Shown: positions 1-64,000 of the stretch, in pieces
Position numbering within the stretch: the first letter of the stretch is position 1
How the letters are laid out: each line of letters opens with the position of its first letter
From: Octopus vulgaris
Taxonomy: Eukaryota
Direction: 5' to 3'
DNA length: 64,000 nt
Assembly (NCBI GenBank): GCA_951406725.2
Contig: OX597838.1
Coordinates: 1,240,001-1,304,000 of the forward strand
Notes under the pieces: model-generated
What the model was told of the DNA's origin: nothing
Databases searched by the model: none
Seen by the model: the letters and a program-made list of their open reading frames with translations, nothing else
Made by a program: the position numbers and the translations under genes

Positions 1-1196
1 TGTGTGTGTGTGTGTGTGTGTGTATGCGTGATACTGAATGTAATGGTTGGCTGTATTTGGTTGTGTCTGGTGTTGCTGATAAGAAAGGAGACAGTAAATT
101 TGGTAAGTGGAGCCAAGTTTCTCTGTGGTTTATATAAAAGAATAATTGTGCAGACGTTTGGTAAATGATAAGCAGATGTGAGTGTCATCTGCATTACGAG
201 GCTGTGTAGTTGGGGGAGGTCATGTAGGGATAGGTATGAGGAGGATCATTGTGGTTCTCTGAGAAAATGCATGTTCTGGAAGTGTTGTTCATGTACACAA
301 CATAGGCTCAGTGGCTCCACAGTTTGATGGGCAGCATTTTGTGCTGTTTCTTAACCATCTTGGGACACTTGGGCCGATTGATTGGCCCAAAGGATACAAG
401 CTGAAAAGACTTTGAGGTTGGTGCATCAGACCACTGAAACAAATATTGTGAATGGTTGATTTTGAAGTGTAATAGCCAATCAGAAATCGTCTTTTGGTAC
501 ATAATGTTTTGTTTTTTTTTCACGCACATTTATGCTTATTATTTTCTATATTTATATGTATTTTGTTGTAGGTTTTCTTATTGTGGTAGATATTTTGTTT
601 TGTTTATAAGCTTTCATAATATATATTTAGTTTTACATACTAATAAAATAGTTTTAGGCACTTTATCCTTTGTTTTCTTCATGTACTCATCAGTTTCAAT
701 CTCAACAAAAAAAAAAAAAAAACGATTTTGGTCTTTTTTTGGCTACACAAACCAAAACACCACGTGTCTCAAAAAGTTTAAGGCAGTTTCAGGTATTTTT
801 GTATAAGTGGATTGTAGGAAAAGGAATTGAAAATGTTGATGTCGATGGTAAATTTGGGAAGATTATTGTTGAAACCACCATCTAATTTCTGCCAGGTGTA
901 TGAGTTGTGTGGTGGTGGTGGTTGTATTAGATGGTGGTTGAGGGTGTAGAGGTCTAATTTGGAGCGGAGAATGCATGGGTTAGTGATGTGAAAGGTTAAC
1001 CTTTTAAGAATATTTGAGGGTTTGCATGGGGGATGAAGGATGGGTGGTGAAGGATGTGAATGATGTTGCTTCACTTGGACACTAATGGTGATGTTGGAGA
1101 TATTTGGTAGTCTCTGGTACCATCACTACTGTAGGCACCACCACCACGTGCTGCTGCCGCTGCTACTACTACTACTGTTGTTGTTCTATTCTGTAG

Positions 1197-1302
1197 GTAA
1201 GATGACAATAATAACTGGTCCCTCTGGGTCAGGCAAATCAACATTGTTATCAGCCATGTTGGGGGAAATGGTCTTGGATTCTGGAGTCATGGAGTGGAAC
1301 AG
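1197..1302 (+). CDS. ABCC exon, NBD1 Walker A ([25 protein letters not shown]...)
   Basis: ctgtag|GT acceptor, AACAG|gtatgt donor; P-loop. Confidence 0.92.
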
Positions 1303-4300
1303 GTATGTTTCTATGTTTCTCTGTCTGTGTGTGTGTGTATGTTTTCATCATCATCTTCATTTAATATTCAATTTCCATGCTGGCATGGGTCGGATGATTC
1401 CACAGAAACTGGAAAGCCAGAAAACTGCACCAGGTTCCACTGTCTGCTTTGATATTGTTTCTATGACTGGATACTGCCCTTCCTAATGCCAACCACTTTA
1501 CAGAGTGGACTGCATGTCTTTGATGTGGTATCAATGCCAAATATATTGTTGTTTGTTGTGTTGACCTATCCTACCCTTGTGAGCTCAGACCAAACACATG
1601 CCCATGTCATGAACAAACATTAAAACAGTTTTTAAAAAGGTTTAATGATGTATTTTCATGCTTCATGTTAATTACTTTGTTTTGTATTGAACTCCTAACA
1701 TGTGGCAGTAATAAATAGCTTTACACTTAGTATGTTTATAGAGTTACAGAGACTGCAGAAATTATGTCCCTATCCTAATATGAAAATAAGTAACAGCTTT
1801 CTCACTTATTCACTAATTTAGCCAGCATTACGTTATATGTATGAATGGTAGCCTCTCACAAGTCTGAGAAAGACAATTCTGCAATTTCTTGCCGAACAAC
1901 CTTCCCAAATGATTTGTTTCTAGCAGTCAAGTGTTTGTGTTGCACCAAAGCTCTTACTCCCACCATCAAATTGTCATTACCTGTACAGGTGCACAAGTGT
2001 GTCACATGTCACATGTCGAAGTGATCGCAGACAAAAGTGAAATGGAGTGTTTTGCTGAAGAACACAACACGCCACCCGGTCTAGGAAATGAACCCACATT
2101 CTTGTGATTGCTGGTGCAACACCCTAATCACTAGGTTGTGCAATCTCTTATTTCTTATATAATGAATTGGAAACGGTTGTGTGGTAAAGAAGTTTGCTTC
2201 CCAACCACATGGTTGCAGGTTCAGTCCCACTGTGTGACCCACACATACATTGTGTGTGTCTCTTTGTCTTGATATCATGTAATAGTTGTAAACGAGAATC
2301 ACTTCCATACTGGTGGTGTCATTCATTTCTAATATTCTGCAGAAACATGTCTAACAATGTATAACTATTTCCTTGCTTGGAAATTGGTAAGAGCTGTCAA
2401 CAGGAAGGTCATTCAGCTGTAGAAAATATACCTCAATCAACTCTGTCCAAATCAGGCAAATTTGAAAAATTAAACATTGAAGCAAGAGTGACAGAGATAT
2501 ACATTCATAACATATTCTGCCGTTTAATTAGAAATGATCCTTAACAGTTTTGTTGCAACAATTTGCTATCCATTTGTAGTCACTAACAGTAAAGTTAACA
2601 CAACAACCTCTTTCACTAATATCATTCTTACTTGTTATTATAATTAACTGATTAATCTGTTTCTTTACAGAGCCTGTACATTGGCATATTGTTCACAACC
2701 ACCTTGGCTCATGAATGCCACAGTCCAAGAAAACATACTTTTTGGTCAACCATACAATTATAGAAAGTAAGTGTTTTTTTGAATATGTTTAGTCTTTTTT
2801 TTATGAAACTCTGTGTGTGTGTGTGCTGCAGTGCTGTTTCCTTGGTGTGAGTGGCAGTTGTGTTTTCTTGCTGTTGAAAGAGACAGGATTGGTACATCAA
2901 CTTTGGAGAATATAAAGTTAAACGTCAACAGTTTGGGATGTATGCTCATCAAAGAATCCATAATTGATGGAGAAGACCTTCAGTATTATGGATAAAGTAC
3001 TATGGATAACCATAAGGAATTGGGGACTGGATTGGGTGGCAGTGGTGGTGTGTGTATGTGTTTACATAATGTATTGGGTGGTATCTGTGTGTGTCTCTCT
3101 AAAGTACTTGTTGCTTATTGCAGATATAAAAAAGTACTCCATGCTGTTTCTCTGAACACAGACCTGACTTTGTGGCCAGCCAAAGACCGAACAGAAGTTG
3201 GTGATCAGGTAGGTTGATGAGTCAATCATCTCATTATTGTTATATTTAGAGCCATATTTTGAGTGTTCAGCCAATGAAGAGATGCTACTGTAGAATAATA
3301 TGGTCTGTTGAGAGTAGCAAATGGGTCTCCACCAGCTCTGGATTAACCATTAAGCAAAATAATCACATGCTTAGGGCATCAAGGGAAGGAGGGGGTACCA
3401 CAGAAATGGTAAATGGTTTACTGCACAAAAGAAATCACTTTAAACTTGCTAAAATAATATTCGGGATGCCTTTATCTCTACTAAGTATAGATGCAGATGT
3501 GTTACCTAAGATTAAATTTTGAGGATCTGATCAAAGACTTTGCAATTCAAAAAAGTAGGAGGAAACTTTTCAAATCTGAATAAAGGGGAGGGAGACAAAA
3601 ATAAACACTATTTTCCCTCTAACTGTTTTGTTTTGTTTTGAAAAACAAAAATTTATTTTATGGTTTGTTATTGTTTATATTTTGAATTACATCCCCTCAA
3701 AAATTGGTGGCCAAAGGTGGCAAGCTGGCAGAATCATTGGAGTGTTGGGGAAAATGTTTTGTGGCACTTTGTGTTCTGATATCAAATCCTATCAGTCAAC
3801 TTTGTCTTTCATCCTTTTGGACTTGATAAAGTACCGGTCAAGTACTCCGGACAATGGTCTTGATTAACACCCCTCCCCTCAAAATTACTGGCTTAAATTT
3901 GAAACAAATATTATTACTACCACCACCACCATCATCATCATCATTTATTTATTTCTGTTGCTTCCCTGAAGACTAGATCTTCCGATTCAGTGTTGCTCAC
4001 GTTTGTAGCAATATTCTCTATGAAATTTGCCGAGGTTGAATATGCCTTTCATCCCTTCCGAGTCGATAAATTAAGTATCAGTTGCATACTGGGGTCAATC
4101 CAATCGACTGGCCCCTTCCCCCAAAATTTCAGGCTTTGTGCCTAGAGTAGAAAAAAAAAAAATCTCTAGGAATTGTTTTGTTGTTTATTTAATTGCAGTT
4201 CTAAGAAGCTAAATCTTGATTTTTAAAAAATATTATTAAAAGATAAAGATGATGCAAGTGAGAAGTGGGAACTGGCTCAACCAACCAAACAACATCACCT

Positions 4301-5223
4301 TTTTAATTATTACTTTTTATTTTGTCTTTATTTTCAGGGTATCTTACTGACAGAAGGTCAGAAACAGCGTATCTCTCTTGCGAGAGCTCTCTATTCCTCA
4401 GCAAACACAATTATTATGGTAAGCATAATCTACCCACCTTCTTTACATGGACTCTTCCAGTTATCCATTTACTGGCTGCTACATTTCTATTTTAGGGGGT
4501 TAAAGATTGAGTTGAACTTAACAACTCCCATCATCATCATCATCATCGATCCATTTGCAAGTTTAACACCAGCACCTGGTCCTTGGCTGTTCTTTACAGG
4601 TGTCTACTTTGTTGTAAGCATTCTAACAAAATGTCTGGTCTGAAGGTTAAGCCCTCTCCTTGCCTCCTCCCCAATCCAACTGGTCATGAAAGCTCTAAAA
4701 AGGGTCATGGATATAAAAAAAAAACACATTGTAGGCCGAGGTCACAGTTTCATTTTCTCCAAGGGTGGAAATAAAGAAAAGCTGCTTCAAACAAGATTTG
4801 AACTTTAAAACATATTTAAACGTGTTCTGTTCCCAGGATGATCCATTCTCCAAGATAGAGCATCACCTTGGACGCAATGTTTTTGAGGAGGCAGTGGTAC
4901 GCAGCATGATCAGAAGAAAACGTACAGTTATCCTTGTCTCTCCACAAATTCCTCACATCTACAATGCTTATCAGGTCAGTTCCTTTCACAGACATTGTTT
5001 TACATTATTGTTGTTGATGTTACCTTGTTGCATAAATGTGCGTGTGTGTGTGTATTTGTTTGGGTGTAACTTATTTATTTATTATTAAATATTAAATATG
5101 ATAATATAAATTATTTACATGTTTTTCAGTTATGAAACAATTTGCCGTAAAATTAGAATTTTTTAACTTTTATATATAATTTCATCTAAATATTTCTGTA
5201 ATTTGTGACTTCTCTCTCTGTCA

Positions 5224-5267
<44 letters not shown>

Positions 5268-5755
5268 ATATGGAGAGAAAGAGAGTGTATGTCTGATTGT
5301 ATAATGTCAGAAGATGAGTGTTGTATGTCACACACGCACACACTTTCATATACATACATATACAATTTCATATTTACATCTCTGTCCATACTTTCATATA
5401 CACGCACTTATATGCACTCATCTACTCATACTTGCTCCCTGTTCATTCAGTACACACCAACTCTGCCATGTATACTTATACAAACACAGACACACGTACA
5501 CAGTCAGATAAACTCCTACAGATACACCTACACCTTTCACACACGTGTATACACATAATAGTGTTTTGTACACTATACACACACATTCATACAAATATAT
5601 ACAGGCGTGGCTGTGTGGTAAGAAGCTTGCTTACCAACCACATTGTTCTGGGTTCAGTCCCATTGTGGTACCTTGGGCAGATGTTTTCTACTATAGCCTC
5701 TGGTCAACCGAAGCCTTGTGAGTGAATTTGGTTGACTGAAACTGAAAGAAGCCCG

Positions 5756-5823
<68 letters not shown>

Positions 5824-8800
5824 GTGTGTGTTTGTCCCCTATCACCACCGCTTGACAATCAGTGTTGGTGTGTTTACATCCTCATTACTTAGTGGTTCAG
5901 CAAAAGTAACTGATGGAATAAGTTACTAGGCTTTGAAAAATAAGTTCTGGGGTCATTTTGTTCGACTAAAACCCTTCAAGGCGGTGCTCCAGCATGGCCA
6001 CAGTCAAATAGCTGAAAGTAAAAGAACACACACACATTTACACACGATAGTAATTTCTACACATGCATGTCCCCCCTCCTCCCACACAATAGTAATATGT
6101 GTTTTGTTTCTCTGCAGATAATTGTTGTGAATCGTCACCAAATCAAATGTCAGGGAAGATTGAAAGACATAAAGCGTGCTGACCCTGACCTTTATGAAAG
6201 CTGGAGAAGAGTACTGAAGGATAACAAGTAAGTGTTAGCCCCTTTACACTTCACATCTGGGTTATATTATTCTTGCCATGCCTACATTTTATGTTATCCC
6301 ACTTGATTTTTTGTATTGTAACAACCATTACCTGTTTGATATTAACCTATTTTATTGTAGTAGAAGCTAAAATAATTGAATGTCGTGTTAACCCAGATAA
6401 ATGATGTGAGGTTAACCCATGTGGTAATTGAATGCTGTTAATACACTTAAATGAAAGGGGGTGATGGTGGTTTAACCCATTTAGCCATTGAATGTAATAT
6501 TAACCCATATAATTGATTGGAGTTGGGGGTTAACTCTTGAATGCAGTATTAGCCTACATTAATTGAATGTGGGCTGTTAACCCATGAAATCATTGAGTGT
6601 TTTAACTTCACATAAATGGGGGAGTTGGTCAAACCATATAATCCCTGAATGAAGTATTAACCCACAAAATGTTAACCCTCTCCCACATATTACAAGTCTC
6701 TTGACATCATTGTAACCCGCGAATATTCATATTGTGTTAACCCTCCTTCGTTCCCCGTATACTTAGCCGACATTAGCTGCCCCTGTCACACAGAGATCGC
6801 TTACGTCTGTTCAAATTGCTATTTTGTTGTTAGACCAAGTTACCTCCCTTCATCAATACCGAGTAGTCTCCCTTACTTAGAGATGATCCACTTACTCTCT
6901 CAGTTTGTAAAGTTTATAGTGTCTCCTACTTTGACATTCACTAATCCCATTTATAGCCATTATATTAATTATGCGATCCACATCCTTAATATTTGTTCAG
7001 GGTATATAAAGTAAATGCTAGCCCTCTCCCCAACTTCCTGGCCTTCTCTCTATATTTGAACTCGTTGAGAGGGCTGCCAGAAATCTGTAGAGTATTGGAC
7101 AAATATTTTCTGGTATTTATGTTGTCTAAATAATGTATATTTTCTTTTACTTGTTTCAGTCATTTGACTGCATCCATGCTGGAGCACCGCCTTTAGTCGA
7201 GCAAATCGCCCCAGGACTTATTCTTTGTAAGCCTGGTACTTATTCTATCGGTTTATTTTGCTGAACCACTAAGTTTGGGAATGTAAACACACCAACATTG
7301 GCTGTCAAGCAATGGTGGGCAAACAAGCACAGACACACAAATACATACATATAGACGAGCTTCTTTCAGTTTCTGCCTATCAAATCCACTCACATGGCTT
7401 TGGTCGGCCCAAGACTATAGTAGATGACACTTGCCCTAGGTACCACGCAGGAACCATGTGATTGGTAAACAAATTTATTACCACACAGCCACTCCTGTGC
7501 CTAAGTTACACAGCCACTCCTGTGTCTGTTCAGAGTTCAAATCCATTTGGGGTGAACTTTACCTTTTACTGGAGTTGTTAATATAAAGTTTGAGTCAATA
7601 AACTTCACCCCAGAAAATGCATGGCCTTTATTATTATTATTATTATTAAGGCAGAATTGTTAGCACGCCAGGCAAAATGCTTATCGGTATTTTGTCAATC
7701 TTTACGTTGAGTTCAGATTCCACTGAGGTTGACTTTGCCTTTTACCCTTTTGGGGTTGATGAAATAAGTACCAGTTACACCTTGTGCCTTTAGTAGAAAG
7801 GATTATTATTATTATTGGTGTTGTGGTGAGCTGGTAGAATTGTTAGTACAACAGGTAAAATGCTTGGCAGCATTTAATCCGACATTTTATGTTCTGAGCT
7901 CGAATCCTGCCAAAGTCTGCCTTGTCTTCCATCTTTCTGCAGGCAATGAAATAAGGTACGAGTTGTGAACTGGGGGTCAGTGTCAGTAGTGGAGTGGCAG
8001 CATTGTTAGACTGTGAGAAAAAGAAACTACTGTTCCAGCACTTTTAACATTCTGAGTTCAAATTCCACTGAGGTCAACTTTACCACACATCCTTTCAGGG
8101 TTGACAAAATAAGTTATACCAGTCAAGTCCTGGGATTCAAATTTAATTGACCCCCAGTACTTGATAGATATTTTACTCGGTTCCTATCCCCATTTTCCAA
8201 ACCTTGTGCCATTATTGAAAACAATTATGGTAGCAGATTGGCAGAAACAGTAGAGAGTCTGGAGAAATGTTTTGCCTATTTGTTCTGGTTCTGTATATTG
8301 TAAGTTCAAATTCCACTGAGTTTGATTTTGTCTTTCATTCTTTTGGGATCAATAAAGTTTTAGTGAAGAATTGGGGTTGATATAATTGCTTAATCCCTTC
8401 ATAAATTTGCTGGTCTTAAAGTAAGTTAGTGGGGTTGATGGAATTGACCATCCCACCCTTTGTAATTGATGGCCTTGTACCTAAATCCTAAATAATTATC
8501 AACATCATCATCATTGTCAAGAACACATAAATTATAATAATTAATCAGTTTTACTTTATCTTCTAACTTTCATTATTATATCAATTTTATTTCCAGAAGA
8601 ACTAATGTGGTTGAAAGGTATTTTTGATAGATTTTTATATATATTGATGTCATGTGGTCATGTCCTTGTCATGCAGCTGTATACTGTGAGTGTGTGTGAT
8701 GTAGTAAAATGTTATCAGTATCTGTAGAGTACTGTGTGTGTGTGTGTGTGTGTGTGAGCTGGATGTTGCAAAATACTCTGTGTGTTTGTGTGTGTGATAC

Positions 8801-11800
8801 AGCTTGGTTTTTATATATATTTCAGAACAAGATCTAGTAGTGAAGTACTCAATACATATTGATATTCTTTCAAAAGTATCAATAAGTATTGGTCAGTAGT
8901 GTTATTAGTAGTAGCAAGAGTAGTTTGTCCCCTGTCTTGTGCAGTATTGCATGACTGTCTTACAGCATGGTACCATTTGTCTTGTAATAAAGTCGTGTCT
9001 TCCTTGTGGTACTCTAAATTTCATAATAAGGTACTTTGTATGCTTTATTATGTGGTACTGCATGCCTTATAATGAACTACCATCAGGTTTTTTTTTGGCA
9101 TGGTACTCTATATCTTGCGATGAGGTACTATACTGTCTGTCTTGAGGTACTCTGTACCATGTAGTGTAGTGTTGCCTGTATGTCTTGTAGTGACGTACCC
9201 TATATCTTGTAGTCAATTTTGTAAGGTACTTTATGTGTTGTGTAATGAAGAACTCTATATTTTTGTAAGGTTCTGCCTCTTTTGTAGTGAGGTATTATCT
9301 TTGTTGTAGTGGAATACTCTCTTTATCTATCGAAGTGCTTTCTGTGTCATGTACTCGGGTACACTCTGTGGTGGTGCATGGCTTAGTGGTTAGGGTGTTG
9401 CACTCATGATTATAATATTGTGGTTTCAATTCCTGGACTGGGTGAGCAAAAACATTTCATTTCATGTTGTTCCAGTCCCCTCATTTGGCAAAAGTGAGTA
9501 ATCCTAAAGTGGGCTGGAGTCCCATCCAGGGTGTGTGTATACACCACAGATTCTGGGAAACTGGCCTTATGAGCTTATGGCTCATGATCCTTTTTTAGGT
9601 ACTCTCTGTATATTGGGTACTGAGGTACTCTTATATGTCATGTTGTGAAATGTTCTCTCTATGTCTACGGTTTTGCAACATATAAATCAAATGAGGAGTA
9701 CCTTCTATTTCCGGGTCAGTTTTATCTTTTATGATCTGCCATAGTCTGCTATGACATGCAGTGGTCTGCTATGGCCTGTCATCACCTCTGATGACCTGCT
9801 ATCCCTTCTCATTGTGTCCTATGACCTGTCAACATCTCTCTAGTTTGCAATGACTTCCTGTGATCTATCATGGTCTTCTATGCCTTGTCAATACATCTTA
9901 TGGCTTGCTATGACCTCTCAATGTATGTTATGATCTGTCATACTCAGCTATGACTTTGAAGGTCTTCCTACACTGATGCGATTGATGTGTCCAGCCTGAA
10001 CACGTTGCAAGTCAAAGGAATAATGAAAAACTTCAGCAAAACCTATTAAGAGTCTATTACAACATGTCACATGTAGCTATAATTTGTTCTAATCACCCTA
10101 AATAGCATGTTCCAACATGTCAAATATCAGTAATGAAGCTGTTGTTTTTATTTTGTTGCCCCAGGAGGAGATCAAGTCTTCCAGAAAGGTATTTTTTGGT
10201 TTCCTGTTTGTATTATCTTTTCTGGAATTTTGGTCATTAGTATGTCCTGTTTCACTCATTCTTTCTCTCTCACATACCAAACTGTCATCTCTGGTATTCA
10301 CATCTCTCTCTCACATACCAACCAGTCTCTCTAGTATTCACATTTCTTTCTCTCTCTCTCTCATGAACCAGTCTCTCTCTGCTATTCACATCTCTCTCTC
10401 TCTCTCACAATCTGAGTATATCTAAGTCACTAGGTTTTACATCTGTCTTGCATTTTTTGTTATAAATGCTGCTCAATACTCTGGACTGCCCAGTGCATGT
10501 ATTGGGTGACCCGATGGGCAGTAGGGCATGCTTTTGTCTACTTAGGTTTAGTATGATATAAACTGTAAAACTGAAATGACCTGGGGTTGTAACTCTTTGT
10601 TGAGGTGTCCACTCTCATATATCACTCTTATACCTCACCCAAAGCATCTATTATCTTCAATATTCACTCTTTTGTCATAGTCATCCTTTACTCATTAGTC
10701 AATACAAATATTTCAAAGATTTTGTGTCATTTCCTTCTTTTGTTGATTCATTGAAGTTTCAATTTTCACATTGATATTTTAGAGACTAATGAAATCACAT
10801 TTTGATTAATCTATTGATCTCTCTTTCATAAAACAGCAAAACTAGAGTGTTGCCTGCTTCATATGATTGGTAACTTTGGAACTATACTTTTGCTACCGTG
10901 GGTACCATCAGGAAACATGACATACATACAATAATTAATTTTTATCAAATTTCTTGGTGTTTATACAAAATGAGGACATGAATATTAATTTTGAAAAGAA
11001 AAAATATTTGTTACTTTCTCCCTCTTTCTATGATTCTTTCTGTCATTGTGTGTGTGCATGCGAGACATTCCTTTACTCATTGTCTGTTACCAAGCCTAGT
11101 ATGTGCAGTCATCCTGTACTTGTGTTAAATCTCTCTGTATCTCTTTTTTTACACTCATTCTTCTGCTCTTTATACACTATAAGTATGACTAGAGAATTCA
11201 ACCAACCAACCAATATTTTTTATTGGTTATTATTCAGTAGAGATAAAAATATTTCTTTCTTTCAAGTTATTTTCATATGAATTATGTAGAGCAATTTTGT
11301 TTTTCAGCAGGTGATTTGTGCGTGTGTGTGTGTGTGTACAGGGATGGTGCATTTTTTGTTTGTTTTATGTTTCTGTTTTCATTGTGTTGTTTTGGCTGAT
11401 TTTCAAACAATGTCAACCCTGTACACTCTTGTAAAGTGGTTAGTAAATGAACAAAGATAAACATAGTGCAGAGAAGATTGTTTAGACATGCTGAAGAGAC
11501 AGCAACCTCTCTAGTGTTGGTGCCACAATAAAATGCACTCAATACATTCTGTAGAGTGGTTGGTGGTAGGAAAGGCAAACAGATGTATGATATGTACGAC
11601 CCTTGATCTTCTGGCCTTTCTAGATGGACACCAGCTCCAAATAACAATTGCTTTGGATCACGGTGATCCGTTCATCCCATGCCAGCATAGAAAATAGATA
11701 TATAAAAGGATAATGTTGATGTCTGATAATCGTGTTTCCTTCCTGTTTCAATCTGATTCCAAGATGTTATTGTGTGATTGTTGAGGATGATGATGATGAT

Positions 11801-12699
11801 GATTGTTACTCTTTTTTTTCTAATTTATGTTGGATACAAACATTAATCAATTTTCATTATTATTTGTTTTTTATATTTATTCATTTGTTTTTATTTCTTT
11901 TGTTTCTGGTTTTAGTGCCTGAGGTCGTCTCTACTCATTATCAGTTTGACAGTTTCAGTTTTGTTATCAGAGTTGTATGTCTTGTATTGCCTTAATGAAT
12001 ATATTTTTAGCTGCAGCTATAATTATTTTGGTAAATTTATGCACAGTCATAATTGATACTAATTGTGGCATTGAATTCTGAAAAGTTTGTCTTTGTTTCT
12101 TGGGGGAACTTGTTCCATTGGTTTTTTTTTTTTTTTTTACTTTTTTGAAGTTGGAGTTTTTTTTGCGGGGGTGGGGGGTGGGGGTTAATGCCTGGGAAAG
12201 AGTTATTGTAGTTGGTTTGGTAGGGAGTGTGTATGTGTGTACCTTTTAATGTGAGTAGCTGTGTATTCATTCTCATATCCCACTGAGAGGCTGAAGATGG
12301 GAGAGAGTGGGTGCTCCCTGTTCCTACTTTACAAAATTGAGAAGAACCATTTTAAAAGGCCGAAGAGCTATAAATGGACATCTTCTTTACATAGGAAGAT
12401 ACCAGTGACATGTAAGATACAACTTGGAGTTGTGTGTGTGTTGTGGAGGCAACACACACACACACTTTGTTATGTATGGGTGACCAAAGAAGAGAGAAAA
12501 GTATTTAGTGAGCATAAAGTTTAGCAACTTATTTGGATCTTGAACTTCATCCTGTTGCTACTCAAGATTTCTTGTTTCTCTGAGGTTCTTGAAGTTGTTT
12601 TAAATAGCAAAACAGTAACAAGAGACTCAATAACAACAGGGAAGGCCAGAACTTTCAGTGAATGAAACTATTTTCATATATATATATGTTAAATGTGTG

Positions 12700-12747
<48 letters not shown>

Positions 12748-12849
12748 TATCTATCTAGCTATATATATATCTTTTGATTTCCAATGTGCATTTTTCGCTT
12801 ATTTTTCTTCTTACTTTCCCCTTACATTGCAACATGTAGTTTCTATTTT

Positions 12850-12916
<67 letters not shown>

Positions 12917-15900
12917 ATGCATACATACATACATATATCCTTATTTATTCTGTTGTGCAACTTTATTCTGAAGAATGTTAGTCAAGTTCTGTTGGGGAAC
13001 ATTTAATCTGTTGATTCTTTGATTTCAGGAGATCCAGTTTGGCTGAGAGGTATTACTTCTGTGAATGCTTTCTTATTCTTATATATATGTATATATGTAC
13101 TTTTGTGTTCTTTCTGACCAGATTCTTATCACTGTTGTTATTATTATTGAGTGAGAGAGCATTGCATGCCATGAAAGTGACACTGGGGTACAAATAAATG
13201 AGGTCCAAATGCTGTTGTTATTAATATTAAGGTGGTGAGCTAGCAGAGTCATTAGCTGAACAAAATGCTTAGCTACATTTCATCCATCTTTATATTCTAA
13301 AACCAAATTTTGATGAGGTCAAGTTTGCTTTTCATCCTTTTCGGAGTCTATAAAATAAATACCAGTCAAATACTGGGGTCACTATAATCAACTCTTCTCC
13401 AGCCCCTAAAAAACTGCTGGCTCTCTGCCAAAATTCGATATTATTATTATTAAGGCAGTGAGCTGGCAGAATCGTTAGCATGCTGGGCAAAATACTTAAC
13501 GGCATTTCGTCTGACTTTAATGTTTTGAGTTCAAATTCTGTTGAGGTTGACTTTCCCTTTCATCCTTTTGGGGTCTGAAACACTGGGATCAATGTAATCA
13601 ACCCTCCCCCAAAATTTCAGGCCTTGTGCCTATAGTAGAAAGGATTATTATTATCATCAAGGTGGCGAGTGGGCAGCATTGTTGGCACGTTGGCAAATGC
13701 TTAACCCTGAATTTTGTCTGACTTTATGTTCTGAGTTCAAATTCTGCCTAGGTCGACTTTGCTTTTCATCCTTTTGGGGTCGATAAAATAAGTACCAGTT
13801 GAGTACTGGGGTGAATGTAGCTGATGTACCTACTCCCCACCGAATTTCAGAAAGGATTATTATTTATTGTTTTTATTATTTGTATTGTATTGTACGTGCT
13901 GTTGTTACTTTTCTTCAATGTTGTTTTTTACTAACAACAAACACAACAGCAACAACTCTGGAAATATTTATAGCTAATTACAAAATAACTGCCAACTCAA
14001 GTCCACACACGGCATCAACACAGTAAGAAAACTACAACAGAGAGATGACATGAGCCATACACGAAGAGTGTGCAAATCCCTTAGTCTACAAAGCCCCACC
14101 TTCTATCCATTTATTAATGTGATAGGGTTTATAACCAAAACATTTGGAGGAATGAATGGCGGAAGTTCGATTGTTGATAATTCATAAACCCGAGACAATC
14201 AAATTATTGGGGGACAATAAGAATGTGCAAGACCTTTAAATTTGAAAGTTGTATGGGTGTCCGATGGATGACAAAGCCAACAAGATGACCCTCTTATTTC
14301 CCCCTCCTCCCCGGCATTGTCACTGAGCAGGTGAATGGTCGAAATAAACTCTAAAATATGAATGAAGAAGAGAAAAACTTATATTTGAAGTTGAGTCTTT
14401 AAACATTTTTAAACAAATAAATCTAAATGAATCCCAGTGCATTTTCAGCTTTTTTTAAAATATATTTCTACCTGTGTGAAATAAAATAACTTTGTTTTAT
14501 ATATATATACTATCAATACACCCCAGTGTTGCCCAGAAGTTATGCCCACATGGTTCTGGGTTCAATCCCACTGCATGGCACTTTGGGCAAGTTTCTTCTA
14601 CTATAGCCTCGGGCAGACCAAAGCCTTGTGAGTGGATTTGGTAGACGGAAACTGAAAGAAGCTCATTGTATACATGAAGAAAGCCTTTGACAGGGTCCCC
14701 CGATCCCTTATCTGGTGGTCAATGAGGAAACTAGTGATAGATGAATGGTTAGTGAGAGCTGTGCAAGCCATGTACAGGGATGCTGTCAGTAAGGTGAGGG
14801 TTGGCAACGAGTACAGTGAAGAATTCAGGGTAGAGGTAGGGGTCCACCAAGGTTCAGTCCTCAGCCCCCTCCTATTTATCATAGTCCTCCAGGCAATAAT
14901 GGAGGAATTCAAGACAGGATGCCCCTGGGAGCTCCTCTATGCTGATGACCTTGCTCTAATTGCTGAGTCACTATCAGAACTAGAGAAGTTTCAAGTGTGG
15001 AAACAAGGATTAGAATCGAAGGGCCTTAGAGTCAACGTAGCTAAAACCAAAGTCCTAATAAGTAGTAAGGCAGACAAACCACAAATCCCTTCAGGTAGAT
15101 GGCCCTACTCGATCTGTAGAAAAGGCGTAGGTAGAAACTCTATAAGATGTACCCAGTGTAAGCTATGGACACATAAGAGGTGCAGCAATATCAAAGGAAG
15201 GCTAACTGGGAAGATAGATTTTGTATGTGGCAGATGCTCAGGAGCAATAAATAACACTGAAAATGTGCAGAGAACAACTTCCGCCACATTCCAGGGAAAA
15301 AAAACTAGAAGTAGTTGATAGGTTCTGTTACCTAGGTGACCAAGTCAGTAGCAGCGGGAGGGTGCACTGAAAATGCTAGAATAAGAATAGCCTGGGCAAA
15401 GTTCAAAGAACTCTTACCTCTGCTGGTAACAAAGGGCCTCTCGCTCAGAGTAAAAGGTTTTTCTCCAAACCATTTTGTTCTGTATGCCTAATGAATTAGG
15501 TAGTCACATGACCATTTAGTCAATATTTCAGCTGTTGTTGTTATTATTTTTGTAATCACAATACTTTTCTCTATTTCTTTCTTTTTTTCTTCTTATTCCT
15601 TATCACAGTCATTTTTTTTTTTTATTATTCTGCCTTCACCCCATCTTCCTCAAAATATTTTCATACCAAATTTGTGTGATCTTTAATTGCATGTTGTGTC
15701 CTTTCAACGTACATTATTACTATTGCAGTGTCGTAAGTACAGTGTGAGTCTGTCCCTCAATCATTGTTGTACTTTGAGACTGTTATTGTAGAACATTTGT
15801 GTGAACCCTAAACTGAAACTTTGAAACTGTTCCAGGGCAAATGATGATTGTTTTGGGTGACTGTCCTCTATGGTGATCTAAAATTTAAACTTGTGCACAC

Positions 15901-18900
15901 ACACATGCACATGTATACTTTAACTCATTTCCTATGTAATCTCTCTGAAATATTAAAGATCTAAACTTATTATCAGTTTAAATATGTTTGGGGTATATTT
16001 AACAAACGTGTAAGAATGCCTTTCACTGCATTTTCTTGCTGTTGACAAGAAATTTTCTCCATGACAAAATACAGTGAATGACCTTTACTATGGATTCGAA
16101 TGTGCCTCAAGCATATTTTCATCTTGTAGCAAGTTTGTATTCATCTACATCATTGCTTAGTGTGGTCACCTTGTATTTTCAAGATCTAAGTTTAAAACAG
16201 TCTCCAAGTAAGATGCTGCCCTTTTTAAACCCTTTGGCATTCAGAGTATTCTATCAAATGTAACATTTATTTATCCACACGTTTTTGAATTTATCCAGCA
16301 TTATCTTGTAATTTTGAGATTTCAATTGTGTGACTACTGTATATTTTTTAGAACTAGCATTGTAGGGTAGGTTAGAGAGACTGGATCTGGCCAGTTTGGT
16401 CGTAAAACAGGAAGAATATTTGGGTCAGTTTAAATGCTGAAGAGTTGATTTCTGACATGCTGAATGGGTTTAGATCTACAAAGAGATAACTTAGGGGACA
16501 ATGTAATAAATTTGGTAGACAGTATGGCCAACATTGAAACACATTTGGCAGAGAGTAGAACACATTTATTATTTATTTATGTGGAGTTTATATTTTATCT
16601 GTGTGGTATTTTTGTTAACTTCCAGGCAGGATATTGACCATGAGTTAGACAAGCACCGGCGAACTAGTTTTGACCATATCTCTGAACCAGTACACAAGCT
16701 GTCTATACAGGTATGTTGTCTCCAATCATTTTGTGTGTGTGTGTGTGTTTTCATATATATTAACATGAAGAAAGCTATGAAAAGGGACAGTGGCTACATG
16801 TGAGAAGTGTGCTTAGCTTTCTCGGCTTCTCTGAGTGGATTCACATTTACTTTTAAAGGCATGGGTTAATGTGGAATCTCTATATAGTTACTCGATCTGC
16901 AAGAAATAGTAGCTAAGTCTTCCTTAACACTTTATAATATTAAAAAAAGGACACATTTAATGTCACCTTTAATCCTAGGTTCATTGAACTTGCAAATGAA
17001 TGGCAATAACAACAAATAAACATGTTTTAGAGATAAAAATATTTTCTTTTCCACATTTTGCACTTAATTTCCCTTATTTTTGTATATTTTGATGTAGTAT
17101 TTTTAGAGTAAAAAGGACAGTATTAAAATCTGTATATAAACTAGTGTTATTGGGGAGAGCAAGGGCCATACTCGGAACATTTGTTTAATGAGAAACAAGG
17201 GCAATCCCTTAAAATTGTGTATAAACAAATGTTATGGAGAACAGCACAGATCAAGCTCTACAACCCATGTATGTTCTAATGTTGTTGAAGGCCATTAATA
17301 GAATCCTATGTATATACTACGAGGTTACTCAGGTGAGTAAGAGTGGTTTAAAAGCTTTTCTGGTCCCTCAACACTTGTTAGTTTCATGCAGTTCATCGTT
17401 TCTTTGTATTTACAATTTGATGAAAACTCTCTTTTACTACTACAAATACCAATCACTTAATAAGGTCATTGCTGGTTAGTTCATGTTCGTGCAAGCCCCA
17501 TGTGTTGGTGTTAGTCCCTGTTTTGGTGTTAGTCCCATGTGTTCGTGTTAGCCCCATGTGTTGGTGTTAGTCCCAGTTTTGGTGTTAGTCTGTTTTGGTG
17601 TTAGCCCCATGTGTTTGTGTTAGACCCTGTTTTGGTGCTAGCCCCATGTGTTGTATTAGTGCCTGTTTTGGTGTTAGTCCATATTTCGGTGTTAGCCCCA
17701 TATGTTGGTGTTAGTCCCTGTTTTGGTGTTAGCCCCATGTGTTGGTGTTAGCCCCATGTGTTGGTGTTAGTCCCTGTTTTGGTGTTAGCCCCATGTGTTG
17801 GTGTTAGTCCCAGTTTTGGTGTTAGCCCCTGTTTTGGTGTTAGCCCCATGTGTTGGTGTTAGTCCCTGTTTTGGTGTTAGCCCCATGTGTTGGTGTTAGT
17901 CCCTGTTTTGGTGTTAGACCCTGTTTTGGTGTTAGTCCCTGTTTTGGTGTTAGCCCCATGTGTTTGTGTTAGTCCCTGTTTTGGTGTTAGTCCCAGTGTT
18001 GGTGTTAGTCCCTGTTTTGGTGTTAGCCCCTGTTTTGGTGTTAGTCCCTGTTTTGGTGTTAGCCCCATGTGTTTGGTGTTATCCCCATGTGTTGGTGTTA
18101 GTCCTGTTTTGGTGTTAGTGCAATCCCATGTGTTGGTGTTAGCCCCTGTTTTGGTGTTAGCCCCTGTGTTGGTGTTAGTCCCTGTTTTGGTGTTAGCCCC
18201 ATGTGTTTGTGTTAGTCCCAGTTTTGGTGTTAGTCCCTGTTTTGGTGTTAGCCCCATGTGTTGGTGTTAGTCCCGATTTTGGTGTTAGCCACATGTGTTT
18301 GTGTTAGACCATGTGTTGGTGTTAGTCCCAGTTTTGGTGTTAGTCCCTGTTTTGGTGTTAGACCCTGTTTTGGTGTTAGCCCCATGTGTTGGTGTTAGTC
18401 CCTGTTTTGGTGTTAGTCCCATGTGTTCGTGTTAGCCCCATGTGTTGGTGTTAGTCCCAGTTTTGGTGTTAGTTCAATGTTTTGGTGTTAGCCCCATGTG
18501 TTGGTGTTAGTCCCTGTTTTGGTGTTAGCCCCATGTGTTTGTGTTAGTGCCTGTTTTGGTGTTAGTCCATGTTTTGGTGTTAGACCCATGTGTTGGTGTT
18601 AGTCCCTGTTTTGGTGTTAGCCCCATGTGTTGGTGTTAGTCCCAGTTTTGGTGTTAGTCCCTGTTTTGGTGTTAGTCCCTGTTTTGGTGTTAGTCCCTTG
18701 TGTTTGTGTTAGTCCGTTTTGTTGTTAGTCCCAGTTTTGGTGTTAGTCCCTTTTTTGGTGTTAGTCCCTGTTTTGGTGTTAGCCCCATGTGTTGGTGTTA
18801 GTCCCAGTTTTGGTGTTAGCCCCATGTGTTTGTGTTAGACCCTGTTTTGGTGTTAGCCCCATGTGTTTGGTGTTAGTCCCTGTTTTGGTGTTAGCCCCAT

Positions 18901-21900
18901 GTGTTTGTGTTAGTCCCAGTTTTGGTGTTAGTCCCTGTTTTGGTGTTAGTCCCTGTTTTGGTGTTAGCCCCATGTGTTTGTGTTAGTCCCATGTTTTGGT
19001 GTTAGTCCCTGTTTTGGTGTTAGCCCCATGTGTTTGGTGTTAGACCCTGTTTTGTGTTAGCCCCATGTGTTGGTGTTAGTCCCTGTTTTGGTGTTAGTCC
19101 CATGTGTTGGTGTTAGCCCCATGTGTTGGTGTTAGACCCTGTTTTGGTGTTATCCCCATGTGTTGGTGTTAGTCCCTGTTTTGGTGTTAGCCCCATGTGT
19201 TGGTGCTAGTCACAGTCTTGGTGTTAGTCCCTGTTTTGGTGTTAGCCCCCATGTGTTTGGTGTTATTCCCTGTTTTGGTGTTAGCCCCATGTGTTGGTTT
19301 AGTCCCGTTTTGGTGTTAGCCCCATGTGTTGTATTAGTCCTGGTGTTAGCCCGTTAGTCCCAGTTTTGGTGTTAGTCCCTGTTTTGGTGTTAGCCCCATG
19401 TGTTTGTGTTAGACCCTGTTTTGGTGTTAGCCCCATGTGTTGGTGTTAGTCCCTGTTTTGGTGTTAGCCCCATGTGTTGGTGTTAGTCCCATGTGTTGGT
19501 GTTAGTCCCTGTTTTGGTGTTAGCCCCATGTGTTGGTGTTACTCCCATGTGTTGGTGTTAGTCCCTGTGTTGGTGTTAGCCCCATGTGTTGGTGTTAGTC
19601 CCTGTTTTGGTGTTAGCCCCATGTGTTGGTGTTAGTCCCTGTTTTGGTGTTAGTCCGTTTTGGTGTTAGCCCCATGTGTTTGTGTTAGACTCTGTTTTGG
19701 TGTTAGCCCCATGTGTTAGTCCCTGCTTTGGTGTTAGCCCCATGTGTTGGTGTTAGTCCCATGTGTTGGTGTTAGTCCCTGTTTTGGTGTTAGCCCCATG
19801 TGTTGGTGTTAGTCCCTGTTTTGGTGTTAGCCCCATGTGTTGGTGTTAGCCCCATGTGTTGGTGTTAGCCCCATGTGTTGGTGTTAGCCCCATGTGTTGG
19901 TGTTAGTCCCTGTTTTGGTGTTAGCCCCCATGTGTTGGTGTTAGTCCCTGTTTTGGTGTTAGTCCCATGTGTTGGTGTTAGCCCCATGTGTTGGTGTTAG
20001 TCCCAGTTTTGGTGTTAGTCCCTGTTTTGGTGTTAGCCCCATGTGTTTGTGTTAGACCCTGTTTTGGTGTTAGCCCCATGTGTTGGTGTTAGTCCCTGTT
20101 TTGGTGTTAGCCCCATGTGTTGGTGTTAGCCTCATGTGTTGGTGTTAGTCCCAACTTTGGTGTTAGCCCATGTTTTGTGTTTGACCCTATTTTGGTGTTA
20201 GCCCCATGTGTTGTGTTAGTCCCGTATTTGTTGGTGTTAGTCCCTGTTTTGGTGTTAGCCCCATGTGTTGGTGTTAGTCCCTGTTTTGGTGTTAGCCCCA
20301 TGTGTTGGTGTTAGTCCCAGTTTTGGTGTTAGTCCCTGTTTTGGTGTTAGCCCCATGTGTTTGTGTTAGTCCCAGTTTTGGTGTTAGTCCCTGTTTTGGT
20401 GTTAGCCCCATGTGTTTGTGTTAGTCCCTGTTTTGGTGTTAGCCCCATGTGTTTGTGTTAGTGCCTGTTTTGGTGTTAGTCCATATTTCGGTGTTAGCCC
20501 CATGTGTTGGTGTTAGTCCCTGTTTTGGTGTTAGCCCCATGTGTTGGTGTTAGCCCCATGTGTTGGTGTTAGTCCCTGTTTTGGTGTTAGCCCCATGTGT
20601 TGGTGTTAGTCCCAGTTTTGGTGTTAGTCCCTGTTTTGGTGTTAGCCCCATGTGTTGGTGTTAGTCCCTGTTTTGGTGTTAGCCCCATGTGTTGGTGTTA
20701 GTCCCAGTTTTGGTGTTAGACCCTGTTTTGGTGTTAGTCCCTGTTTTGGTGTTAGCCCCATGTGTTTGTGTTAGTCCCTGTTTTGTTGTTAGTCCCAGTT
20801 TTGGTGTTAGTCCCTGTTTTGGTGTTAGCCCCTGTTTTGGTGTTAGTCCCTGTTTTGGTGTTAGCCCCATGTGTTGGTGTTAGACCCAGTTTTGGTGTTA
20901 GTCCCTGTTTTGGTGTTAGTCCCTGTTTTGGTGTTAGTCCCTGTTTTGGTGTTAGCCCCATGTGTTTGTGTTAGACCCTGTTTTGGTGTTAGCTCCATGT
21001 GTTGGTGTTAGTCCCTGTTTTGGTGTTAGTCCCTGTGTTGGTGTTAGTCCCGATTTTGGTGTTAGCCACATGTGTTTGTGTTAGACCATGTGTTGGTGTT
21101 AGTCCCAGTTTTGGTGTTAGTCCCTGTTTTGGTGTTAGCCCCATGTGTTTGTGTTAGACCCTGTTTTGGTGTTAGCCCCATGTGTTGGTGTTAGTCCCTG
21201 TTTTGGTGTTAGTCCCATGTGTTCGTGTTAGCCCCATGTGTTGGTGTTAGTCCCAGTTTTGGTGTTAGTCTGTTTTGGTGTTAGCCCCATGTGTTTGTGT
21301 TAGACCCTGTTTTGGTGCTAGCCCCATGTGTTTGTATTAGTGCCTGTTTTGGTGTTAGTCCATGTTTTGGTGTTAGCCCCATGTGTTGGTGTTAGTCCCT
21401 GTTTTGGTGTTAGCCCCATGTGTTGGTGTTAGTCCCAGTTTTGGTGTTAGTCCCTGTTTTGGTGTTAGACCCTGTTTTGGTGTTAGCCCCATGTGTTTGT
21501 GTTAGTCCCAGTTTTGGTGTTAGTCCCTGTTTTGGTGTTAGCCCCATGTGTTTGTGTTAGACCCTGTTTTGGTGTTAGCCCCATGTGTTTGTGTTAGTCC
21601 CAGTTTTGGTGTTAGTCCCTGTGTTTGGTGTTAGCCCCATGTGTTTGTGTTAGACTGTGTTTTGGTGTTAGTCCCATGTGTTGGTGTTAGTCCCAGTTTT
21701 GGTGTTAGCCCCATGTGTTTGTGTTAGACCCTGTTTTGGTGTTAGCCCCATGTGTTGGTGTTAGTCCCTGTTTTGGTGTTAGTCCCATGTGTTGGTGTTA
21801 GCCCCATGTGTTTGTGTTAGACCCTGTTTTGGTGTTAGCCCCATGTGTTTGTGTTAGACCCTGTTTTGGTGTTAGTCCCATGTGTTGGTGCTAGTCACAG

Positions 21901-24900
21901 TCTTGGTGTTAGTCCCTGTTTTGGTGTTAGCCCCCATGTGTTTGTGTTAGACCCTGTTTTGGTGTTAGCCCCATGTGTTGGTTTTAGTCCCAGTTTTGGT
22001 GTTAGCCCCATGTGTTTGTATTAGTGCCTGTTTTGGTATTAGTCCCAGTTTTGGTGTTAGTCCCTGTTTTGGTGTTAGCCCCATGTTTGTGTTAGACCGT
22101 GTTTTGGTGTTAGCCCCATGTGTTGGTGTTAGTCCCTGTTTTGGTGTTAGCCCCATGTGTTCGTGTTAGCACCATGTGTTCGTGTTAGTCCCTGTTTTGG
22201 TGTTAGCCCCATGTGTTGGTGTTAGTCACTGTGTTGGTGTTAGTCCCTGTGTTGGTGTTAGCCCCATGTGTTGGTGTTAGTCCCTGTTTTAGTGTTAGCC
22301 CCATGTGTTGGTGTTAGTCCCAGTTTTGGTGTTAGTCCGTTTTGGTGTTAGCCCCATGTGTTTGTGTTAGACTCTGTTTTGGTGTTAGCCCCATGTGTTA
22401 GTCCCTGCTTTGGTGTTAGCCCCATGTGTTTGTGTTAAACCCTGTTTTGGTGTTAGTCCCTGTTTTGGTGTTAAACCCATGTGTTGATGTTAGTCCCTGT
22501 TTTGGTGTTAGCCCCAGGTGTTGGTGTTAGCCCCATGAGTTGGTGTTAGCCCCATGTGTTGGTGTTAGCCCCATGTGTTGGTGTTAGCCCCATGTGTTGG
22601 TGTTAGTCCCTGTTTTGGTGTTAGGCCCATGTGTTGGTGTTAGTCCCTTTTTTTGGTGTTAGTCCCATGTGTTGGTGTTAGCCCCATGTGTTGGTGTTAG
22701 TCCCAGTTTTGGTGTTAGTCCCTGTTTTGGTGTTAACCCCATGTGTTTGTGTTAGACCCAGTTTTGGTGTTAGTCGCATGTGTTTGTGTTAGTGCCTGTT
22801 TTGGTGTTAGCCCCATGTGTTGGTGTTAGCCTCATGTGTTGGTGTTAGTCCCAGCTTTGGTGTTAGCCCCATGTATTTGTGTTTGACCCTATTTTGGTGT
22901 TAGCCCCATGTGTTTGTGTTAGTCCCTATTTTGGTGTTAAACCCATGTGTTGGTGTTAGTCCCTGTTTTTGTGTTAGCCCCATGAGTTGGTGTTAGCCCC
23001 ATGTGTTGGTGTTGGCCCCATGTGTTGGTGTTACTCCCATGTGTTGGTGTTAGCCCCATGTGTTGGTGTTAGTCCCATGTGTTGGTGTTAGCCCCATGTG
23101 TTGGTGTTAGCCCCATGTGTTGGTGTTAGTCCCTGTTTTGGTGTTAGTCCCTGTTTTGGTGTTAGCCCCATGTGTTGGTGTTACTCCTATGTGTTGGTGT
23201 TAGTCCCATGTGTTGGTGTTATCCCCATGTATTGGTGTTAGTCCCATGTGTTGGTGTTATCCCCATGTATTGGTGTTAGTCCCATGTGTTGGTGTTATCC
23301 CCATGTATTGGTGTTAGTCCCATGTGTTGGTGTTAGCCCCATGTTTTGATGTTAGCCCCATGTGTTTGTGTTAGACCCTGTTTTGTTGTTAGTCCCTGTT
23401 TTGGTGTTAACCCCATGTGTTGGTGTTAGCCCCATGTGTTGGTGGTAGTCCCTGTTTTGATGTTAGTCCCATGTATTTGTGTTAGTCCCTGTTTTAGTGT
23501 TAGCCCCATGTATTGGTGTTGGCCCCATGTGTTGGTGTTTGTTCCTGTTTTTGTTGTGTCCCCATGTGTTGGTGTTAGCCCCATGTCTTGGTGTTAGTCC
23601 ATGTTTTGGTGTTATCTCAATGTGTTGGTGTTAGCCCCATGTGTCGGTGTGAGTCTGTGTGTTCATGTTGGCTCTGTTTGATTAAGCAAATTATTACTTT
23701 ATCCAATACATCATTCTGTGAGACAGTAGAGTGTGATATGAGGCAGATTTTGATGCTTTTTCCGATAGAATGAGCAACTGTGTAGAAGCACCTATGGGAA
23801 ACGTGGATTTTCTTGTTTTGCTCAGTTTGCCTGTCTAGAAAAATTTACTCCTGTATCTTAGTCAAATGCACAACCCCATATCTGAAATGAAATTGGAACT
23901 GTTGACACACACATACACCTAACTCTACACACACATATACATGCAAAAAAAAAAACATATACACATACCTCAACATAGCTGTGTCTACAATATATGTCTA
24001 CATGCATATACACATGCACACGTATTTCTTGTGTGTTGTGTGATTAAACCCCTGTATATTACTGGTATATATTTGTGTTTCAGTCAAACCTTGGGATACC
24101 AATTAGTCGTCAGGTATCACAGATGTCTGTAATGACAGAAAATAGTCTTGAGGATGATGGATTGGAAGAAGGTAAGTATCTTGTCTAACATTAAAGTTGC
24201 AATTATATGCATGTGTATATCTGGTTGTGATGTTATGATGGTAGGATGTAGTATAATGTAAGTGCTGTTTAGCCCCCACTAATCCCACCTCTTAATCCAA
24301 CAAACGATACAAAAATGTGATCTAGCTGTTACCATTTTGGTTTTATTCAGCCACAATGTACCTTGGCACTACAACATCTAATGTGTTTCAAGATAGTTGG
24401 CTGTGATCTGAAGATTTGGCTCCTGCTTCCAGGTAGTTGAGTGGCCACATAGATGTTTCTTTGTGGAGCACATCTGTATAGAGAGCCAGTAATTCTGTCT
24501 GGAACAAGCTACACTAACAACATCTTGAATATATAATGTGTGTGTGTGCTAGATGTGATTTTAATTATTTTACAGTTCCGGACCCCAAAGCAGTGTTTCC
24601 TAAACCTTTCGTGCCAAATTGCAATATCGCCCTACTATTGACCAAAAAATGCTCCATCGCCCACACAACCCCTACCAACACTAAATCCCTTTGGAGAACC
24701 CCCCTCCCCACTGTATCATTTGACATTACATCATAGACTCATTGCCTGGTTAGTGCTGTTTGGACTAAATATGCATAGTTTACAAATCCCTTACTGTGGG
24801 TTTAGTTTTGTCATTAACGTGAATAAAATTGTAATGTTAGTTCTATATTATGAGGTAGTGAGTTCAATTCCTAGACCGGGCTGTATGTTGTGCTCTTGAG

Positions 24901-27553
24901 CAAGACACTTTATTTCACGTTGCTCCAGTTCACTCAGCTGTAGATATGTGTTGCAATGTCACTGGTGCCAAGCTGTATCGGCCTTTGTCGTTCCCTTGGA
25001 TAACATTGATGGGGTGGAGAGGGGAGGCTGGTATGCATGGGCGACTGCTGGTCTTCCATAAACAACCTTGCCTGGACTTGTGCCTCGGAGGAGAACTTAC
25101 TAGGTGTCATCCCATGGTCATTCATGACCAAAGGAAGTTACTTATTTGAAGAAATATGGTACTAACATACACCCCACACACATTTCATGGAGACAAAGGA
25201 CTATATATTTTTAGAATATGATTTTATTTGAATTTTGTGTATTTTCTGTAGAAAACAGTTTAATGTTTTAAGTCTGATGTAGAAACGCTAAGTGTTTTTT
25301 TAACAATTTCAGATGTATGCTTGTATGTTTGTTTGTATGGCTGTATGTAGGTTTGTATATACATGTGTTCTGTGTCTGAGTGTATGGGACTACATGCATG
25401 TTTATTCCAGTTTCGGTATTTGCATGAACACAATCACCTGTGAATGTTTCCTTGTGTTTGCATGTATTTTGTGCAAGCATAATGAATGCCTTTATGCATG
25501 CACCCATGTCTTTGTCGACTCTTTTATATAATAAACCAATTTCTGTGATTTAGTAAAAATGTGAAATGACCTTCCACCTGTCAGCAATTCATTCTTTGCT
25601 ACAGTGACGAGAAAACTACAATATGATACTCTTTTACTTGTTTCAGTCATTTGACTGCGGCCATGCTGGAGCACCGCCTTTAATCAAGTAACTTGACCCC
25701 GGGACTCATTCTTTGTAAGCCCAGTACCTATTCTATCGGTCTCTTTTGCCGAACCGCTAAGTGACGGGGACATAAACACACCAGCATCAGTTGTCAAGCA
25801 ATGCTAGGGGGACAAACACAGGAACACATACACGGGAGAGAATTTGCTTAGATGAGATGCAGTTCGGTTTTGTGCCAGGTAGAAGCACCACTGATGCTAT
25901 ATTCCTGGTCCGACAACTGCAGGAGAAGTACCTAGCTAAAGATAAACCCCTCTACATAGCTTTTGTGGACTTGGAGAAAGCCTTTGACAGGGTCCTCCGA
26001 TCCCTTATCTGGTGGTCGATGCGGAAACTGGAGATTGACGAATGGTTAATAAGGGCTGTACAGGCCCTATATAGAGAGGCTGTCAGCAAGGTTAGCATTG
26101 GCAACGAATATAGTGAAGAATTCCGGGTAGAAGTAGGTGTACACCAAGGTTCAGCCCTCAGTCCCCTATCATAGTCCTCCAGGCAATAACAGGGGAATTC
26201 AAAACAGGTTGCCCCTGGGAGCTCCTCTATGCTGATGACCTAGCTCTCATAGCAGAATCACTACCGGAACTAGAAAAGAAATTTCGGGTGTGGAAGCAAG
26301 GGTTAGAATCAAAGGGCCTTAGAGTAAATGTAGCAAAGACCAAAGTTATAGTGAGCAGAAAGGCGAACTCAGCACACACACCCTCGGGCAGGTGGCCCTG
26401 CTCGATATGTAGGAAAGGCGTAGGTAGAAACTCCATAAGATGTACCCAGTGTAAGCTATGGACGCATAAGAGGTGCAGCAACATCAAAGGGAAATTAACT
26501 AATAAGATAGCTTTCATGTGTGGCAGATGCACAGGGACAATAGACACCACAGATACTCAGAAAACAGATTCCATCACACTCCAGGAGGAGAAACTAGAAG
26601 TAGTTGATAGTTTCCGCTACCTGGGTGACCAAGTTAGTAGTGGAGGTGGATGCTCAGAGAGTGTCACCACTAGAATACGAATAGCCTGGGCAAAGTTTAG
26701 AAAGCTCCTACCCCTACTGGCGACAAAGGGTCTCTCGCTCAGAGTGAAAGGTAGATTGTATGAAGCATGTGTGCAAACTGCCATGCTTCACAGTAGTGAA
26801 ACATGGGCTGTGACTGCAGAGGACATGCTTAGACTTGAAAAGAATGAAGCTAGCATGAGCCACTGGATGTGTAATGTCAGTGTGCGCGCACGACAGAGGG
26901 TAAGCACCCTGAGAGAAATGCTGGACATAAGAAGCATCAGATGTGGTGTGCAAGAACGACGCTTGCGATGGTATGGTCATGTACTGCGGATGGACGAGGA
27001 GAGATGTGTGAAGAAGTGCTGCTCCCAAACAGTTGAAGGTATCGGGGGGAGAGGAAGACCCAGGAAGACATGGAATGAGGTAGTCAAGCATGACCTCAGA
27101 GCGTTGGGCCTCACAGAGGCAGTGACAAAGGACCGAGATCTCTGGAGATATGCTGTGACTGCAAAGACCCGGGCTGTTTCCTGCACCAGGCCCATTCAAA
27201 GTACCTTGGATACCAGAACATCCCGCTGTGCTTGAGGTGACCTATTGAGTCAAGTACATGAACATCAAAATAAATATCAATGGAAATAGTAGTTGTGATA
27301 CCTGTGCTGGTGGCACATAACAAGCACCATCCGAATGTGGCCGATGCCAGCATCGCCTTGACTGGCTTCTGTGCCGGTGGCACGTTAAAAGCACCCACTA
27401 CACTCGCGGAGTGGTTGGCGTTATGAAGGGCATCCAGCTGTAGAAACACTGCCAGATCAGACTGGAGCCTGGTGCAGCCTCTGGCTTCCCAGACCCCGGT
27501 CGAACCGTCCAACCCGTGCTAGCGTGGAAAACGGACGTTAAACGATGATGATG

Positions 27554-27589
<36 letters not shown>

Positions 27590-28259
27590 ACGATGGGCTT
27601 CTTTCAGTTTCCGTCTACCAAATCCACTCACAAGGCTTTGGTCGGCCCGAGGCTATAGTAGAAGACACTTGCCCAAGGTACCACGCAGTGGGACTGAACC
27701 CGGAACCATGTGGTTGGTAAGCAAAATACTTACCACACAGTCACTCCTGTGCCTACATTTAAAATATATTTCTCATCGAATCTAAATTAAATTTCTTTTT
27801 TAAAGTATTTATTATGTAACAATTACAACATTGTTGTCAGTATCATGATAGTTATGTGCATTAAAAATCTGCAACAACGAAAGGAAGATTTAAATATACA
27901 CACTCTAATTTTGCTTTGAGTACTTTCTGAAAAAAAATTTAATTGTAAATTCAAAAGAGTATGTGTGTGTGTTTCTTTTTAACTTCTTTAATAGGAGGAA
28001 AGCAGTGTCCATGATCTTTTACAAGGCCTCTGAGAATCATGGGCAGGGGTTTCCAAATTGGGGGACGGGCTAGCCTGAACTGAGTTGACTCCCCTAAAGT
28101 GGTGGCATTAAACTGAATGACAGGTTAAGGCTCAAGACAGGATTTGAATTCAGAATGCAAACAACTGGAATATATACTAATCAGTTGGAAAGTTTTAAAA
28201 ATATATATGTCTGCATACATACATGCACACACATACATACATATATGTATGTATGTATG

Positions 28260-28291
<32 letters not shown>

Positions 28292-31200
28292 AATTTCCAC
28301 ATAGGAACATGAGGTTTTGCCCTTGGCATGTAGCTTCAACCGTGTTTTTTGATGTGAATTTGCTACCCAGGTATCGATTAACCGAATTATCCATACTAAG
28401 ATAATTCATTCACCTACTTAAATATATATATATATATATGTATACACACACATAACACAAGCCAACAAAATATTTTTATCTCTTGTCAAAAATTTTGGAT
28501 CTGAACTAGGGATTTTTTGAGATATGGAATCTGATAATTATATCCACTTATTACCATCACATCAAAACCAGAATGCTTCCTTAAAATTCTGCTGAAAATC
28601 TAGTAAAAGTCTTTAAATCCATATAGACAAATTACATCATTGTTTATGTCTAATTACCCATGAATTTGTAGTTTGGATGATTTTCTTGAGTGCTGAACTT
28701 GAGGGAGATCTTGAACTAAGTTCCAGCAATAGTCCACCATCATATGCAAGTGCCATCCACCATTATTCCATTGATTTTTATGTCCTGATAGGAATATTTT
28801 CCCTATTTGTGTCACCAAGATTTTCAGGGAATTCATCAAAGTCACTGTGGAGATAGTGCAGCCTTATGATCATATTTTGCTCCTAACTTTTGCAAGTTCT
28901 CTAGCTTGTTGTTGACTATTTCGGTACAGTTGGCCGCTTACTTGTTGCCCAGAAATTCTTTTACAGCTATTACAAATGAATTCCATATTGATGCTTCAGT
29001 GCAATTCATTGAATTTACAAAGTTCCCATCTTTCACTAATTTTCTGATTTGAGATCCATCAAAATATGTCAGCTTTTATCTTTCACTTCTCAGATTCGGA
29101 AATCTGCTGCATAAATAGTGAAAGTTCCATCTTTATCCTGAATTCTAACAAATGCCAAGTTTGATATGGAGTGGAGGTAGGATGATTTTTCCCAGTTGAA
29201 CTAAAAAGGCTTTTCAACCACATTAAAAGATGCTGGAACTAATCTTCACTGTGGTCATTCTTTGATCAGCCAATGTTTTTCCCTCTGCATAAAAAGCATG
29301 GATATTTGGTGCATCCACTTTGTTGCTCCAGAGAAAATTAACCATCTTAAAAGTCCCCACATATCACCCACTGACAATTGGTAGGGTTTGAATATCTTGC
29401 GCAATTTATGTCAACATGGGAAACAAAAAAACAAAAAAAATGATGCTGATGTGATGACAAATGAAGTCATTTTTGTGTCATGGCTTTGGCAATCCTTTGT
29501 GTCTCAAGTTCGAATATGGCACTGCCCTTTCATTTTGCACCATTATTTTTACATTTCCTTTTTCATACTGGCATGCATTGGACGAACTTTTTGAGGGAGA
29601 GTTTTATGGTATTTACTGCTGGTTCTCAACCATCCCTTACCTCTGGACTCCTTTGAACTCTATTTTACTTGGGATGGGGTGGGGTGTCCTCGTAGCCATT
29701 TGATGCCTAAAAAGTTCTATTATATTTTTATGACTAAATATTATTTGGAATTGTATTAAAAAAGTTTAAATATTTTGTATATTGTAGAATTATAACCATT
29801 TTATTACTTATAAATTTTAATAACAAAATTTTATATGGACCCCAGGTGAGAACCATTGGCATTTACCCTTTCAGGCACACACACACATGTAGTGAATGAA
29901 AATAGGGATTGAAGAAATCCTGGCAAATACCTCAACACTCCATGTGATAAGCCTGGTTAACTGAATATACATTGAAGTGTATAGTAACACACACGCACGT
30001 GTGTATATGTGAGTGTGTAAATAATAAAAGTAATTAAAAAAACAATTATAGTGAGCATTGTACAGAGGGGAGAGGGGCGACCAGAACCAAAGTTGTTTAG
30101 TAGAAACGGTTAATTCTGTGAATGGAATCTTGTTATGAGGTAAGTTGTGCACGTATTACTGAACGGTTGGACTGTATCACTTCTAAACTGTCACCTTTTT
30201 TCAGATGACTTACTTCCCCTTGATGACTACACAACGGAGACATGTTTTGAACGTAAAGTATTCTGCACTAGCTCCTCCTACCCTCCCCTCCTCGCTACTG
30301 TTACCACTGCTACTATCACTACTATTACTGGTAGTCAACATAAATATGTAGTATTTTTCATGTAGTACACTGTAGAAGATTTGCAAGTGATGCACCGTCC
30401 TGTATTGTATACCACATGTTAAATCTCTGCTTAAACACTTATGCAAAACCAATGCACCTTCTTTTCTGCCACATTAATGCATATCACACACAGACACACA
30501 TGCAAGTGCTATTTATTCTCTTTCAGAGTATTAATGCTCTTTAGTTGTCCCTCTCTGATGGACACTAATAGAGTTGATGGACTTGTCTGTCTGGAAAGAA
30601 ACATTACATTTCTGGTCGGAAGAGATGTCTTTTTCCCAGCGTTTAAATAATACAACTGAACTGAAGGGGAGGGGAGGGGGGCGAGGACTTGTCTTAGAGG
30701 AATCAGATGCAATGTGCAAGAGTGAAGATTGAGCTGGTTGACAGTTGAGTAAAGTTGTATCAAGATCTCCAAGAGGAAGTTTCATGTAGAAGAAGGCCAA
30801 AACAAGAGACCAAGAAGCAAGATGCTGGGTTGGAGAAGACTAATCCAAAAGATACAAAAATAGAAAAAATACATGTTGATTTTGATGATGATGATCTTTA
30901 GGTCAAACATATCATGTGACATAGGTGATTGTTCACCATTGTGTTACTGGTACCTAAGTTGCTGGTGATAATGTGAAGAGTTGAAGTAGTCAACCATTCT
31001 CTAAATTAACTGACCAAATAATAAGTTCCGGTCTAGACTACTGAGTCATGCTTTCATGGAGTCTCCTTTAAACTTTATTTTTCTGATTCCTTGGACTTGT
31101 ACACTGCATTCCTCTCCAGGACAAAGTTGTCCACCTCAGCCCAACCATTATACCATAAGCAACCTGTAATCTAGATCAGGGGTTTCCAACAGAGGTCCAC

Positions 31201-34200
31201 AAGTATATATAAATATGTATATAAATATAGAGGTACCAGTATTTATTGAAATTTTCAAGATTTATATTTGGAATTTATGTTATGAATATAACAAACTTTT
31301 GTCATTGTTAGTTTTTATTAACCTACAAGCATATTTTATTTCAAAAATTGGATCTTTACCTTTTGACCTACAGATTTAAAAAATAATTTTTTGTAACTAA
31401 ATACTTTCAAACTTCGGACACTGGTAGAGTAAAAGATGTTTTATATGACACATTCTACCAGTGTCTGAAGTTTGAAAGTGTTTAGTTACAAAAAATTATT
31501 TTTTAAATCTGTAGGTCAAAAGGTAAAGATCCCAAAAATTTACATGTGCATATATGGGATCCACAGATGATAAGATAGCTCTCAGGGGGTCCACAAGCAA
31601 AATAATGTTGGGAATCCCTGATGTAGATAGACTCTACTCTATAACAATGGTATAACAACCTATCGTTCAGGCCCTGTAGATATTTGCTATATGTTGATAA
31701 GTGTCAAATTCCATATTCACTCAGTGATTAAATTAGGGGACATATTTTTCAAAGATACTGGTACTTCAAGTATTTGGTCCTCATTTCCTTATTTCAATAG
31801 TTGTTTAACCCGTACCTTATCCACATTTCAACAGAGCTAGGTTCAGAGATGTGCTGTGATCATCGCATCTTTATTCTGACACAGTATATCTAGGATTATA
31901 TTATCCAATGTGTCTTTCTCTATTTTAAGATACTGCAATATGATGTGAAGGATATTTGGCTGATATGTCTAGCAGGTCAAGTTTCCTTTCTTGTCTTAAA
32001 TGTGTTTAGTTGCTTATGACTCAGAGCTGTAAATTTTACACACACACACACACACACACTGTCTGATGAAAACAGTTACAAATTTTGTCAAAAAGCCAGT
32101 AATTTCAGAAAAGTGGGTAAGTTGATTACATCGGCCCCCAGGACTCAGCTGGTACTTACTTTATTGACTCTGAAAGGATGAAAAGCAAAGTTGGCTTTGC
32201 CAGAATTTGAACTCGGAATGTAAAGACGGATGAAATGCTGCTAAGCATTTTGGCCAGCATGTGGTTGTAGTTGAGGTTAGAGAGTTAGGAAATCTGTTTT
32301 TCTTTAGTTCTTCTCTTCCACCTGTTCTATATCAATTGTCTTTTATGCCAAAGTAGCAACTTAAGAAGATGAATCCTAAATGACTTCATTTTAAAGAATG
32401 TAATGGATCTGTTCTGACAACTTATTAATTACAAATCAAAATTAACAAGAGCACTTAGAGCGCAAACCTCTGCCAAGGCAACACCAATGTCCTCTCAACG
32501 ATTAGCCAGAGATGATTTTTAAAATGAGAACATCTGAAATAAACTTAACTGCTCTCACAAACGGGAATACTAAAAATGAACGCGGCTGTTCTGAAAAATT
32601 AAGTAAAAAACTGGTAAAATAATCCAGAACCCATGTCCGGTACCGGATTGATCCCAAAATCTAATCAGTTCAAGCCAGTATGAAGCCAAACATCCCTGAA
32701 AGTTTCATCTGAATCCATCCTGTGGTTCTTGAGATATTTTGTTCATGGACAAACAAACAAATGTGACTATAAATAATACCTCTGCCTTTGCTAAGGCGGA
32801 GGTAATAACAAATCCACCATTGCTGCTGTATTACAAAGGAGAATCTGTGTGGATTCATTTGTCTCAATCTGCAATTCTTTTACAGAATATCTCTAAGATT
32901 TCTCTGTAATCTTTATTGTCTCTTTCTTTCTCTAAATATTTTGGCAAAGTATTTTCTGGAATTAATTTTAATATTGATATAATATTGAAGGTTAACACAT
33001 ATATAATTTGTGTACACGTGTGTGTAGATAATCTGTTTGTGTATACATACACACACGGTTTACATGTAATGGAAATATAAAAGTATTAATAAAAAAAAAC
33101 TATTTATGTAATATGTGTGTGTGTGTATGATGATGATAATGATGTCTGTTTGTTATATGATAGAGGACAATGAAGAAGAAGAAAGTCCATCATTAAAACT
33201 GGATCTGCGTGACCTTGGTTCAATCTCCACTGGTATGTGTTTTGAATTCCTGAAACTCTGCTCCTCTTCACTGGTTCTATTATTGGTGTTACTCCTTTTG
33301 TGCAAACACACTTTAATAGTCACCTCTGATCTTTGGCTTGCTAACTGGATGTACTCAAAACACTCTGTGCATTATGAAATACATCAGAATAATTCCATCA
33401 CCAGTCCAAAGGTAGGTTGTTTTTTTTTCACCTTTTAATCATGGTACATCATCATCACTTTTGCATGTTTTACCATTTTGCTGGATGAGACTTATTGAGG
33501 TAGTCTTTTATCGATGGGTGTCCTTGATACCATTATTTTTAGTCACCTCTTCTAAAAAGTGGGATGCAGGTGGAATTCCTGGCTATGTATGAAATATATA
33601 TACAAACACACACATGCTCCTACAATATTAACCCTTTTGTAACCATATTTCAGTTAAGATGCTCTGTGTTTATAACAAAGAATTTAGTAAAATAACTTAG
33701 TAGTTATCATTAAGCTAGTGTTAGGAACATAAGTTGTGACTAAGGTTTGATGGAAGATTTTAATTCAGAATTTTTGAGAACAAGACATTTGTACCACAGC
33801 ACCAGAGGTGGTTTTGTATCAAAAGGGTTAAATGGAAAACCCTTTCCAAGACTGAACCCTATATTAACAAGTCAAAAAGATGTCCAATATATTCATTTAA
33901 AACTGCACCTTTTAAGGAACCTCTAAAGACTGTGTAAATTCCAGGAATGAGATTTTTTTCTTTATGTCCACATTTTAAAATACAGCTTAATGGAGATTAA
34001 AGCCAGACTGCTGGACACATCTTAAACCATTCCCATCTGGTTTATGCATTTTTGATCTATGAAATGTTTGTTGTAATGCTGGTTATTTTCTTTGTGTTCC
34101 TTTCTGTCTTCTATATAAGTGTTCCTATTCATATGTCAGCTACATTGAACATAGCTGACAAACCATCTTGTTGTTTTTATCAGCTTGAAAACTGGCAAAG

Positions 34201-36016
34201 TTAATTAATATTTTGACCAGGAAACCTTGGGCAGCTGTATTTCACAAAACTTTTCATTTGTATTATAATACATTTACTCAAATGAAAGACAGTGCTGATT
34301 GAGTGCTACACTACTTGTTTAAGCCTGGCCATGCAATATGTATATATGCATATATATATATATCTATCATCATCATTGTTTAATGTCCACTTTCCATGCT
34401 GGTATGGGTTGGGTGGCTTGACAGGAGCTGTCCAGACTCCAACTGTCTGTTGTGGCATGGTTTCTATGGCTGGATACCCTTCCTAATGCCAAACACTTTA
34501 CAGAATGTGGTGGATGCTTTTAATGTGTTACTGGCATGGGTGCATCAGTGCAGCACTGGCACGAGTGCATTTCATGTGGCACCGGCACCTGCAAAGGACA
34601 TGCACGTATGTATGGATGACCATGATTCTTCTTAGCTCAACACATCTTCTCAAGTACAGCAAATCACCTCAACTCCTGGTCACTTGTCATTTCCTCAGTG
34701 AGGCCCAGTGTCTCAAGAGCCTTTCACACCACTTCACACCACTTCATGGGTCTATCCCTTTCACACTAAACATAAATTTTATTTCTGGTGACAATCTTCT
34801 ACAGTCTAATCACACATAAGATGTAACAATGTTGATCTATTTTTTCCTTCTCTGTTTGCAGCACACACCTGTCAACCACACCTTCTATATTGGTTTATAT
34901 ATGGTCATCTGTTTAAGCTGTGTGGCAGTCACAGTGTTGACTGGTCTATTACTAAAGTTCACCACAGTGAGAGGAGCTGACCGACTTCACCAGAAGATGC
35001 TTCATTATTTGACCAGTTTACCTGTGATGTAAGTGAAACAGTATCGAGTTCTTCTCTTGACTGTAGCTTATTACAGGGATTATGGGAATGAGGCATGATT
35101 AGAAGGAAAAGAAGAATAAAAGCTGGTATGTGAGGTGATAGATAGCTTTTTAGTTCCTGTGAGCAGGAGCTGGTGTAGTATAAGTATAAAAGGCAGTGAG
35201 AGGATATAGTGTATCTGTGTGGTTGTGGTGTGTTGGTGAGTGAAGGTTTGACAAGTATTTAGGAATATGTTATGGGCCTATATGCCTACTGTATGTATGT
35301 TTGGATATTAAGTAGGCCAGGGGCAATCCATGTCTTGAAAGTATAAACTAAGGCTTGTAGCTAAGTGTACCTTGACTAGAACTGATTGATGTTACCTGTT
35401 ACCTATAACATTCAATATGTGAGTGTTTGACTGTTCTGTTTTCTGTTTCAGTCACTTTGAGTCAACCCCACCTGCCACTATTCTCAATACATTCTCAGCA
35501 GACAGTCGTATTGTTGACCAGGTAAGTTCAGTGTTTTGAGTGTCTGTGGTGTTGGTCAGCTGAGCATTTCTCCACTCACTTCTCTCTCATTCAGCATTGG
35601 TGCCATGGAAAGCGGTTGACGTCCTGAACCTTATCCAGGTCTGCACCTTGGAAAGGGTCATTCTAGTTATAGATCCATTGTCTCACAAGATATACAGGGG
35701 CACTGGGTAATATGTGTTTGTGTTTATGCATCCGTATATTTACATCTGTATGTGTGCGTGTGTGTGTATGCACATACCAGAAAGTTATCATTTCTGCCTG
35801 AGTAAAAAAATATGTTGTGAATGTACTTACGTTCCTGGTGAATATTTTGGTGCAATAACTGTGCTCTTGAAATAATGGAACGGAAACTTCCTTTCTTATC
35901 TGTAAAACAAGAAATGGTAAACTAACATGGAGATCATCTGGTTATAAAAAAACACTGCTTCGAAAATGACATTACCTCTCCAACCTGTCCACTACAGCAA
36001 AATGAAGAAAATGAAC

Positions 36017-36049
<33 letters not shown>

Positions 36050-37515
36050 AAAATATTAAAAATAGGATAAAATCTTCATAAGAATTTATAAAGTAGTTAG
36101 CGTGAAAAACCTCATAAGAGAAAAAAAAAACATCAATTTTTTCCCTTAAATTTATTTATTTATATTATATAGAGGGCACTATTGCACATAAATGCTACAT
36201 GCTAGCATGTGGCATTTATGAGTAATAGTGCCCTCTATATAATATATATATATATCATCATCATCAATGTTCAATGTTTGCTTTTCATGTTGGCATGGGT
36301 TGAACAATATATATATGCACATACACACACACGTATAGGTATGAACATCTGCATTGAGGATGGTAGAATCATCTGGCTTAGGGTCACAACATCTGAACTA
36401 ACAAAGCTTGTATTGTTGTGTAAGAGTTGTGTTGCCTGCATCAGTGAGTGGCCCTGAGGACTTCTGGTATCATGGTGGAAGGGGCCAAAACACCTGGAAA
36501 GATGTTTCACTGCCTGACAAGCTATTGATCCTTGCATTTAGAGAGGGCACCCTCAGCCCACAAGTGTTTACTCTAAATATGTATTCACACCGACACACAT
36601 TTGTATATGTCTAGCTGTAGATGTTTATTCTGATCTCTGTTTCCGTTGTCAGACGGCAACCATGCTGGTGGTAGGGACTGTGAAAGGTTTTAGTCCCCTA
36701 CATCGTTTGTACTTAATTTTTAATGACTTATTTTATCAGTTTCTGTTTGTTGCACCACTAAGCTGTGAGATATAAATCTAGATACTATTTCTCCAAATGA
36801 TAAATGCAATGACGATAAATGCAATGACGTATCATTAATTGCATTAAGTTCTTGTTCAACATATTTGCAATAATTCTATGCTTGTTCCTCCTCCATCCAT
36901 GCCATTTGCTTCTCTCTATAGGCATTGACCTCGAAGCACTTGAGAGATTTTGGTATTCATCCATCCATTCAGATTCCAGTGGAATAAGTAACTTGGGATA
37001 CAAGTAACAACTGGCATCAGGAAGGGAATCTGGCCATAGAATACTGTATTGATAAGTCTCTCTTTGTGTATGTTCCTTATATCAAAATTGAAAGTTTACT
37101 CAAAGTTTTGCCCTGGACTGAAGGAGCAGATGTCCTGTTTGTGCTTGCTCAAGAGCATCTTTTCAGTACACTGTGCACACACACGCTTTTATTCATTTCA
37201 GCCATGTAGCTGTGGTCATGCTGGAGCACCACCATGATTTTATACTTTTACATACCATTTTATATCCATTTCTATCCTGTTTATTTCAGATCCTACCAAC
37301 AACCATAGAGTTATTGTTGAGGTTCTTACTACAAGCAATCATAGTGCTGGTCATCTGTTCTATAGCTATGCCCTATTTTGTACTGGCCACTGTTCCTATA
37401 ATAATACTCTTTTATCTGCTCTTCAAATTTTACCGACCTTCCATCAGGTTAGTCTTTTTCTGTCTTCTTAATGCTTTCCTGTGTCAAACAAGGCTTGTTT
37501 ATGCATGGTAGATGC

Positions 37516-37554
<39 letters not shown>

Positions 37555-40500
37555 GGAATGGACTACATTAAATTAAAAGTGGTTTACCATAAGTTTTGCT
37601 CTCTGTATTTGCTAAGTAATTAATGTACTTGACAGACTTTAATAGTTAAAAATAGGAGTGACTATTTTGAAAACGAGTTTTATGTAAATATAAAGCTAAG
37701 AGGGAACATGAAGTGTAGAGGAAATGTTGTGAAATAGAGAAAGAGGATGGAGTACGGCTAAAGTGTTAGATGTACAATTAAGAATAATAGAGAAAGAATG
37801 TTGTTTACGTGACAAGGGATAAGGAGCTAGAGTTCCTTTTGCACCAAAAGTCAATATGAGAGTTTCTCTTGAAGTGTTTTATTATTGTATAGTTTATTGT
37901 AACAGAACCTCCATGTTTAAGTAAGGATAAATATTACCTCTCAGTATCTAGAGGACAACAAACATCTCCAGTCATATACATTATTTTTATTGAAAAAAAA
38001 TTCAAAGTCTTACAGCTGTTTCTGGGATATTCTGTCATCAGACAAATGGGGAAAATGAGAAGGGTATAGATTAATGAAATGATGACTTAGAGGACAGGAA
38101 TTAAGGAATATGAAGAAAGAGGCATAAAAGTTCACAATTCAACTTTCTAAGTTCTATTTTCTTCTCTTCATCTCCTTATTCCTTTATTCCTGTCCTCTAT
38201 GTCGTCGTTTCATTAATCTGTATCCTTCTCATTTTCCCTATTTGTGTCCGATGATGGAATATCCCATACTGAATTTTTTTTTTCCAGTAATAATAATGTA
38301 TCTGACTTGAAATGTTTGCCTTGCCTTAACGTTTGTTGTCCTCTTAAACAATTCTATATCCGCCATATAGGAAATCTGCAATGGTTCCATAACTACCATC
38401 TCGGCTATAACCTTGGGACCGTTGTAATCCGTTACAGCACTTACCTAGTATACTTGGTCGTTTAGATCACCTTTGAACTAAATCCCATATTTTGTATATA
38501 TATATATATGTGTCTATATATAAATATATATATATATATATTTCGTTTTTGGATTAAGTTTGCAAGATTCTTTATGCGAGTTCGTGTGTTGAAGCATATT
38601 CTGTTGTCTGGGGACAGTCATTTTCTTTTTATGCCTTATAATTTAACACACTCACCCGTAAAATTTCCACTTATTTCTTATTTTTATTTTCCTAAAAAAA
38701 TGCATCTCCCCAGACACAACAGTATATATATATATATATACACACACATACATACATATATTTATATCTACGTATGTATATATACATATGTATATATATT
38801 TAGTAACTTATTTCTTTGTCAACGTAGGTAAAAGTCACATGAATAAAAGAATTTACTTGTAAGGCATGTGGAAAGAAAAAAAATCTATAAAACTAAAGAC
38901 AATAAAGTAAATGGTCTTTATTCATTTTCAGTTATAATTAGGGGTTTCTGATTGAATTATGCTAAGGAAGGAAGTGATGATGAAAATTGATATTCCAAGA
39001 AGTAATAGATGTTAAGAAAGAAATATTTTGATATGGAGAAGTAGAAAGGTCATCAACATGCCAGGTTGTGGTCTGGGAGGTAGTATGTAGAAGGAATTGG
39101 GAAAAGAAATACAGACCAAGATGAAGGTGAGTGAGAAGAAGATCATAATGAAAGACAACTAATTAGGTATTGGAAGGAGTTGGAATCAAAACAGATGGAA
39201 TATACTTTATCAGCCAAGTGTAGCTGACACACACAAACACACGTGCGTGGAGTTGGTAAAGTACTCTATAGTTTTCATTAATCAACTCTCTACAGTGAAT
39301 TATTTCTCTTCTATTTTATAGACAGCTCAATCGTCTTCAGAATCTTACCAAACTGCCTCTTTTTAACCATTTCTCAGAAATTCTCAGTGGACTTCGGACA
39401 ATTCGAGCTTACAGGTATATTTGATGTTTTCCATTACTAATTTTTGTCACAACTAATTTAATTTATCAGCTTGTTACTAATTTCTGATTTAATTAATTAG
39501 TTATTTCACCAGTTCTTTACCATTCATATATCAAAATACATGATCATAACCTGTATTTTCCTTGAAGTGGAATAACAAGGTAAGTTAGCTCTCCTCTCAA
39601 AAATCTAAAAATTACTGAAGTCAAATTAGGAAGAGTGGTGTAAATGATTAAGCAATGGTAATTAAAACTGAAAATTAGTTGAGTCCCTAATTTTTAGTAG
39701 CTCAGTGTCATGCAGCTGATAGAACACATTGACTTGTAGTTGCCTGTTTTTAAATTCTATTTTCAGGGTACAGTACTGGTTTACTGGTTATGTTACCCAT
39801 GCAATAAACGTATTCAATGTCGTCTTCCTGTACATTCATGCTGTGAATCGGTGGTTAGCCATACGCTTGGTAAGTTTTACTCTTTCTAATCTCAACATTA
39901 TTTCATTTTACTCAAGAGGTTGTCTGTTGGTTGTGTCAAGTAAGATGACTTGGATGGATCGCCACAAGTCTATACTTTGTGTTTCACTGTTTGAATCCAT
40001 TTAGTGGCAAACAGTTGTTATTGGAAACCAACAGAAAACCAGTTTGTCGACCCACCATATGGAGATTAAGTTTTCATTTAATGACTCACTGATTTGGTTA
40101 ATTAAGATGTTAAAACTATAGAGTGAATGTTCAGGGGTTCCAACTTTACTAAAGCCAGACCCTTTATTTAATCCATTTGAGAAGCCCTGTATGAAACAGT
40201 GTTATAGGACTTTCTCTACCTCCTCATGGTATCTATTATAATGAAGTGAAATAGGTTTTTAGTAGGGGATATACACATCCCCAGCATCTGTATAAAAACT
40301 CAAAACCTATAAACTGTAATCTCCACCTCACCCCCTAACCACTGTAATCCTTACAGGTTGACAGATCCTTAATATTTTGATGTTTACTCTGTTGGGACAA
40401 TTGACATCTCTTACATGCACCCATTTCTTTACAAGGGAGTGCTGTAAAGTTCCTGGCTTTAAGAGTATTGTGAAAGGCCTGGTTGGAGGCCCAACTTTCC

Positions 40501-43500
40501 GAGTTCTTTTACAGGGCTTAGAAAAACTAAAGGACCACTGCAATAAGTGTGTGAATCTGAGAGGGATGTTGAATAAAATCATAATTAAATAATCCTCCTG
40601 TATTTTCTTTTACCCAAAACCAGGAACGTTAAAAAAAAACCCTTTGTGTTTGTACATCATAAAGTCTTAGTAAAAACAACAAAGGCTTTTATATTGTCAG
40701 AAATATGACATAGGGATTCAAAGGCCCAGTATTCAGTTGTCTGACCATATTGGTAAGAATATATAATTCCTAATTGTAGCACTACTGCCATGTATAAAAC
40801 GCAGCCAGATCACTCCAGCTATAGAAACCATGAAAAAACAGACAGTTGGAGCCTGGGGCAGCTCTCTGGCTCGCCAGCTCCTGTCAAACGTTCCAATCCA
40901 TTCCTGTATAGAAAATGGATGTTAAATAATAATGATGACGGTGATGATGACACTGCAACATAGATTTGCTGAGGAGAAAGAGAGACATGGGACAATTGGC
41001 TTCATTACTTCTCTGGTGTCTATTGGCCCACAATAATAAAAAGCTAAGTGAAATATGCAGAATTGAACTTGGACTACTATTGCTGCTGCTTTAGAAATAG
41101 TAATTGTTTCTAATTTTGGTACAAGGTCAGCAATTTTTGTGGGTTGGTAGTGTAAGTCAATGAAGTTGACCCCAGCCTTAACTGATCCTTTACTTTATTA
41201 AATCTAAGAATGTAAAGTGTCTGAACAACTGTCTCATTGCATCTTTGCCATGGTGCTAACAATTCTGCCAGTTGATCACATTCAGCAGTTGTAATAACAA
41301 CAGTTATAAGCTTCCCAGAATAATGTTTCTGTCCATTTAAATGGTTAACTTGTGTAACAAGAACTTCTTATTGCAGGATTTCCTTGGATGCCTTATTTTA
41401 TTACTGGCATCACTTGGTAGCTTGGCTTTCTCCATTCAAAACGAAGAAAATGGCACATTAGTTGGACTCTGTATGTTGAATGTTCTCATGGTAAGTAGAA
41501 TTTGATGAGTTCTTCATGTTTTGGTAGAATCACAGGATCACATTTCCTTCCTTAGTTTTGCTGAAAGCATTGCTGACCCCTACAAGTCATCTCTGAAATT
41601 CCTCTTCCAGCTGGACTGGTCAGCTCTTGTATATTTCTGATAAACAATACCTGCATTGGAGAATTGTGTAACTGATTCACATATGCAACACTGGCATCCA
41701 GTTTCTGATTGAATAGTTAAAAAGCGATTTAATATCAGATTTCCAGTACTAACCTCCAGTATTTTTCTGACTGGATAGTGATGCAGTGAATGAAATTTTA
41801 GTTCTTACCGAAATCTTAAACATTCCACTGACCAAAATACAAAACATCACTGTCTATTGTGAATGTAAATTGGAAATCAGAAACAATGTGACTGATGTCA
41901 TTATAATGCCCAACATTAATCTGGAGATAAATGTTGTAATTTTCAGGGCAGCTGAGCCACTCTTGTGTAAAACCTTTATATATACGACCCGTATAATATA
42001 TACATGCTAATTCATATTTCTTTGGTTCTCTTCTTGAGTAGAGAAATTTCTTGGATGATTTTATCTTTATTTTACTGTACATCTATGTAGTAATATATTT
42101 CTGATGGAAACTATGATGTATTTTTTCATCATTGCTCTGTGGAATTTTTATCTATTTCAGATGCCAATTTATGTGAACATGATAGCACGTCATGCAACAG
42201 AACTAGAGAACAACATCACGTCTTTAGAAAGAGTTGTGGAATATGCTTGTGAGACACCACCTTCAGTAGATCCACCAGGTGTGTCATCATTTTTATTGTC
42301 TTTGAATATTTATTGAAGTCTTGTACCATTGATTGTCATCCTACAACTCTATACACTGCTGCTGGTAATGTCTTGAAATGTTTGGCAAGTCTCTGCTTGA
42401 ATTAATGCCAGAGTTTCTAAGTAGCTCTGGAACCTGATCAGTGCCACAACATAACAGTCAGATCTCATTTCACTAATTCCAAACTGTCTGTACATATTTA
42501 ATGTTCAATCTAATGCCCGACAATAAAGACAAAATTGTAATTTCTAACTCAGTCATAGAGACAAACAATTCAGAAAAGAGAACAATGAGTTATATGAATC
42601 TACAGTTATTTTATTGACCCCGGAAGTGAACATGAGATGGATTTGAACTCAGAATACAAAAGTGTGCTGATCATTTTCTCTCATGCTCTACTGATTATGG
42701 CAATCCCTGAAATATTGATTGTATACCTTATTTGATTATTTACCTATATACTACACTGTATATGTATTATGTGTGATACAAGTACTACGTACTATATAGT
42801 TATTACCAAATGCCAAAGAGGTTCTATGTATTATATAGATGTTCTTAAGTACTGTGGTTGTACTTTTAAAGAAATGAAGTGACACAAATGAAAGTAAAGA
42901 AAAAAACACAGGAATATTTATTACTTAATGGTGAAGGGAACAAACACTTAAAAGTTTATGCAAAGATCTGATGTGTTGATGCAGTTGTGAATGGTAATAT
43001 TAACAAACACGGTATCCAGAAATAACCTGTTCATTGTCATCTATCGAATAAGGAAGATTTTGTACATGACAAAATGCATCAACTTTGTAATGTTAGGGTG
43101 GTGTAGAGAATTGTGTAGTTCTAAGGAGTGACTCTGGAAAGTGGCACCACAAAAAATTGCCTGGTAGTGCAACTGCAGCAGCATTGATGGATAACTAATC
43201 ACTTGTCTGATATATTTTCACACCTTTAACCTTAGTTTTGTGTTTTATATTGAATATGTAAGCTACTGATTCCTAATGAGTTACCAGAATAAATTGTCTT
43301 CCAAAGAGCAAATGATAACACTTTTTGAGAGCCTCAACTTTCACATAAACCCCTTTTTCTATTGTGCAATGATTTCATATGGTTTAATTTAGTGATTAAG
43401 AAAAGAAAGGTAACAGGCCTGCCATTTTCCTTGATGGTGACCTTGAAAGACATCAACGTCGAGGGTAAACAGCACATGTTTGTTAACTTAGTCCTTGACT

Positions 43501-46500
43501 GACTGTCATTACTGTTTTTGAAGACATTGGTGGCCATTACTGCTTCCTCAGAGCATTGACCAGATGTCTTTTGTTTTAGAGAAGTGAGTAACCCATCAGG
43601 AATATGCAAACAGACCTGTTGTTATGTGGTAAGGGTTCATTAGCAAACATGGATCTCTGAATGGAGGTAAACATAAGGAAATCAAGATGCAGCTCATTGT
43701 GGCTTAGAATAGAATATATGAATTAGAATATAACCTAGAATACAGATAGATTCAAAATCTACACCTTCTGTGTCATTTAGATTTATAAGAGCGCTTTAAG
43801 AATTTATATAAATTTTTGTTATGTTCCTCTTTGATCTTATCACATTTCACATCACATAAATAAGATTATCCATGTTGGAAACATGCAACATTATTCGTAA
43901 GAGCAAAACTAAGACATTTGAATTGAAACATTTGACTGTCTTATCATCAGAAGGCAATAGAGTTGTATGTGCTGTGTAAGTTGGTAGGATTAAATAGCTT
44001 CTAAAAAGAGATTTTGTTTGAGAATTTAATAGTATCAGAAGAGCCAACTGTTGATGCTCTTCTACTTGAAGAGTTTCATCAGGTGGACATAGATTTTCTT
44101 CAGTCCATTTCTTTAAATCGAATATAAATTGGATAATTAGGGAAGGTCGGTTATTTGTAGGGATTTGTGAAGCAGATTATATATTGTCAATGGAATGTAG
44201 CAATACTCCTACAAAACTCCTTCCCTAAATTATTGTTTGCAAAGTAGAAATGCTATTTTAGTCAAATAGATTAATTATGTATTTTTTAAAATTACAGTTT
44301 TGCATCTAACTTGCCTTTATTCTAAAATGTTATTTCGCTTTTGTCTTTATATTACAGATTGCATTGAGGTACCTGAGTCTTGGCCAGATGTTGGTGACAT
44401 TGAATTTCAACATATTGCCTTAAACTATGATCCTGAACAGAGCCCCGTTGTTATGGATGCCACTTTTACTATAAAAGATGCGGAAAAGGTAACAAATCTT
44501 GTTGTTTGTGATGGTGATGGTAGAGGTGGTTAATTACAGACTTACGCTGTGGTAATAACTGATCATTTCTTTGGGAGTGACTCCTCTCCATACATCTAGC
44601 GAGAACTGGTAGAGAAGGACTTACTGTAAAGATGGTGGATAGCTTAAAGATTTGTCTGGTAATATTGTGGGATATGCGATATATATATAACCCTGATCAA
44701 ACAAACTTTTGATCAAAGACGTTCCACCTGTCATTTATTTTTTTCAGAAATAATGTATGTCTTGATGGTAGTGTGTTATTTCAGGAAGATTATATTACCA
44801 TATCTGTGAGGGTATGTGAGCTAGTGGTTAGGGTGTTGCACTTACAATTGCTAGGTAGTGGGTTCAATTCCCAGATTAGGAACACTTCATTTCATATTGC
44901 TCTAGTCTATACAATTGTAAATGAATAACCCCATGATGGACGAGCCTTCCAATCATAATTCGAAAGCTAAAACAATGCAAGGTGCATTGTGACCAGTGAT
45001 GTATAACATTCAGTAGTTTGGTCAATCACATGATCATGTGACATTACCCTATCTAGCTGGTCATGTGACATTACCCCTATCTAGCTGGTCACGTGACCAC
45101 ACATCAGCTCTTTTGTTGGTTTGTGTATGTTATGCAAAGGTGGAGTGATGCTGAAGATGTTGATGGTTATATTTAGTAATGTTAGTGCTGGGATGATGAC
45201 TAGTCTAGAGGTGGTTAGTCATGGTGACAGTGGTTGTGTGTGTTCCTTCTATTGCTGCCAGTTACACAGCAGTTTGTTGTTTTTCTATATTTCAAGGTGG
45301 CCTTCTGTGGACATGCTGGGAGTGGGCGATCATCTCTCATCTTATCCTTATTCAAGATGATCCATGTACATGAAGGAAAGATCTTGATAAACTATCAGGA
45401 CATATCAGTTGTGCCGTCCCAAGTTCTGAGATCTCGTCTTTCCATTGTACCCCACGACCCAATCATGTTTGACGGAACAGTCAGGTGAGTTTCTCATTCA
45501 TCATTTCAAATCTACATTATTCCAAACTCAACATGTTGTCTGTCTCTATAAATTGTATCTATCATTGTAAAACTGTGATGTGGACCAAATGGAATCTGTG
45601 TTTACATTTGCAGTTGTTCAGCTTTTCACAAAAATTTTAATCTTCTTTGAGTAATACTTTAGGAGTAAATAGTAAATTAGCTAAAGAGACGAACTGCTAA
45701 ATTGGATAGAGTGGCAGATTACTAACCGATTGATTTGTTGCTGTAGAAATACATACTTTATCAGAGGTGAGTATAAAACCACTGAGGTTCAGGGTTGAGG
45801 TATGAATAGACTCTGGAATTTGAAACTGTGTTGAAGTAGATACAGAAATAACTGGCCAAATGTCGTAGCTCAAATATGCCAGATACATCTAGCCTGTCAC
45901 TTTAAACTTAAGACACAGTTAAGCTTCTACTCAAATGAAGCTTTATCAAATTTTATTAAAATAACAGTTTGAACAACTTGTGTAAATCTATGAATTTGTA
46001 TATCAAGTAAACCTGTATTAAACTAAAACCAAGCAAACATAAAGAGAGTCAGTTAATGCCGATATCGGAAATGTTTTGTTTTTCAGGTTCAATCTCGATC
46101 CAGAAGGCATATATAAAGATCCAGAGATTTGGGAAGCTTTGAATGCAGTTCAAATGAAAAGCACAGTTCAAGAGCTTCCCCATAAACTGGGTATGTTGAT
46201 AAAGATGTTGTATTTTTAGGATTGCCATTGCTTGACACATCAATAATCACACACACACCTTCCTTTTGTTATATATAATGTCAAACTGACCCTCATAGGT
46301 AAACTCCAAACTGATCTTACATATACTTTCAACAGCTGATTAACCTGATTAAGATCTCTGAGAAGACATTTTAAACTACTTTGACACTTAAATATGTTGA
46401 TTGAATGTAACACATTCTGAAGGGTTTCCTGTTATTATTCTCAGTCAGCAGTTCGTTACTCGGAGGAATTTCATTAATTTGGACATTAAACCAAAGGTAG

Positions 46501-49500
46501 ACAGGGAAGCTTACTTCTGCTGTTGTTGTTTAGCCCCAGGTCAACCTTTATCTTAGTTGTTCAAATCACGATCTTCATAGAGAGGTCTGTTATAATATTA
46601 ATGTACTTTTCTTTTGTTCACATGTTAGGGTGTAATTGGAGGGGAGATTTGGCTGTTATTTCTAGCAGGTAGAATTCCCTCATTGGTCTTAAAAAGCCAT
46701 TGCAGAACTCATTGGTAACTGGTTCAACTTATGGAGAAGAAATGGGTTTGGTGAACATAGTTGCCTTATGAATGTAGGTCAATTTTCTCTCTGTTGAAAC
46801 CATTCAATTGGTTTTTGTGTCCTGATAATTGACTGACCACAGTTCACTAGTAGCAAGAACATAAATGGACAGCAAAATACACAGAGGCCTTAGCTAGAAA
46901 GTAAATTCAATGAAATGAAGCCTATCTGGACTTACAGCCAGTGAATTTTCATAGTTGCAGCAATCTTTTTTTTATGGATGAGAAACCTGGACTAAGTCCC
47001 TAGCATCTCTTGAAGCTCACTCAAATTGCAGAAAATGACCAGTAAATAACTCTGTAGCAACCTTATTTCAGTTGACAAATAAGACAATAGTTGCTGTTTA
47101 ATAAAGGCATTGATTGAGGCAGCCAGGGTTGCTCACCAGCCAAATTGACGCATGGCATGATGAACTGTGGAGTGTCCTTCCAAGACCATGGTCAAAACTA
47201 ATGAAATGCAATGCTGCTATGATTGATGAAGAACTTAGAACACTAATGGATGATGGAATGGGGTATATGGTGCACCTATCATTGTGTCGAAAACAAGTGC
47301 AAGTTGTAGTCATTAGAAAGACTTTTTTTTTCTTTTTTTGGTATTCCATACTAATATTTATCTCACGATCACAACACACCCATCTATCTGTATATATATA
47401 TTTATATAGAATTAAAATTTTCAGGATTTGGTGGAATCAGAGTATTTAGATAGCAAAAGCAGCAAGGTAGAGTTGGGGATATTGACATATACATACTTAC
47501 TAAAGTAAATATGGATTTGTCCTTCCAGTTATGCACACACACACACAAGTACTTACAGAATACACAGTATGCATTCAAAGTCACACGGGGGTACACTCAC
47601 TGCACAAACTCCACAGTTGACTATAGGCTCCAGATCCAAATGCATGGAAGGTTCCAAGTTAGGTGAAGAATAAACAATAACCTATCTGTGTTTATTGTGT
47701 GTGTGCGCGCACATGCAGACACACACACACAGTTTCTGCAAGGTTAAGGCTGCCCCTGTCAGCACTTTATATTATATCTGGGTACTCTCCTTTAGCAGCT
47801 ATAACCACGAGACCCCTTCAATGTGGTTAATTAGGATTTCCTGTATAACTGCTTAACATTTCAAAGAGACACTCAGAAGTACACAGTCGAAGTTGCCCTT
47901 AATATTGAACACTATTTTGTCTGAATTCTGTAATCTGTGTTACCCCAAATGTTGTAAGCTATATATCCCATAATCTGTGTTATCTCAAACACTTACCTCT
48001 AGCCTCTAATCTGTGTTACCCTAAACACTGTCAGATGTAGCTTGTAATTTGTGCCCAAACAGTTGAAATTATCGTTTATATGGTTATTTTTACCAGTGAT
48101 ATTTCTCTCCACAGAAACTGTTGTCCTCCATGAAGGCAAGGAATTTACTATTGGCCAAAGACAGGTGAGATTTTCAAATGTTTTAATTGTTCATTTCCTT
48201 TAGCCGATGTTTATTACATGAAGGTATTGGATTAAATAATTGACCACAAGATCGCATGTTCAAAACCAGCCTTGTACAGTCATTGTGTTTGATTCCCTAG
48301 GAAAGTTTCCTCATTATGTGTGTGACTTAAATATATGTAATCCTTGTTTCTTTTACAGCTTTTCTGTTTTGCTCGAGCTTATATGAGAGACAGTAAAATA
48401 GTTATTGTGGAGCAGGAACACACTAACGATGATGCCTTGATGGAGGAAACCATTCAGGACCTCATCCGCACTGTGTTCAGGGATTCCACCGTTCTTGTGA
48501 CTTTGGTGAGTGAACTTTATTTTCAAATCCTGAATATATTAAAGGATTGAATTAACTTAAATTTATTTTAAAACCAATTATTTAAACATATATTCATTGA
48601 AATAACTCAGATTTCCTTAGCGCATATGCAAGTGCCTCCTACATTGTGCATGTATATGTGTGTGTGTGTGTGTAGATTTGGAGGCATTGTGTATAGCTTG
48701 ACAAGTATTTCTTCAAACCACAGCAAAGGTAAGATTTGAACACAGCAATGTAAATCAACAATGCTCTCAAATGCAGAATGTCAGCTGATCCAGGGCAGAA
48801 GGATTTGTTCTGGCAAAAGTGTCCAGTCCATTGACTTGTAGTTTTAGTCAAACCCCTTACTGGTGCGTCTAACCCCTTACTGGTGAGTCCAACCCCTTAC
48901 TGGTGAGTCCAACCCCTTATTTGTGAATCCAATCCCTTATTGATGAGTCCACAATACTCTTTAAAGAGGCCAGATTCCCCAGTTTCTGTGGCATACGCAT
49001 TCCTCCCTGGATGGGATGCCAATCCATTGCAGGGTTACTCGTTCTCTAGCTGAGTGGAATAGTGCAATGTGAAGTGAAGTGCTTTGCTCAAGAACTCAAC
49101 ACATTCCCCAAACCAGGAACTGAAACCACAATCTCAAGATCATAAGTCGAACACCTTAACCACTAAGTCATATGCCTCCACTATTGATTTAAAAAAATGT
49201 TATTCCTTCATAAAAAATACATTTTACTATATCTCTCCTCCTTCAAATGAATTTTAGACTAAGTCCTCTTACTAACCAATTGTTACTAAATTCTAATTCA
49301 ATTCTTAAATTATCCTTTGCTTCTCCACACTCCCATTAATTATAGTAATTCCTGTACCTGGTTGATAAATTAGCTTGTTCATTCTTAAGTGTTAACAAAC
49401 AGAAGCCATGTTGTCTTCCAAGTTGAAAGACTCAATTGTGTGTAGGCAGCTCTTTAGAACTGACGGTTGCTCCTAAAATGGTAAGGAATGATTCACAGAT

Positions 49501-50252
49501 GGAAACATTAACCTGAGACCATCATTTACTGGTGGGACAAAGTTTAGGGACAGCGTGATAATTTCAAATAATCTTGGTATTATGTAGGGTTAAGATCATC
49601 ATTGTTATTTAACGTCTGTTTTCCCTGCTGGCATGAATTGGATGGTTTGACCAGAGCTGGCAAGTTGCAGAACTGCACCAGACTGCAGTCTGACTTGCTA
49701 TGGTTTCTACAGCTGGATGCCCTTCCTAACACCAACCACTTTACAGAATATGCTGGGTGTTTTTATGTGGTACTGCACAAGACTCTTGCAGGTAAATCAT
49801 CTTCACCAGAGGGAGCAGCCTTATTGCTTCTGCTGTGGGGTATGGGCCCTCTTGAGTACAGTGAGGTGTCAAGCATCTTGGTCCTTTAAGATATATTATA
49901 TAAGGTGATATGTGTGCACGCACACATGTTGTGGCAACATTGTGAATAGAGTTATATTGCGTAAGGTGATGTGTAGTGTTGCATTGTGGGAACACTAAGT
50001 GTGTGTGTGGTGTGGTATTGGAGATGTCTTTTGATTCTTAATTCTGTCATTATATGTGATGTTTTCTTTACTTTCCAGCATCATCTGACTCATCTAAATG
50101 ATTATGACCGTGTTATGGTATTAGATCAAGGTAGAATTGTGGAATTTGATAAAGCTTCTGAATTATTAATGAATGAAAACAGCATGTTAGCAGCATTGGT
50201 ACGAGAAAGCCAGCTGAAACGGCCCAACAAAGTAGTCATCACTATTTCTTGA
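1197..50252 (+). CDS. ABC transporter subfamily C, SUR (ABCC8/9)-like; 3' part of a multi-exon gene (NBD1-linker-TMD2-NBD2); 5' exons lie upstream of the window
   Basis: 22 AG/GT-bounded exons splice in frame to a stop at 50250-50252. Recognisable motifs: Walker [82 protein letters not shown]. The post-NBD1 DPDLYESW segment and acidic linker are SUR-like. Exact orthology was not tested. Confidence 0.93.
2671..2766 (+). CDS. ABCC exon, NBD1 Q-loop ([32 protein letters not shown])
   Basis: tttacag| acceptor, |gtaagt donor; phase 2-2. Confidence 0.92.
3124..3208 (+). CDS. ABCC exon ([28 protein letters not shown])
   Basis: ttgcag| ... CAG|gtaggt; matches the ABCC D-T-E-(I/V)-G segment. Confidence 0.92.
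4338..4418 (+). CDS. ABCC exon, NBD1 signature ([27 protein letters not shown])
   Basis: ttttcag| ... ATG|gtaagc; signature reads LTEGQ instead of LSGGQ. Confidence 0.92.
4837..4974 (+). CDS. ABCC exon, NBD1 Walker B end/D-loop/H-loop ([18 protein letters not shown]...TVILVSPQ...YQ)
   Basis: tcccag| ... CAG|gtcagt. Confidence 0.92.
5603..6025 (+). mobile_element. tRNA-headed SINE, family A, with internal (TA)n tract
   Basis: A/B-box-like head (GGCTGTGTGGTAAG...GGGTTCAGTCCC); homologous copies at 7142-7503(-), 14545-14673, 25628-27755(-, split), 57632-57770(-), 60560-60975, 62075-62345. Confidence 0.8.
6118..6227 (+). CDS. ABCC exon, end of NBD1 ([37 protein letters not shown])
   Basis: tctgcag| ... 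AA|gtaagt; ends in phase 2. Confidence 0.9.
7142..7503 (-). mobile_element. SINE family A copy
   Basis: reverse complement of the 5603-6025 element. Confidence 0.8.
7645..8500 (+). mobile_element. Tandem cluster of tRNA-headed SINE family B copies separated by (ATT)n
   Basis: repeated GAGCTGGCAGAAT-GTTAG...GAGTTCAAATTC...GACTTTGCCTTTCATCCTTT...AAATAAGTACCAG. Confidence 0.75.
8597..8617 (+). CDS. Candidate 21-nt micro-exon (RTNVVE), phase 2-2
   Basis: ttttatttccag|AAGAACTAATGTGGTTGAAAG|gtattt; frame-preserving and stop-free. Confidence 0.6.
10165..10188 (+). CDS. Candidate 24-nt micro-exon (RRSSLPE), phase 2-2
   Basis: ttttgttgccccag|GAGGAGATCAAGTCTTCCAGAAAG|gtattt; encodes an RRxS site. 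Confidence 0.65.
13029..13049 (+). CDS. Candidate 21-nt micro-exon ([R/K]RSSLAE), phase 2-2
   Basis: tttgatttcag|GAGATCCAGTTTGGCTGAGAG|gtatta; peptide resembles that of the 10165 micro-exon. Confidence 0.65.
13230..13860 (+). mobile_element. Three head-to-tail SINE family B copies
   Basis: same motifs start at ~13230, ~13453 and ~13660. Confidence 0.8.
14674..15458 (+). mobile_element. RTE-clade LINE fragment (RT C-terminal half plus PHD-like finger), truncated at both ends
   Basis: [22 protein letters not shown] motifs; closely related to the 25835 copy; abuts a SINE A 5' part. Confidence 0.92.
16626..16710 (+). CDS. ABCC linker exon ([28 protein letters not shown])
   Basis: ttccag| phase 2 ... 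CAG|gtatgt phase 0; bridges the phases of the flanking exons. Confidence 0.82.
17474..23660. repeat. 6.2 kb intronic satellite of 18/19-bp units (GTGTTAGTCCCTGTTTTG / GTGTTAGCCCCATGTGTTG)
   Basis: direct inspection; roughly 330 units estimated from length divided by unit size. Confidence 0.97.
24084..24171 (+). CDS. ABCC linker exon ([29 protein letters not shown])
   Basis: tttcag| phase 0 ... G|gtaagt phase 1. Confidence 0.82.
24855..25135 (+). mobile_element. SINE family C (tRNA B-box head plus TTGAGCAAGACACTT core)
   Basis: GAGTTCAATTCC box; related heads at 9370-9590 and 44815-45030. Confidence 0.6.
25835..27555 (+). mobile_element. 5'-truncated RTE-clade LINE with 3' UTR and (GAT)n tail, frameshifted
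   Basis: [53 protein letters not shown]; ends GGACGTTAAACGATGATGATGAT. Confidence 0.95.
28480..29390 (-). mobile_element. Degraded Chapaev3-like (CMC) DNA transposase remnant
   Basis: minus-strand fragments read [41 protein letters not shown] and MMVDYCWNL; family label is from recalled motif similarity. Confidence 0.65.
31177..31620. mobile_element. hAT (Charlie-type) non-autonomous element
   Basis: TIRs CAGGGGTTTCCAAC / GTTGGGAATCCCTG; 8-bp flanks ATCTAGAT / ATGTAGAT. Confidence 0.8.
31350..31532. mobile_element. Hairpin MITE with ~80-bp TIRs (GG...CC ends, 8-bp TSD; Merlin-like), nested in the hAT element
   Basis: GGATCTTTACC...GGTAAAGATCC; perfect TSD CAAAAATT at 31342-31349 and 31533-31540. 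Confidence 0.85.
32445..32808 (-). mobile_element. Helentron-associated non-autonomous element (HINE/DINE-1-like)
   Basis: minus strand begins TTATTACCTCCGCC with a short hairpin, has a (GTTT)n tract, and ends GGCAGAGGTTTGCGCTCTAAGTGCTCTTGTT (subterminal IR plus hairpin). Confidence 0.7.
33164..33411 (+). CDS. ABCC exon, acidic linker end and first TMD2 helix (EDNEEEESP...GSIS...SDLWLANW...)
   Basis: gatag| phase 1 ... AAG|gtaggt; DxWLxxW motif of ABCC TMD2. Confidence 0.88.
33632..33827. mobile_element. piggyBac-like MITE
   Basis: TTAA|CCCTTTTG...CAAAAGGG|TTAA. Confidence 0.7.
34862..35028 (+). CDS. ABCC TMD2 exon ([13 protein letters not shown]...[10 protein letters not shown]...)
   Basis: ttgcag| ... 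AT|gtaagt. Confidence 0.9.
35452..35521 (+). CDS. ABCC TMD2 exon ([23 protein letters not shown])
   Basis: tttcag| ... CAG|gtaagt; diverged FFDTTPxGRILNRFSxD motif. Confidence 0.9.
36161..36246. repeat. Near-perfect 86-bp palindrome
   Basis: centred on CATGCTAGCATG; 3 non-Watson-Crick positions. Confidence 0.9.
37290..37447 (+). CDS. ABCC TMD2 exon ([12 protein letters not shown]...FKFYRPSIR)
   Basis: tttcag| ... AG|gttagt; hydrophobic helices. Confidence 0.9.
37990..38285. mobile_element. Inverted repeat (~110-130 bp arms) carrying a minimal hammerhead motif; Penelope-like pseudo-LTR remnant
   Basis: arms ~37990-38120 and ~38160-38285; minus strand GTCTGATGA-N12-GAAACAGCTGTAAGAC at 38007-38043. 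Confidence 0.65.
39322..39414 (+). CDS. ABCC TMD2 exon ([31 protein letters not shown])
   Basis: tttatag| ... AG|gtatat; HFSExxxGLxTIRA motif. Confidence 0.92.
39767..39869 (+). CDS. ABCC TMD2 exon (VQYWFTG...NRWLAIRL)
   Basis: tttcag| ... TTG|gtaagt. Confidence 0.92.
40432..40648. mobile_element. Mariner-type MITE remnant
   Basis: imperfect TIRs ACAAGGG..AAAGTTCCTGGCTTT / AAAACCAGGAAC..CCCTTTGT. Confidence 0.5.
41377..41490 (+). CDS. ABCC TMD2 exon ([18 protein letters not shown]...[11 protein letters not shown])
   Basis: ttgcag| ... ATG|gtaagt. Confidence 0.9.
42161..42278 (+). CDS. ABCC exon ([28 protein letters not shown]...)
   Basis: tttcag| ... G|gtgtgt; matches the ABCC E..SVER..EY motif. 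Confidence 0.9.
44358..44488 (+). CDS. ABCC NBD2 start exon ([23 protein letters not shown]...AEK)
   Basis: ttacag| ... AAG|gtaaca; WP..G.I.F motif. Confidence 0.92.
45297..45484 (+). CDS. ABCC NBD2 Walker A/Q-loop exon ([13 protein letters not shown]...[20 protein letters not shown])
   Basis: ttcaag| ... AG|gtgagt; Walker A K>R, Q-loop Q>H. Confidence 0.92.
46087..46190 (+). CDS. ABCC NBD2 exon ([34 protein letters not shown])
   Basis: tttcag| ... G|gtatgt. Confidence 0.92.
48115..48164 (+). CDS. ABCC NBD2 signature exon ([16 protein letters not shown])
   Basis: ccacag| ... CAG|gtgaga. Confidence 0.9.
48359..48505 (+). CDS. ABCC NBD2 Walker B exon ([25 protein letters not shown]...TVLVTL)
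   Basis: tttacag| ... TTG|gtgagt; DE replaced by EQ. Confidence 0.92.
48850..48950. repeat. 20-bp tandem repeat, about 5 copies (AACCCCTTACTGGTGAGTCC)
   Basis: direct inspection. Confidence 0.85.
50079..50252 (+). CDS. ABCC terminal coding exon ([24 protein letters not shown]...VITIS*)
   Basis: ttccag| acceptor; TGA at 50250-50252. Confidence 0.92.
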   Translation, partial: HHLTHLNDYDRVMVLDQGRIVEFDKASELLMNENSMLAALVRESQLKRPNKVVITIS

Positions 50253-50786
50253 ACCATTCACATCATAATCACTGGTTAACATTCATCTTTATAATACAGA
50301 TGTGCTCAGAAGATTCTGGTTACAACCATCTGCATATCATTCAGATAATGAATCTAAAACTTATTTTCAAAACACTATTAAAGATTTTAAACAATCCAGA
50401 TTTAGATTCATTAGATTATATTGTATATGTAGGTGTTTTTTTTTTTATGTGAATTTGAATGTATATACATACATTATACACACACACACGCACACAGACA
50501 TTATTTAACATTATAAATGTAAGATTGTATATTTCTGCATATAGGTGTATATATGTTTTTATATGGAAAGTATATGTATGCACACACACACACATAACAA
50601 GCACATGCACACACACACACATACATACATACACAAATCAATACCAAATTTACACAGACATATTAATTGAAATTTTGCTATTTTCATCACCGTCATCAAT
50701 GTCTACACTTTTGTAAATTTGAATCCGACAGAAACCCAAGTATTGGACTTTGATGTCTTTTTGTTTTTTAAAAAGTAGAATGTAAA

Positions 50787-50816
50787 AATAAAAAAATAAA
50801 ACTATCAGCTAATAAA
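50787..50816 (+). terminator. Cluster of three AATAAA polyadenylation signals, likely end of the ABCC 3' UTR
   Basis: AATAAA at 50787, 50795 and 50811, ~540 nt after the stop. Confidence 0.5.
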
Positions 50817-51894
50817 CTGCCATTTCTCTACTCAGCTGATTGATTCTACAATATTTTTTGTACAAGAAACACAAGTTATTTTTCATACAGACAAAAATTT
50901 CTTTCCAAAACATCTTAAATGCTAATCTAGGACCTATAATCAATTAAAACATATTCTTTTTCTATCCTACAATGGTGTTAACACTAACAAATATATTTGT
51001 ATAACTGTTTGTTGTTCCTTTATTTTAGCAACATAAGACTTTGTACAGGAGATGTTTTGTATTTTGGAATCTGGAAGAGCTCACCCAAGAAAAAATAAAA
51101 TTTTGAAATAAACACACACACACACTTAAAAAAATATATACGTGTAGGTATATATATATATACATACATACATGCACACACACACTCATTTATCAGCGTT
51201 TTATGTCCAGTTTTCCATGCTGGCATGGATTGGACAATTTCTGTGTGGAAGTGTTTTTCAGCTGGATGCCTCTCCTGTCACCAACCATTTTAGTTGCCTC
51301 TTACAACATGCAGGGATGCAGTGAGCCTCTTCCAAAACCAGGACACACAGACACACACATATGTGCTTAAATAAAAATTTGTTGATGTTGTTTTCTAATA
51401 GAATTTGATGATTTTAATATTAGTTTCTTTTGATGACTAAATACAATTTAGATTTAATTGAAGAAGAAACGACCAGTTGTGACACTCAAATCTTTTTCAA
51501 TACCATTAATATCCAAAGAGTAACATTACATCTTGGTCCTCATAAGTCAATGAGTAATATTGCAATTATTAGTACTTTGTTGTTGTTGCTGCTTAGCCGT
51601 AGGCCATCCCCTGATCAAGCAGGCTTATAATCATGCTGTTCCAACCATAACTATCCCTCCTACATTTTTTTCAGGCACAGTATATCTCAAATAACAACAA
51701 CTGAAAATGAAAATTAATCAGTAAACATCTTTAATATATTGGACAACCATCCACCTTCTATTATAACAACAACAAATCTAATCTCTAACCTGCTGCTTAC
51801 CTTTCTCATACTTATCAACATCACGTAATATGCAAAATCACTTTTGAGGGTGGGGATTGGCTTCATCACCTTGACTCAGTGACAAAAAGACAAT

Positions 51895-52470
51895 CCATGT
51901 AGTGGATTCGTCACTTGCTACAAAGTAGGCCAAGGTCATTTCATCTGCAGGGGTGGTGATGGCCTCAATTTTTTGGGATGCAAAAATCACTGTGTTTATT
52001 GACTATCTACAAAAGGGACACACCATCAATGGAGAGACGATGCCAAGTTGCTGAGGCAGTTACGAAAGGCTATAAAGACCAAGCATCCAAGAAAACTGAC
52101 GAAAGGGGTCTTGTTTCACCGGGACAATGCTCCAGCACACAAGTCCTTTGTTTCAATGGCTGCTGTGCATGACTGTGGCTTTGAACTGGTTCATCACTGT
52201 CCCTATTCTCCTGATTTGGGTCCCATCTGACTATCATCTGTTGGTTGGGAAGCAATATTGTAGTGATGATCAAGTCATATCTGCTGTTAGTGACTTTTTT
52301 TTTAGCAACAGGATGAAAGCTTCTTTATCAATGGGATCCAATCACTGCAACATCGATGGAAGAAGTGTGTGGGCCACAAGAGGGACCATGTTGAAAATTT
52401 AACCTCATTCAGTCACGTTTTATGAGAATACTTTGATCAGCCTATGAACTTTTTAGCCAACCCTGGTACC
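51895..52470 (+). mobile_element. Decayed mariner transposase (catalytic-domain fragment)
   Basis: VMASIFWD, IDYLQKG.TING, VLFHRDNAPAHKS and PYSPDL motifs, with frameshifts and stops. Confidence 0.88.
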
Positions 52471-53096
52471 ATGTTCTCTGATCCTTTATTAAATGTCAGC
52501 CAATTTTACAGAATCGTCTTCAATGTAACCAAGTCTGTCTTATGGAGTGCCACTTGCTTTACATTTAACTCCATAATTTGCTCTCTCAATCAAAACCTCT
52601 TCAAAAAGTTTCTTCACATGCCACAATATCCAAGTGCAGGGATATCTCTGGTTGTTTCAGACCAATAAGAGAATTTGGTCTTCACATACTCCCTTCCAAT
52701 TACTTTAATCTTGTTTTCTCTCTAAAGGGATCTGTCATTATTTTGTAATCTTGCTACAGTGTGTCCTCTCTAATCCTCTCTGCTAGTCTATCTTCCTATT
52801 AAGGAAAGACTTAATATGGTCTTCAATGAAATTAAATCTACTAAGGACCAGCTTTTCCCATGCTCTAGGTTACACCAATAGTTTCTAGTTAAGCTTTATT
52901 TCAAATCATACCACCACAGCATGTAATGAAACGTCTCTGACCCACATTCTATCTACCCTGATCTACTTCTAGTTTCAGGTTGGAGACCCAATTCCTTACA
53001 TTATTAACATATTTCCTGTCAGCTTCTATAGATATTATCCTTCTTTCCTCCTCTTTAACTCTCCAAAGAATTTCTATAGAATAAAGTAAGAAATTA

Positions 53097-54260
53097 TTAG
53101 GTTGTTCCAAAAACAATGATCAATTTTAGAAACAATTTTATTCTGGAAAAATTAACAGTAGAAATGTTTTAATTAGTCAAAGTATGAGCCATGAACATCT
53201 ATGCTTCCCTGCCATCAATCAACAAGATTATTTATGTCTCGTTGATAAAAACTTATTGGATTTGATGCTAAGAAAACTCTGAAAGCTGAGCCCACTTCTG
53301 GTCTGGACCTGAAAGTTTTATCACTTAAAAACATGTTTAGATACTTAAAAAATGGTAGTCAGTGAGTGAACAGTCAGGAGAATATGGAGGATGTAGTAAA
53401 ATCTCGTATCCCAAGTCTGTGAGTTTCTGCAGCGTCATTCTTGCAACATGTGGCTTTGCATTAGCATGGAGCAGGATTGGGTCATGCCGATTCACCAATG
53501 CAGGTCTCATTATTTGCAAGTGAGCATGCATTTCAGCGGGTTGATTGCAGTAAACCTCTGCTGTAATGCTCTGATTGACTTCCAGAAACGTTGTAATGGA
53601 CAACACCAATTTCAGACCACCAGACAGTCACCGTAATCTTTTCCTGAGGCAACTTTGGCTTTGGGAAATATTTGGGGGCACTCATCATGATCAAGCCACT
53701 GACCTGATCATTTACGGTTATCATAAAAAATCCACTTTTCGTCAAGAAAAGTATCATTGGTGTTTTGTAGAAAGAGCATACTTCAAAATGCCAAACTTTT
53801 TGATTTTCATTGAGCTTTTCCACCTTACAAATCTTCTGCAGATTGCATGAGACTGTTGCAATACCAATACCAAGTACCTGAGACATTTCTCAGACACTTT
53901 GACTTGGATTTTGTTCAACAATTGCTTTTAATTGTTCATTGTTAAGACTGCATGACCGACCTCTACCTTCTTCATCTTCAAGGCTCTCATCACCACTACA
54001 GAATTTCTGAAACCACCTTCACACTGTGCAATCACTTGTGGACCCCTCTCCCTATGCTCTGTTGATATTGGCAGCAGTTTGGGAGGCATTAGAACCAAGC
54101 TTGAACTCGTGCAAGAAAAATAAACGGTCTTTTTTTGTCATGTGTATAATTAAGGGTGCCTATGCTTCAGGGATATTTTCTGTCTGAAATAAGTAGAAAA
54201 TTATTAAAGAGCATACATCAATTACCAAGTATGTTGAAATTCACCTAAAATATAATTAAA
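53097..54260 (-). mobile_element. Second decayed mariner element of a different subfamily
   Basis: PKPKLPQEKITVTVWW, ILLHANAKPHVAR, LLHPPYSPD.S.TDYHF; frameshifted. Confidence 0.88.
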
Positions 54261-54261
54261 A

Positions 54262-54658
54262 TCTCTCTATATATAAAGCTGAAGTTGTCTGTGTATGGCA
54301 GGTTTGGTAGCCTTCAACTAACACTATCTCCTCCTCCGAGACCCTGCGGCGCAAGTTGACCAAAATTGAGAGTATGATAGAAGAAGGCTTGCTCTTCCTT
54401 CCGTAGAAGAAAAATTCAAATCGGACCATGTTAACACCAAAAATTATTTACATCAAAAAGGTGCTTTTTTTTCTATGAAAATCCCAATTTTTTACGATTT
54501 TTTGAGACTGCTGTGTCGCCATTTTTCGGTGTATTTCAACCAGAAAAATGTTCACTTAAAGAGAATAACAAGCTACATAATGCAAAGTTTTTACTTATCA
54601 AAAATTCCAATTCTAAAGGGTCAAAACAAACCCGAGCAACGCCGGGCGATACTTCTAG
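54262..54658 (+). mobile_element. Non-autonomous Helitron
   Basis: A|TC 5' end, subterminal hairpin CCCGAGCAACGCCGGG (54631-54646), CTAG|T 3' end, no TSD. Confidence 0.8.
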
Positions 54659-55439
54659 TTCTTAGGATGAAATTGTGTTTGAAAACACAACACTTCGAGC
54701 GGCCATTATTTTCGGCTAAGCGCTAAAAGCCATTGTTTCTTTAAATCTGTTTTTAGCTTCATAGATTAGGATTCTGCAAAATAATTCTTTCGACTGTAGG
54801 CACACGGTTTGAAATTTTAAGGGAGGAGGGGCTAGTCGATTACATCGACCCAGTGTATCACTGGCACTTATTTTATCGTTCCCAAAAGGATGAAAGGCAA
54901 AGTCGATCTCGGCGGAATTTGAACTCAGAACGTAAAGACGGACGAAATGCCACGAAGCATTTTCGTCTGGTGTGCTAACGATTCTAATAACAAATATAAT
55001 GGTTTCAGATTTTGGCAGAGGACCAGCAGTATTTTGAAGGGAGGGACAAGTCGATTATATCGACCTTCAGCACTTGACTGGTTTTTACTTTTTGATAATT
55101 ACGATAACGACGTCTCATATCAGACTTTCACTTGTTGCATTAGCCATTTCTCACAAGAACCACTCGGCACATCTGATATTCCCTTTTGTTAACCGGTTCG
55201 CCTGTCTATTTGTCTCTCTCTACTTTCTCACTCTCTGTCTCCATCAATCAATCGATTTGTAAGTAAAGGGATACATAGGTCGATAAATAAATGTATAGAA
55301 GTAGATATAGAGGAAAAGAGAGGACTTGATAGACACAAAATGCTGGATGGACAAACAGACAAATAGAAGAGCAGACTAAAATGTGTATCTTTGTTCGTTT
55401 TGGAGCTTTTATATCTTGAAATGAGATGAAAGTAAAAAT

Positions 55440-57460
55440 CTTAAAGAAATTACAAAACAATATTTTAAAATTAAATTTGTTTTTTTACACTATGATCGAT
55501 ATATATAAGTAATTTCATTCATATAATGATACGATATAAGAAGTTATTTTGTAACTTTGATAGTTTTGTTTGAAAAATAATTTTTTCAGTCACTTTTTGA
55601 AGTAAATTTTTAAGGAAAGAAGAAGAGAAGACGAAACTTGCTAAATCATTTAAAATGTCAACAAATATCAAAGAGAAATTAATGTAATATTGTAGAATAT
55701 TTTTCAATGAATTTAATAAATTAGTTTACCTTGAAAGCCGAGTTTAGAATTAAAAATTGGCAGCAGAAATTCAACGAAACTGGAAGAACAGATTCAGCGG
55801 TCGTCTGCCTCTTGGGAAAGAAGGGGCAAAGTTCGGCTGTTTCCGGATAATTTCGGTTCAACCACTGTGTGTATGTGTGAGTGAGTATGTACGTGTGTGT
55901 ATTTATATGTATGTATGTGTGAGTATGTATGTGTGAGTATGTATGTATGTGTGAGTGTGTATGTGTGTATATTTATGTATGTGTGTGTGAGTGTGTATGT
56001 GAGCGATGGCGCTGAGACGTAGAAGGGAAACAAAATGGAAGATAGATAGATAGAAAGGGAGAGACACTGTAATAAGGAAGCATTGCTAACAGATATGGAA
56101 AAGTGTCCCTGTGCACACAAGAAGCTATATGTGTGTGTGGGAAAGGAAAACCTGACCACTAACAGTTTTTATATATTCACTGTTCTCAGATTTTCTGATT
56201 TCACTCTTGATTTCTTTCATAGGTTTAACATGAAAAGTCGTCGTCTAATATTTTGACTTCAGTCATTTTGTAGATACTTTATTTTCACCATTTTTTGTCC
56301 GGGCCTAAAAGGGGGAAGGTTGTATTTGGTGAATGGGCATCGGCTCTGGGACAGGAGTGTCAAAAAAAGAGCCGTAAGTATTTGGAGGTCCCTTCTCTGA
56401 AACCCCACAACCCTTTGAATTTTGAGAGGATTTCATTTATTTAGTTGTGTCTGGGGAGAGTCATTTTCTTTTTGTGCCTTATATTTATTTACAATGGACG
56501 GATAGGTAGCCTCGTCGTGCTCGTACACATAGACACAGTTACATACGCACTGAATTAAACATACAATGGTTAAATCAAAACTTTCCAGAAACAACCGGAC
56601 CTTTCCCGGTTTTCACTTTCGAAACAAATAATATCCTTCTCAGGAGACAGACGGCCATTGGCTCGGTTCTTTTCTTACCATCTCATTTCCTCCTACTTTG
56701 TTTCATACGTCTCTGTGGCTCCATGACACACACGCGCGCACACACACACACTCTCTCTGTCACACACGCACGCACGCGCTCACACATATAGGCACGCGCG
56801 CACACTCTTTCACACGTACGCACGCGCTCACACATACACGCACGCGCGCACACATTTACTCTCTCTCACACGCACATGCATGTACGCACGCGCTCACACA
56901 TACACGCACGCGCGCGCACACACACGCACACGCACACACACTCACGCACACACACTCACACGCGCACACACTGGTTGAACCGAAACTATCCGGAATGAGC
57001 CGGTCTTTTCCTTCTGAGCAGACGATAACTTTTGCAAGCAGCAGACGACCATTGAATCGCTTCCTCCAGTTTCGCTCAGCTTCAGTCGTATCTCACACAA
57101 TTCTCCTTCTAAACTCGGCTTTCAAGGTAAACTAATTTATTAAATTTATCGAAAAATATTCTACTATATTACATTAATTGATCTTTGATGTTTGTTGACA
57201 TTTTAAATGAGTTTAGAACGTTTGCTTTGATGTTCTTTCCTTAAAAGAATTTATTTAGTGATGAAGCAAAAAGAAAAAGAGAAAAAATTCGTGAGAAACG
57301 ATTGAAAAATCTAATTTTTGATTTACAAAAATGTCAATAATATATTTTCTGACTTTTTATATCGTAAAAATACTTTCTATGAACGAAATTACTGATATGA
57401 TTATCATGTTATTAAAGATACAGATTTAGTTTAAAATATTATATCGTAATTTCTTCCTTG
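55440..57460. repeat. Diverged inverted duplication (arms ~55440-55870 and ~56970-57460) with a third partial copy at ~56567-56680
   Basis: identical 40-mer at 55710-55749(-) and 57107-57146(+); homology continues on both sides. Confidence 0.9.
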
Positions 57461-57769
57461 GGGTAATTTTTTCAAATATAAATCTGTAAAAAATCAACAA
57501 TTTTGTTTGCTAAACACACACAAACATACGTATACTTACATTCCTGTACATATACGACATACATATATACATACACGCATACGTATGTATATATGTATGT
57601 ATATGTCTGTCAATTTATAATGGTGATATATTCTTTTACTTGTTTCAGTCATTTGACTGGCCATGCTGGAGCAGCGCCTTTAGTCGAATAAATCGACCTC
57701 AGAACTTACTCTTTGTAAGCCTAGTACTTATTCTATCGGTCTCTTTTGCCGAGCCGCTAAGTTACGGGG

Positions 57770-57930
57770 ACCAGAGACACTGGTCAAGCCTATCAAAGGC
57801 ATCACCAGATTTGCTTATTCTATATGGAATTTCATTATCAAGACCAGAAGTACTCATAGTACTTCCTAGATACAAGAATTTGGTGACAATTTCTAACCTT
57901 TGTCCATATACAACTACAGAAGGTTCCACA
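57770..57930 (-). mobile_element. LINE (RTE-like) C-terminal fragment, followed by a (CATA)n microsatellite to ~58280
   Basis: GQRLEIVTKFLYLGST...EIPYRISKS..AF.RL...LW. Confidence 0.7.
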
Positions 57931-59379
57931 TAAAGCATGCATACATACATACATACATACATACATACATACATACATACATACATACATACATACATCA
58001 TACATACATACATATATACATACATACATACACATACATACATACACACATACATACATACATACATACATACATACACACATACATACACACACATACG
58101 TACATACATACACACACATACATGCGTACATACACACACATACATACATGTATACATACATACTACATAAACACACACATACGCACAAACGCACATACGT
58201 ACACACAAACATGCATACACGCATACACACAAACACAGGCACATACATACACGCATACTCACATGCATACATAAGTACATGCTTATCGACTGACAGACAG
58301 ACAGTCATGGATGTTTAGTGGAAGGTTTTGGCTACCATTTCTGTCCTGTCTGTCCACCACGTTGAAGCCTTTATTGTTTCATGCGTAAGACAGTAGTGTT
58401 TTCCGAGATAGATTTAACTGCTATTTCTGGCATGTCACGGCTTCCCTCGTTGGCCGTTTCATTGCCAGATTATTTAGAAACCCTTGTAGCCTTCCCGTTT
58501 TAGGGTTCCACGTCTCTCATTTCTTTCAACCCCACCCCACCCCCGCGTTATTTACCATTCTGTGTAAATATCCAAGAATTGACATTCTGATGTGACTAAA
58601 AGTCAGACAGAAATGAAATATCTAAGCTCTAACAGTTACAAGAATTATTTTGATTTATTTTTCACAGAAAAGTTTGACTACTCGGGCAAATGTTACATTT
58701 TTCTTTCCTGGAATTTATGTTGAATATTTTGAAGCGAATCCAAAAAATGTGAAGTACGTGACATCATACAAAATGACTTTTTCCATCTGAAATTATTTGC
58801 TGTTAATTTCTCTGAATTTTTCCAGGTTGCATAAAAAGCCTCGTGGCATTTATTTAGATTGACCTTGAAATTTCCAAATATGTCAAAGACTCTGTGGGAA
58901 TTTTCGAGAAATAGTTGCCTCCACCCCTCAAAATGTCACGAATATCAGTATGTATGCGTCCTATCACATCCGTTTTTATTTTCACATTAAATTCCGATAT
59001 TATCATAGTCTACACACGCTGAAAGGTATTTGGCGAAATTTTCATTAAAAATTTCTCGTTCTCCTGAAAGTTATGAGGAAACAAAACTGACCCATGTGAA
59101 TATTCTGCCCATTCCTCTCCTCCAAATTTTTAGTGCACAACAGGATTTCCAAAGACCTCACAACCATAAATATTATCAACCGATTCATGGAAGTCACTCA
59201 GAAACATTCTCCTTTATACTTTTTTCCTCTCTTTTTCCTAACAGTCTCTTACGGCCACTTAATGGCCGGCCTTTAGGTGGCCAGTGTCAGACATCGAAGC
59301 AGTGGTGATGAACCGAGAAGTGTGGCGGGTAGACTTTCTTGCTACGGCCCAGGTGGGAATCCAACCATAATAATAATAA

Positions 59380-59910
59380 TAATCCTTTCTACTTTAGGCA
59401 CAATGCCTGAAATTTGGTGGGAGGGGACTAGTCGATCACATCGACCTCAGTGTTTCACTGGTACTAAACATTTCGTCCAAAATGCTAACGATTCTGTCTG
59501 CTTGCCGCCTTCTTAATAATAATAATAATAATAATGGCCTTAAATTTTTCCACAATGGTAGCAATTTGGTGGGAAGGGATGAGCCAATTATATCGACCCC
59601 AGTGTTCAACTGTACTTATTTTATCGGTCCCGAAAGGATGAAAGGCAAAATTTGAACTCAGAACGTAAAGACAGACGAAATACCTATTTCTTTACTACCC
59701 ACAAGGAGCTAAACACAGAGAGGAAAAACAAGGACAGACAAATGGATCAGTCGATTACATCGACCCCAGTGCGTAACTGGTATTTATTTAGTCGACCCCG
59801 AAAGGATGAAAGGCAAAGTCGACCTCGGCGGAATTTGAACTCAGAACGTAACGGCAGACGAAATACTGCTAAGCATTTCGCCCGGCGTGCTAACGTTTCT
59901 GCCAGCTCAC
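59380..59910 (-). mobile_element. Nested/tandem SINE family B copies; the 59745-59910 copy is CpG-rich and probably young
   Basis: reverse complement of the family B consensus. Confidence 0.8.
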
Positions 59911-60559
59911 AATCCTATGGCCAATTTATCAGCTTTTGAAAGACACTTCAAACCCAACAATAAATGACATAAGGGAAGTAACTCTAATAAAGATAGATAA
60001 AAGTTATTTCCCGTCAAATAGTCTTCTTTGGGTCAAGATAGGAGGTGGATGGCCACAGTGTCCTTTGTGTCTCAGTGCTCTCTGTTGGCCTTCTACAGCA
60101 CTTGCTGGTCCACCTTCCTGCCCGTTAAACCAGTCCAGTGGTTTTCTCTGCAGAGTCCGCTGGGTCTAGTCTTCACATACGTATGTAGATAAACCGTAGC
60201 TCACCGACGGTTGAAAACTGTCGATTGCCCTTGCCATGATTTAGCGGACCTGTGGAAGCTGTTGCCCGGGTGTGGCTGCTGTTATATGCAAACAGTTTCG
60301 AAGAGCCACATGTAGGAGTTGGGTGTCAGGTGAGGACCAAAGCTGACGAACCACTCCAAAGAGCACTACATGTTCTTCCGTCAAGGACACTATCCCCCAC
60401 CCCAATGTCTCATGCAGCTACATATTCCCAGTTCAATTCCCACCAGAGTCGAAATTTTCTTTTATTTATACGAATTCGATAAACAATCAGGTCAAATCAA
60501 TTAAATTATCTTGATATATTTAATCGAAAGATTTCTTTCTTTTCCATTGTGTTAGTATG

Positions 60560-60975
60560 CGCAGGTGTGGTTGAATGGTAGGAAGCTTGCTTCCCAGCCA
60601 CACGGTTTCGGGTTCGGTCCAACTGCATAGAACGTCGGGTAAGTGTCTTTTACCAGAGTCTAGGACGACCAAAGCCTTGCGAGTGGATTTGGTAGACGGA
60701 AACTCAAAGAAGCTCGTCGTACACAAACACACAGACCCTCAAACACATATGTTTGTATGTGTTTGTCTCCCACCACCACTTGACAACCGGTGTTGGTTTG
60801 TGTATATCTCTGTAACTTAGCAGATCGGTAAAACGAGAGACCGACAGATTAAGTACCAGGCTTAAAAAAGAGAATTAACACTGGGGTCGACTTGTTTGGT
60901 TCGAGTAAAAACTCTTCAAGGCACGGCTCCAGCATGACCGCAGTCCACTGACTGAAACTAGTAAAAAAGAAAAGA
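60560..60975 (+). mobile_element. SINE family A, near full length
   Basis: same head, body and tail as 5603-6025. Confidence 0.8.
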
Positions 60976-62559
60976 GAATGTAAGTGGGGTACCTCCGATT
61001 GTATCTCGTGCCCAGCAATTTCCTTGTACAACCCGCAGGACCTGTTCACCGCTTGAGCATTTGCCGTTGAAGTCTATGTTTATTTAGAACGGTTATTGCG
61101 ATGTTTGATGTGATGCGGTCCTCATTAATTACTTTGTTATATTGTGCATGACTGCTTGGTTTCTGGTTTATGTTTGCTGCTTTATTTTCTCTGTTAATCT
61201 TTATTTATGTCATGCTGGGTTTTCGTTCTTTTGTGTATTTAAGTAATATCAACAACAAGACTGAATGAACATATGTGGAAGGAGTGTTCTGCACACTAAA
61301 TAATTATTATGCCAGACCAGTCATTGGCTACCTGCGGCCCTATGGAAATTCTGAATAACAAGTCTAGCGAATAATTACTTTCACGAATTTTTTTTGTTTA
61401 GTAGTAGTGCGGCCCGTCTCATGCTAGGTCACGTTTCATGAGGCTAACTTCTCGAAGAAGGTCGCCCATGCTTTTGCTAGGCATGTAGTATAGTTAGTTG
61501 AACTTCAAATAATTAGAATTAGTCTCGAAATCAGAGGACAAAATATTCCTCAGGGGTTATTTGAAGTCTGATGACATTGCATGAGATAACTAAAAATATC
61601 AGTTGAACCTAAAAAAATCAATAAAAAAATCAATGTAGTTAGAAGTGGATATTGTCTTTAAAACCAACTAATGAATGTAATAAACATGTTTCGATTTAAT
61701 TAGATCTCCTCAGTGAAGCATATTCATTTCGTTTAACAAGGCTGATCTCATTATATAAAAATAGAGGGGATGTAGTAATGTTCATTATATTAACAATATG
61801 GCTAACACGATTGGACACAGAAATGATGTCGTAAATAGAGAAATAGAGGTGATGTAGTGACGTTTATTACATCAACAATAACGTTGAAGGGAAATACCTC
61901 CCGAGAGTGTGAAATACATTTATGGCAATGTCTCACACATGTAATATACTGAGATGAAAAACTTTGATATCAATTGGAAGACAAAACTCTATCGTGGAGG
62001 GCTTAAAATCTAAAAACGAACAAGGGCGATAATTCTAATAACAGCAGAAAATACCAATTTTAAGAAAATAAAGATATGGTGTTGCTGTGAAGTAATAAGT
62101 TTGCTTCCCTACAACATGGTTCTGGGGTCAGTTCTGCTACGTGGTACGTTGAACCAGTGCCTTCTAATGTAGCCTCAGGCCGACCAAAGCCTTGTGAGTG
62201 GATTTTGTGGGCGAAAACTGTGTATGTGTGTGTGTGTGTGGGGGGGGGGGGTCAGCATCGCTTGACGACTGGTGAGATCGACAGAAAATAAGTACTGGGG
62301 TCGATTTGTTCGATTAAACGCTTCAAGGTCTTGCTACAGCATGGCCGCCCACCATCCATACAGTATAAAGAAGGAGATTGCTCCTCATTGTCTACAACGT
62401 CGAGCGAAGGCTATTATATGTAGCGATCAGATTAAGAAACACTCTACTATATAACAACTACCCAGCAAGCATACTATCTACCCCAGTTAGGAGGAGCGGG
62501 GAAGGATGAAACTCAAGAAAATCTTGTCAGAGGCCGCTCGGGAAATATCTAAAAGACAT

Positions 62560-62990
62560 GCTATCCACATGACATCAGGACAGGATTCTCGCAGGCATTT
62601 CTTCTCCCCATTTACATATTTTCTCAAGCTATTTCTTTTTATTGCTTCATCTTGAGCCACTATAATTAGGTTCTCTGTTTCTTTTTTAATTGACCTTTTT
62701 TCAACCAAGCCCAAGATGTTCTGGGTTCAAATTTCACCGAGATCAACTTTGCCTTTCATCCTTTCGGGGTCAATAAAATAAGTACCAGTTGAGTACTGGG
62801 ATCGATGCAATCGACTTACCTCTTTCCTTGAACTTGCGGGCCTTGAACCAATATTTGAAATCGTTATTATTATTGTTATTTTACTTCTCAGAGCTCTCCG
62901 TCTTACTTGCTTTGGTTGATTCTGAGCAAGCGAATAGCAGCCTGATGCCAGAGGTCTCACAGTGTCTCTTTCTGCAAATTATAAGACTTG
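62560..62990 (-). mobile_element. R4/Dong-like (RLE-type) non-LTR retrotransposon fragments interrupted by a SINE B copy
   Basis: KKETENLIIVAQDEAI.RN and a decayed TVRPLASGCYSLAQ zinc-knuckle segment. Confidence 0.55.
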
Positions 62991-64000
62991 GTACTTGAAT
63001 GTGAAGCGGCGAGCTGGCTGAATCGTTAGCACACCGGGCGAAATGCTTAGATGTTCTGGGTTCAAATCCCACCGAAGTCGACTTTGCTTTTCATCCTTTC
63101 GGAGTCGATGAAATAAGTTCCAGTTTCGCGAACTTAGAACACTATAGCTGCAACAGCCTCGCTGTATCCACACACCCCGACAAGAAAAGTGTGTGGCGGG
63201 GTACAAGTCGACAGTATAGTCCCTCACATACAAAACGACATTCGTGATAAAAATAATTAAACTTATCTGAGCATTTCTTGCGGTATTCATTAAGTTTGTT
63301 GTTTAGAAGACAGATAAACCTTGTTAAAGCTGCCGATGTTGTTGCTGTTATTAGTTGAAATTTATAGGCTGTCGTGACGGGGGATGTGTAAACAGTGGTA
63401 GCGGTGGCGGCGGTGGTAATGTTTGTTGTGGTGGAGTGGTGAGGATAGTGGTAATACTAGAAGTGGCAGTGGTAAGAGTAACTGTGCTGTTGTTGTTGTT
63501 GTTGTAGATCGTGGTGATGGAAACATTTAATTTCTTCAACGTTGAAGTCCTTCCAACAAAGAAGCCGTTTGTGACAAATCCATTTCTTCCTCCTCAGAAC
63601 TGCAGTTATGTCGGATCCCTTCTATCTCTGAGTCGACCACAGTTCTTTCACAGACATTCTTTTCTACTATAGGCACAAGACCCGAAATTTTGAGGGAGGG
63701 AGCCAGTCGATTAGCAGACGGAAAATGCAGACTCAAAGTCATGTGTGCATTTAAGTACCCCAAATATATCTAAACAGAAATTCTGTAGCAAGCCTCAGCA
63801 CATGTGTAGACGATCTAAAGTCTGTTTTTCAGCATATTGGCATAGAAAAAATTTTTTCTTTTACCATTATTTATAATTCTTTATAATTTTCACCATAAAA
63901 GGTATTTTAATATGCCGGCCATGGATAAAATTTTACCCTTATATTAGAAGTAAATTTACATATACATACATACATACACACATACATACATACATACATA

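Follow-up and report, generated by a model that had tools for sequence, protein, structure and literature searches.

A coleoid sulfonylurea receptor with a rewritten consensus nucleotide site and optional linker micro-exons

Exon structure of the octopus gene

A single open frame of 921 amino acids runs through 26 exons on the forward strand at positions 1197-50252 of the window (the whole stretch of Octopus vulgaris DNA that was analysed, 64,000 nucleotides), with a stop codon at 50250-50252. All acceptors of this 26-exon model are AG, and its internal donors are GT in 25 of 25 cases. The exons encode NBD1, a linker, TMD2 and NBD2 of an ABCC protein; TMD0 and TMD1, the N-terminal half of the gene, lie outside the window and were read from orthologues. 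Once two optional exons are removed, the model is identical over 897 of 897 residues to the O. vulgaris protein P0009 (‘ABCC9-like’), and with all exons retained it matches O. sinensis isoform X1 (P0014) at all but one of its 921 residues. Residue numbers of coleoid substitutions follow P0001.

The NBD1 exons carry an intact Walker A with its lysine (1197-1302), an intact Q-loop (2671-2766), the helical subdomain (3124-3208) and the signature, which belongs to site 2 and bears S984T and G985E (exon 4338-4418, codons 4347-4361). The next exon (4837-4974) holds the end of Walker B, with Asp as in all ABCC proteins, an altered D-loop (D1014E) and an H-loop that has lost its histidine. The NBD1-TMD2 linker begins in the NBD1 C-terminal exon (6118-6227) and continues through three optional micro-exons. 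Micro-exon 1 (8597-8617, 21 nt) is without a kinase site of its own and gives an Arg to the next, while micro-exon 2 (10165-10188, 24 nt) and micro-exon 3 (13029-13049, 21 nt) each contain RRxS. Two constitutive linker exons follow, one with RRxS at 16657 (16626-16710) and one with an RxxS stretch common to gastropod SURs and the start of an acidic run (24084-24171). An optional 48-nt cassette (30205-30252) interrupts this run, which ends in exon 33164-33411; the same exon encodes the first TMD2 helix.

TMD2 extends through exons 34862-35028, 35452-35521, 37290-37447, 39322-39414, 39767-39869, 41377-41490 and 42161-42278, the last of these encoding its final helix. NBD2 starts in exon 44358-44488, where the A-loop tyrosine is kept. 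Walker A (R1583H, T1584A, K1588R; 45309-45332) and the Q-loop (Q1630H; 45444-45461) share exon 45297-45484, followed by the helical subdomain (46087-46190) and a signature in the ABCC-typical degenerate form, near canonical (48115-48164). Walker B and the D-loop lie in exon 48359-48505 and carry D1709E, E1710Q, A1711E and T1712H (48407-48421). The final coding exon (50079-50252) keeps the H-loop histidine, with R1742H and T1745H beside it, and contains the stop.

Relationship to sulfonylurea receptors

Sequence evidence identifies the octopus gene as the sulfonylurea receptor (SUR) of coleoids, an orthologue nested among the molluscan SURs. The best 11 PDB sequence matches are all SUR structures (749-926 bits), against 558 bits for MRP1 and at most 378 for CFTR, and MRP1-5 match the coleoid protein far more weakly than SUR does. 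The SUR match covers TMD0, with the orthologue P0001 aligning to SUR2B residues 3-332, and the top 13 fold matches, obtained with a fold model lacking TMD0 and TMD1, are SUR or KATP structures. Two further marks of SUR membership are present: a degenerate site 1 (Asp after the NBD1 Walker B) and an acidic NBD1-TMD2 linker. A catalytic site 2 able to power transport, as in MRP-type exporters, was not seen in a check of the motifs. In a quick LG+G4 tree of ABCC proteins, which does not include CFTR and MRP1 among its sequences, coleoids fall within the mollusc SUR clade (SH-aLRT 100) on a long stem (0.87), and the AU test rejects a grouping with the four MRP-type outgroups (p=0.022). The first-pass annotation had left two origins open, an independent case of an ABCC protein abandoning transport or an extreme SUR derivative; the SUR-type TMD0, the PDB matches and the tree placement show the second to be correct and, with the AU test, reject the first.

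Coleoids keep the residue conserved among SURs at 42 of 44 positions of TMD0 and, across the ABC core, at 184 of 298 (Fisher p=2e-6), in a 21-row count that omits P0156, P0161, P0164, P0166, P0089, P0170, P0171, P0173 and P0174 as well as the arthropod, amphioxus and hagfish rows; the 35-row motif count given below includes rows omitted here. The Pfam TMD0 model gave no match to P0001 and matched the abalone SUR only below its cut-off. At the TMD0 position that aligns with the basic residue K134 of SUR1, 4 of 4 coleoids have Gly and 25 of 26 other molluscs have Lys or Arg.

With the vertebrate KATP subunits SUR1 and SUR2 (ABCC8 and ABCC9), the coleoid protein shares the TMD0-L0-TMD1-NBD1-TMD2-NBD2 layout, a conserved TMD0 and the best sequence and fold matches, and with SUR2 an acidic run in the NBD1-TMD2 linker (12 D/E in 15 residues in coleoids, 15 in SUR2). 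It differs from both in that its MgADP-sensing site 2 is rewritten, the site 1 A-loop Trp and H-loop His and the K134 equivalent are lost, and its linkers are longer and carry RRxS motifs and micro-exons. To our knowledge, Kir6 is absent from invertebrates. The sister group of the coleoid SURs comprises the gastropod and bivalve SURs (Aplysia, Biomphalaria, Haliotis and Mytilus ‘ABCC9-like’ proteins), which share RxxS/RRxS-rich acidic linkers and optional RRxS inserts between isoforms. However, their catalytic motifs are all canonical and their inserts lie at other positions; their identity to coleoids is 32-49% in the ABC core and 51-52% in TMD0.

No canonical cephalopod SUR was found among the 120 best matches of an abalone-SUR query, and none that could be tied to cephalopods among 23 long matches of a TMD0 profile, both searches being word-limited. 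Two of these 23 (P0330 and P0415) have odd NBD1 motifs, none has the coleoid NBD2 pattern and several are without NBD2; the TMD0 profile search returned no recognisable Nautilus protein.

The rewritten nucleotide site

An intact consensus site 2 is needed for the KATP-type MgADP-sensing class, and in coleoids all five of its elements are changed. Walker A has K>R, the Q-loop Q>H, Walker B DE>EQ and the NBD1 signature SG>TE in 4 of 4 coleoid clusters, and each of 29 coleoid proteins shows the changes wherever it covers the motif concerned. The degeneracy of the consensus site, noted in the first-pass annotation, is present in the DNA and across the clusters. Gastropod and bivalve rows are canonical at the four NBD2 residues (26 of 26) and at the NBD1 signature (25 of 26, with one gap), and site 2 is canonical in 34-35 of 35 non-coleoid SURs. 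Without the lysine of Walker A, the aspartate of Walker B, the catalytic glutamate, the glutamine of the Q-loop and the Ser-Gly of the signature, site 2 lacks the groups for binding Mg and phosphate and for hydrolysing ATP. Site 1 of the coleoid SUR has also lost its A-loop Trp and H-loop His. The NBD2 A-loop Tyr, H-loop His and signature are kept, as are the NBD1 Walker A, Q-loop and Walker B, which suggests that some nucleotide may still bind.

Vertebrate SUR is controlled by Mg-nucleotide binding and not by hydrolysis, according to excerpts of two papers (PMC9700523, PMC4397924), so the coleoid loss likely concerns MgADP sensing; the earlier formulation, in which control had moved away from ATP hydrolysis, fails on this point. 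Mutation of the SUR1 Walker A lysine largely suppresses Mg-nucleotide activation (PMC2947056). The role of ATP hydrolysis in SUR is described as still unclear (PMC9700523, in excerpt). The dependence of SUR on hydrolysis, or even on nucleotide, is not settled, and the roles of invertebrate SURs are poorly known.

We hypothesize that the coleoid SUR, with its rewritten and fixed catalytic site, is a non-transporting, non-hydrolysing subunit with a predicted channel partner held by TMD0, likely without MgADP reporting; in our judgement the chances for and against this reading are even. The conserved TMD0, the intact frame and the presence of the site changes in all coleoids sampled argue for it. 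In vertebrates, Kir is anchored mainly through TMD0 (PMC9700523), and the coleoid partner is likely of Kir type; on the other side, we found no demonstration of an invertebrate SUR-Kir complex in the parts of the literature that the search covered. The coleoid SUR would then be a natural experiment, in which strong constraint was kept after the MgADP site was rewritten, isolating the function of SUR without its sensor. It predicts that squid and octopus would be without a classical ADP-activated KATP current, and it makes snail and octopus SURs a matched pair for finding the invertebrate partner. We found no earlier report of a coleoid SUR with a rewritten site in the open-licence literature.

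Some observations weigh against this reading. The kept NBD2 A-loop Tyr and H-loop His and the kept NBD1 motifs mean that residual nucleotide binding may persist. The equivalent of SUR1 K134, a lipid contact at Kir6.2, is lost in coleoids. NBD2, at 86% the most conserved domain among coleoids, is conserved beyond the need of a passive dead domain. Finally, Glu>Gln alone (SUR1 E1506Q) tightens MgATP binding about 200-fold, from 200 to 0.9 uM, and weakens that of MgADP (PMC4397924, in excerpt).

The last result favours a SUR that is locked by ATP and constitutively ‘on’, binding ATP tightly without hydrolysis so that its NBDs stay dimerised. Tables of patients with neonatal diabetes (PMC8458931) include both human E1507Q and human R1380H, and these two lie 127 residues apart, like coleoid E1710Q and R1583H, to which by subtraction they likely correspond. 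The kept NBD2 A-loop Tyr and H-loop His also fit a locked dimer. Against it, site 2 has also lost the Lys of Walker A, the Asp of Walker B and the Gln of the Q-loop, a Glu facing the phosphates replaces the signature Gly, and site 1 is without its A-loop Trp and H-loop His; we consider an ATP-locked state unlikely. E1506Q/E1507Q, the Walker A lysine mutants and R1380H are site-2 changes of the same kinds as those in coleoids, but each is a single change in a mammalian protein, whereas coleoids combine about ten, fixed lineage-wide.

NBD2 changed in a burst and then froze (stem length 1.13, crown 0.094). Of the conserved sites that changed, 28 of 33 are fixed in NBD2 and 37 of 81 elsewhere in the core (p=1e-4). 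Fixed histidine gains number 8 in the 242 positions of NBD2 and 10 in 1111 positions elsewhere (p=0.008, in a test picked after the motifs had been seen and with two residue types tested). Five of the NBD2 gains are at Walker A, at the Q-loop, after Walker B and beside the H-loop. In ABC domains, the Walker A, Q-loop, Walker B and H-loop loops meet at the Mg/phosphate position. The histidine excess, its placement and the burst followed by fixation would suit a site 2 rebuilt as a His/Glu-rich site for protons or Zn2+, sensing pH or metal instead of ADP. The post hoc choice of the histidine test counts against this idea, and fixation could instead serve folding or an interface, which leaves it doubtful. 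A fuller version, to which we give equally little credence, makes the coleoids’ only SUR a pseudo-ATPase in which a single burst of change converted the ADP pocket into a fixed His/Glu sensor of protons or zinc, while PKA sites in the micro-exons adjust the output of the protein from tissue to tissue.

The linker and its micro-exons

The NBD1-TMD2 linker, a known regulatory element in SUR2B, CFTR, Ycf1 and MRP2 (PMC13648608), comprises 106-144 residues with 1-4 kinase motifs in coleoids and is predicted to be disordered, while the NBDs and TMD2 are predicted to be folded. Its description in the first-pass annotation as acidic and rich in kinase motifs was accurate: RRxS/RxxS motifs and an acidic run are present. 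The Octopus acidic run quoted there spans the junction of exons 24084-24171 and 33164-33411, and it is intact when the 48-nt cassette is left out, as in isoform X8 and the O. vulgaris models. This cassette and each of the three micro-exons, one more than had been recognised, are present in some annotated isoforms and absent from others; the micro-exons are thus alternatively spliced, as the first-pass annotation held. A scan of 6228-16625 found exactly three micro-exons, against a null mean of 0.39; three were reached in 2 of 300 simulated sequences and two RRxS exons in 0 of 300, a generous estimate of chance, the scan criteria having been fixed after the exons were seen. The same scan of seven other introns (12,093 bases) found none.

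Micro-exon 2 was seen in isoforms of Octopus alone. Counterparts of micro-exons 1 and 3 are present in each of the two cuttlefish-side clusters, which places these two on the coleoid stem, where the site was also lost; micro-exon 3 keeps RRxS in those clusters, so that an RRxS micro-exon is common to octopods and cuttlefish clusters. Inclusion raises the [RK][RK]x[ST] count from 1 to 4 in Octopus and from 1 to 2 in the cuttlefish-side clusters. In contigs listed from four sequencing runs and presumed to derive from RNA, a long contig skips all three micro-exons in three runs, and contigs break exactly at the micro-exon junction in the remaining one. Repeats dominate these truncated listings, and contigs that contain the micro-exons may fall outside them.

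Optional inserts that create RRxS are also found in 4 of 10 mollusc clusters with canonical motifs, in an isoform comparison restricted to proteins spanning the linkers. Those of Aplysia and Biomphalaria lie in the NBD1-TMD2 linker and raise its motifs from 2 to 3, and those of Dreissena and Mya lie in the TMD1-NBD1 linker. Bradybaena and Mytilus have NBD1-TMD2 linker inserts without RRxS, and the remaining four clusters have no linker inserts. Coleoids and canonical gastropod SURs have constitutive linker motifs in common, and the motif counts of coleoids are no higher than those of gastropods; the coleoid micro-exon position was not seen in other molluscs. Since snail and clam SURs whose sites are intact also carry optional kinase-site inserts, such inserts probably predate the site loss, and an added layer of coleoid micro-exons may have arisen on the same stem branch as that loss.

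These distributions bear on the proposal of the first-pass annotation that splice-tuned PKA phosphorylation took over control from the nucleotide site, with the micro-exons arising to replace it. The annotation asked whether site loss and micro-exon gain fall on one branch, and micro-exons 1 and 3 do map to the branch of the site loss. It had also named micro-exons in canonical, catalytically active orthologues as a refutation, and at the protein level optional inserts that create RRxS are present in the four canonical clusters above. The kept RRxS of micro-exon 3, the kinase motifs added by inclusion and the run with contigs breaking at the micro-exon junction speak for a hand-over. The gastropod-like motif counts and the contigs that skip all three micro-exons speak against it, as does gating of SUR that needs no hydrolysis (as excerpted). 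We regard a hand-over as improbable.

If instead the coleoid SUR is a non-hydrolysing subunit, as we favour, its nucleotide switch would be gone, and adjustment would fall mainly to the inherited disordered linker, with its acidic run and RRxS sites. Phosphorylation, which is predicted at these sites from their motifs, would shift the position of the linker between the NBDs or against the tail of the partner, and the micro-exons could supply one to three extra sites in some tissues. Control, in other words, would have been left to the linker by default and elaborated there, not newly moved.

Relaxed decay of a spare paralogue, an annotation or pseudogene artefact, or A-to-I RNA editing that restores the motifs would be compatible with the long coleoid stem. 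Cephalopods recode heavily by RNA editing, and the signature Glu codon GAA is editable to Gly. However, the frame is open, the contigs are spliced, crown branches are short, and the word-limited protein searches found no canonical paralogue to make this one spare. Transcript-derived proteins carry the same altered motifs, and we consider these explanations very improbable. Rescue by editing was rejected: A-to-G changes cannot turn CGA, GAG and CAG into Lys, Asp and Glu.

Least probable of all is an independent non-SUR ABCC turned CFTR-like channel, for which the kinase-motif linker at the R-domain position and the fast stems of TMD1 and TMD2 (1.04 and 1.31, so that the core could have changed role) could be cited, but whose non-SUR origin is refuted by the SUR-type TMD0 and the tree placement, whose linker has just 106-144 residues with 1-4 motifs, and whose model, CFTR, requires hydrolysis (by excerpted accounts) at a site 2 for which coleoids lack a hydrolysis-competent form. 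CFTR (ABCC7) and Ycf1 do carry a disordered kinase-motif linker, the phosphorylation-gated R domain, in the same place; site 2 works in both, their sequence match is far weaker, and CFTR has a pore of its own.

An altered consensus site in a SUR-type protein

A long gene of many exons has its 3' half on the plus strand of the window, where 26 exons (1197-50252), each with an AG acceptor and a GT donor, form a single open frame of 921 aa. The product is identical to the O. vulgaris 'ABCC9-like' protein at 897/897 positions with two optional exons omitted, and differs from isoform X1 of O. sinensis at 1 of 921 positions and from that of O. bimaculoides at 12. The region outside the window was read from the full-length orthologue P0001 (1797 aa). 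With the exon encoding the NBD2 Walker A as query, five close proteins were recovered: those of O. sinensis and Argonauta, a cuttlefish fragment, and two further clusters, one including a named cuttlefish member.

The "dead consensus site" of the first-pass annotation is borne out at the sequence level. In P0001 numbering, the NBD2 part of site 2 carries R1583H, T1584A and K1588R in Walker A, Q1630H in the Q-loop, and D1709E, E1710Q, A1711E and T1712H in Walker B and the D-loop; NBD1 contributes S984T and G985E in the signature, and also D1014E. These substitutions are identical in 4/4 coleoid cluster representatives, and the searched motifs have the same altered form in all 29 coleoid proteins covering them, whereas non-coleoid SURs keep the canonical form of all four catalytic residues of NBD2 in 35/35 cases and of the NBD1 signature in 34/35 (the remaining one is a gap). 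The NBD2 A-loop Tyr and H-loop His are retained. At site 1 the A-loop Trp and H-loop His are gone, with variable replacements, and Walker A, the Q-loop, Walker B and the NBD2 signature are retained. From general ABC knowledge, we predict that coleoid site 2 cannot hydrolyse ATP and probably does not hold Mg-nucleotide normally. Judged by its sequence, the protein is a putative SUR-derived pseudo-ATPase, retained and constrained across coleoids.

Published work on KATP channels describes Mg-nucleotide regulation without hydrolysis, contact of the ED domain with the NBD2 Walker A lysine, and TMD0 as the main Kir anchor, with K134 contacting lipid (PMC9700523). SUR1 is reported to be switched by nucleotide binding, hydrolysis not being needed (PMC4397924), most of the activation is lost when the Walker A lysine is mutated (PMC2947056), and a neonatal diabetes listing includes R1380H and E1507Q (PMC8458931). 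SURs exist in invertebrates, with Kir or TRPM4 assumed as partners (PMC11577616, PMC8733639). A search of the open-licence literature found no paper on a cephalopod SUR; subscription papers or genome-paper supplements could mention it. Among residues conserved in 21 canonical SURs (site-2 motifs intact), coleoids keep 42/44 in TMD0 and 184/298 in the ABC core (p=2e-6). As the likeliest reading, held with about even confidence, we hypothesize that the protein serves a membrane partner to which TMD0 would attach it, that the altered site 2 would uncouple it from MgADP, and that it would be tuned through a linker that coleoids inherited and supplemented with micro-exons. An ATP-locked state, which would accord with the tighter MgATP binding reported for E1506Q SUR1 (0.9 vs 200 uM; PMC4397924), is an unlikely alternative.

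The linker and its optional exons

The NBD1-TMD2 linker is acidic and rich in predicted phosphosites, as first described, but mollusc SURs with canonical motifs have linkers of this kind too. The [RK][RK]x[ST] motif occurs 1-2 times in coleoid representatives, 1-3 times in gastropods and 0-2 times in bivalves, and one coleoid linker stretch matches limpet and abalone almost letter for letter. The acidic run is a SUR hallmark: of 15 residues, all 15 are D/E in human SUR2, 12 in both coleoids and amphioxus, and 6-10 in other molluscs. A preprint describes the linker as a versatile regulatory element throughout ABCC and SUR1 linker phosphorylation as undetermined (PMC13648608).

Annotated Octopus isoforms variously include or skip three phase 2 micro-exons (8597-8617, 10165-10188 and 13029-13049, +), and the same holds for a cassette of 48 nt (30205-30252, +). 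A micro-exon scan recovered exactly these three against 0.39 expected; two encode RRxS. Among the contigs listed, which are assembled and presumed to derive from RNA, one long contig in three of four runs passes straight from 6227 to 16626 with none of the micro-exons between, and in the fourth run contigs break at this junction. All three micro-exons end in GA[AG]AG followed by GTATT, which suggests that they may be tandem duplicates of a single ancestral micro-exon. Another insert, of 25 aa, is optional in Octopus isoforms and lies within the TMD1-NBD1 linker, near P0001 residue 713 (outside the window). Fly ion channels are reportedly enriched for neural micro-exons (PMC8797185).

It had been proposed that loss of the site and splice-tuned kinase motifs were coupled, control having been handed over to phosphorylation. 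Micro-exons 1 and 3 do have counterparts in both cuttlefish-side clusters, RRxS being retained in micro-exon 3. However, optional RRxS-creating inserts occur in 4/10 canonical clusters with isoforms compared. In Aplysia and Biomphalaria they are 5 aa long and lie in the NBD1-TMD2 linker; in Dreissena and Mya they are 7 aa long and lie in the TMD1-NBD1 linker. Splice-tuned kinase motifs are therefore independent of a dead site, and a hand-over as a coupled innovation is improbable. NBD1-TMD2 linker inserts in Bradybaena and Mytilus lack RRxS, and the isoform comparison found no linker inserts in four oyster-like canonical clusters. The canonical inserts occupy other positions than the coleoid micro-exons; because they were compared as protein differences, each may reflect a micro-exon or an alternative splice site. 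MgATP activation is reported to proceed without PKA involvement (PMC2947056).

Tempo of change and evolutionary origin

NBD2 changed in a burst and then came under strong constraint. Its stem branch is 1.13 against a crown mean of 0.094, no other domain is as well conserved when octopods are compared with the cuttlefish side (86%), and 28/33 of its changed conserved sites are fixed, compared with 37/81 in the rest of the core (p=1e-4). The most surprising observation is its gain of histidines: 8 fixed gains in 242 positions versus 10 in 1111 elsewhere (p=0.008, a test picked post hoc), with five of the eight in site-2 loops. These gains would fit a new proton or metal site at site 2, a reading we hold doubtful. 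Decay is very unlikely, as it is not the pattern of this history, and so is motif rescue through editing, since A-to-I changes cannot yield Lys, Asp or Glu from the window codons.

The earlier alternative of an independent ABCC case or an extreme SUR derivative is settled towards SUR, an independent CFTR-like origin being very unlikely. In a PDB sequence search SUR1/SUR2 gave the top 11 matches (749-926 bits; MRP1 558, CFTR at most 378), with alignment beginning within TMD0. A predicted structure of a coleoid orthologue (NBD1-TMD2-NBD2), with confident folded domains and a disordered linker, returned SUR/KATP as its top 13 fold matches. In a 29-row tree, four coleoids nest within the mollusc SUR clade (SH-aLRT 100; stem 0.87, crown branches ~0.1-0.2), and joining them to four MRP-type outgroups was rejected (AU p=0.022). 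Because this is a quick LG+G4 tree with a long coleoid branch and without CFTR and MRP1, TMD0 homology weighs equally in the assignment. With abalone SUR as query, 26 gastropod or bivalve rows and one annelid rank above the coleoid proteins; no canonical cephalopod copy was found among the best 120 matches, which is not a genome count.

Neighbouring repeats and other variants

A 6.2 kb tandem satellite (17497-23655; period 18/37, ~334 or 167 copies) lies in an intron between linker exons, and linker introns also hold broken LINE retrotransposon pieces (14656-15440 and 25830-27232; Pfam RVT_1 and a zinc-finger-like match). Downstream of the gene are decayed mariner-type transposase pieces (51900-52400, +; 53340-53889, -; weak DDE_3 and Transposase_1 matches). 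Immediately ahead of the first TMD2 helix (P0001 residues 1183-1200; window 33164-33232), other mollusc and annelid SURs keep a conserved motif that is absent in coleoids and vertebrate SURs, possibly by convergence. Transcript-derived members of cluster 3 (P0003-P0032) show three A-to-G-type K/R or Q/R differences (positions 563, 938 and 1079), either editing or alleles. P0330 and P0415, two other SUR-like proteins, are unusual in the signature or Walker A of NBD1; the NBD2 of P0330 is still of canonical type. Oyster SURs (P0264-P0269, P0290-P0293, P0169/P0299) have isoforms with two alternative versions of a TMD1 segment, resembling mutually exclusive exons.

Follow-up and report, generated by a model that had tools for sequence, protein, structure and literature searches.

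In vertebrates, the SUR branch of the ABCC family is represented by SUR1 and SUR2, the regulatory subunits of KATP channels. These proteins have the layout TMD0-L0-TMD1-NBD1-TMD2-NBD2. They are normally non-transporting, and the first helix of SUR1 TMD0 is described as the main anchor to Kir6.2 (PMC9700523). At NBD1, SUR1 W688 in the A-loop stacks on adenine (bioRxiv 10.1101/2025.06.10.658839). In ABCC proteins such as MRP1, CFTR and SUR, ATP is bound but not hydrolysed at a degenerate site 1, which has an altered Walker B and signature (PMC7756269), and this site is paired with one active site.

The consequences of damaging the active site are known from mutants. The Walker B Glu is essential; its exchange for Gln impairs hydrolysis across ABC proteins and stabilises the ATP-bound state (PMC7756269; PMC4397924). 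In SUR1, E1506Q binds MgATP more tightly (KT 0.9 versus 200 uM, given as about 200-fold) and MgADP more weakly (PMC4397924). K1384A is reported to bind nucleotide with little loss while the dimer is destabilised (PMC6400584), and Walker A or B mutants are described as impaired in activation (PMC4699857). All of these are single changes. Whether SUR needs hydrolysis to regulate its channel is still controversial, according to bioRxiv 10.1101/2025.06.10.658839, and the partners of invertebrate SURs, those of arthropods included, are presented as not settled in reviews and in work on crab (PMC12258255; PMC11577616).

Among the matches listed in a search of abstracts, none dealt with a cephalopod SUR or with its motifs; the tables of genome papers may still mention one. 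In databases the protein is called ‘ABCC9-like’, with no further remark. A preliminary description of the locus had proposed a non-transporting regulator, which is the normal condition of vertebrate SURs (PMC9700523); what sets the octopus gene apart from these known SURs is that the catalytic site has been lost.

Structure of the octopus gene

The window is a 64,000-nucleotide stretch of the Octopus vulgaris genome (contig OX597838.1, positions 1,240,001 to 1,304,000), and positions below are those of the window. On its + strand it holds the 3' two-thirds of the octopus ABCC8/9 (SUR) gene, comprising NBD1, a linker, TMD2 and NBD2. Splicing modelled on the O. sinensis protein P0001 gives 23 coding exons at 1197-50252, all with AG/GT borders and no internal stop, and the open frame runs to the stop codon at 50252. 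Upstream of the window the gene extends for about 32 kb, with TMD0, L0, TMD1 and the NBD1 A-loop at G000:C25:1207565-1238272. Of the 22 in-frame exons first placed at 4338..48505, the open frame and splice sites stand; the count is 22 only without the 48-nt exon at 30205-30252, and the gene extends further in both directions. This small exon is missing from the Argonauta protein P0002 and is likely alternative, and the window has no match to a 14-residue micro-exon of P0001. Alternative exons aside, the model differs from three Octopus vulgaris records by one residue from NBD1 onward.

All seven motifs quoted in the preliminary description are present on the + strand. The first NBD1 exon in the window is the Walker A exon (1197..1302), in which GPSGSGKST (GPSGSGKS at 1217) has the canonical Lys and Ser, followed by a Q-loop exon with the canonical Gln (2671..2766; YCSQPPW) and a helical-subdomain exon (3124..3208). 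The signature exon (4338..4418) carries LTEGQ (4347-4361) in place of LSGGQ, which forms the NBD1 half of site 2. The next exon (4837..4974) contains the end of Walker B, the D-loop SKIE (4849) in place of SALD, and an H-loop, LVSPQ (4933), from which the His has been lost. A C-terminal exon (6118..6227) completes the domain. All six exons are found in spliced contigs.

The acidic NBD1-TMD2 linker (16626..30252; exons 16626-16710, 24084-24171 and 30205-30252) is predicted to be disordered, and the small exons of the region 6228-33163 differ among isoforms. A Ser-rich linker block that begins SIQSNL is common to the octopus and abalone SURs, and phosphorylation control of this segment is possible. 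The introns also contain a 6.2 kb minisatellite at 17497-23655 (18-19 bp unit, about 334 copies) and, at 14656-15315 and 25776-27232 (+), two LINE-like pieces of broken reverse-transcriptase sequence with a PHD-like finger; 3' of the gene, at 53340-54137 (-), is a fragment of a DDE transposase, also broken.

In the spliced model, TMD2 occupies eight exons (33164..42278), and a 14-residue stretch of its coupling-helix region departs from the FFDT(N/T)PxGRxxNRF of other invertebrate SURs. The NBD2 A-loop exon (44358..44488; ALNYDPE) keeps, in model and alignment, the adenine-stacking Tyr. The following exon (45297..45484) carries the Walker A motif GHAGSGRSS (45309), with K>R (Arg codon CGA) as well as R>H and T>A, and the Q-loop IVPHDP (45444), with Q>H. 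Two exons (46087..48164) end in the signature FTIGQ, which is of the ordinary degenerate ABCC type. The Walker B/D-loop exon (48359..48505), whose 12-residue motif starts at 48398, has D>E and an exchange of the catalytic Glu for Gln, and it keeps the terminal D-loop Asp. The last coding exon (50079..50252) starts with a retained H-loop His and ends in the stop codon.

Orthology, copy number and transcription

Assignment to the SUR-like ABCCs is borne out by structure matches, sequence matches and phylogeny alike. The best solved-structure matches of the NBD2 Walker A exon are SUR2 and SUR1, and the same exon finds full-length ABCC9-like proteins in Octopus sinensis, Argonauta hians and Sepia (Acanthosepion) pharaonis, together with two further proteins from assemblies. 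The octopus protein aligns to SUR2 from residue 29, with the TMD0 blocks present and two copies each of the Pfam domains ABC_membrane and ABC_tran, so that a SUR-type TMD0 and L0 precede the ABCC core. In a tree built by a fast method (FastTree; 25 rows, four of them outgroup rows cut from longer models), the coleoids form a clade within the mollusc SURs (support 100), sister to gastropods plus bivalves. Support is 100 for the SUR clade, apart from the MRP-type ABCCs, and for the mollusc clade; the coleoid stem measures 0.89 and the crown branches about 0.2. On this sequence evidence, the octopus gene is a genuine SUR orthologue of the mollusc lineage, set apart by a long stem. In an AlphaFold model, both NBDs and TMD2 fold (mean pLDDT 80), and its structural matches at ranks 1-18 are all SUR1, SUR2 or KATP, a result that is not independent, as the folding alignment was SUR-rich. 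The Atlas search returned generic ABC domains only.

The abalone SUR as query detected a single TMD0 in the octopus genome among the best 28 of 218 candidates, belonging to the window gene, and the octopus TMD0 as query detected only the gene's own (11/11 candidates scored). Over the exon-wise searches (best 28 of 218, 28/28 and 11/11 candidates), no canonical SUR paralogue was found, and the other ABCC exons seen in the genome have MRP-type motifs with a canonical DE. The possibility of a redundant paralogue beside a canonical SUR was rejected on this basis, a missed copy being unlikely. At G000:C20 72.0-72.3 Mb, three or more MRP1-type ABCC genes are clustered; two are nearly identical, and all have canonical motifs.

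The segment 18.8-61.2 kb of the window has a partial duplicate on the - strand of G000:C4:176344422-176369847 (L027-L029), with about 94-97% DNA identity and internal deletions. It retains seven SUR exons and contains a stop codon and a 7-codon deletion, with four non-synonymous changes and one synonymous change over 851 aligned bases. Unlike the gene on C25, it is a decaying copy.

In contigs from four runs, one per study, the exons of the NBD1 region are joined directly over their introns, with no other letters at any position of these exons. One spliced contig is 6433 bases long, and the LTEGQ and SKIE exons are among the listed pieces in 3/4 runs. The runs are not registered as RNA, but genome hits include no processed copy of the SUR gene, and this, together with the exact skipping of introns, points to mRNA as the source of the contigs. 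Expression is indicated in this way for the NBD1 exons; the transcript state of the NBD2 exons in octopus comes from annotated protein records.

Loss of the consensus ATP site

At the normally catalytic site, coleoid SURs have exchanged Walker A K>R, Q-loop Q>H, Walker B DE>EQ and signature LSGGQ>LTEGQ, so that both halves of the composite site are hit, as the preliminary description had noted. It had also asked whether orthologues share the changes, and they do in three Octopus species, Argonauta and decapodiforms (72-74% identity). The motifs agree in 21/21 coleoid records wherever they are covered, and canonical motifs, which would have spoken against the reading, are absent from all of these close orthologues. 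All four changes are present in each of the four coleoid proteins of a 45-row alignment. The other 41 rows (SUR/ABCC) have Lys, Gln and Asp-Glu throughout, and SGGQ in 40, with a gap in one model.

The rarity of this state was assessed at eight site-2 positions in the 150 top-ranking representatives from a search of the full library, 149 of them non-coleoid. The coleoid protein is off consensus at seven of the eight positions; the others depart at none in 148 cases and at two in one case, and the NBD2 Lys, Gln, Asp and Glu are kept in 149/149. A seven-position departure of this kind is not chance. The A-loop Tyr and H-loop His of NBD2 are nevertheless both retained where a competent ABCC would have an aromatic residue and His.

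In NBD1, the coleoid D-loop reads SKIE, ATIE or STME and has lost its Asp. The SKIE motif is present as first described; in the general architecture of ABC proteins, the NBD1 D-loop is part of the damaged site 2, not of site 1. The H-loop His is indeed gone, which is an ordinary condition, as 33/148 other ABCCs lack it. At site 1, the Walker A Lys, the Q-loop Gln and Walker B (DD) are invariant in coleoids. The A-loop Trp, encoded upstream of the window, has been replaced by Thr, Met or Lys, at a position that is aromatic in 97/100 other ABCCs scored. The suggestion that NBD1 may still bind ATP thus keeps its basis in Walker A and the Q-loop but is weakened by the A-loop.

With Arg, His and Glu-Gln in NBD2, and LTEGQ and an altered D-loop in NBD1, the octopus gene fails the definition of a catalytically competent ABCC, and the label of KATP subunit is not warranted. 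Homologue searches returned no Nautilus sequence by name, and the change is consequently dated no closer than the coleoid stem. Elsewhere in the genome, another divergent ABCC NBD2 exon (L084, G000:C21:23226645-23226842) has the signature SSGMKQ and a canonical DE.

Uneven evolution of the domains

Root-to-tip rates in coleoids relative to gastropods and bivalves, from fixed-topology IQ-TREE branch lengths per domain (13 rows), are 0.88 for TMD0, 1.81 for TMD1, 1.82 for NBD1, 2.09 for TMD2 and 2.32 for NBD2. The last has the longest relative stem and the shallowest crown (0.09). A similar pattern appears in columns conserved in at least 90% of 39 non-cephalopod SURs (from 41, a duplicated model and a fungal MRP being dropped). 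Losses common to all four independent coleoid sequences amount to 0/14 columns in TMD0, 1/6 in L0, 9/37 in TMD1, 15/66 in NBD1, 15/48 in TMD2 and 21/68 in NBD2. The difference between TMD0 (0/14) and the core (60/219) has a Fisher p of 0.024, which is rough because the four sequences fall into two pairs of relatives. A conserved TM17 Trp is among the residues changed (W>M).

At each of the 21 lost NBD2 columns a single new residue is invariant in the coleoids, and octopus and decapodiforms resemble each other more closely in NBD2 (87-88%) than in any other domain. NBD2 is for these reasons constrained and not decaying, as judged by protein conservation, which was used in place of dN/dS. The docking domain was spared, the ABC core underwent a single rewriting, and the resulting NBD2 has been maintained from then on. 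The octopod-decapodiform split is about 270-300 million years old, and a SUR without its catalytic residues has been kept since before that split.

Candidate partner channels

Four Kir loci (L074-L077) were found in the octopus genome, none of them on the SUR contig, and there is no clear Kir6 among the four. The best-conserved is L074, which is Kir2/3-like and has His at the G334 position. A small residue at the Kir6 G334 position is described as allowing ATP binding (PMC9700523). The divergent L076 has Gly there and is best matched to Kir6.2 by only 7 bits; it is a candidate SUR partner, as a lead only. L077 (three exons) has Asp at this position, and forms with L076 a head-to-head divergent pair at G000:C6:109.316-109.334 Mb. 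Exact look-up of two Kir frames gave no match. SUR1 K205 is not kept in molluscs. When TMD0-L0 was modelled with two L074 copies, the prediction scored 0.00 against a mark of 0.34, with the alignments unused and the controls not folded, and it speaks neither for nor against an interaction.

Possible functions of the coleoid protein

Taken together, the coleoid SUR is an intact, conserved protein whose catalytic ATP site has been rewritten and is predicted to be hydrolysis-dead; on known ABC chemistry, ATP turnover and active transport would both be absent. Probably the only SUR of coleoids has become a pseudo-ATPase, full-length and non-catalytic at both sites, that would regulate a channel by nucleotide binding alone or without any nucleotide. 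The fuller proposal, to which we give about an even chance, is a hydrolysis-dead channel subunit that docks through TMD0 and likely still holds nucleotide at site 2. Such an auxiliary subunit would sit on its partner by the conserved TMD0. The partner would most likely be an inward-rectifier K+ channel, for which SUR would act as a chaperone and set the gating level. Site 2 is the likelier of the two to still bind nucleotide, because its Tyr, His and D-loop Asp are kept and the replacements are chemically mild and invariant; the binding reported for SUR1 E1506Q and K1384A also favours it. More tentatively, nucleotide might stay there as a fixed ligand, and switching by the ADP/ATP ratio, as in the human protein, would have been lost. 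Binding at site 2 may be lost as well, given the negative charge that signature G>E would bring near the phosphates, the changes of Mg2+ ligands through D>E and Q>H, and the impaired activation of SUR1 Walker A or B mutants.

Were both sites closed to ATP, the protein would be a nucleotide-blind scaffold or chaperone, with fixed NBDs and NBD2 serving as a protein-binding surface. This is possible, if doubtful. Site 1 lacks its A-loop Trp and its His, with variable replacements, and site 2 has changed at seven positions at once along with the coupling-helix region; SUR1 cut before NBD2 is reported still to chaperone Kir6.2 (PMC6400584). Against closure of both sites, the site-1 Lys, Q-loop and Walker B are invariant, NBD2 keeps its Tyr, His and D-loop Asp, and the replacements are conservative in charge or size (K>R, D>E, E>Q, S>T), a bias not expected of free drift. 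The roughly twofold divergence of TMD1 and TMD2, TM17 W>M included, could instead mean a different job altogether, in which the ABC core has no channel partner and works as a nucleotide-gated passive conduit or a sensor of another ligand. There is a precedent in a TAP D-loop mutant described as a nucleotide-gated facilitator (PMC7756269), and the coleoid NBD1 D-loop is altered. The intact conserved columns of TMD0 speak against such a role, as do the vertebrate SURs, presented as without known transport in bioRxiv 10.1101/2025.06.10.658839, and no substrate or pore feature has been identified in the coleoid SUR; we consider this reading unlikely.

It is more improbable still that the substitutions compensate one another and leave a slow ATPase with ordinary SUR function. 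The invariance of the new residues and the retained H-loop His would suit this, and SUR ATPase rates are reported as low in any case (PMC4397924), but the catalytic Glu is Gln, and no other ABCC representative has given up any of the four NBD2 residues. Hardly any weight is left for a pseudogene, a mistake in the assembly or repair of the gene through the A-to-I RNA editing of cephalopods. A broken duplicate does exist on C4, and the GAA of LTEGQ could in principle be edited to Gly. The frame is open, however, the same motifs recur in every coleoid record that covers them, and the NBD1 exons run unchanged through the spliced contigs, which is why the gene cannot be regarded as a pseudogene, young or otherwise. 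Repair by editing was likewise rejected, as A-to-I conversion of CGA, CAC, GAG and CAG cannot yield Lys, Gln, Asp and Glu.

If the pseudo-ATPase reading is correct, octopus and squid cells would either be without classical SUR-type metabolic sensing or have a new switch in the frozen NBD2. The coupling of excitable cells to their energy state would then have changed in a way specific to cephalopods. The protein also offers a natural test of the need for hydrolysis, since its NBDs could be grafted into SUR1 or its own partner studied, and it could help to settle the role of invertebrate SURs without Kir6.

Comparison with known systems

Vertebrate SUR1 and SUR2 share the domain layout of the coleoid protein and are its best sequence match (926 bits versus 558 for MRP1), with TMD0 40-42% identical. 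In both, site 2 matches the consensus (GRTGSGKS, Q, DE, LSGGQ) and site 1 has its Trp; each of these is altered in coleoids, where K205 is absent and no clear Kir6 partner was found among the four Kir loci. The direct orthologues, in gastropods, bivalves, annelids, arthropods, echinoderms and cnidarians, all keep a canonical site 2 in the species sampled. They are about 40% identical to the coleoid SUR, and its losses are concentrated in the ABC core. A signature change in the same motif, LTPGQ in the Branchiostoma belcheri ABCC8-like protein XP_019616773.1 (P0282), is apparently independent; this one predicted protein keeps the Walker A Lys, Q-loop and DE.

The SUR1 mutants E1506Q/D/K and K1384A are, by alignment, changed at the catalytic Glu and the Walker A Lys that are also replaced in coleoids. 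They are, however, single laboratory or patient changes, whereas in coleoids several have been fixed together as the wild type of a lineage. MRP1, CFTR and the other SURs pair a degenerate site with one active site; in the coleoid SUR the second site is degenerate too, which would make it a rare full-length ABC pseudoenzyme.

Follow-up and report, generated by a model that had tools for sequence, protein, structure and literature searches.

An octopus sulfonylurea receptor-like gene with optional micro-exons

The stretch of DNA analyzed here (the window, 64,000 nucleotides of the Octopus vulgaris genome) contains a gene that its sequence identifies as an Octopus sulfonylurea receptor (SUR)/ABCC9-like gene, the host of three micro-exons called A, B, and C below. 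All features described lie on the plus strand. A 26-exon model that takes in A, B, and C was derived from the window; aligned with O. sinensis isoform X1, it is identical at 921/922 residues. The closest solved structures are SUR1/SUR2 (E about 1e-68 to 1e-66; ABCC4, 3e-54), and the coleoid protein clusters with gastropod and bivalve SUR with a support of 1.0, on a long coleoid branch of 0.8-0.9, in FastTree trees that do not include a one-clade test. Both the tree grouping and the structure matches indicate SUR orthology. The domain layout is also that of a SUR, with a TMD0 in addition to two ABC_membrane and two ABC_tran stretches detected with Pfam; the TMD0 region of decapodiforms shares 48-50% identity with that of a scallop SUR. 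Over the whole protein, 1246 of 1753 residues are identical between octopus and the decapodiform P0038. No second, canonical octopus SUR was found among 42 matches, in a search that also missed the octopus protein itself, or among the best 32 of 150 new representatives.

The constitutive exon closing NBD1 (6118..6227) ends in phase 2 and is followed by a 10.4-kb intron in which A (8597..8617, 21 nt), B (10165..10188, 24 nt), and C (13029..13049, 21 nt) are located, all with phase 2-2. Micro-exon A encodes RTNVVE and carries no kinase motif of its own, B encodes RRSSLPE, which holds a complete RRxSL as well as RxxSxP, and C encodes RSSLAE; each adds a junction Arg, because all three end in AG and the exon that follows opens with G. 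All three have the properties of alternative micro-exons (at most about 27 nt, canonical AG/GT, frame-preserving). Recomputation confirmed the coordinates, phases, and translations that a sequence-only reading of this DNA had given for them.

These exons are not newly found, as they are already within public RefSeq and GenBank models, and the expectation that gene predictors would miss them did not hold. The RefSeq/GenBank isoforms are computed models; among the 14 full-length Octopus models listed, A, B, and C are each carried by eight, at least one of them is present in 12, and all eight combinations are represented, which bears out the proposal that the segments are real, frame-preserving, and independently optional exons. 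Micro-exon B occurs in both O. sinensis and O. bimaculoides and is identical in these two species.

Two constitutive linker exons follow. The first (16626..16710) encodes RRTSF at 16657-16671, which is RRTSL in decapodiforms. The second (24084..24171) encodes RQVS at 24108-24119, starts an acidic stretch, and shares 27 of 29 residues with a decapodiform. A further optional exon, D (30205..30252, 48 nt, phase 1-1), lies inside this acidic (ED-like) stretch and splits it; it is present in 10 and absent from 4 of the 14 listed Octopus models, and had not been described in the earlier reading. No strong in-frame micro-exon candidates were found in introns 16711-24083 and 24172-30204, and a single weak one was seen at 32308-32352.

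Usage and conservation of the cassette

Skipping was seen in sequencing data: in three of four runs, which are coded, carry no tissue label, are not recorded as RNA, and gave joint tables swamped by repeats, the main contig joins 6227 straight to 16626, and in the fourth the contig breaks at the junction; no inclusion joint stood among those listed. Inclusion comes from the computed Octopus models above and from decapodiform (squid or cuttlefish) transcript assemblies, which share the optional cassette and include one or two exons in 9 of 12 protein sequences. The decapodiform proteins (1716-1742 aa, on 5.5-7.6 kb contigs) contain no cassette exon, the first exon alone, C alone, or both, and these four forms fall in one near-identical set with 0-2 mismatches outside the cassette. 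The sequence-only reading had named, as an outcome that would speak against it, direct 6227-16626 joins only, with segments no more conserved than intron; this is not what was found, C being conserved in decapodiform transcripts.

Indeed, C keeps 7/7 and 6/7 residues in two decapodiform clusters, with full identity in P0038. In the cluster that contains Sepia, the sole change falls at the free -1 position (RRCSL), and R-R-x-S-L is kept. At the A/B position, decapodiforms have an optional exon of seven codons that may be orthologous to either A or B; it retains the length and the terminal E-R and otherwise little (2/6 residues). The commonest decapodiform form has this exon, which lacks a kinase site, as its only one (5/12), and one decapodiform sequence has an unrelated IQTWLK exon; both suggest that length or charge plays a part too. 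Micro-exon B was absent from all 12 decapodiform sequences and was seen in Octopus only.

In the 10.4-kb intron, 58 candidates of 21 or 24 nt flanked by AG and GT are in phase 2 and free of stops; among these, A, C, and B rank second, third, and fourth by splice-site score. The top-ranked candidate is an unannotated look-alike at 16184-16207; therefore, splice signals alone are not proof of an exon. At a cut-off set to the weakest micro-exon, with a matrix trained on 22 exons of the same gene and hence circular, no candidate passed in 35.9 kb of intron elsewhere in the gene, and the 64-kb minus strand yielded one. Counting both strands, the window has four copies of the junction GA(A/G)AG|GTATT, three of which are those of A, B, and C. 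The GTATT donors are weak (scores of 1.2-5.6 vs a constitutive median of 10.8), the AG-exclusion zones of A, B, and C span 46, 24, and 40 nt (constitutive median 39), a UGC near the acceptor is found at B only, and a CTAAC branch point at A only.

The suggestion that the cassette was duplicated is supported, since C matches B at 15/21 nt and A at 14/21 nt, values that none of 246 control 21-mers reach (maximum 12); it thus probably arose by duplication. The similarity between A and B (12/21 nt) is matched by 4 of the 246 controls. Alignment of the intronic flanks of A, B, and C revealed no clear homology past the splice signals and no sign of recent duplication.

Predicted kinase motifs in the linker

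Domain and structure matches, together with the tree, place the cassette in the NBD1-TMD2 linker of a SUR, where CFTR has its R domain, as the sequence-only reading had proposed. The position is of the R-domain type, between NBD1 and TMD2 with several predicted kinase consensus sites. R-R-x-(S/T)-hydrophobic is the PKA consensus, and RxxSxP is a 14-3-3 motif. The PKA-type sites first proposed stand in part: B provides RRSSL, and so does C after A or B, but A adds none, and RQVS has a single Arg. When C is included alone, it reads KRSSL; because the junction codon is Arg, including A or B converts this into RRSSL. Thus, A gives C's motif its -3 Arg, and A next to B makes RRR. The idea that up to eight combinations set the number of sites must be qualified, as all eight are found in public models but yield only one, two, or three canonical RRx(S/T)-hydrophobic motifs. 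Across isoforms, the net charge of the segment ranges from 0 up to +4, RRR is found in AB and ABC only, and RxxSxP only where B is present.

The linker is highly variable among molluscs, and no R-helix equivalent could be placed with confidence, the alignment to the linker of vertebrate SUR being too gapped. Isoforms of Aplysia and Biomphalaria have an optional five-residue segment (SLRRF, FLRRQ) that puts RR ahead of a constitutive Ser of this linker. This RRxS-creating segment is separate from the coleoid cassette and apparently lies one intron later. It should be noted that Arg/Ser-rich disordered linkers often contain RRxS motifs, which counts against a kinase-site reading.

An altered nucleotide site 2

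The genomic codons of nucleotide site 2 depart from consensus. In NBD1, the signature LSGGQ is replaced by LTEGQ (4347..4361); in NBD2, the Walker A Lys is Arg (CGA; 45309..45332), the Q-loop Gln is His (45447..45461), and the Walker B Asp-Glu is Glu-Gln (48404..48418). The NBD2 changes (Walker A K>R, Q-loop Q>H, and Walker B DE>EQ) are present in 6/6 coleoid sequences and 0/27 others, in a count that leaves out P0063, P0066, P0021, 12 of 14 fish ABCC3 matches, and redundant isoforms. LTEGQ is likewise found in all six coleoid sequences. Judged by these motifs, none of the six is predicted to have a site 2 of intact consensus, with its Walker A Lys, Walker B Asp-Glu, and NBD1 LSGGQ. NBD2 is nevertheless well conserved, with 208 of 241 residues identical between octopus and a decapodiform despite the site-2 changes. 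The corresponding residues of SUR1 are given as K1384, D1505, and E1506 (PMC5940251), and our search found no literature on a laboratory Walker B mutant of SUR1.

Discussion

The octopus protein resembles SUR1 (ABCC8)/SUR2 (ABCC9) in its TMD0-bearing layout and in the acidic stretch ahead of TMD2. It differs from SUR1, as described in PMC5940251, in that the Walker A Lys, the Walker B Asp-Glu, the Q-loop Gln, and an intact LSGGQ are missing from the coleoid site 2. The splice variation of SUR described in the accessible literature is the C-terminal SUR2A/B switch, and no description of a linker micro-exon array was found there. In CFTR and Ycf1, the same linker is described as a phospho-regulated element (PMC13648608, PMC10276813), termed an R domain, with an R helix and ED domain in SUR2 (PMC13648608); the mammalian SUR2B linker is described as acting via the ED domain rather than phosphorylation (PMC13648608). 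The likeness to the R domain of CFTR (ABCC7), Ycf1, and MRP2 lies in position and in the one to three predicted RRx(S/T)-hydrophobic motifs in a low-complexity segment; no sequence homology to the R domain was seen, and in octopus it is splicing, together with the junction codons, that fixes how many predicted sites there are. The exons also recall the neural micro-exon program (SRRM3/4, Srrm234 eMIC) in being 21-24 nt long, frame-preserving, with weak donors, and part of a channel-related gene; in the fly, eMIC targets are reported to be enriched in ion channels (PMC8797185). The cis code of that program is, however, not evident in octopus, with UGC at one of three exons, AG-exclusion zones near constitutive values, and kilobase flanking introns.

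We consider it fairly probable that A, B, and C, likely duplicated from one ancestral exon, are independently spliced and set one to three predicted basophilic-kinase (PKA-type) sites at the start of the linker of the coleoid SUR. Inclusion of A or B upstream of C would turn KRSSL into RRSSL, PKA or a related kinase may phosphorylate the RRSSL serines, and phosphorylation, by analogy with CFTR and Ycf1, could shift the linker out of the NBD or TMD cleft and so alter which conformation is relayed from SUR to the partner channel. Linker phosphorylation would matter more in coleoids because site 2 has lost canonical catalytic and Mg-binding residues. Splicing likely tunes the response of the octopus SUR to signaling. 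A bolder version, which we hold to be rather doubtful, is that the coleoid SUR changed from an ADP/ATP sensor to a kinase-gated regulator, its site 2 rebuilt without the usual Mg-ADP sensing and its micro-exon array serving as a CFTR-like R domain, in which splicing dials the number of PKA sites and the junction codons form an AND gate (A or B before C).

Part of the data would also fit an effect without phosphorylation, in which the exons, by adding 7-22 residues and basic charge right after the last helix of NBD1, displace an element resembling the R helix within the NBD cleft. For SUR2A, inserting six residues into the R helix is described as increasing Mg-nucleotide activation (PMC10276813), the charge range across isoforms agrees, and the decapodiform first exon, which is the commonest included form, conserves length and E-R rather than a motif. 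Such a spacer effect, which seems unlikely, leaves unexplained the exact R-x-S-L of C with its varying -1 residue, as well as the RR-adding segment of gastropods, and its R-helix equivalent is not alignable with confidence.

The distribution of RRR and RxxSxP among isoforms would suit a trafficking switch in which A followed by B creates an RxR-type ER-retention signal beside a 14-3-3 site, so that surface delivery, not gating, is controlled; an RKR retention motif is described for SUR1 and Kir6 (PMC10950283). We give this switch little chance: it depends on B, which none of the 12 decapodiform sequences has, and both RxR and a +2 Pro are missing from the conserved C. Equally small is the probability that small in-frame exons simply come and go in a disordered linker as functionless splicing noise: skipping as the main path in three runs, the weak donors, and the wide variation of the linker across molluscs are what noise would produce, but octopods and decapodiforms share 6-7 of the 7 residues of C, both Octopus species have the same B, and most of the decapodiform sequences were assembled with inclusion.

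In the literature covered, mostly outside subscription journals, we found no work on cephalopod KATP/sulfonylurea receptors, and for ABCC9 in octopus nothing but a cardiology review. The accessible main text of one paper on octopus micro-exons does not mention ABCC. The supplements of 10.64898/2026.09.05.749416, a work that includes O. bimaculoides, may list the exons. What is new here is the reading, not found in print, of a coleoid-wide altered yet strongly conserved nucleotide site together with splice-variable predicted kinase motifs in a SUR linker. Whether phosphorylation regulates the SUR linker is stated as an open question in the accessible parts of PMC13648608 and PMC10276813; eight natural isoforms with one to three motifs, plus a separate gastropod solution, make this question testable. 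The answer would shed light on the coupling of metabolism or cAMP to membrane potential in the excitable cells of cephalopods.

Gene identity and genomic context

The window contains the 3′ half of the SUR gene of an Octopus near O. vulgaris and O. sinensis, based on an isoform match, structure matches and tree placement. The exon at 4837-4974, upstream of micro-exons A, B and C, was a 100% match to "ABCC9-like isoform X4" of Octopus sinensis and a 91% match to an Argonauta protein, and a 26-exon model (1196 to 50252) reproduced O. sinensis isoform X1 at 921/922 residues. SUR1 and SUR2 were the nearest solved structures to the encoded protein. Both trees built with FastTree put the coleoid proteins on a long branch as sister to gastropod and bivalve SUR (support 1.0).

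A 6.2-kb satellite of 18/37-nt units (17497-23655; about 334 copies of 18 nt) fills the intron behind exon 16626-16710. Two related broken retrotransposon fragments, each with RVT_1 and a PHD finger, lie at 14656-15460 (very deeply covered in all four coded sequencing runs) and 25776-27232, and a DDE transposase fragment (52003-52400; weak Pfam DDE_3 match) lies downstream of the gene.

Micro-exons in the NBD1-TMD2 linker

The AG/GT ends, phase 2-2 and translations that the sequence-only reading had given for A (8597-8617), B (10165-10188) and C (13029-13049) were re-derived from the window. The three rank 2-4 among 58 possible 21/24-nt phase-2 candidates within the intron, and they account for three of the four GA(A/G)AG/GTATT junctions in the window. 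The best-scoring candidate, a 24-nt phase-2 look-alike at 16184-16207, was in 0/14 full-length models listed. C resembles B (15/21 nt) and A (14/21) beyond 246 controls; the likeness of A to B does not exceed these controls, and the intronic flanks have diverged. An old duplication is the simplest reading of their origin. The B acceptor is a tandem CAG-GAG (10162-10170), whose distal site would yield a 21-nt B minus one Arg, a form found in none of the Octopus models listed.

It had been expected that gene predictors would miss these exons; in practice, A, B and C are real and already in public annotation. Of 21 members in the Octopus cluster, 15 were listed, 14 of them full length. These 14, which are computed models from O. 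sinensis, O. bimaculoides and O. vulgaris, include all eight of the splice combinations foreseen: none (2), A (1), B (2), C (1), AB (1), AC (2), BC (1) and ABC (4). The single Argonauta model is without A, B or C.

The upstream exon ends in AA and the micro-exons in AG; whether Lys or Arg follows is set by the next base. The number of RRx(S/T)-hydrophobic motifs, among them the constitutive RRTSF, is one for the isoforms with none, A or C (the last also with KRSSL), two for B, AB and AC, and three for BC and ABC. On these counts, A adds no motif of its own and is a context exon. RRR is confined to AB and ABC, and RxxSxP to isoforms that include B. RQVS, advanced as a further site, has a single Arg.

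RNA evidence and conservation across coleoids

When the four runs were placed on 6100-16730, X1, X5 and X8 each gave one long contig joining 6227 straight to 16626; skipping is therefore the assembled path there. In X10, assembly stops at the junction, either through inclusion or merely from unspliced RNA. No inclusion joint was among those listed for the four runs, in contigs that lose rare variants.

Inclusion is independently attested in two clusters of decapodiform proteins derived from transcripts. The clusters are sisters in the tree, and one of them holds a named Sepia pharaonis fragment. Among the members listed, which were 15 of 21 in one cluster and all 4 in the other, twelve span the linker: three have no micro-exon, five the first exon only, one C only, two the first exon and C, and one the first exon with an IQTWLK exon. 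Several are likely from one species, because they differ by only 0-2 residues elsewhere. B was in 0/12 of these sequences, and the first exon (KNVVPE, KTAAPE) is equally like A and B (2/6 residues each).

C was the segment for which conservation held in these transcripts: it reads RSSLAE in one cluster, identical to octopus at 7/7 residues (entire protein, 1246/1753), and RCSLAE in the other. This sole change falls on the free x position of R-R-x-S-L in the PKA consensus. Octopods and decapodiforms split about 270 million years ago.

IQTWLK is a third 7-codon optional exon, in one decapodiform contig (protein P0034). Back-translated as favourably as possible, it is similar to octopus C once small frame shifts are allowed (random peptides scored as well in 1/300 cases against C and 2/300 against A). 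It is either a copy of shifted frame or an artefact of assembly.

Other optional linker segments

A fourth optional exon, D (30205-30252; 48 nt), is skipped in 4/14 listed full-length Octopus models. It puts 16 residues inside the acidic ED-like stretch, dividing it, and is absent from the Argonauta and decapodiform sequences examined. Isoforms of Aplysia (P0233, P0062, P0231, P0232) and Biomphalaria (P0238, P0235, P0237) have optional 13-residue and 5-residue linker segments, the shorter of which (SLRRF, FLRRQ) completes an RRxS whose Ser is constitutive. Aligned at the protein level, this shorter segment lies about one junction downstream of the A/B/C place; it is therefore probably independent of the coleoid array, with which it probably represents convergence. 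Mytilus has an optional 6-residue segment at the gastropod place, without an RRxS-type motif. Among full-length members listed, Dreissena showed a one-residue linker difference, and oysters, Pomacea and Patella no linker variation. Upstream of the window, P0011 and P0007 (residues 714-738) carry an optional 25-residue segment in the TMD1-NBD1 linker, ahead of RRPSF and RRNTN motifs.

Altered nucleotide site 2

All six coleoid sequences carry Walker A K>R, Q-loop Q>H and Walker B DE>EQ in NBD2, lack a canonical D-loop, and have LTEGQ as the NBD1 signature. The changes were confirmed in genomic codons (4347-4361, 45309-45332, 45447-45461 and 48404-48418). The 27 sequences from outside the coleoids (22 molluscs, Owenia, Lingula, Amphiura and two fish ABCC3) all keep K, Q and DE. 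In NBD1, coleoids also have Pro, Ser or Thr in place of the H-loop His. NBD2 is not decaying, as 208/241 residues (86%) are identical between octopus and a decapodiform.

According to PMC5940251, phosphate binding, Mg coordination and the activation of water at SUR1's sole competent site fall to these residues. SUR gating does not require hydrolysis, and is thought to be driven by Mg-ADP binding at NBD2 (PMC10950283). Loss of hydrolysis at coleoid site 2 is thus strongly suggested by the residues, and altered nucleotide sensing more weakly.

Discussion

Starting from the direct observations (optional exons, their linker position, C conservation and motif counts), we consider it fairly probable that splicing sets PKA-type sites that reposition the linker and alter a partner channel. 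PKA or a related kinase would phosphorylate the linker serines; phosphorylation would reposition the linker, as PMC13648608 describes for CFTR and Ycf1; and the moved linker would alter a putative partner channel. The main rival is an effect of the exons on linker length and charge, because inserting six residues into the R helix of SUR2A increases its activation (PMC10276813) and because, where decapodiforms include an exon, it is most often the first one alone, which carries no site (5/12 listed). Neural eMIC-type control of A, B and C was also considered and is not supported by cis features, as these are set out in PMC8797185.

Each kind of element involved here was already known: micro-exons, ABCC linkers regulated by phosphorylation, and SUR isoforms. 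A, B and C themselves are in public models. Crab SUR is the subject of PMC11577616; in the literature surveyed, mostly titles and abstract openings, nothing was found on cephalopod SUR, the array or the altered site 2. A bolder reading, in which the coleoid SUR has gone from ADP/ATP sensor to kinase-gated regulator, with site 2 rebuilt and a splice-dialled CFTR-like R domain, seems unlikely. The bigger surprise in this gene may be its altered site 2.
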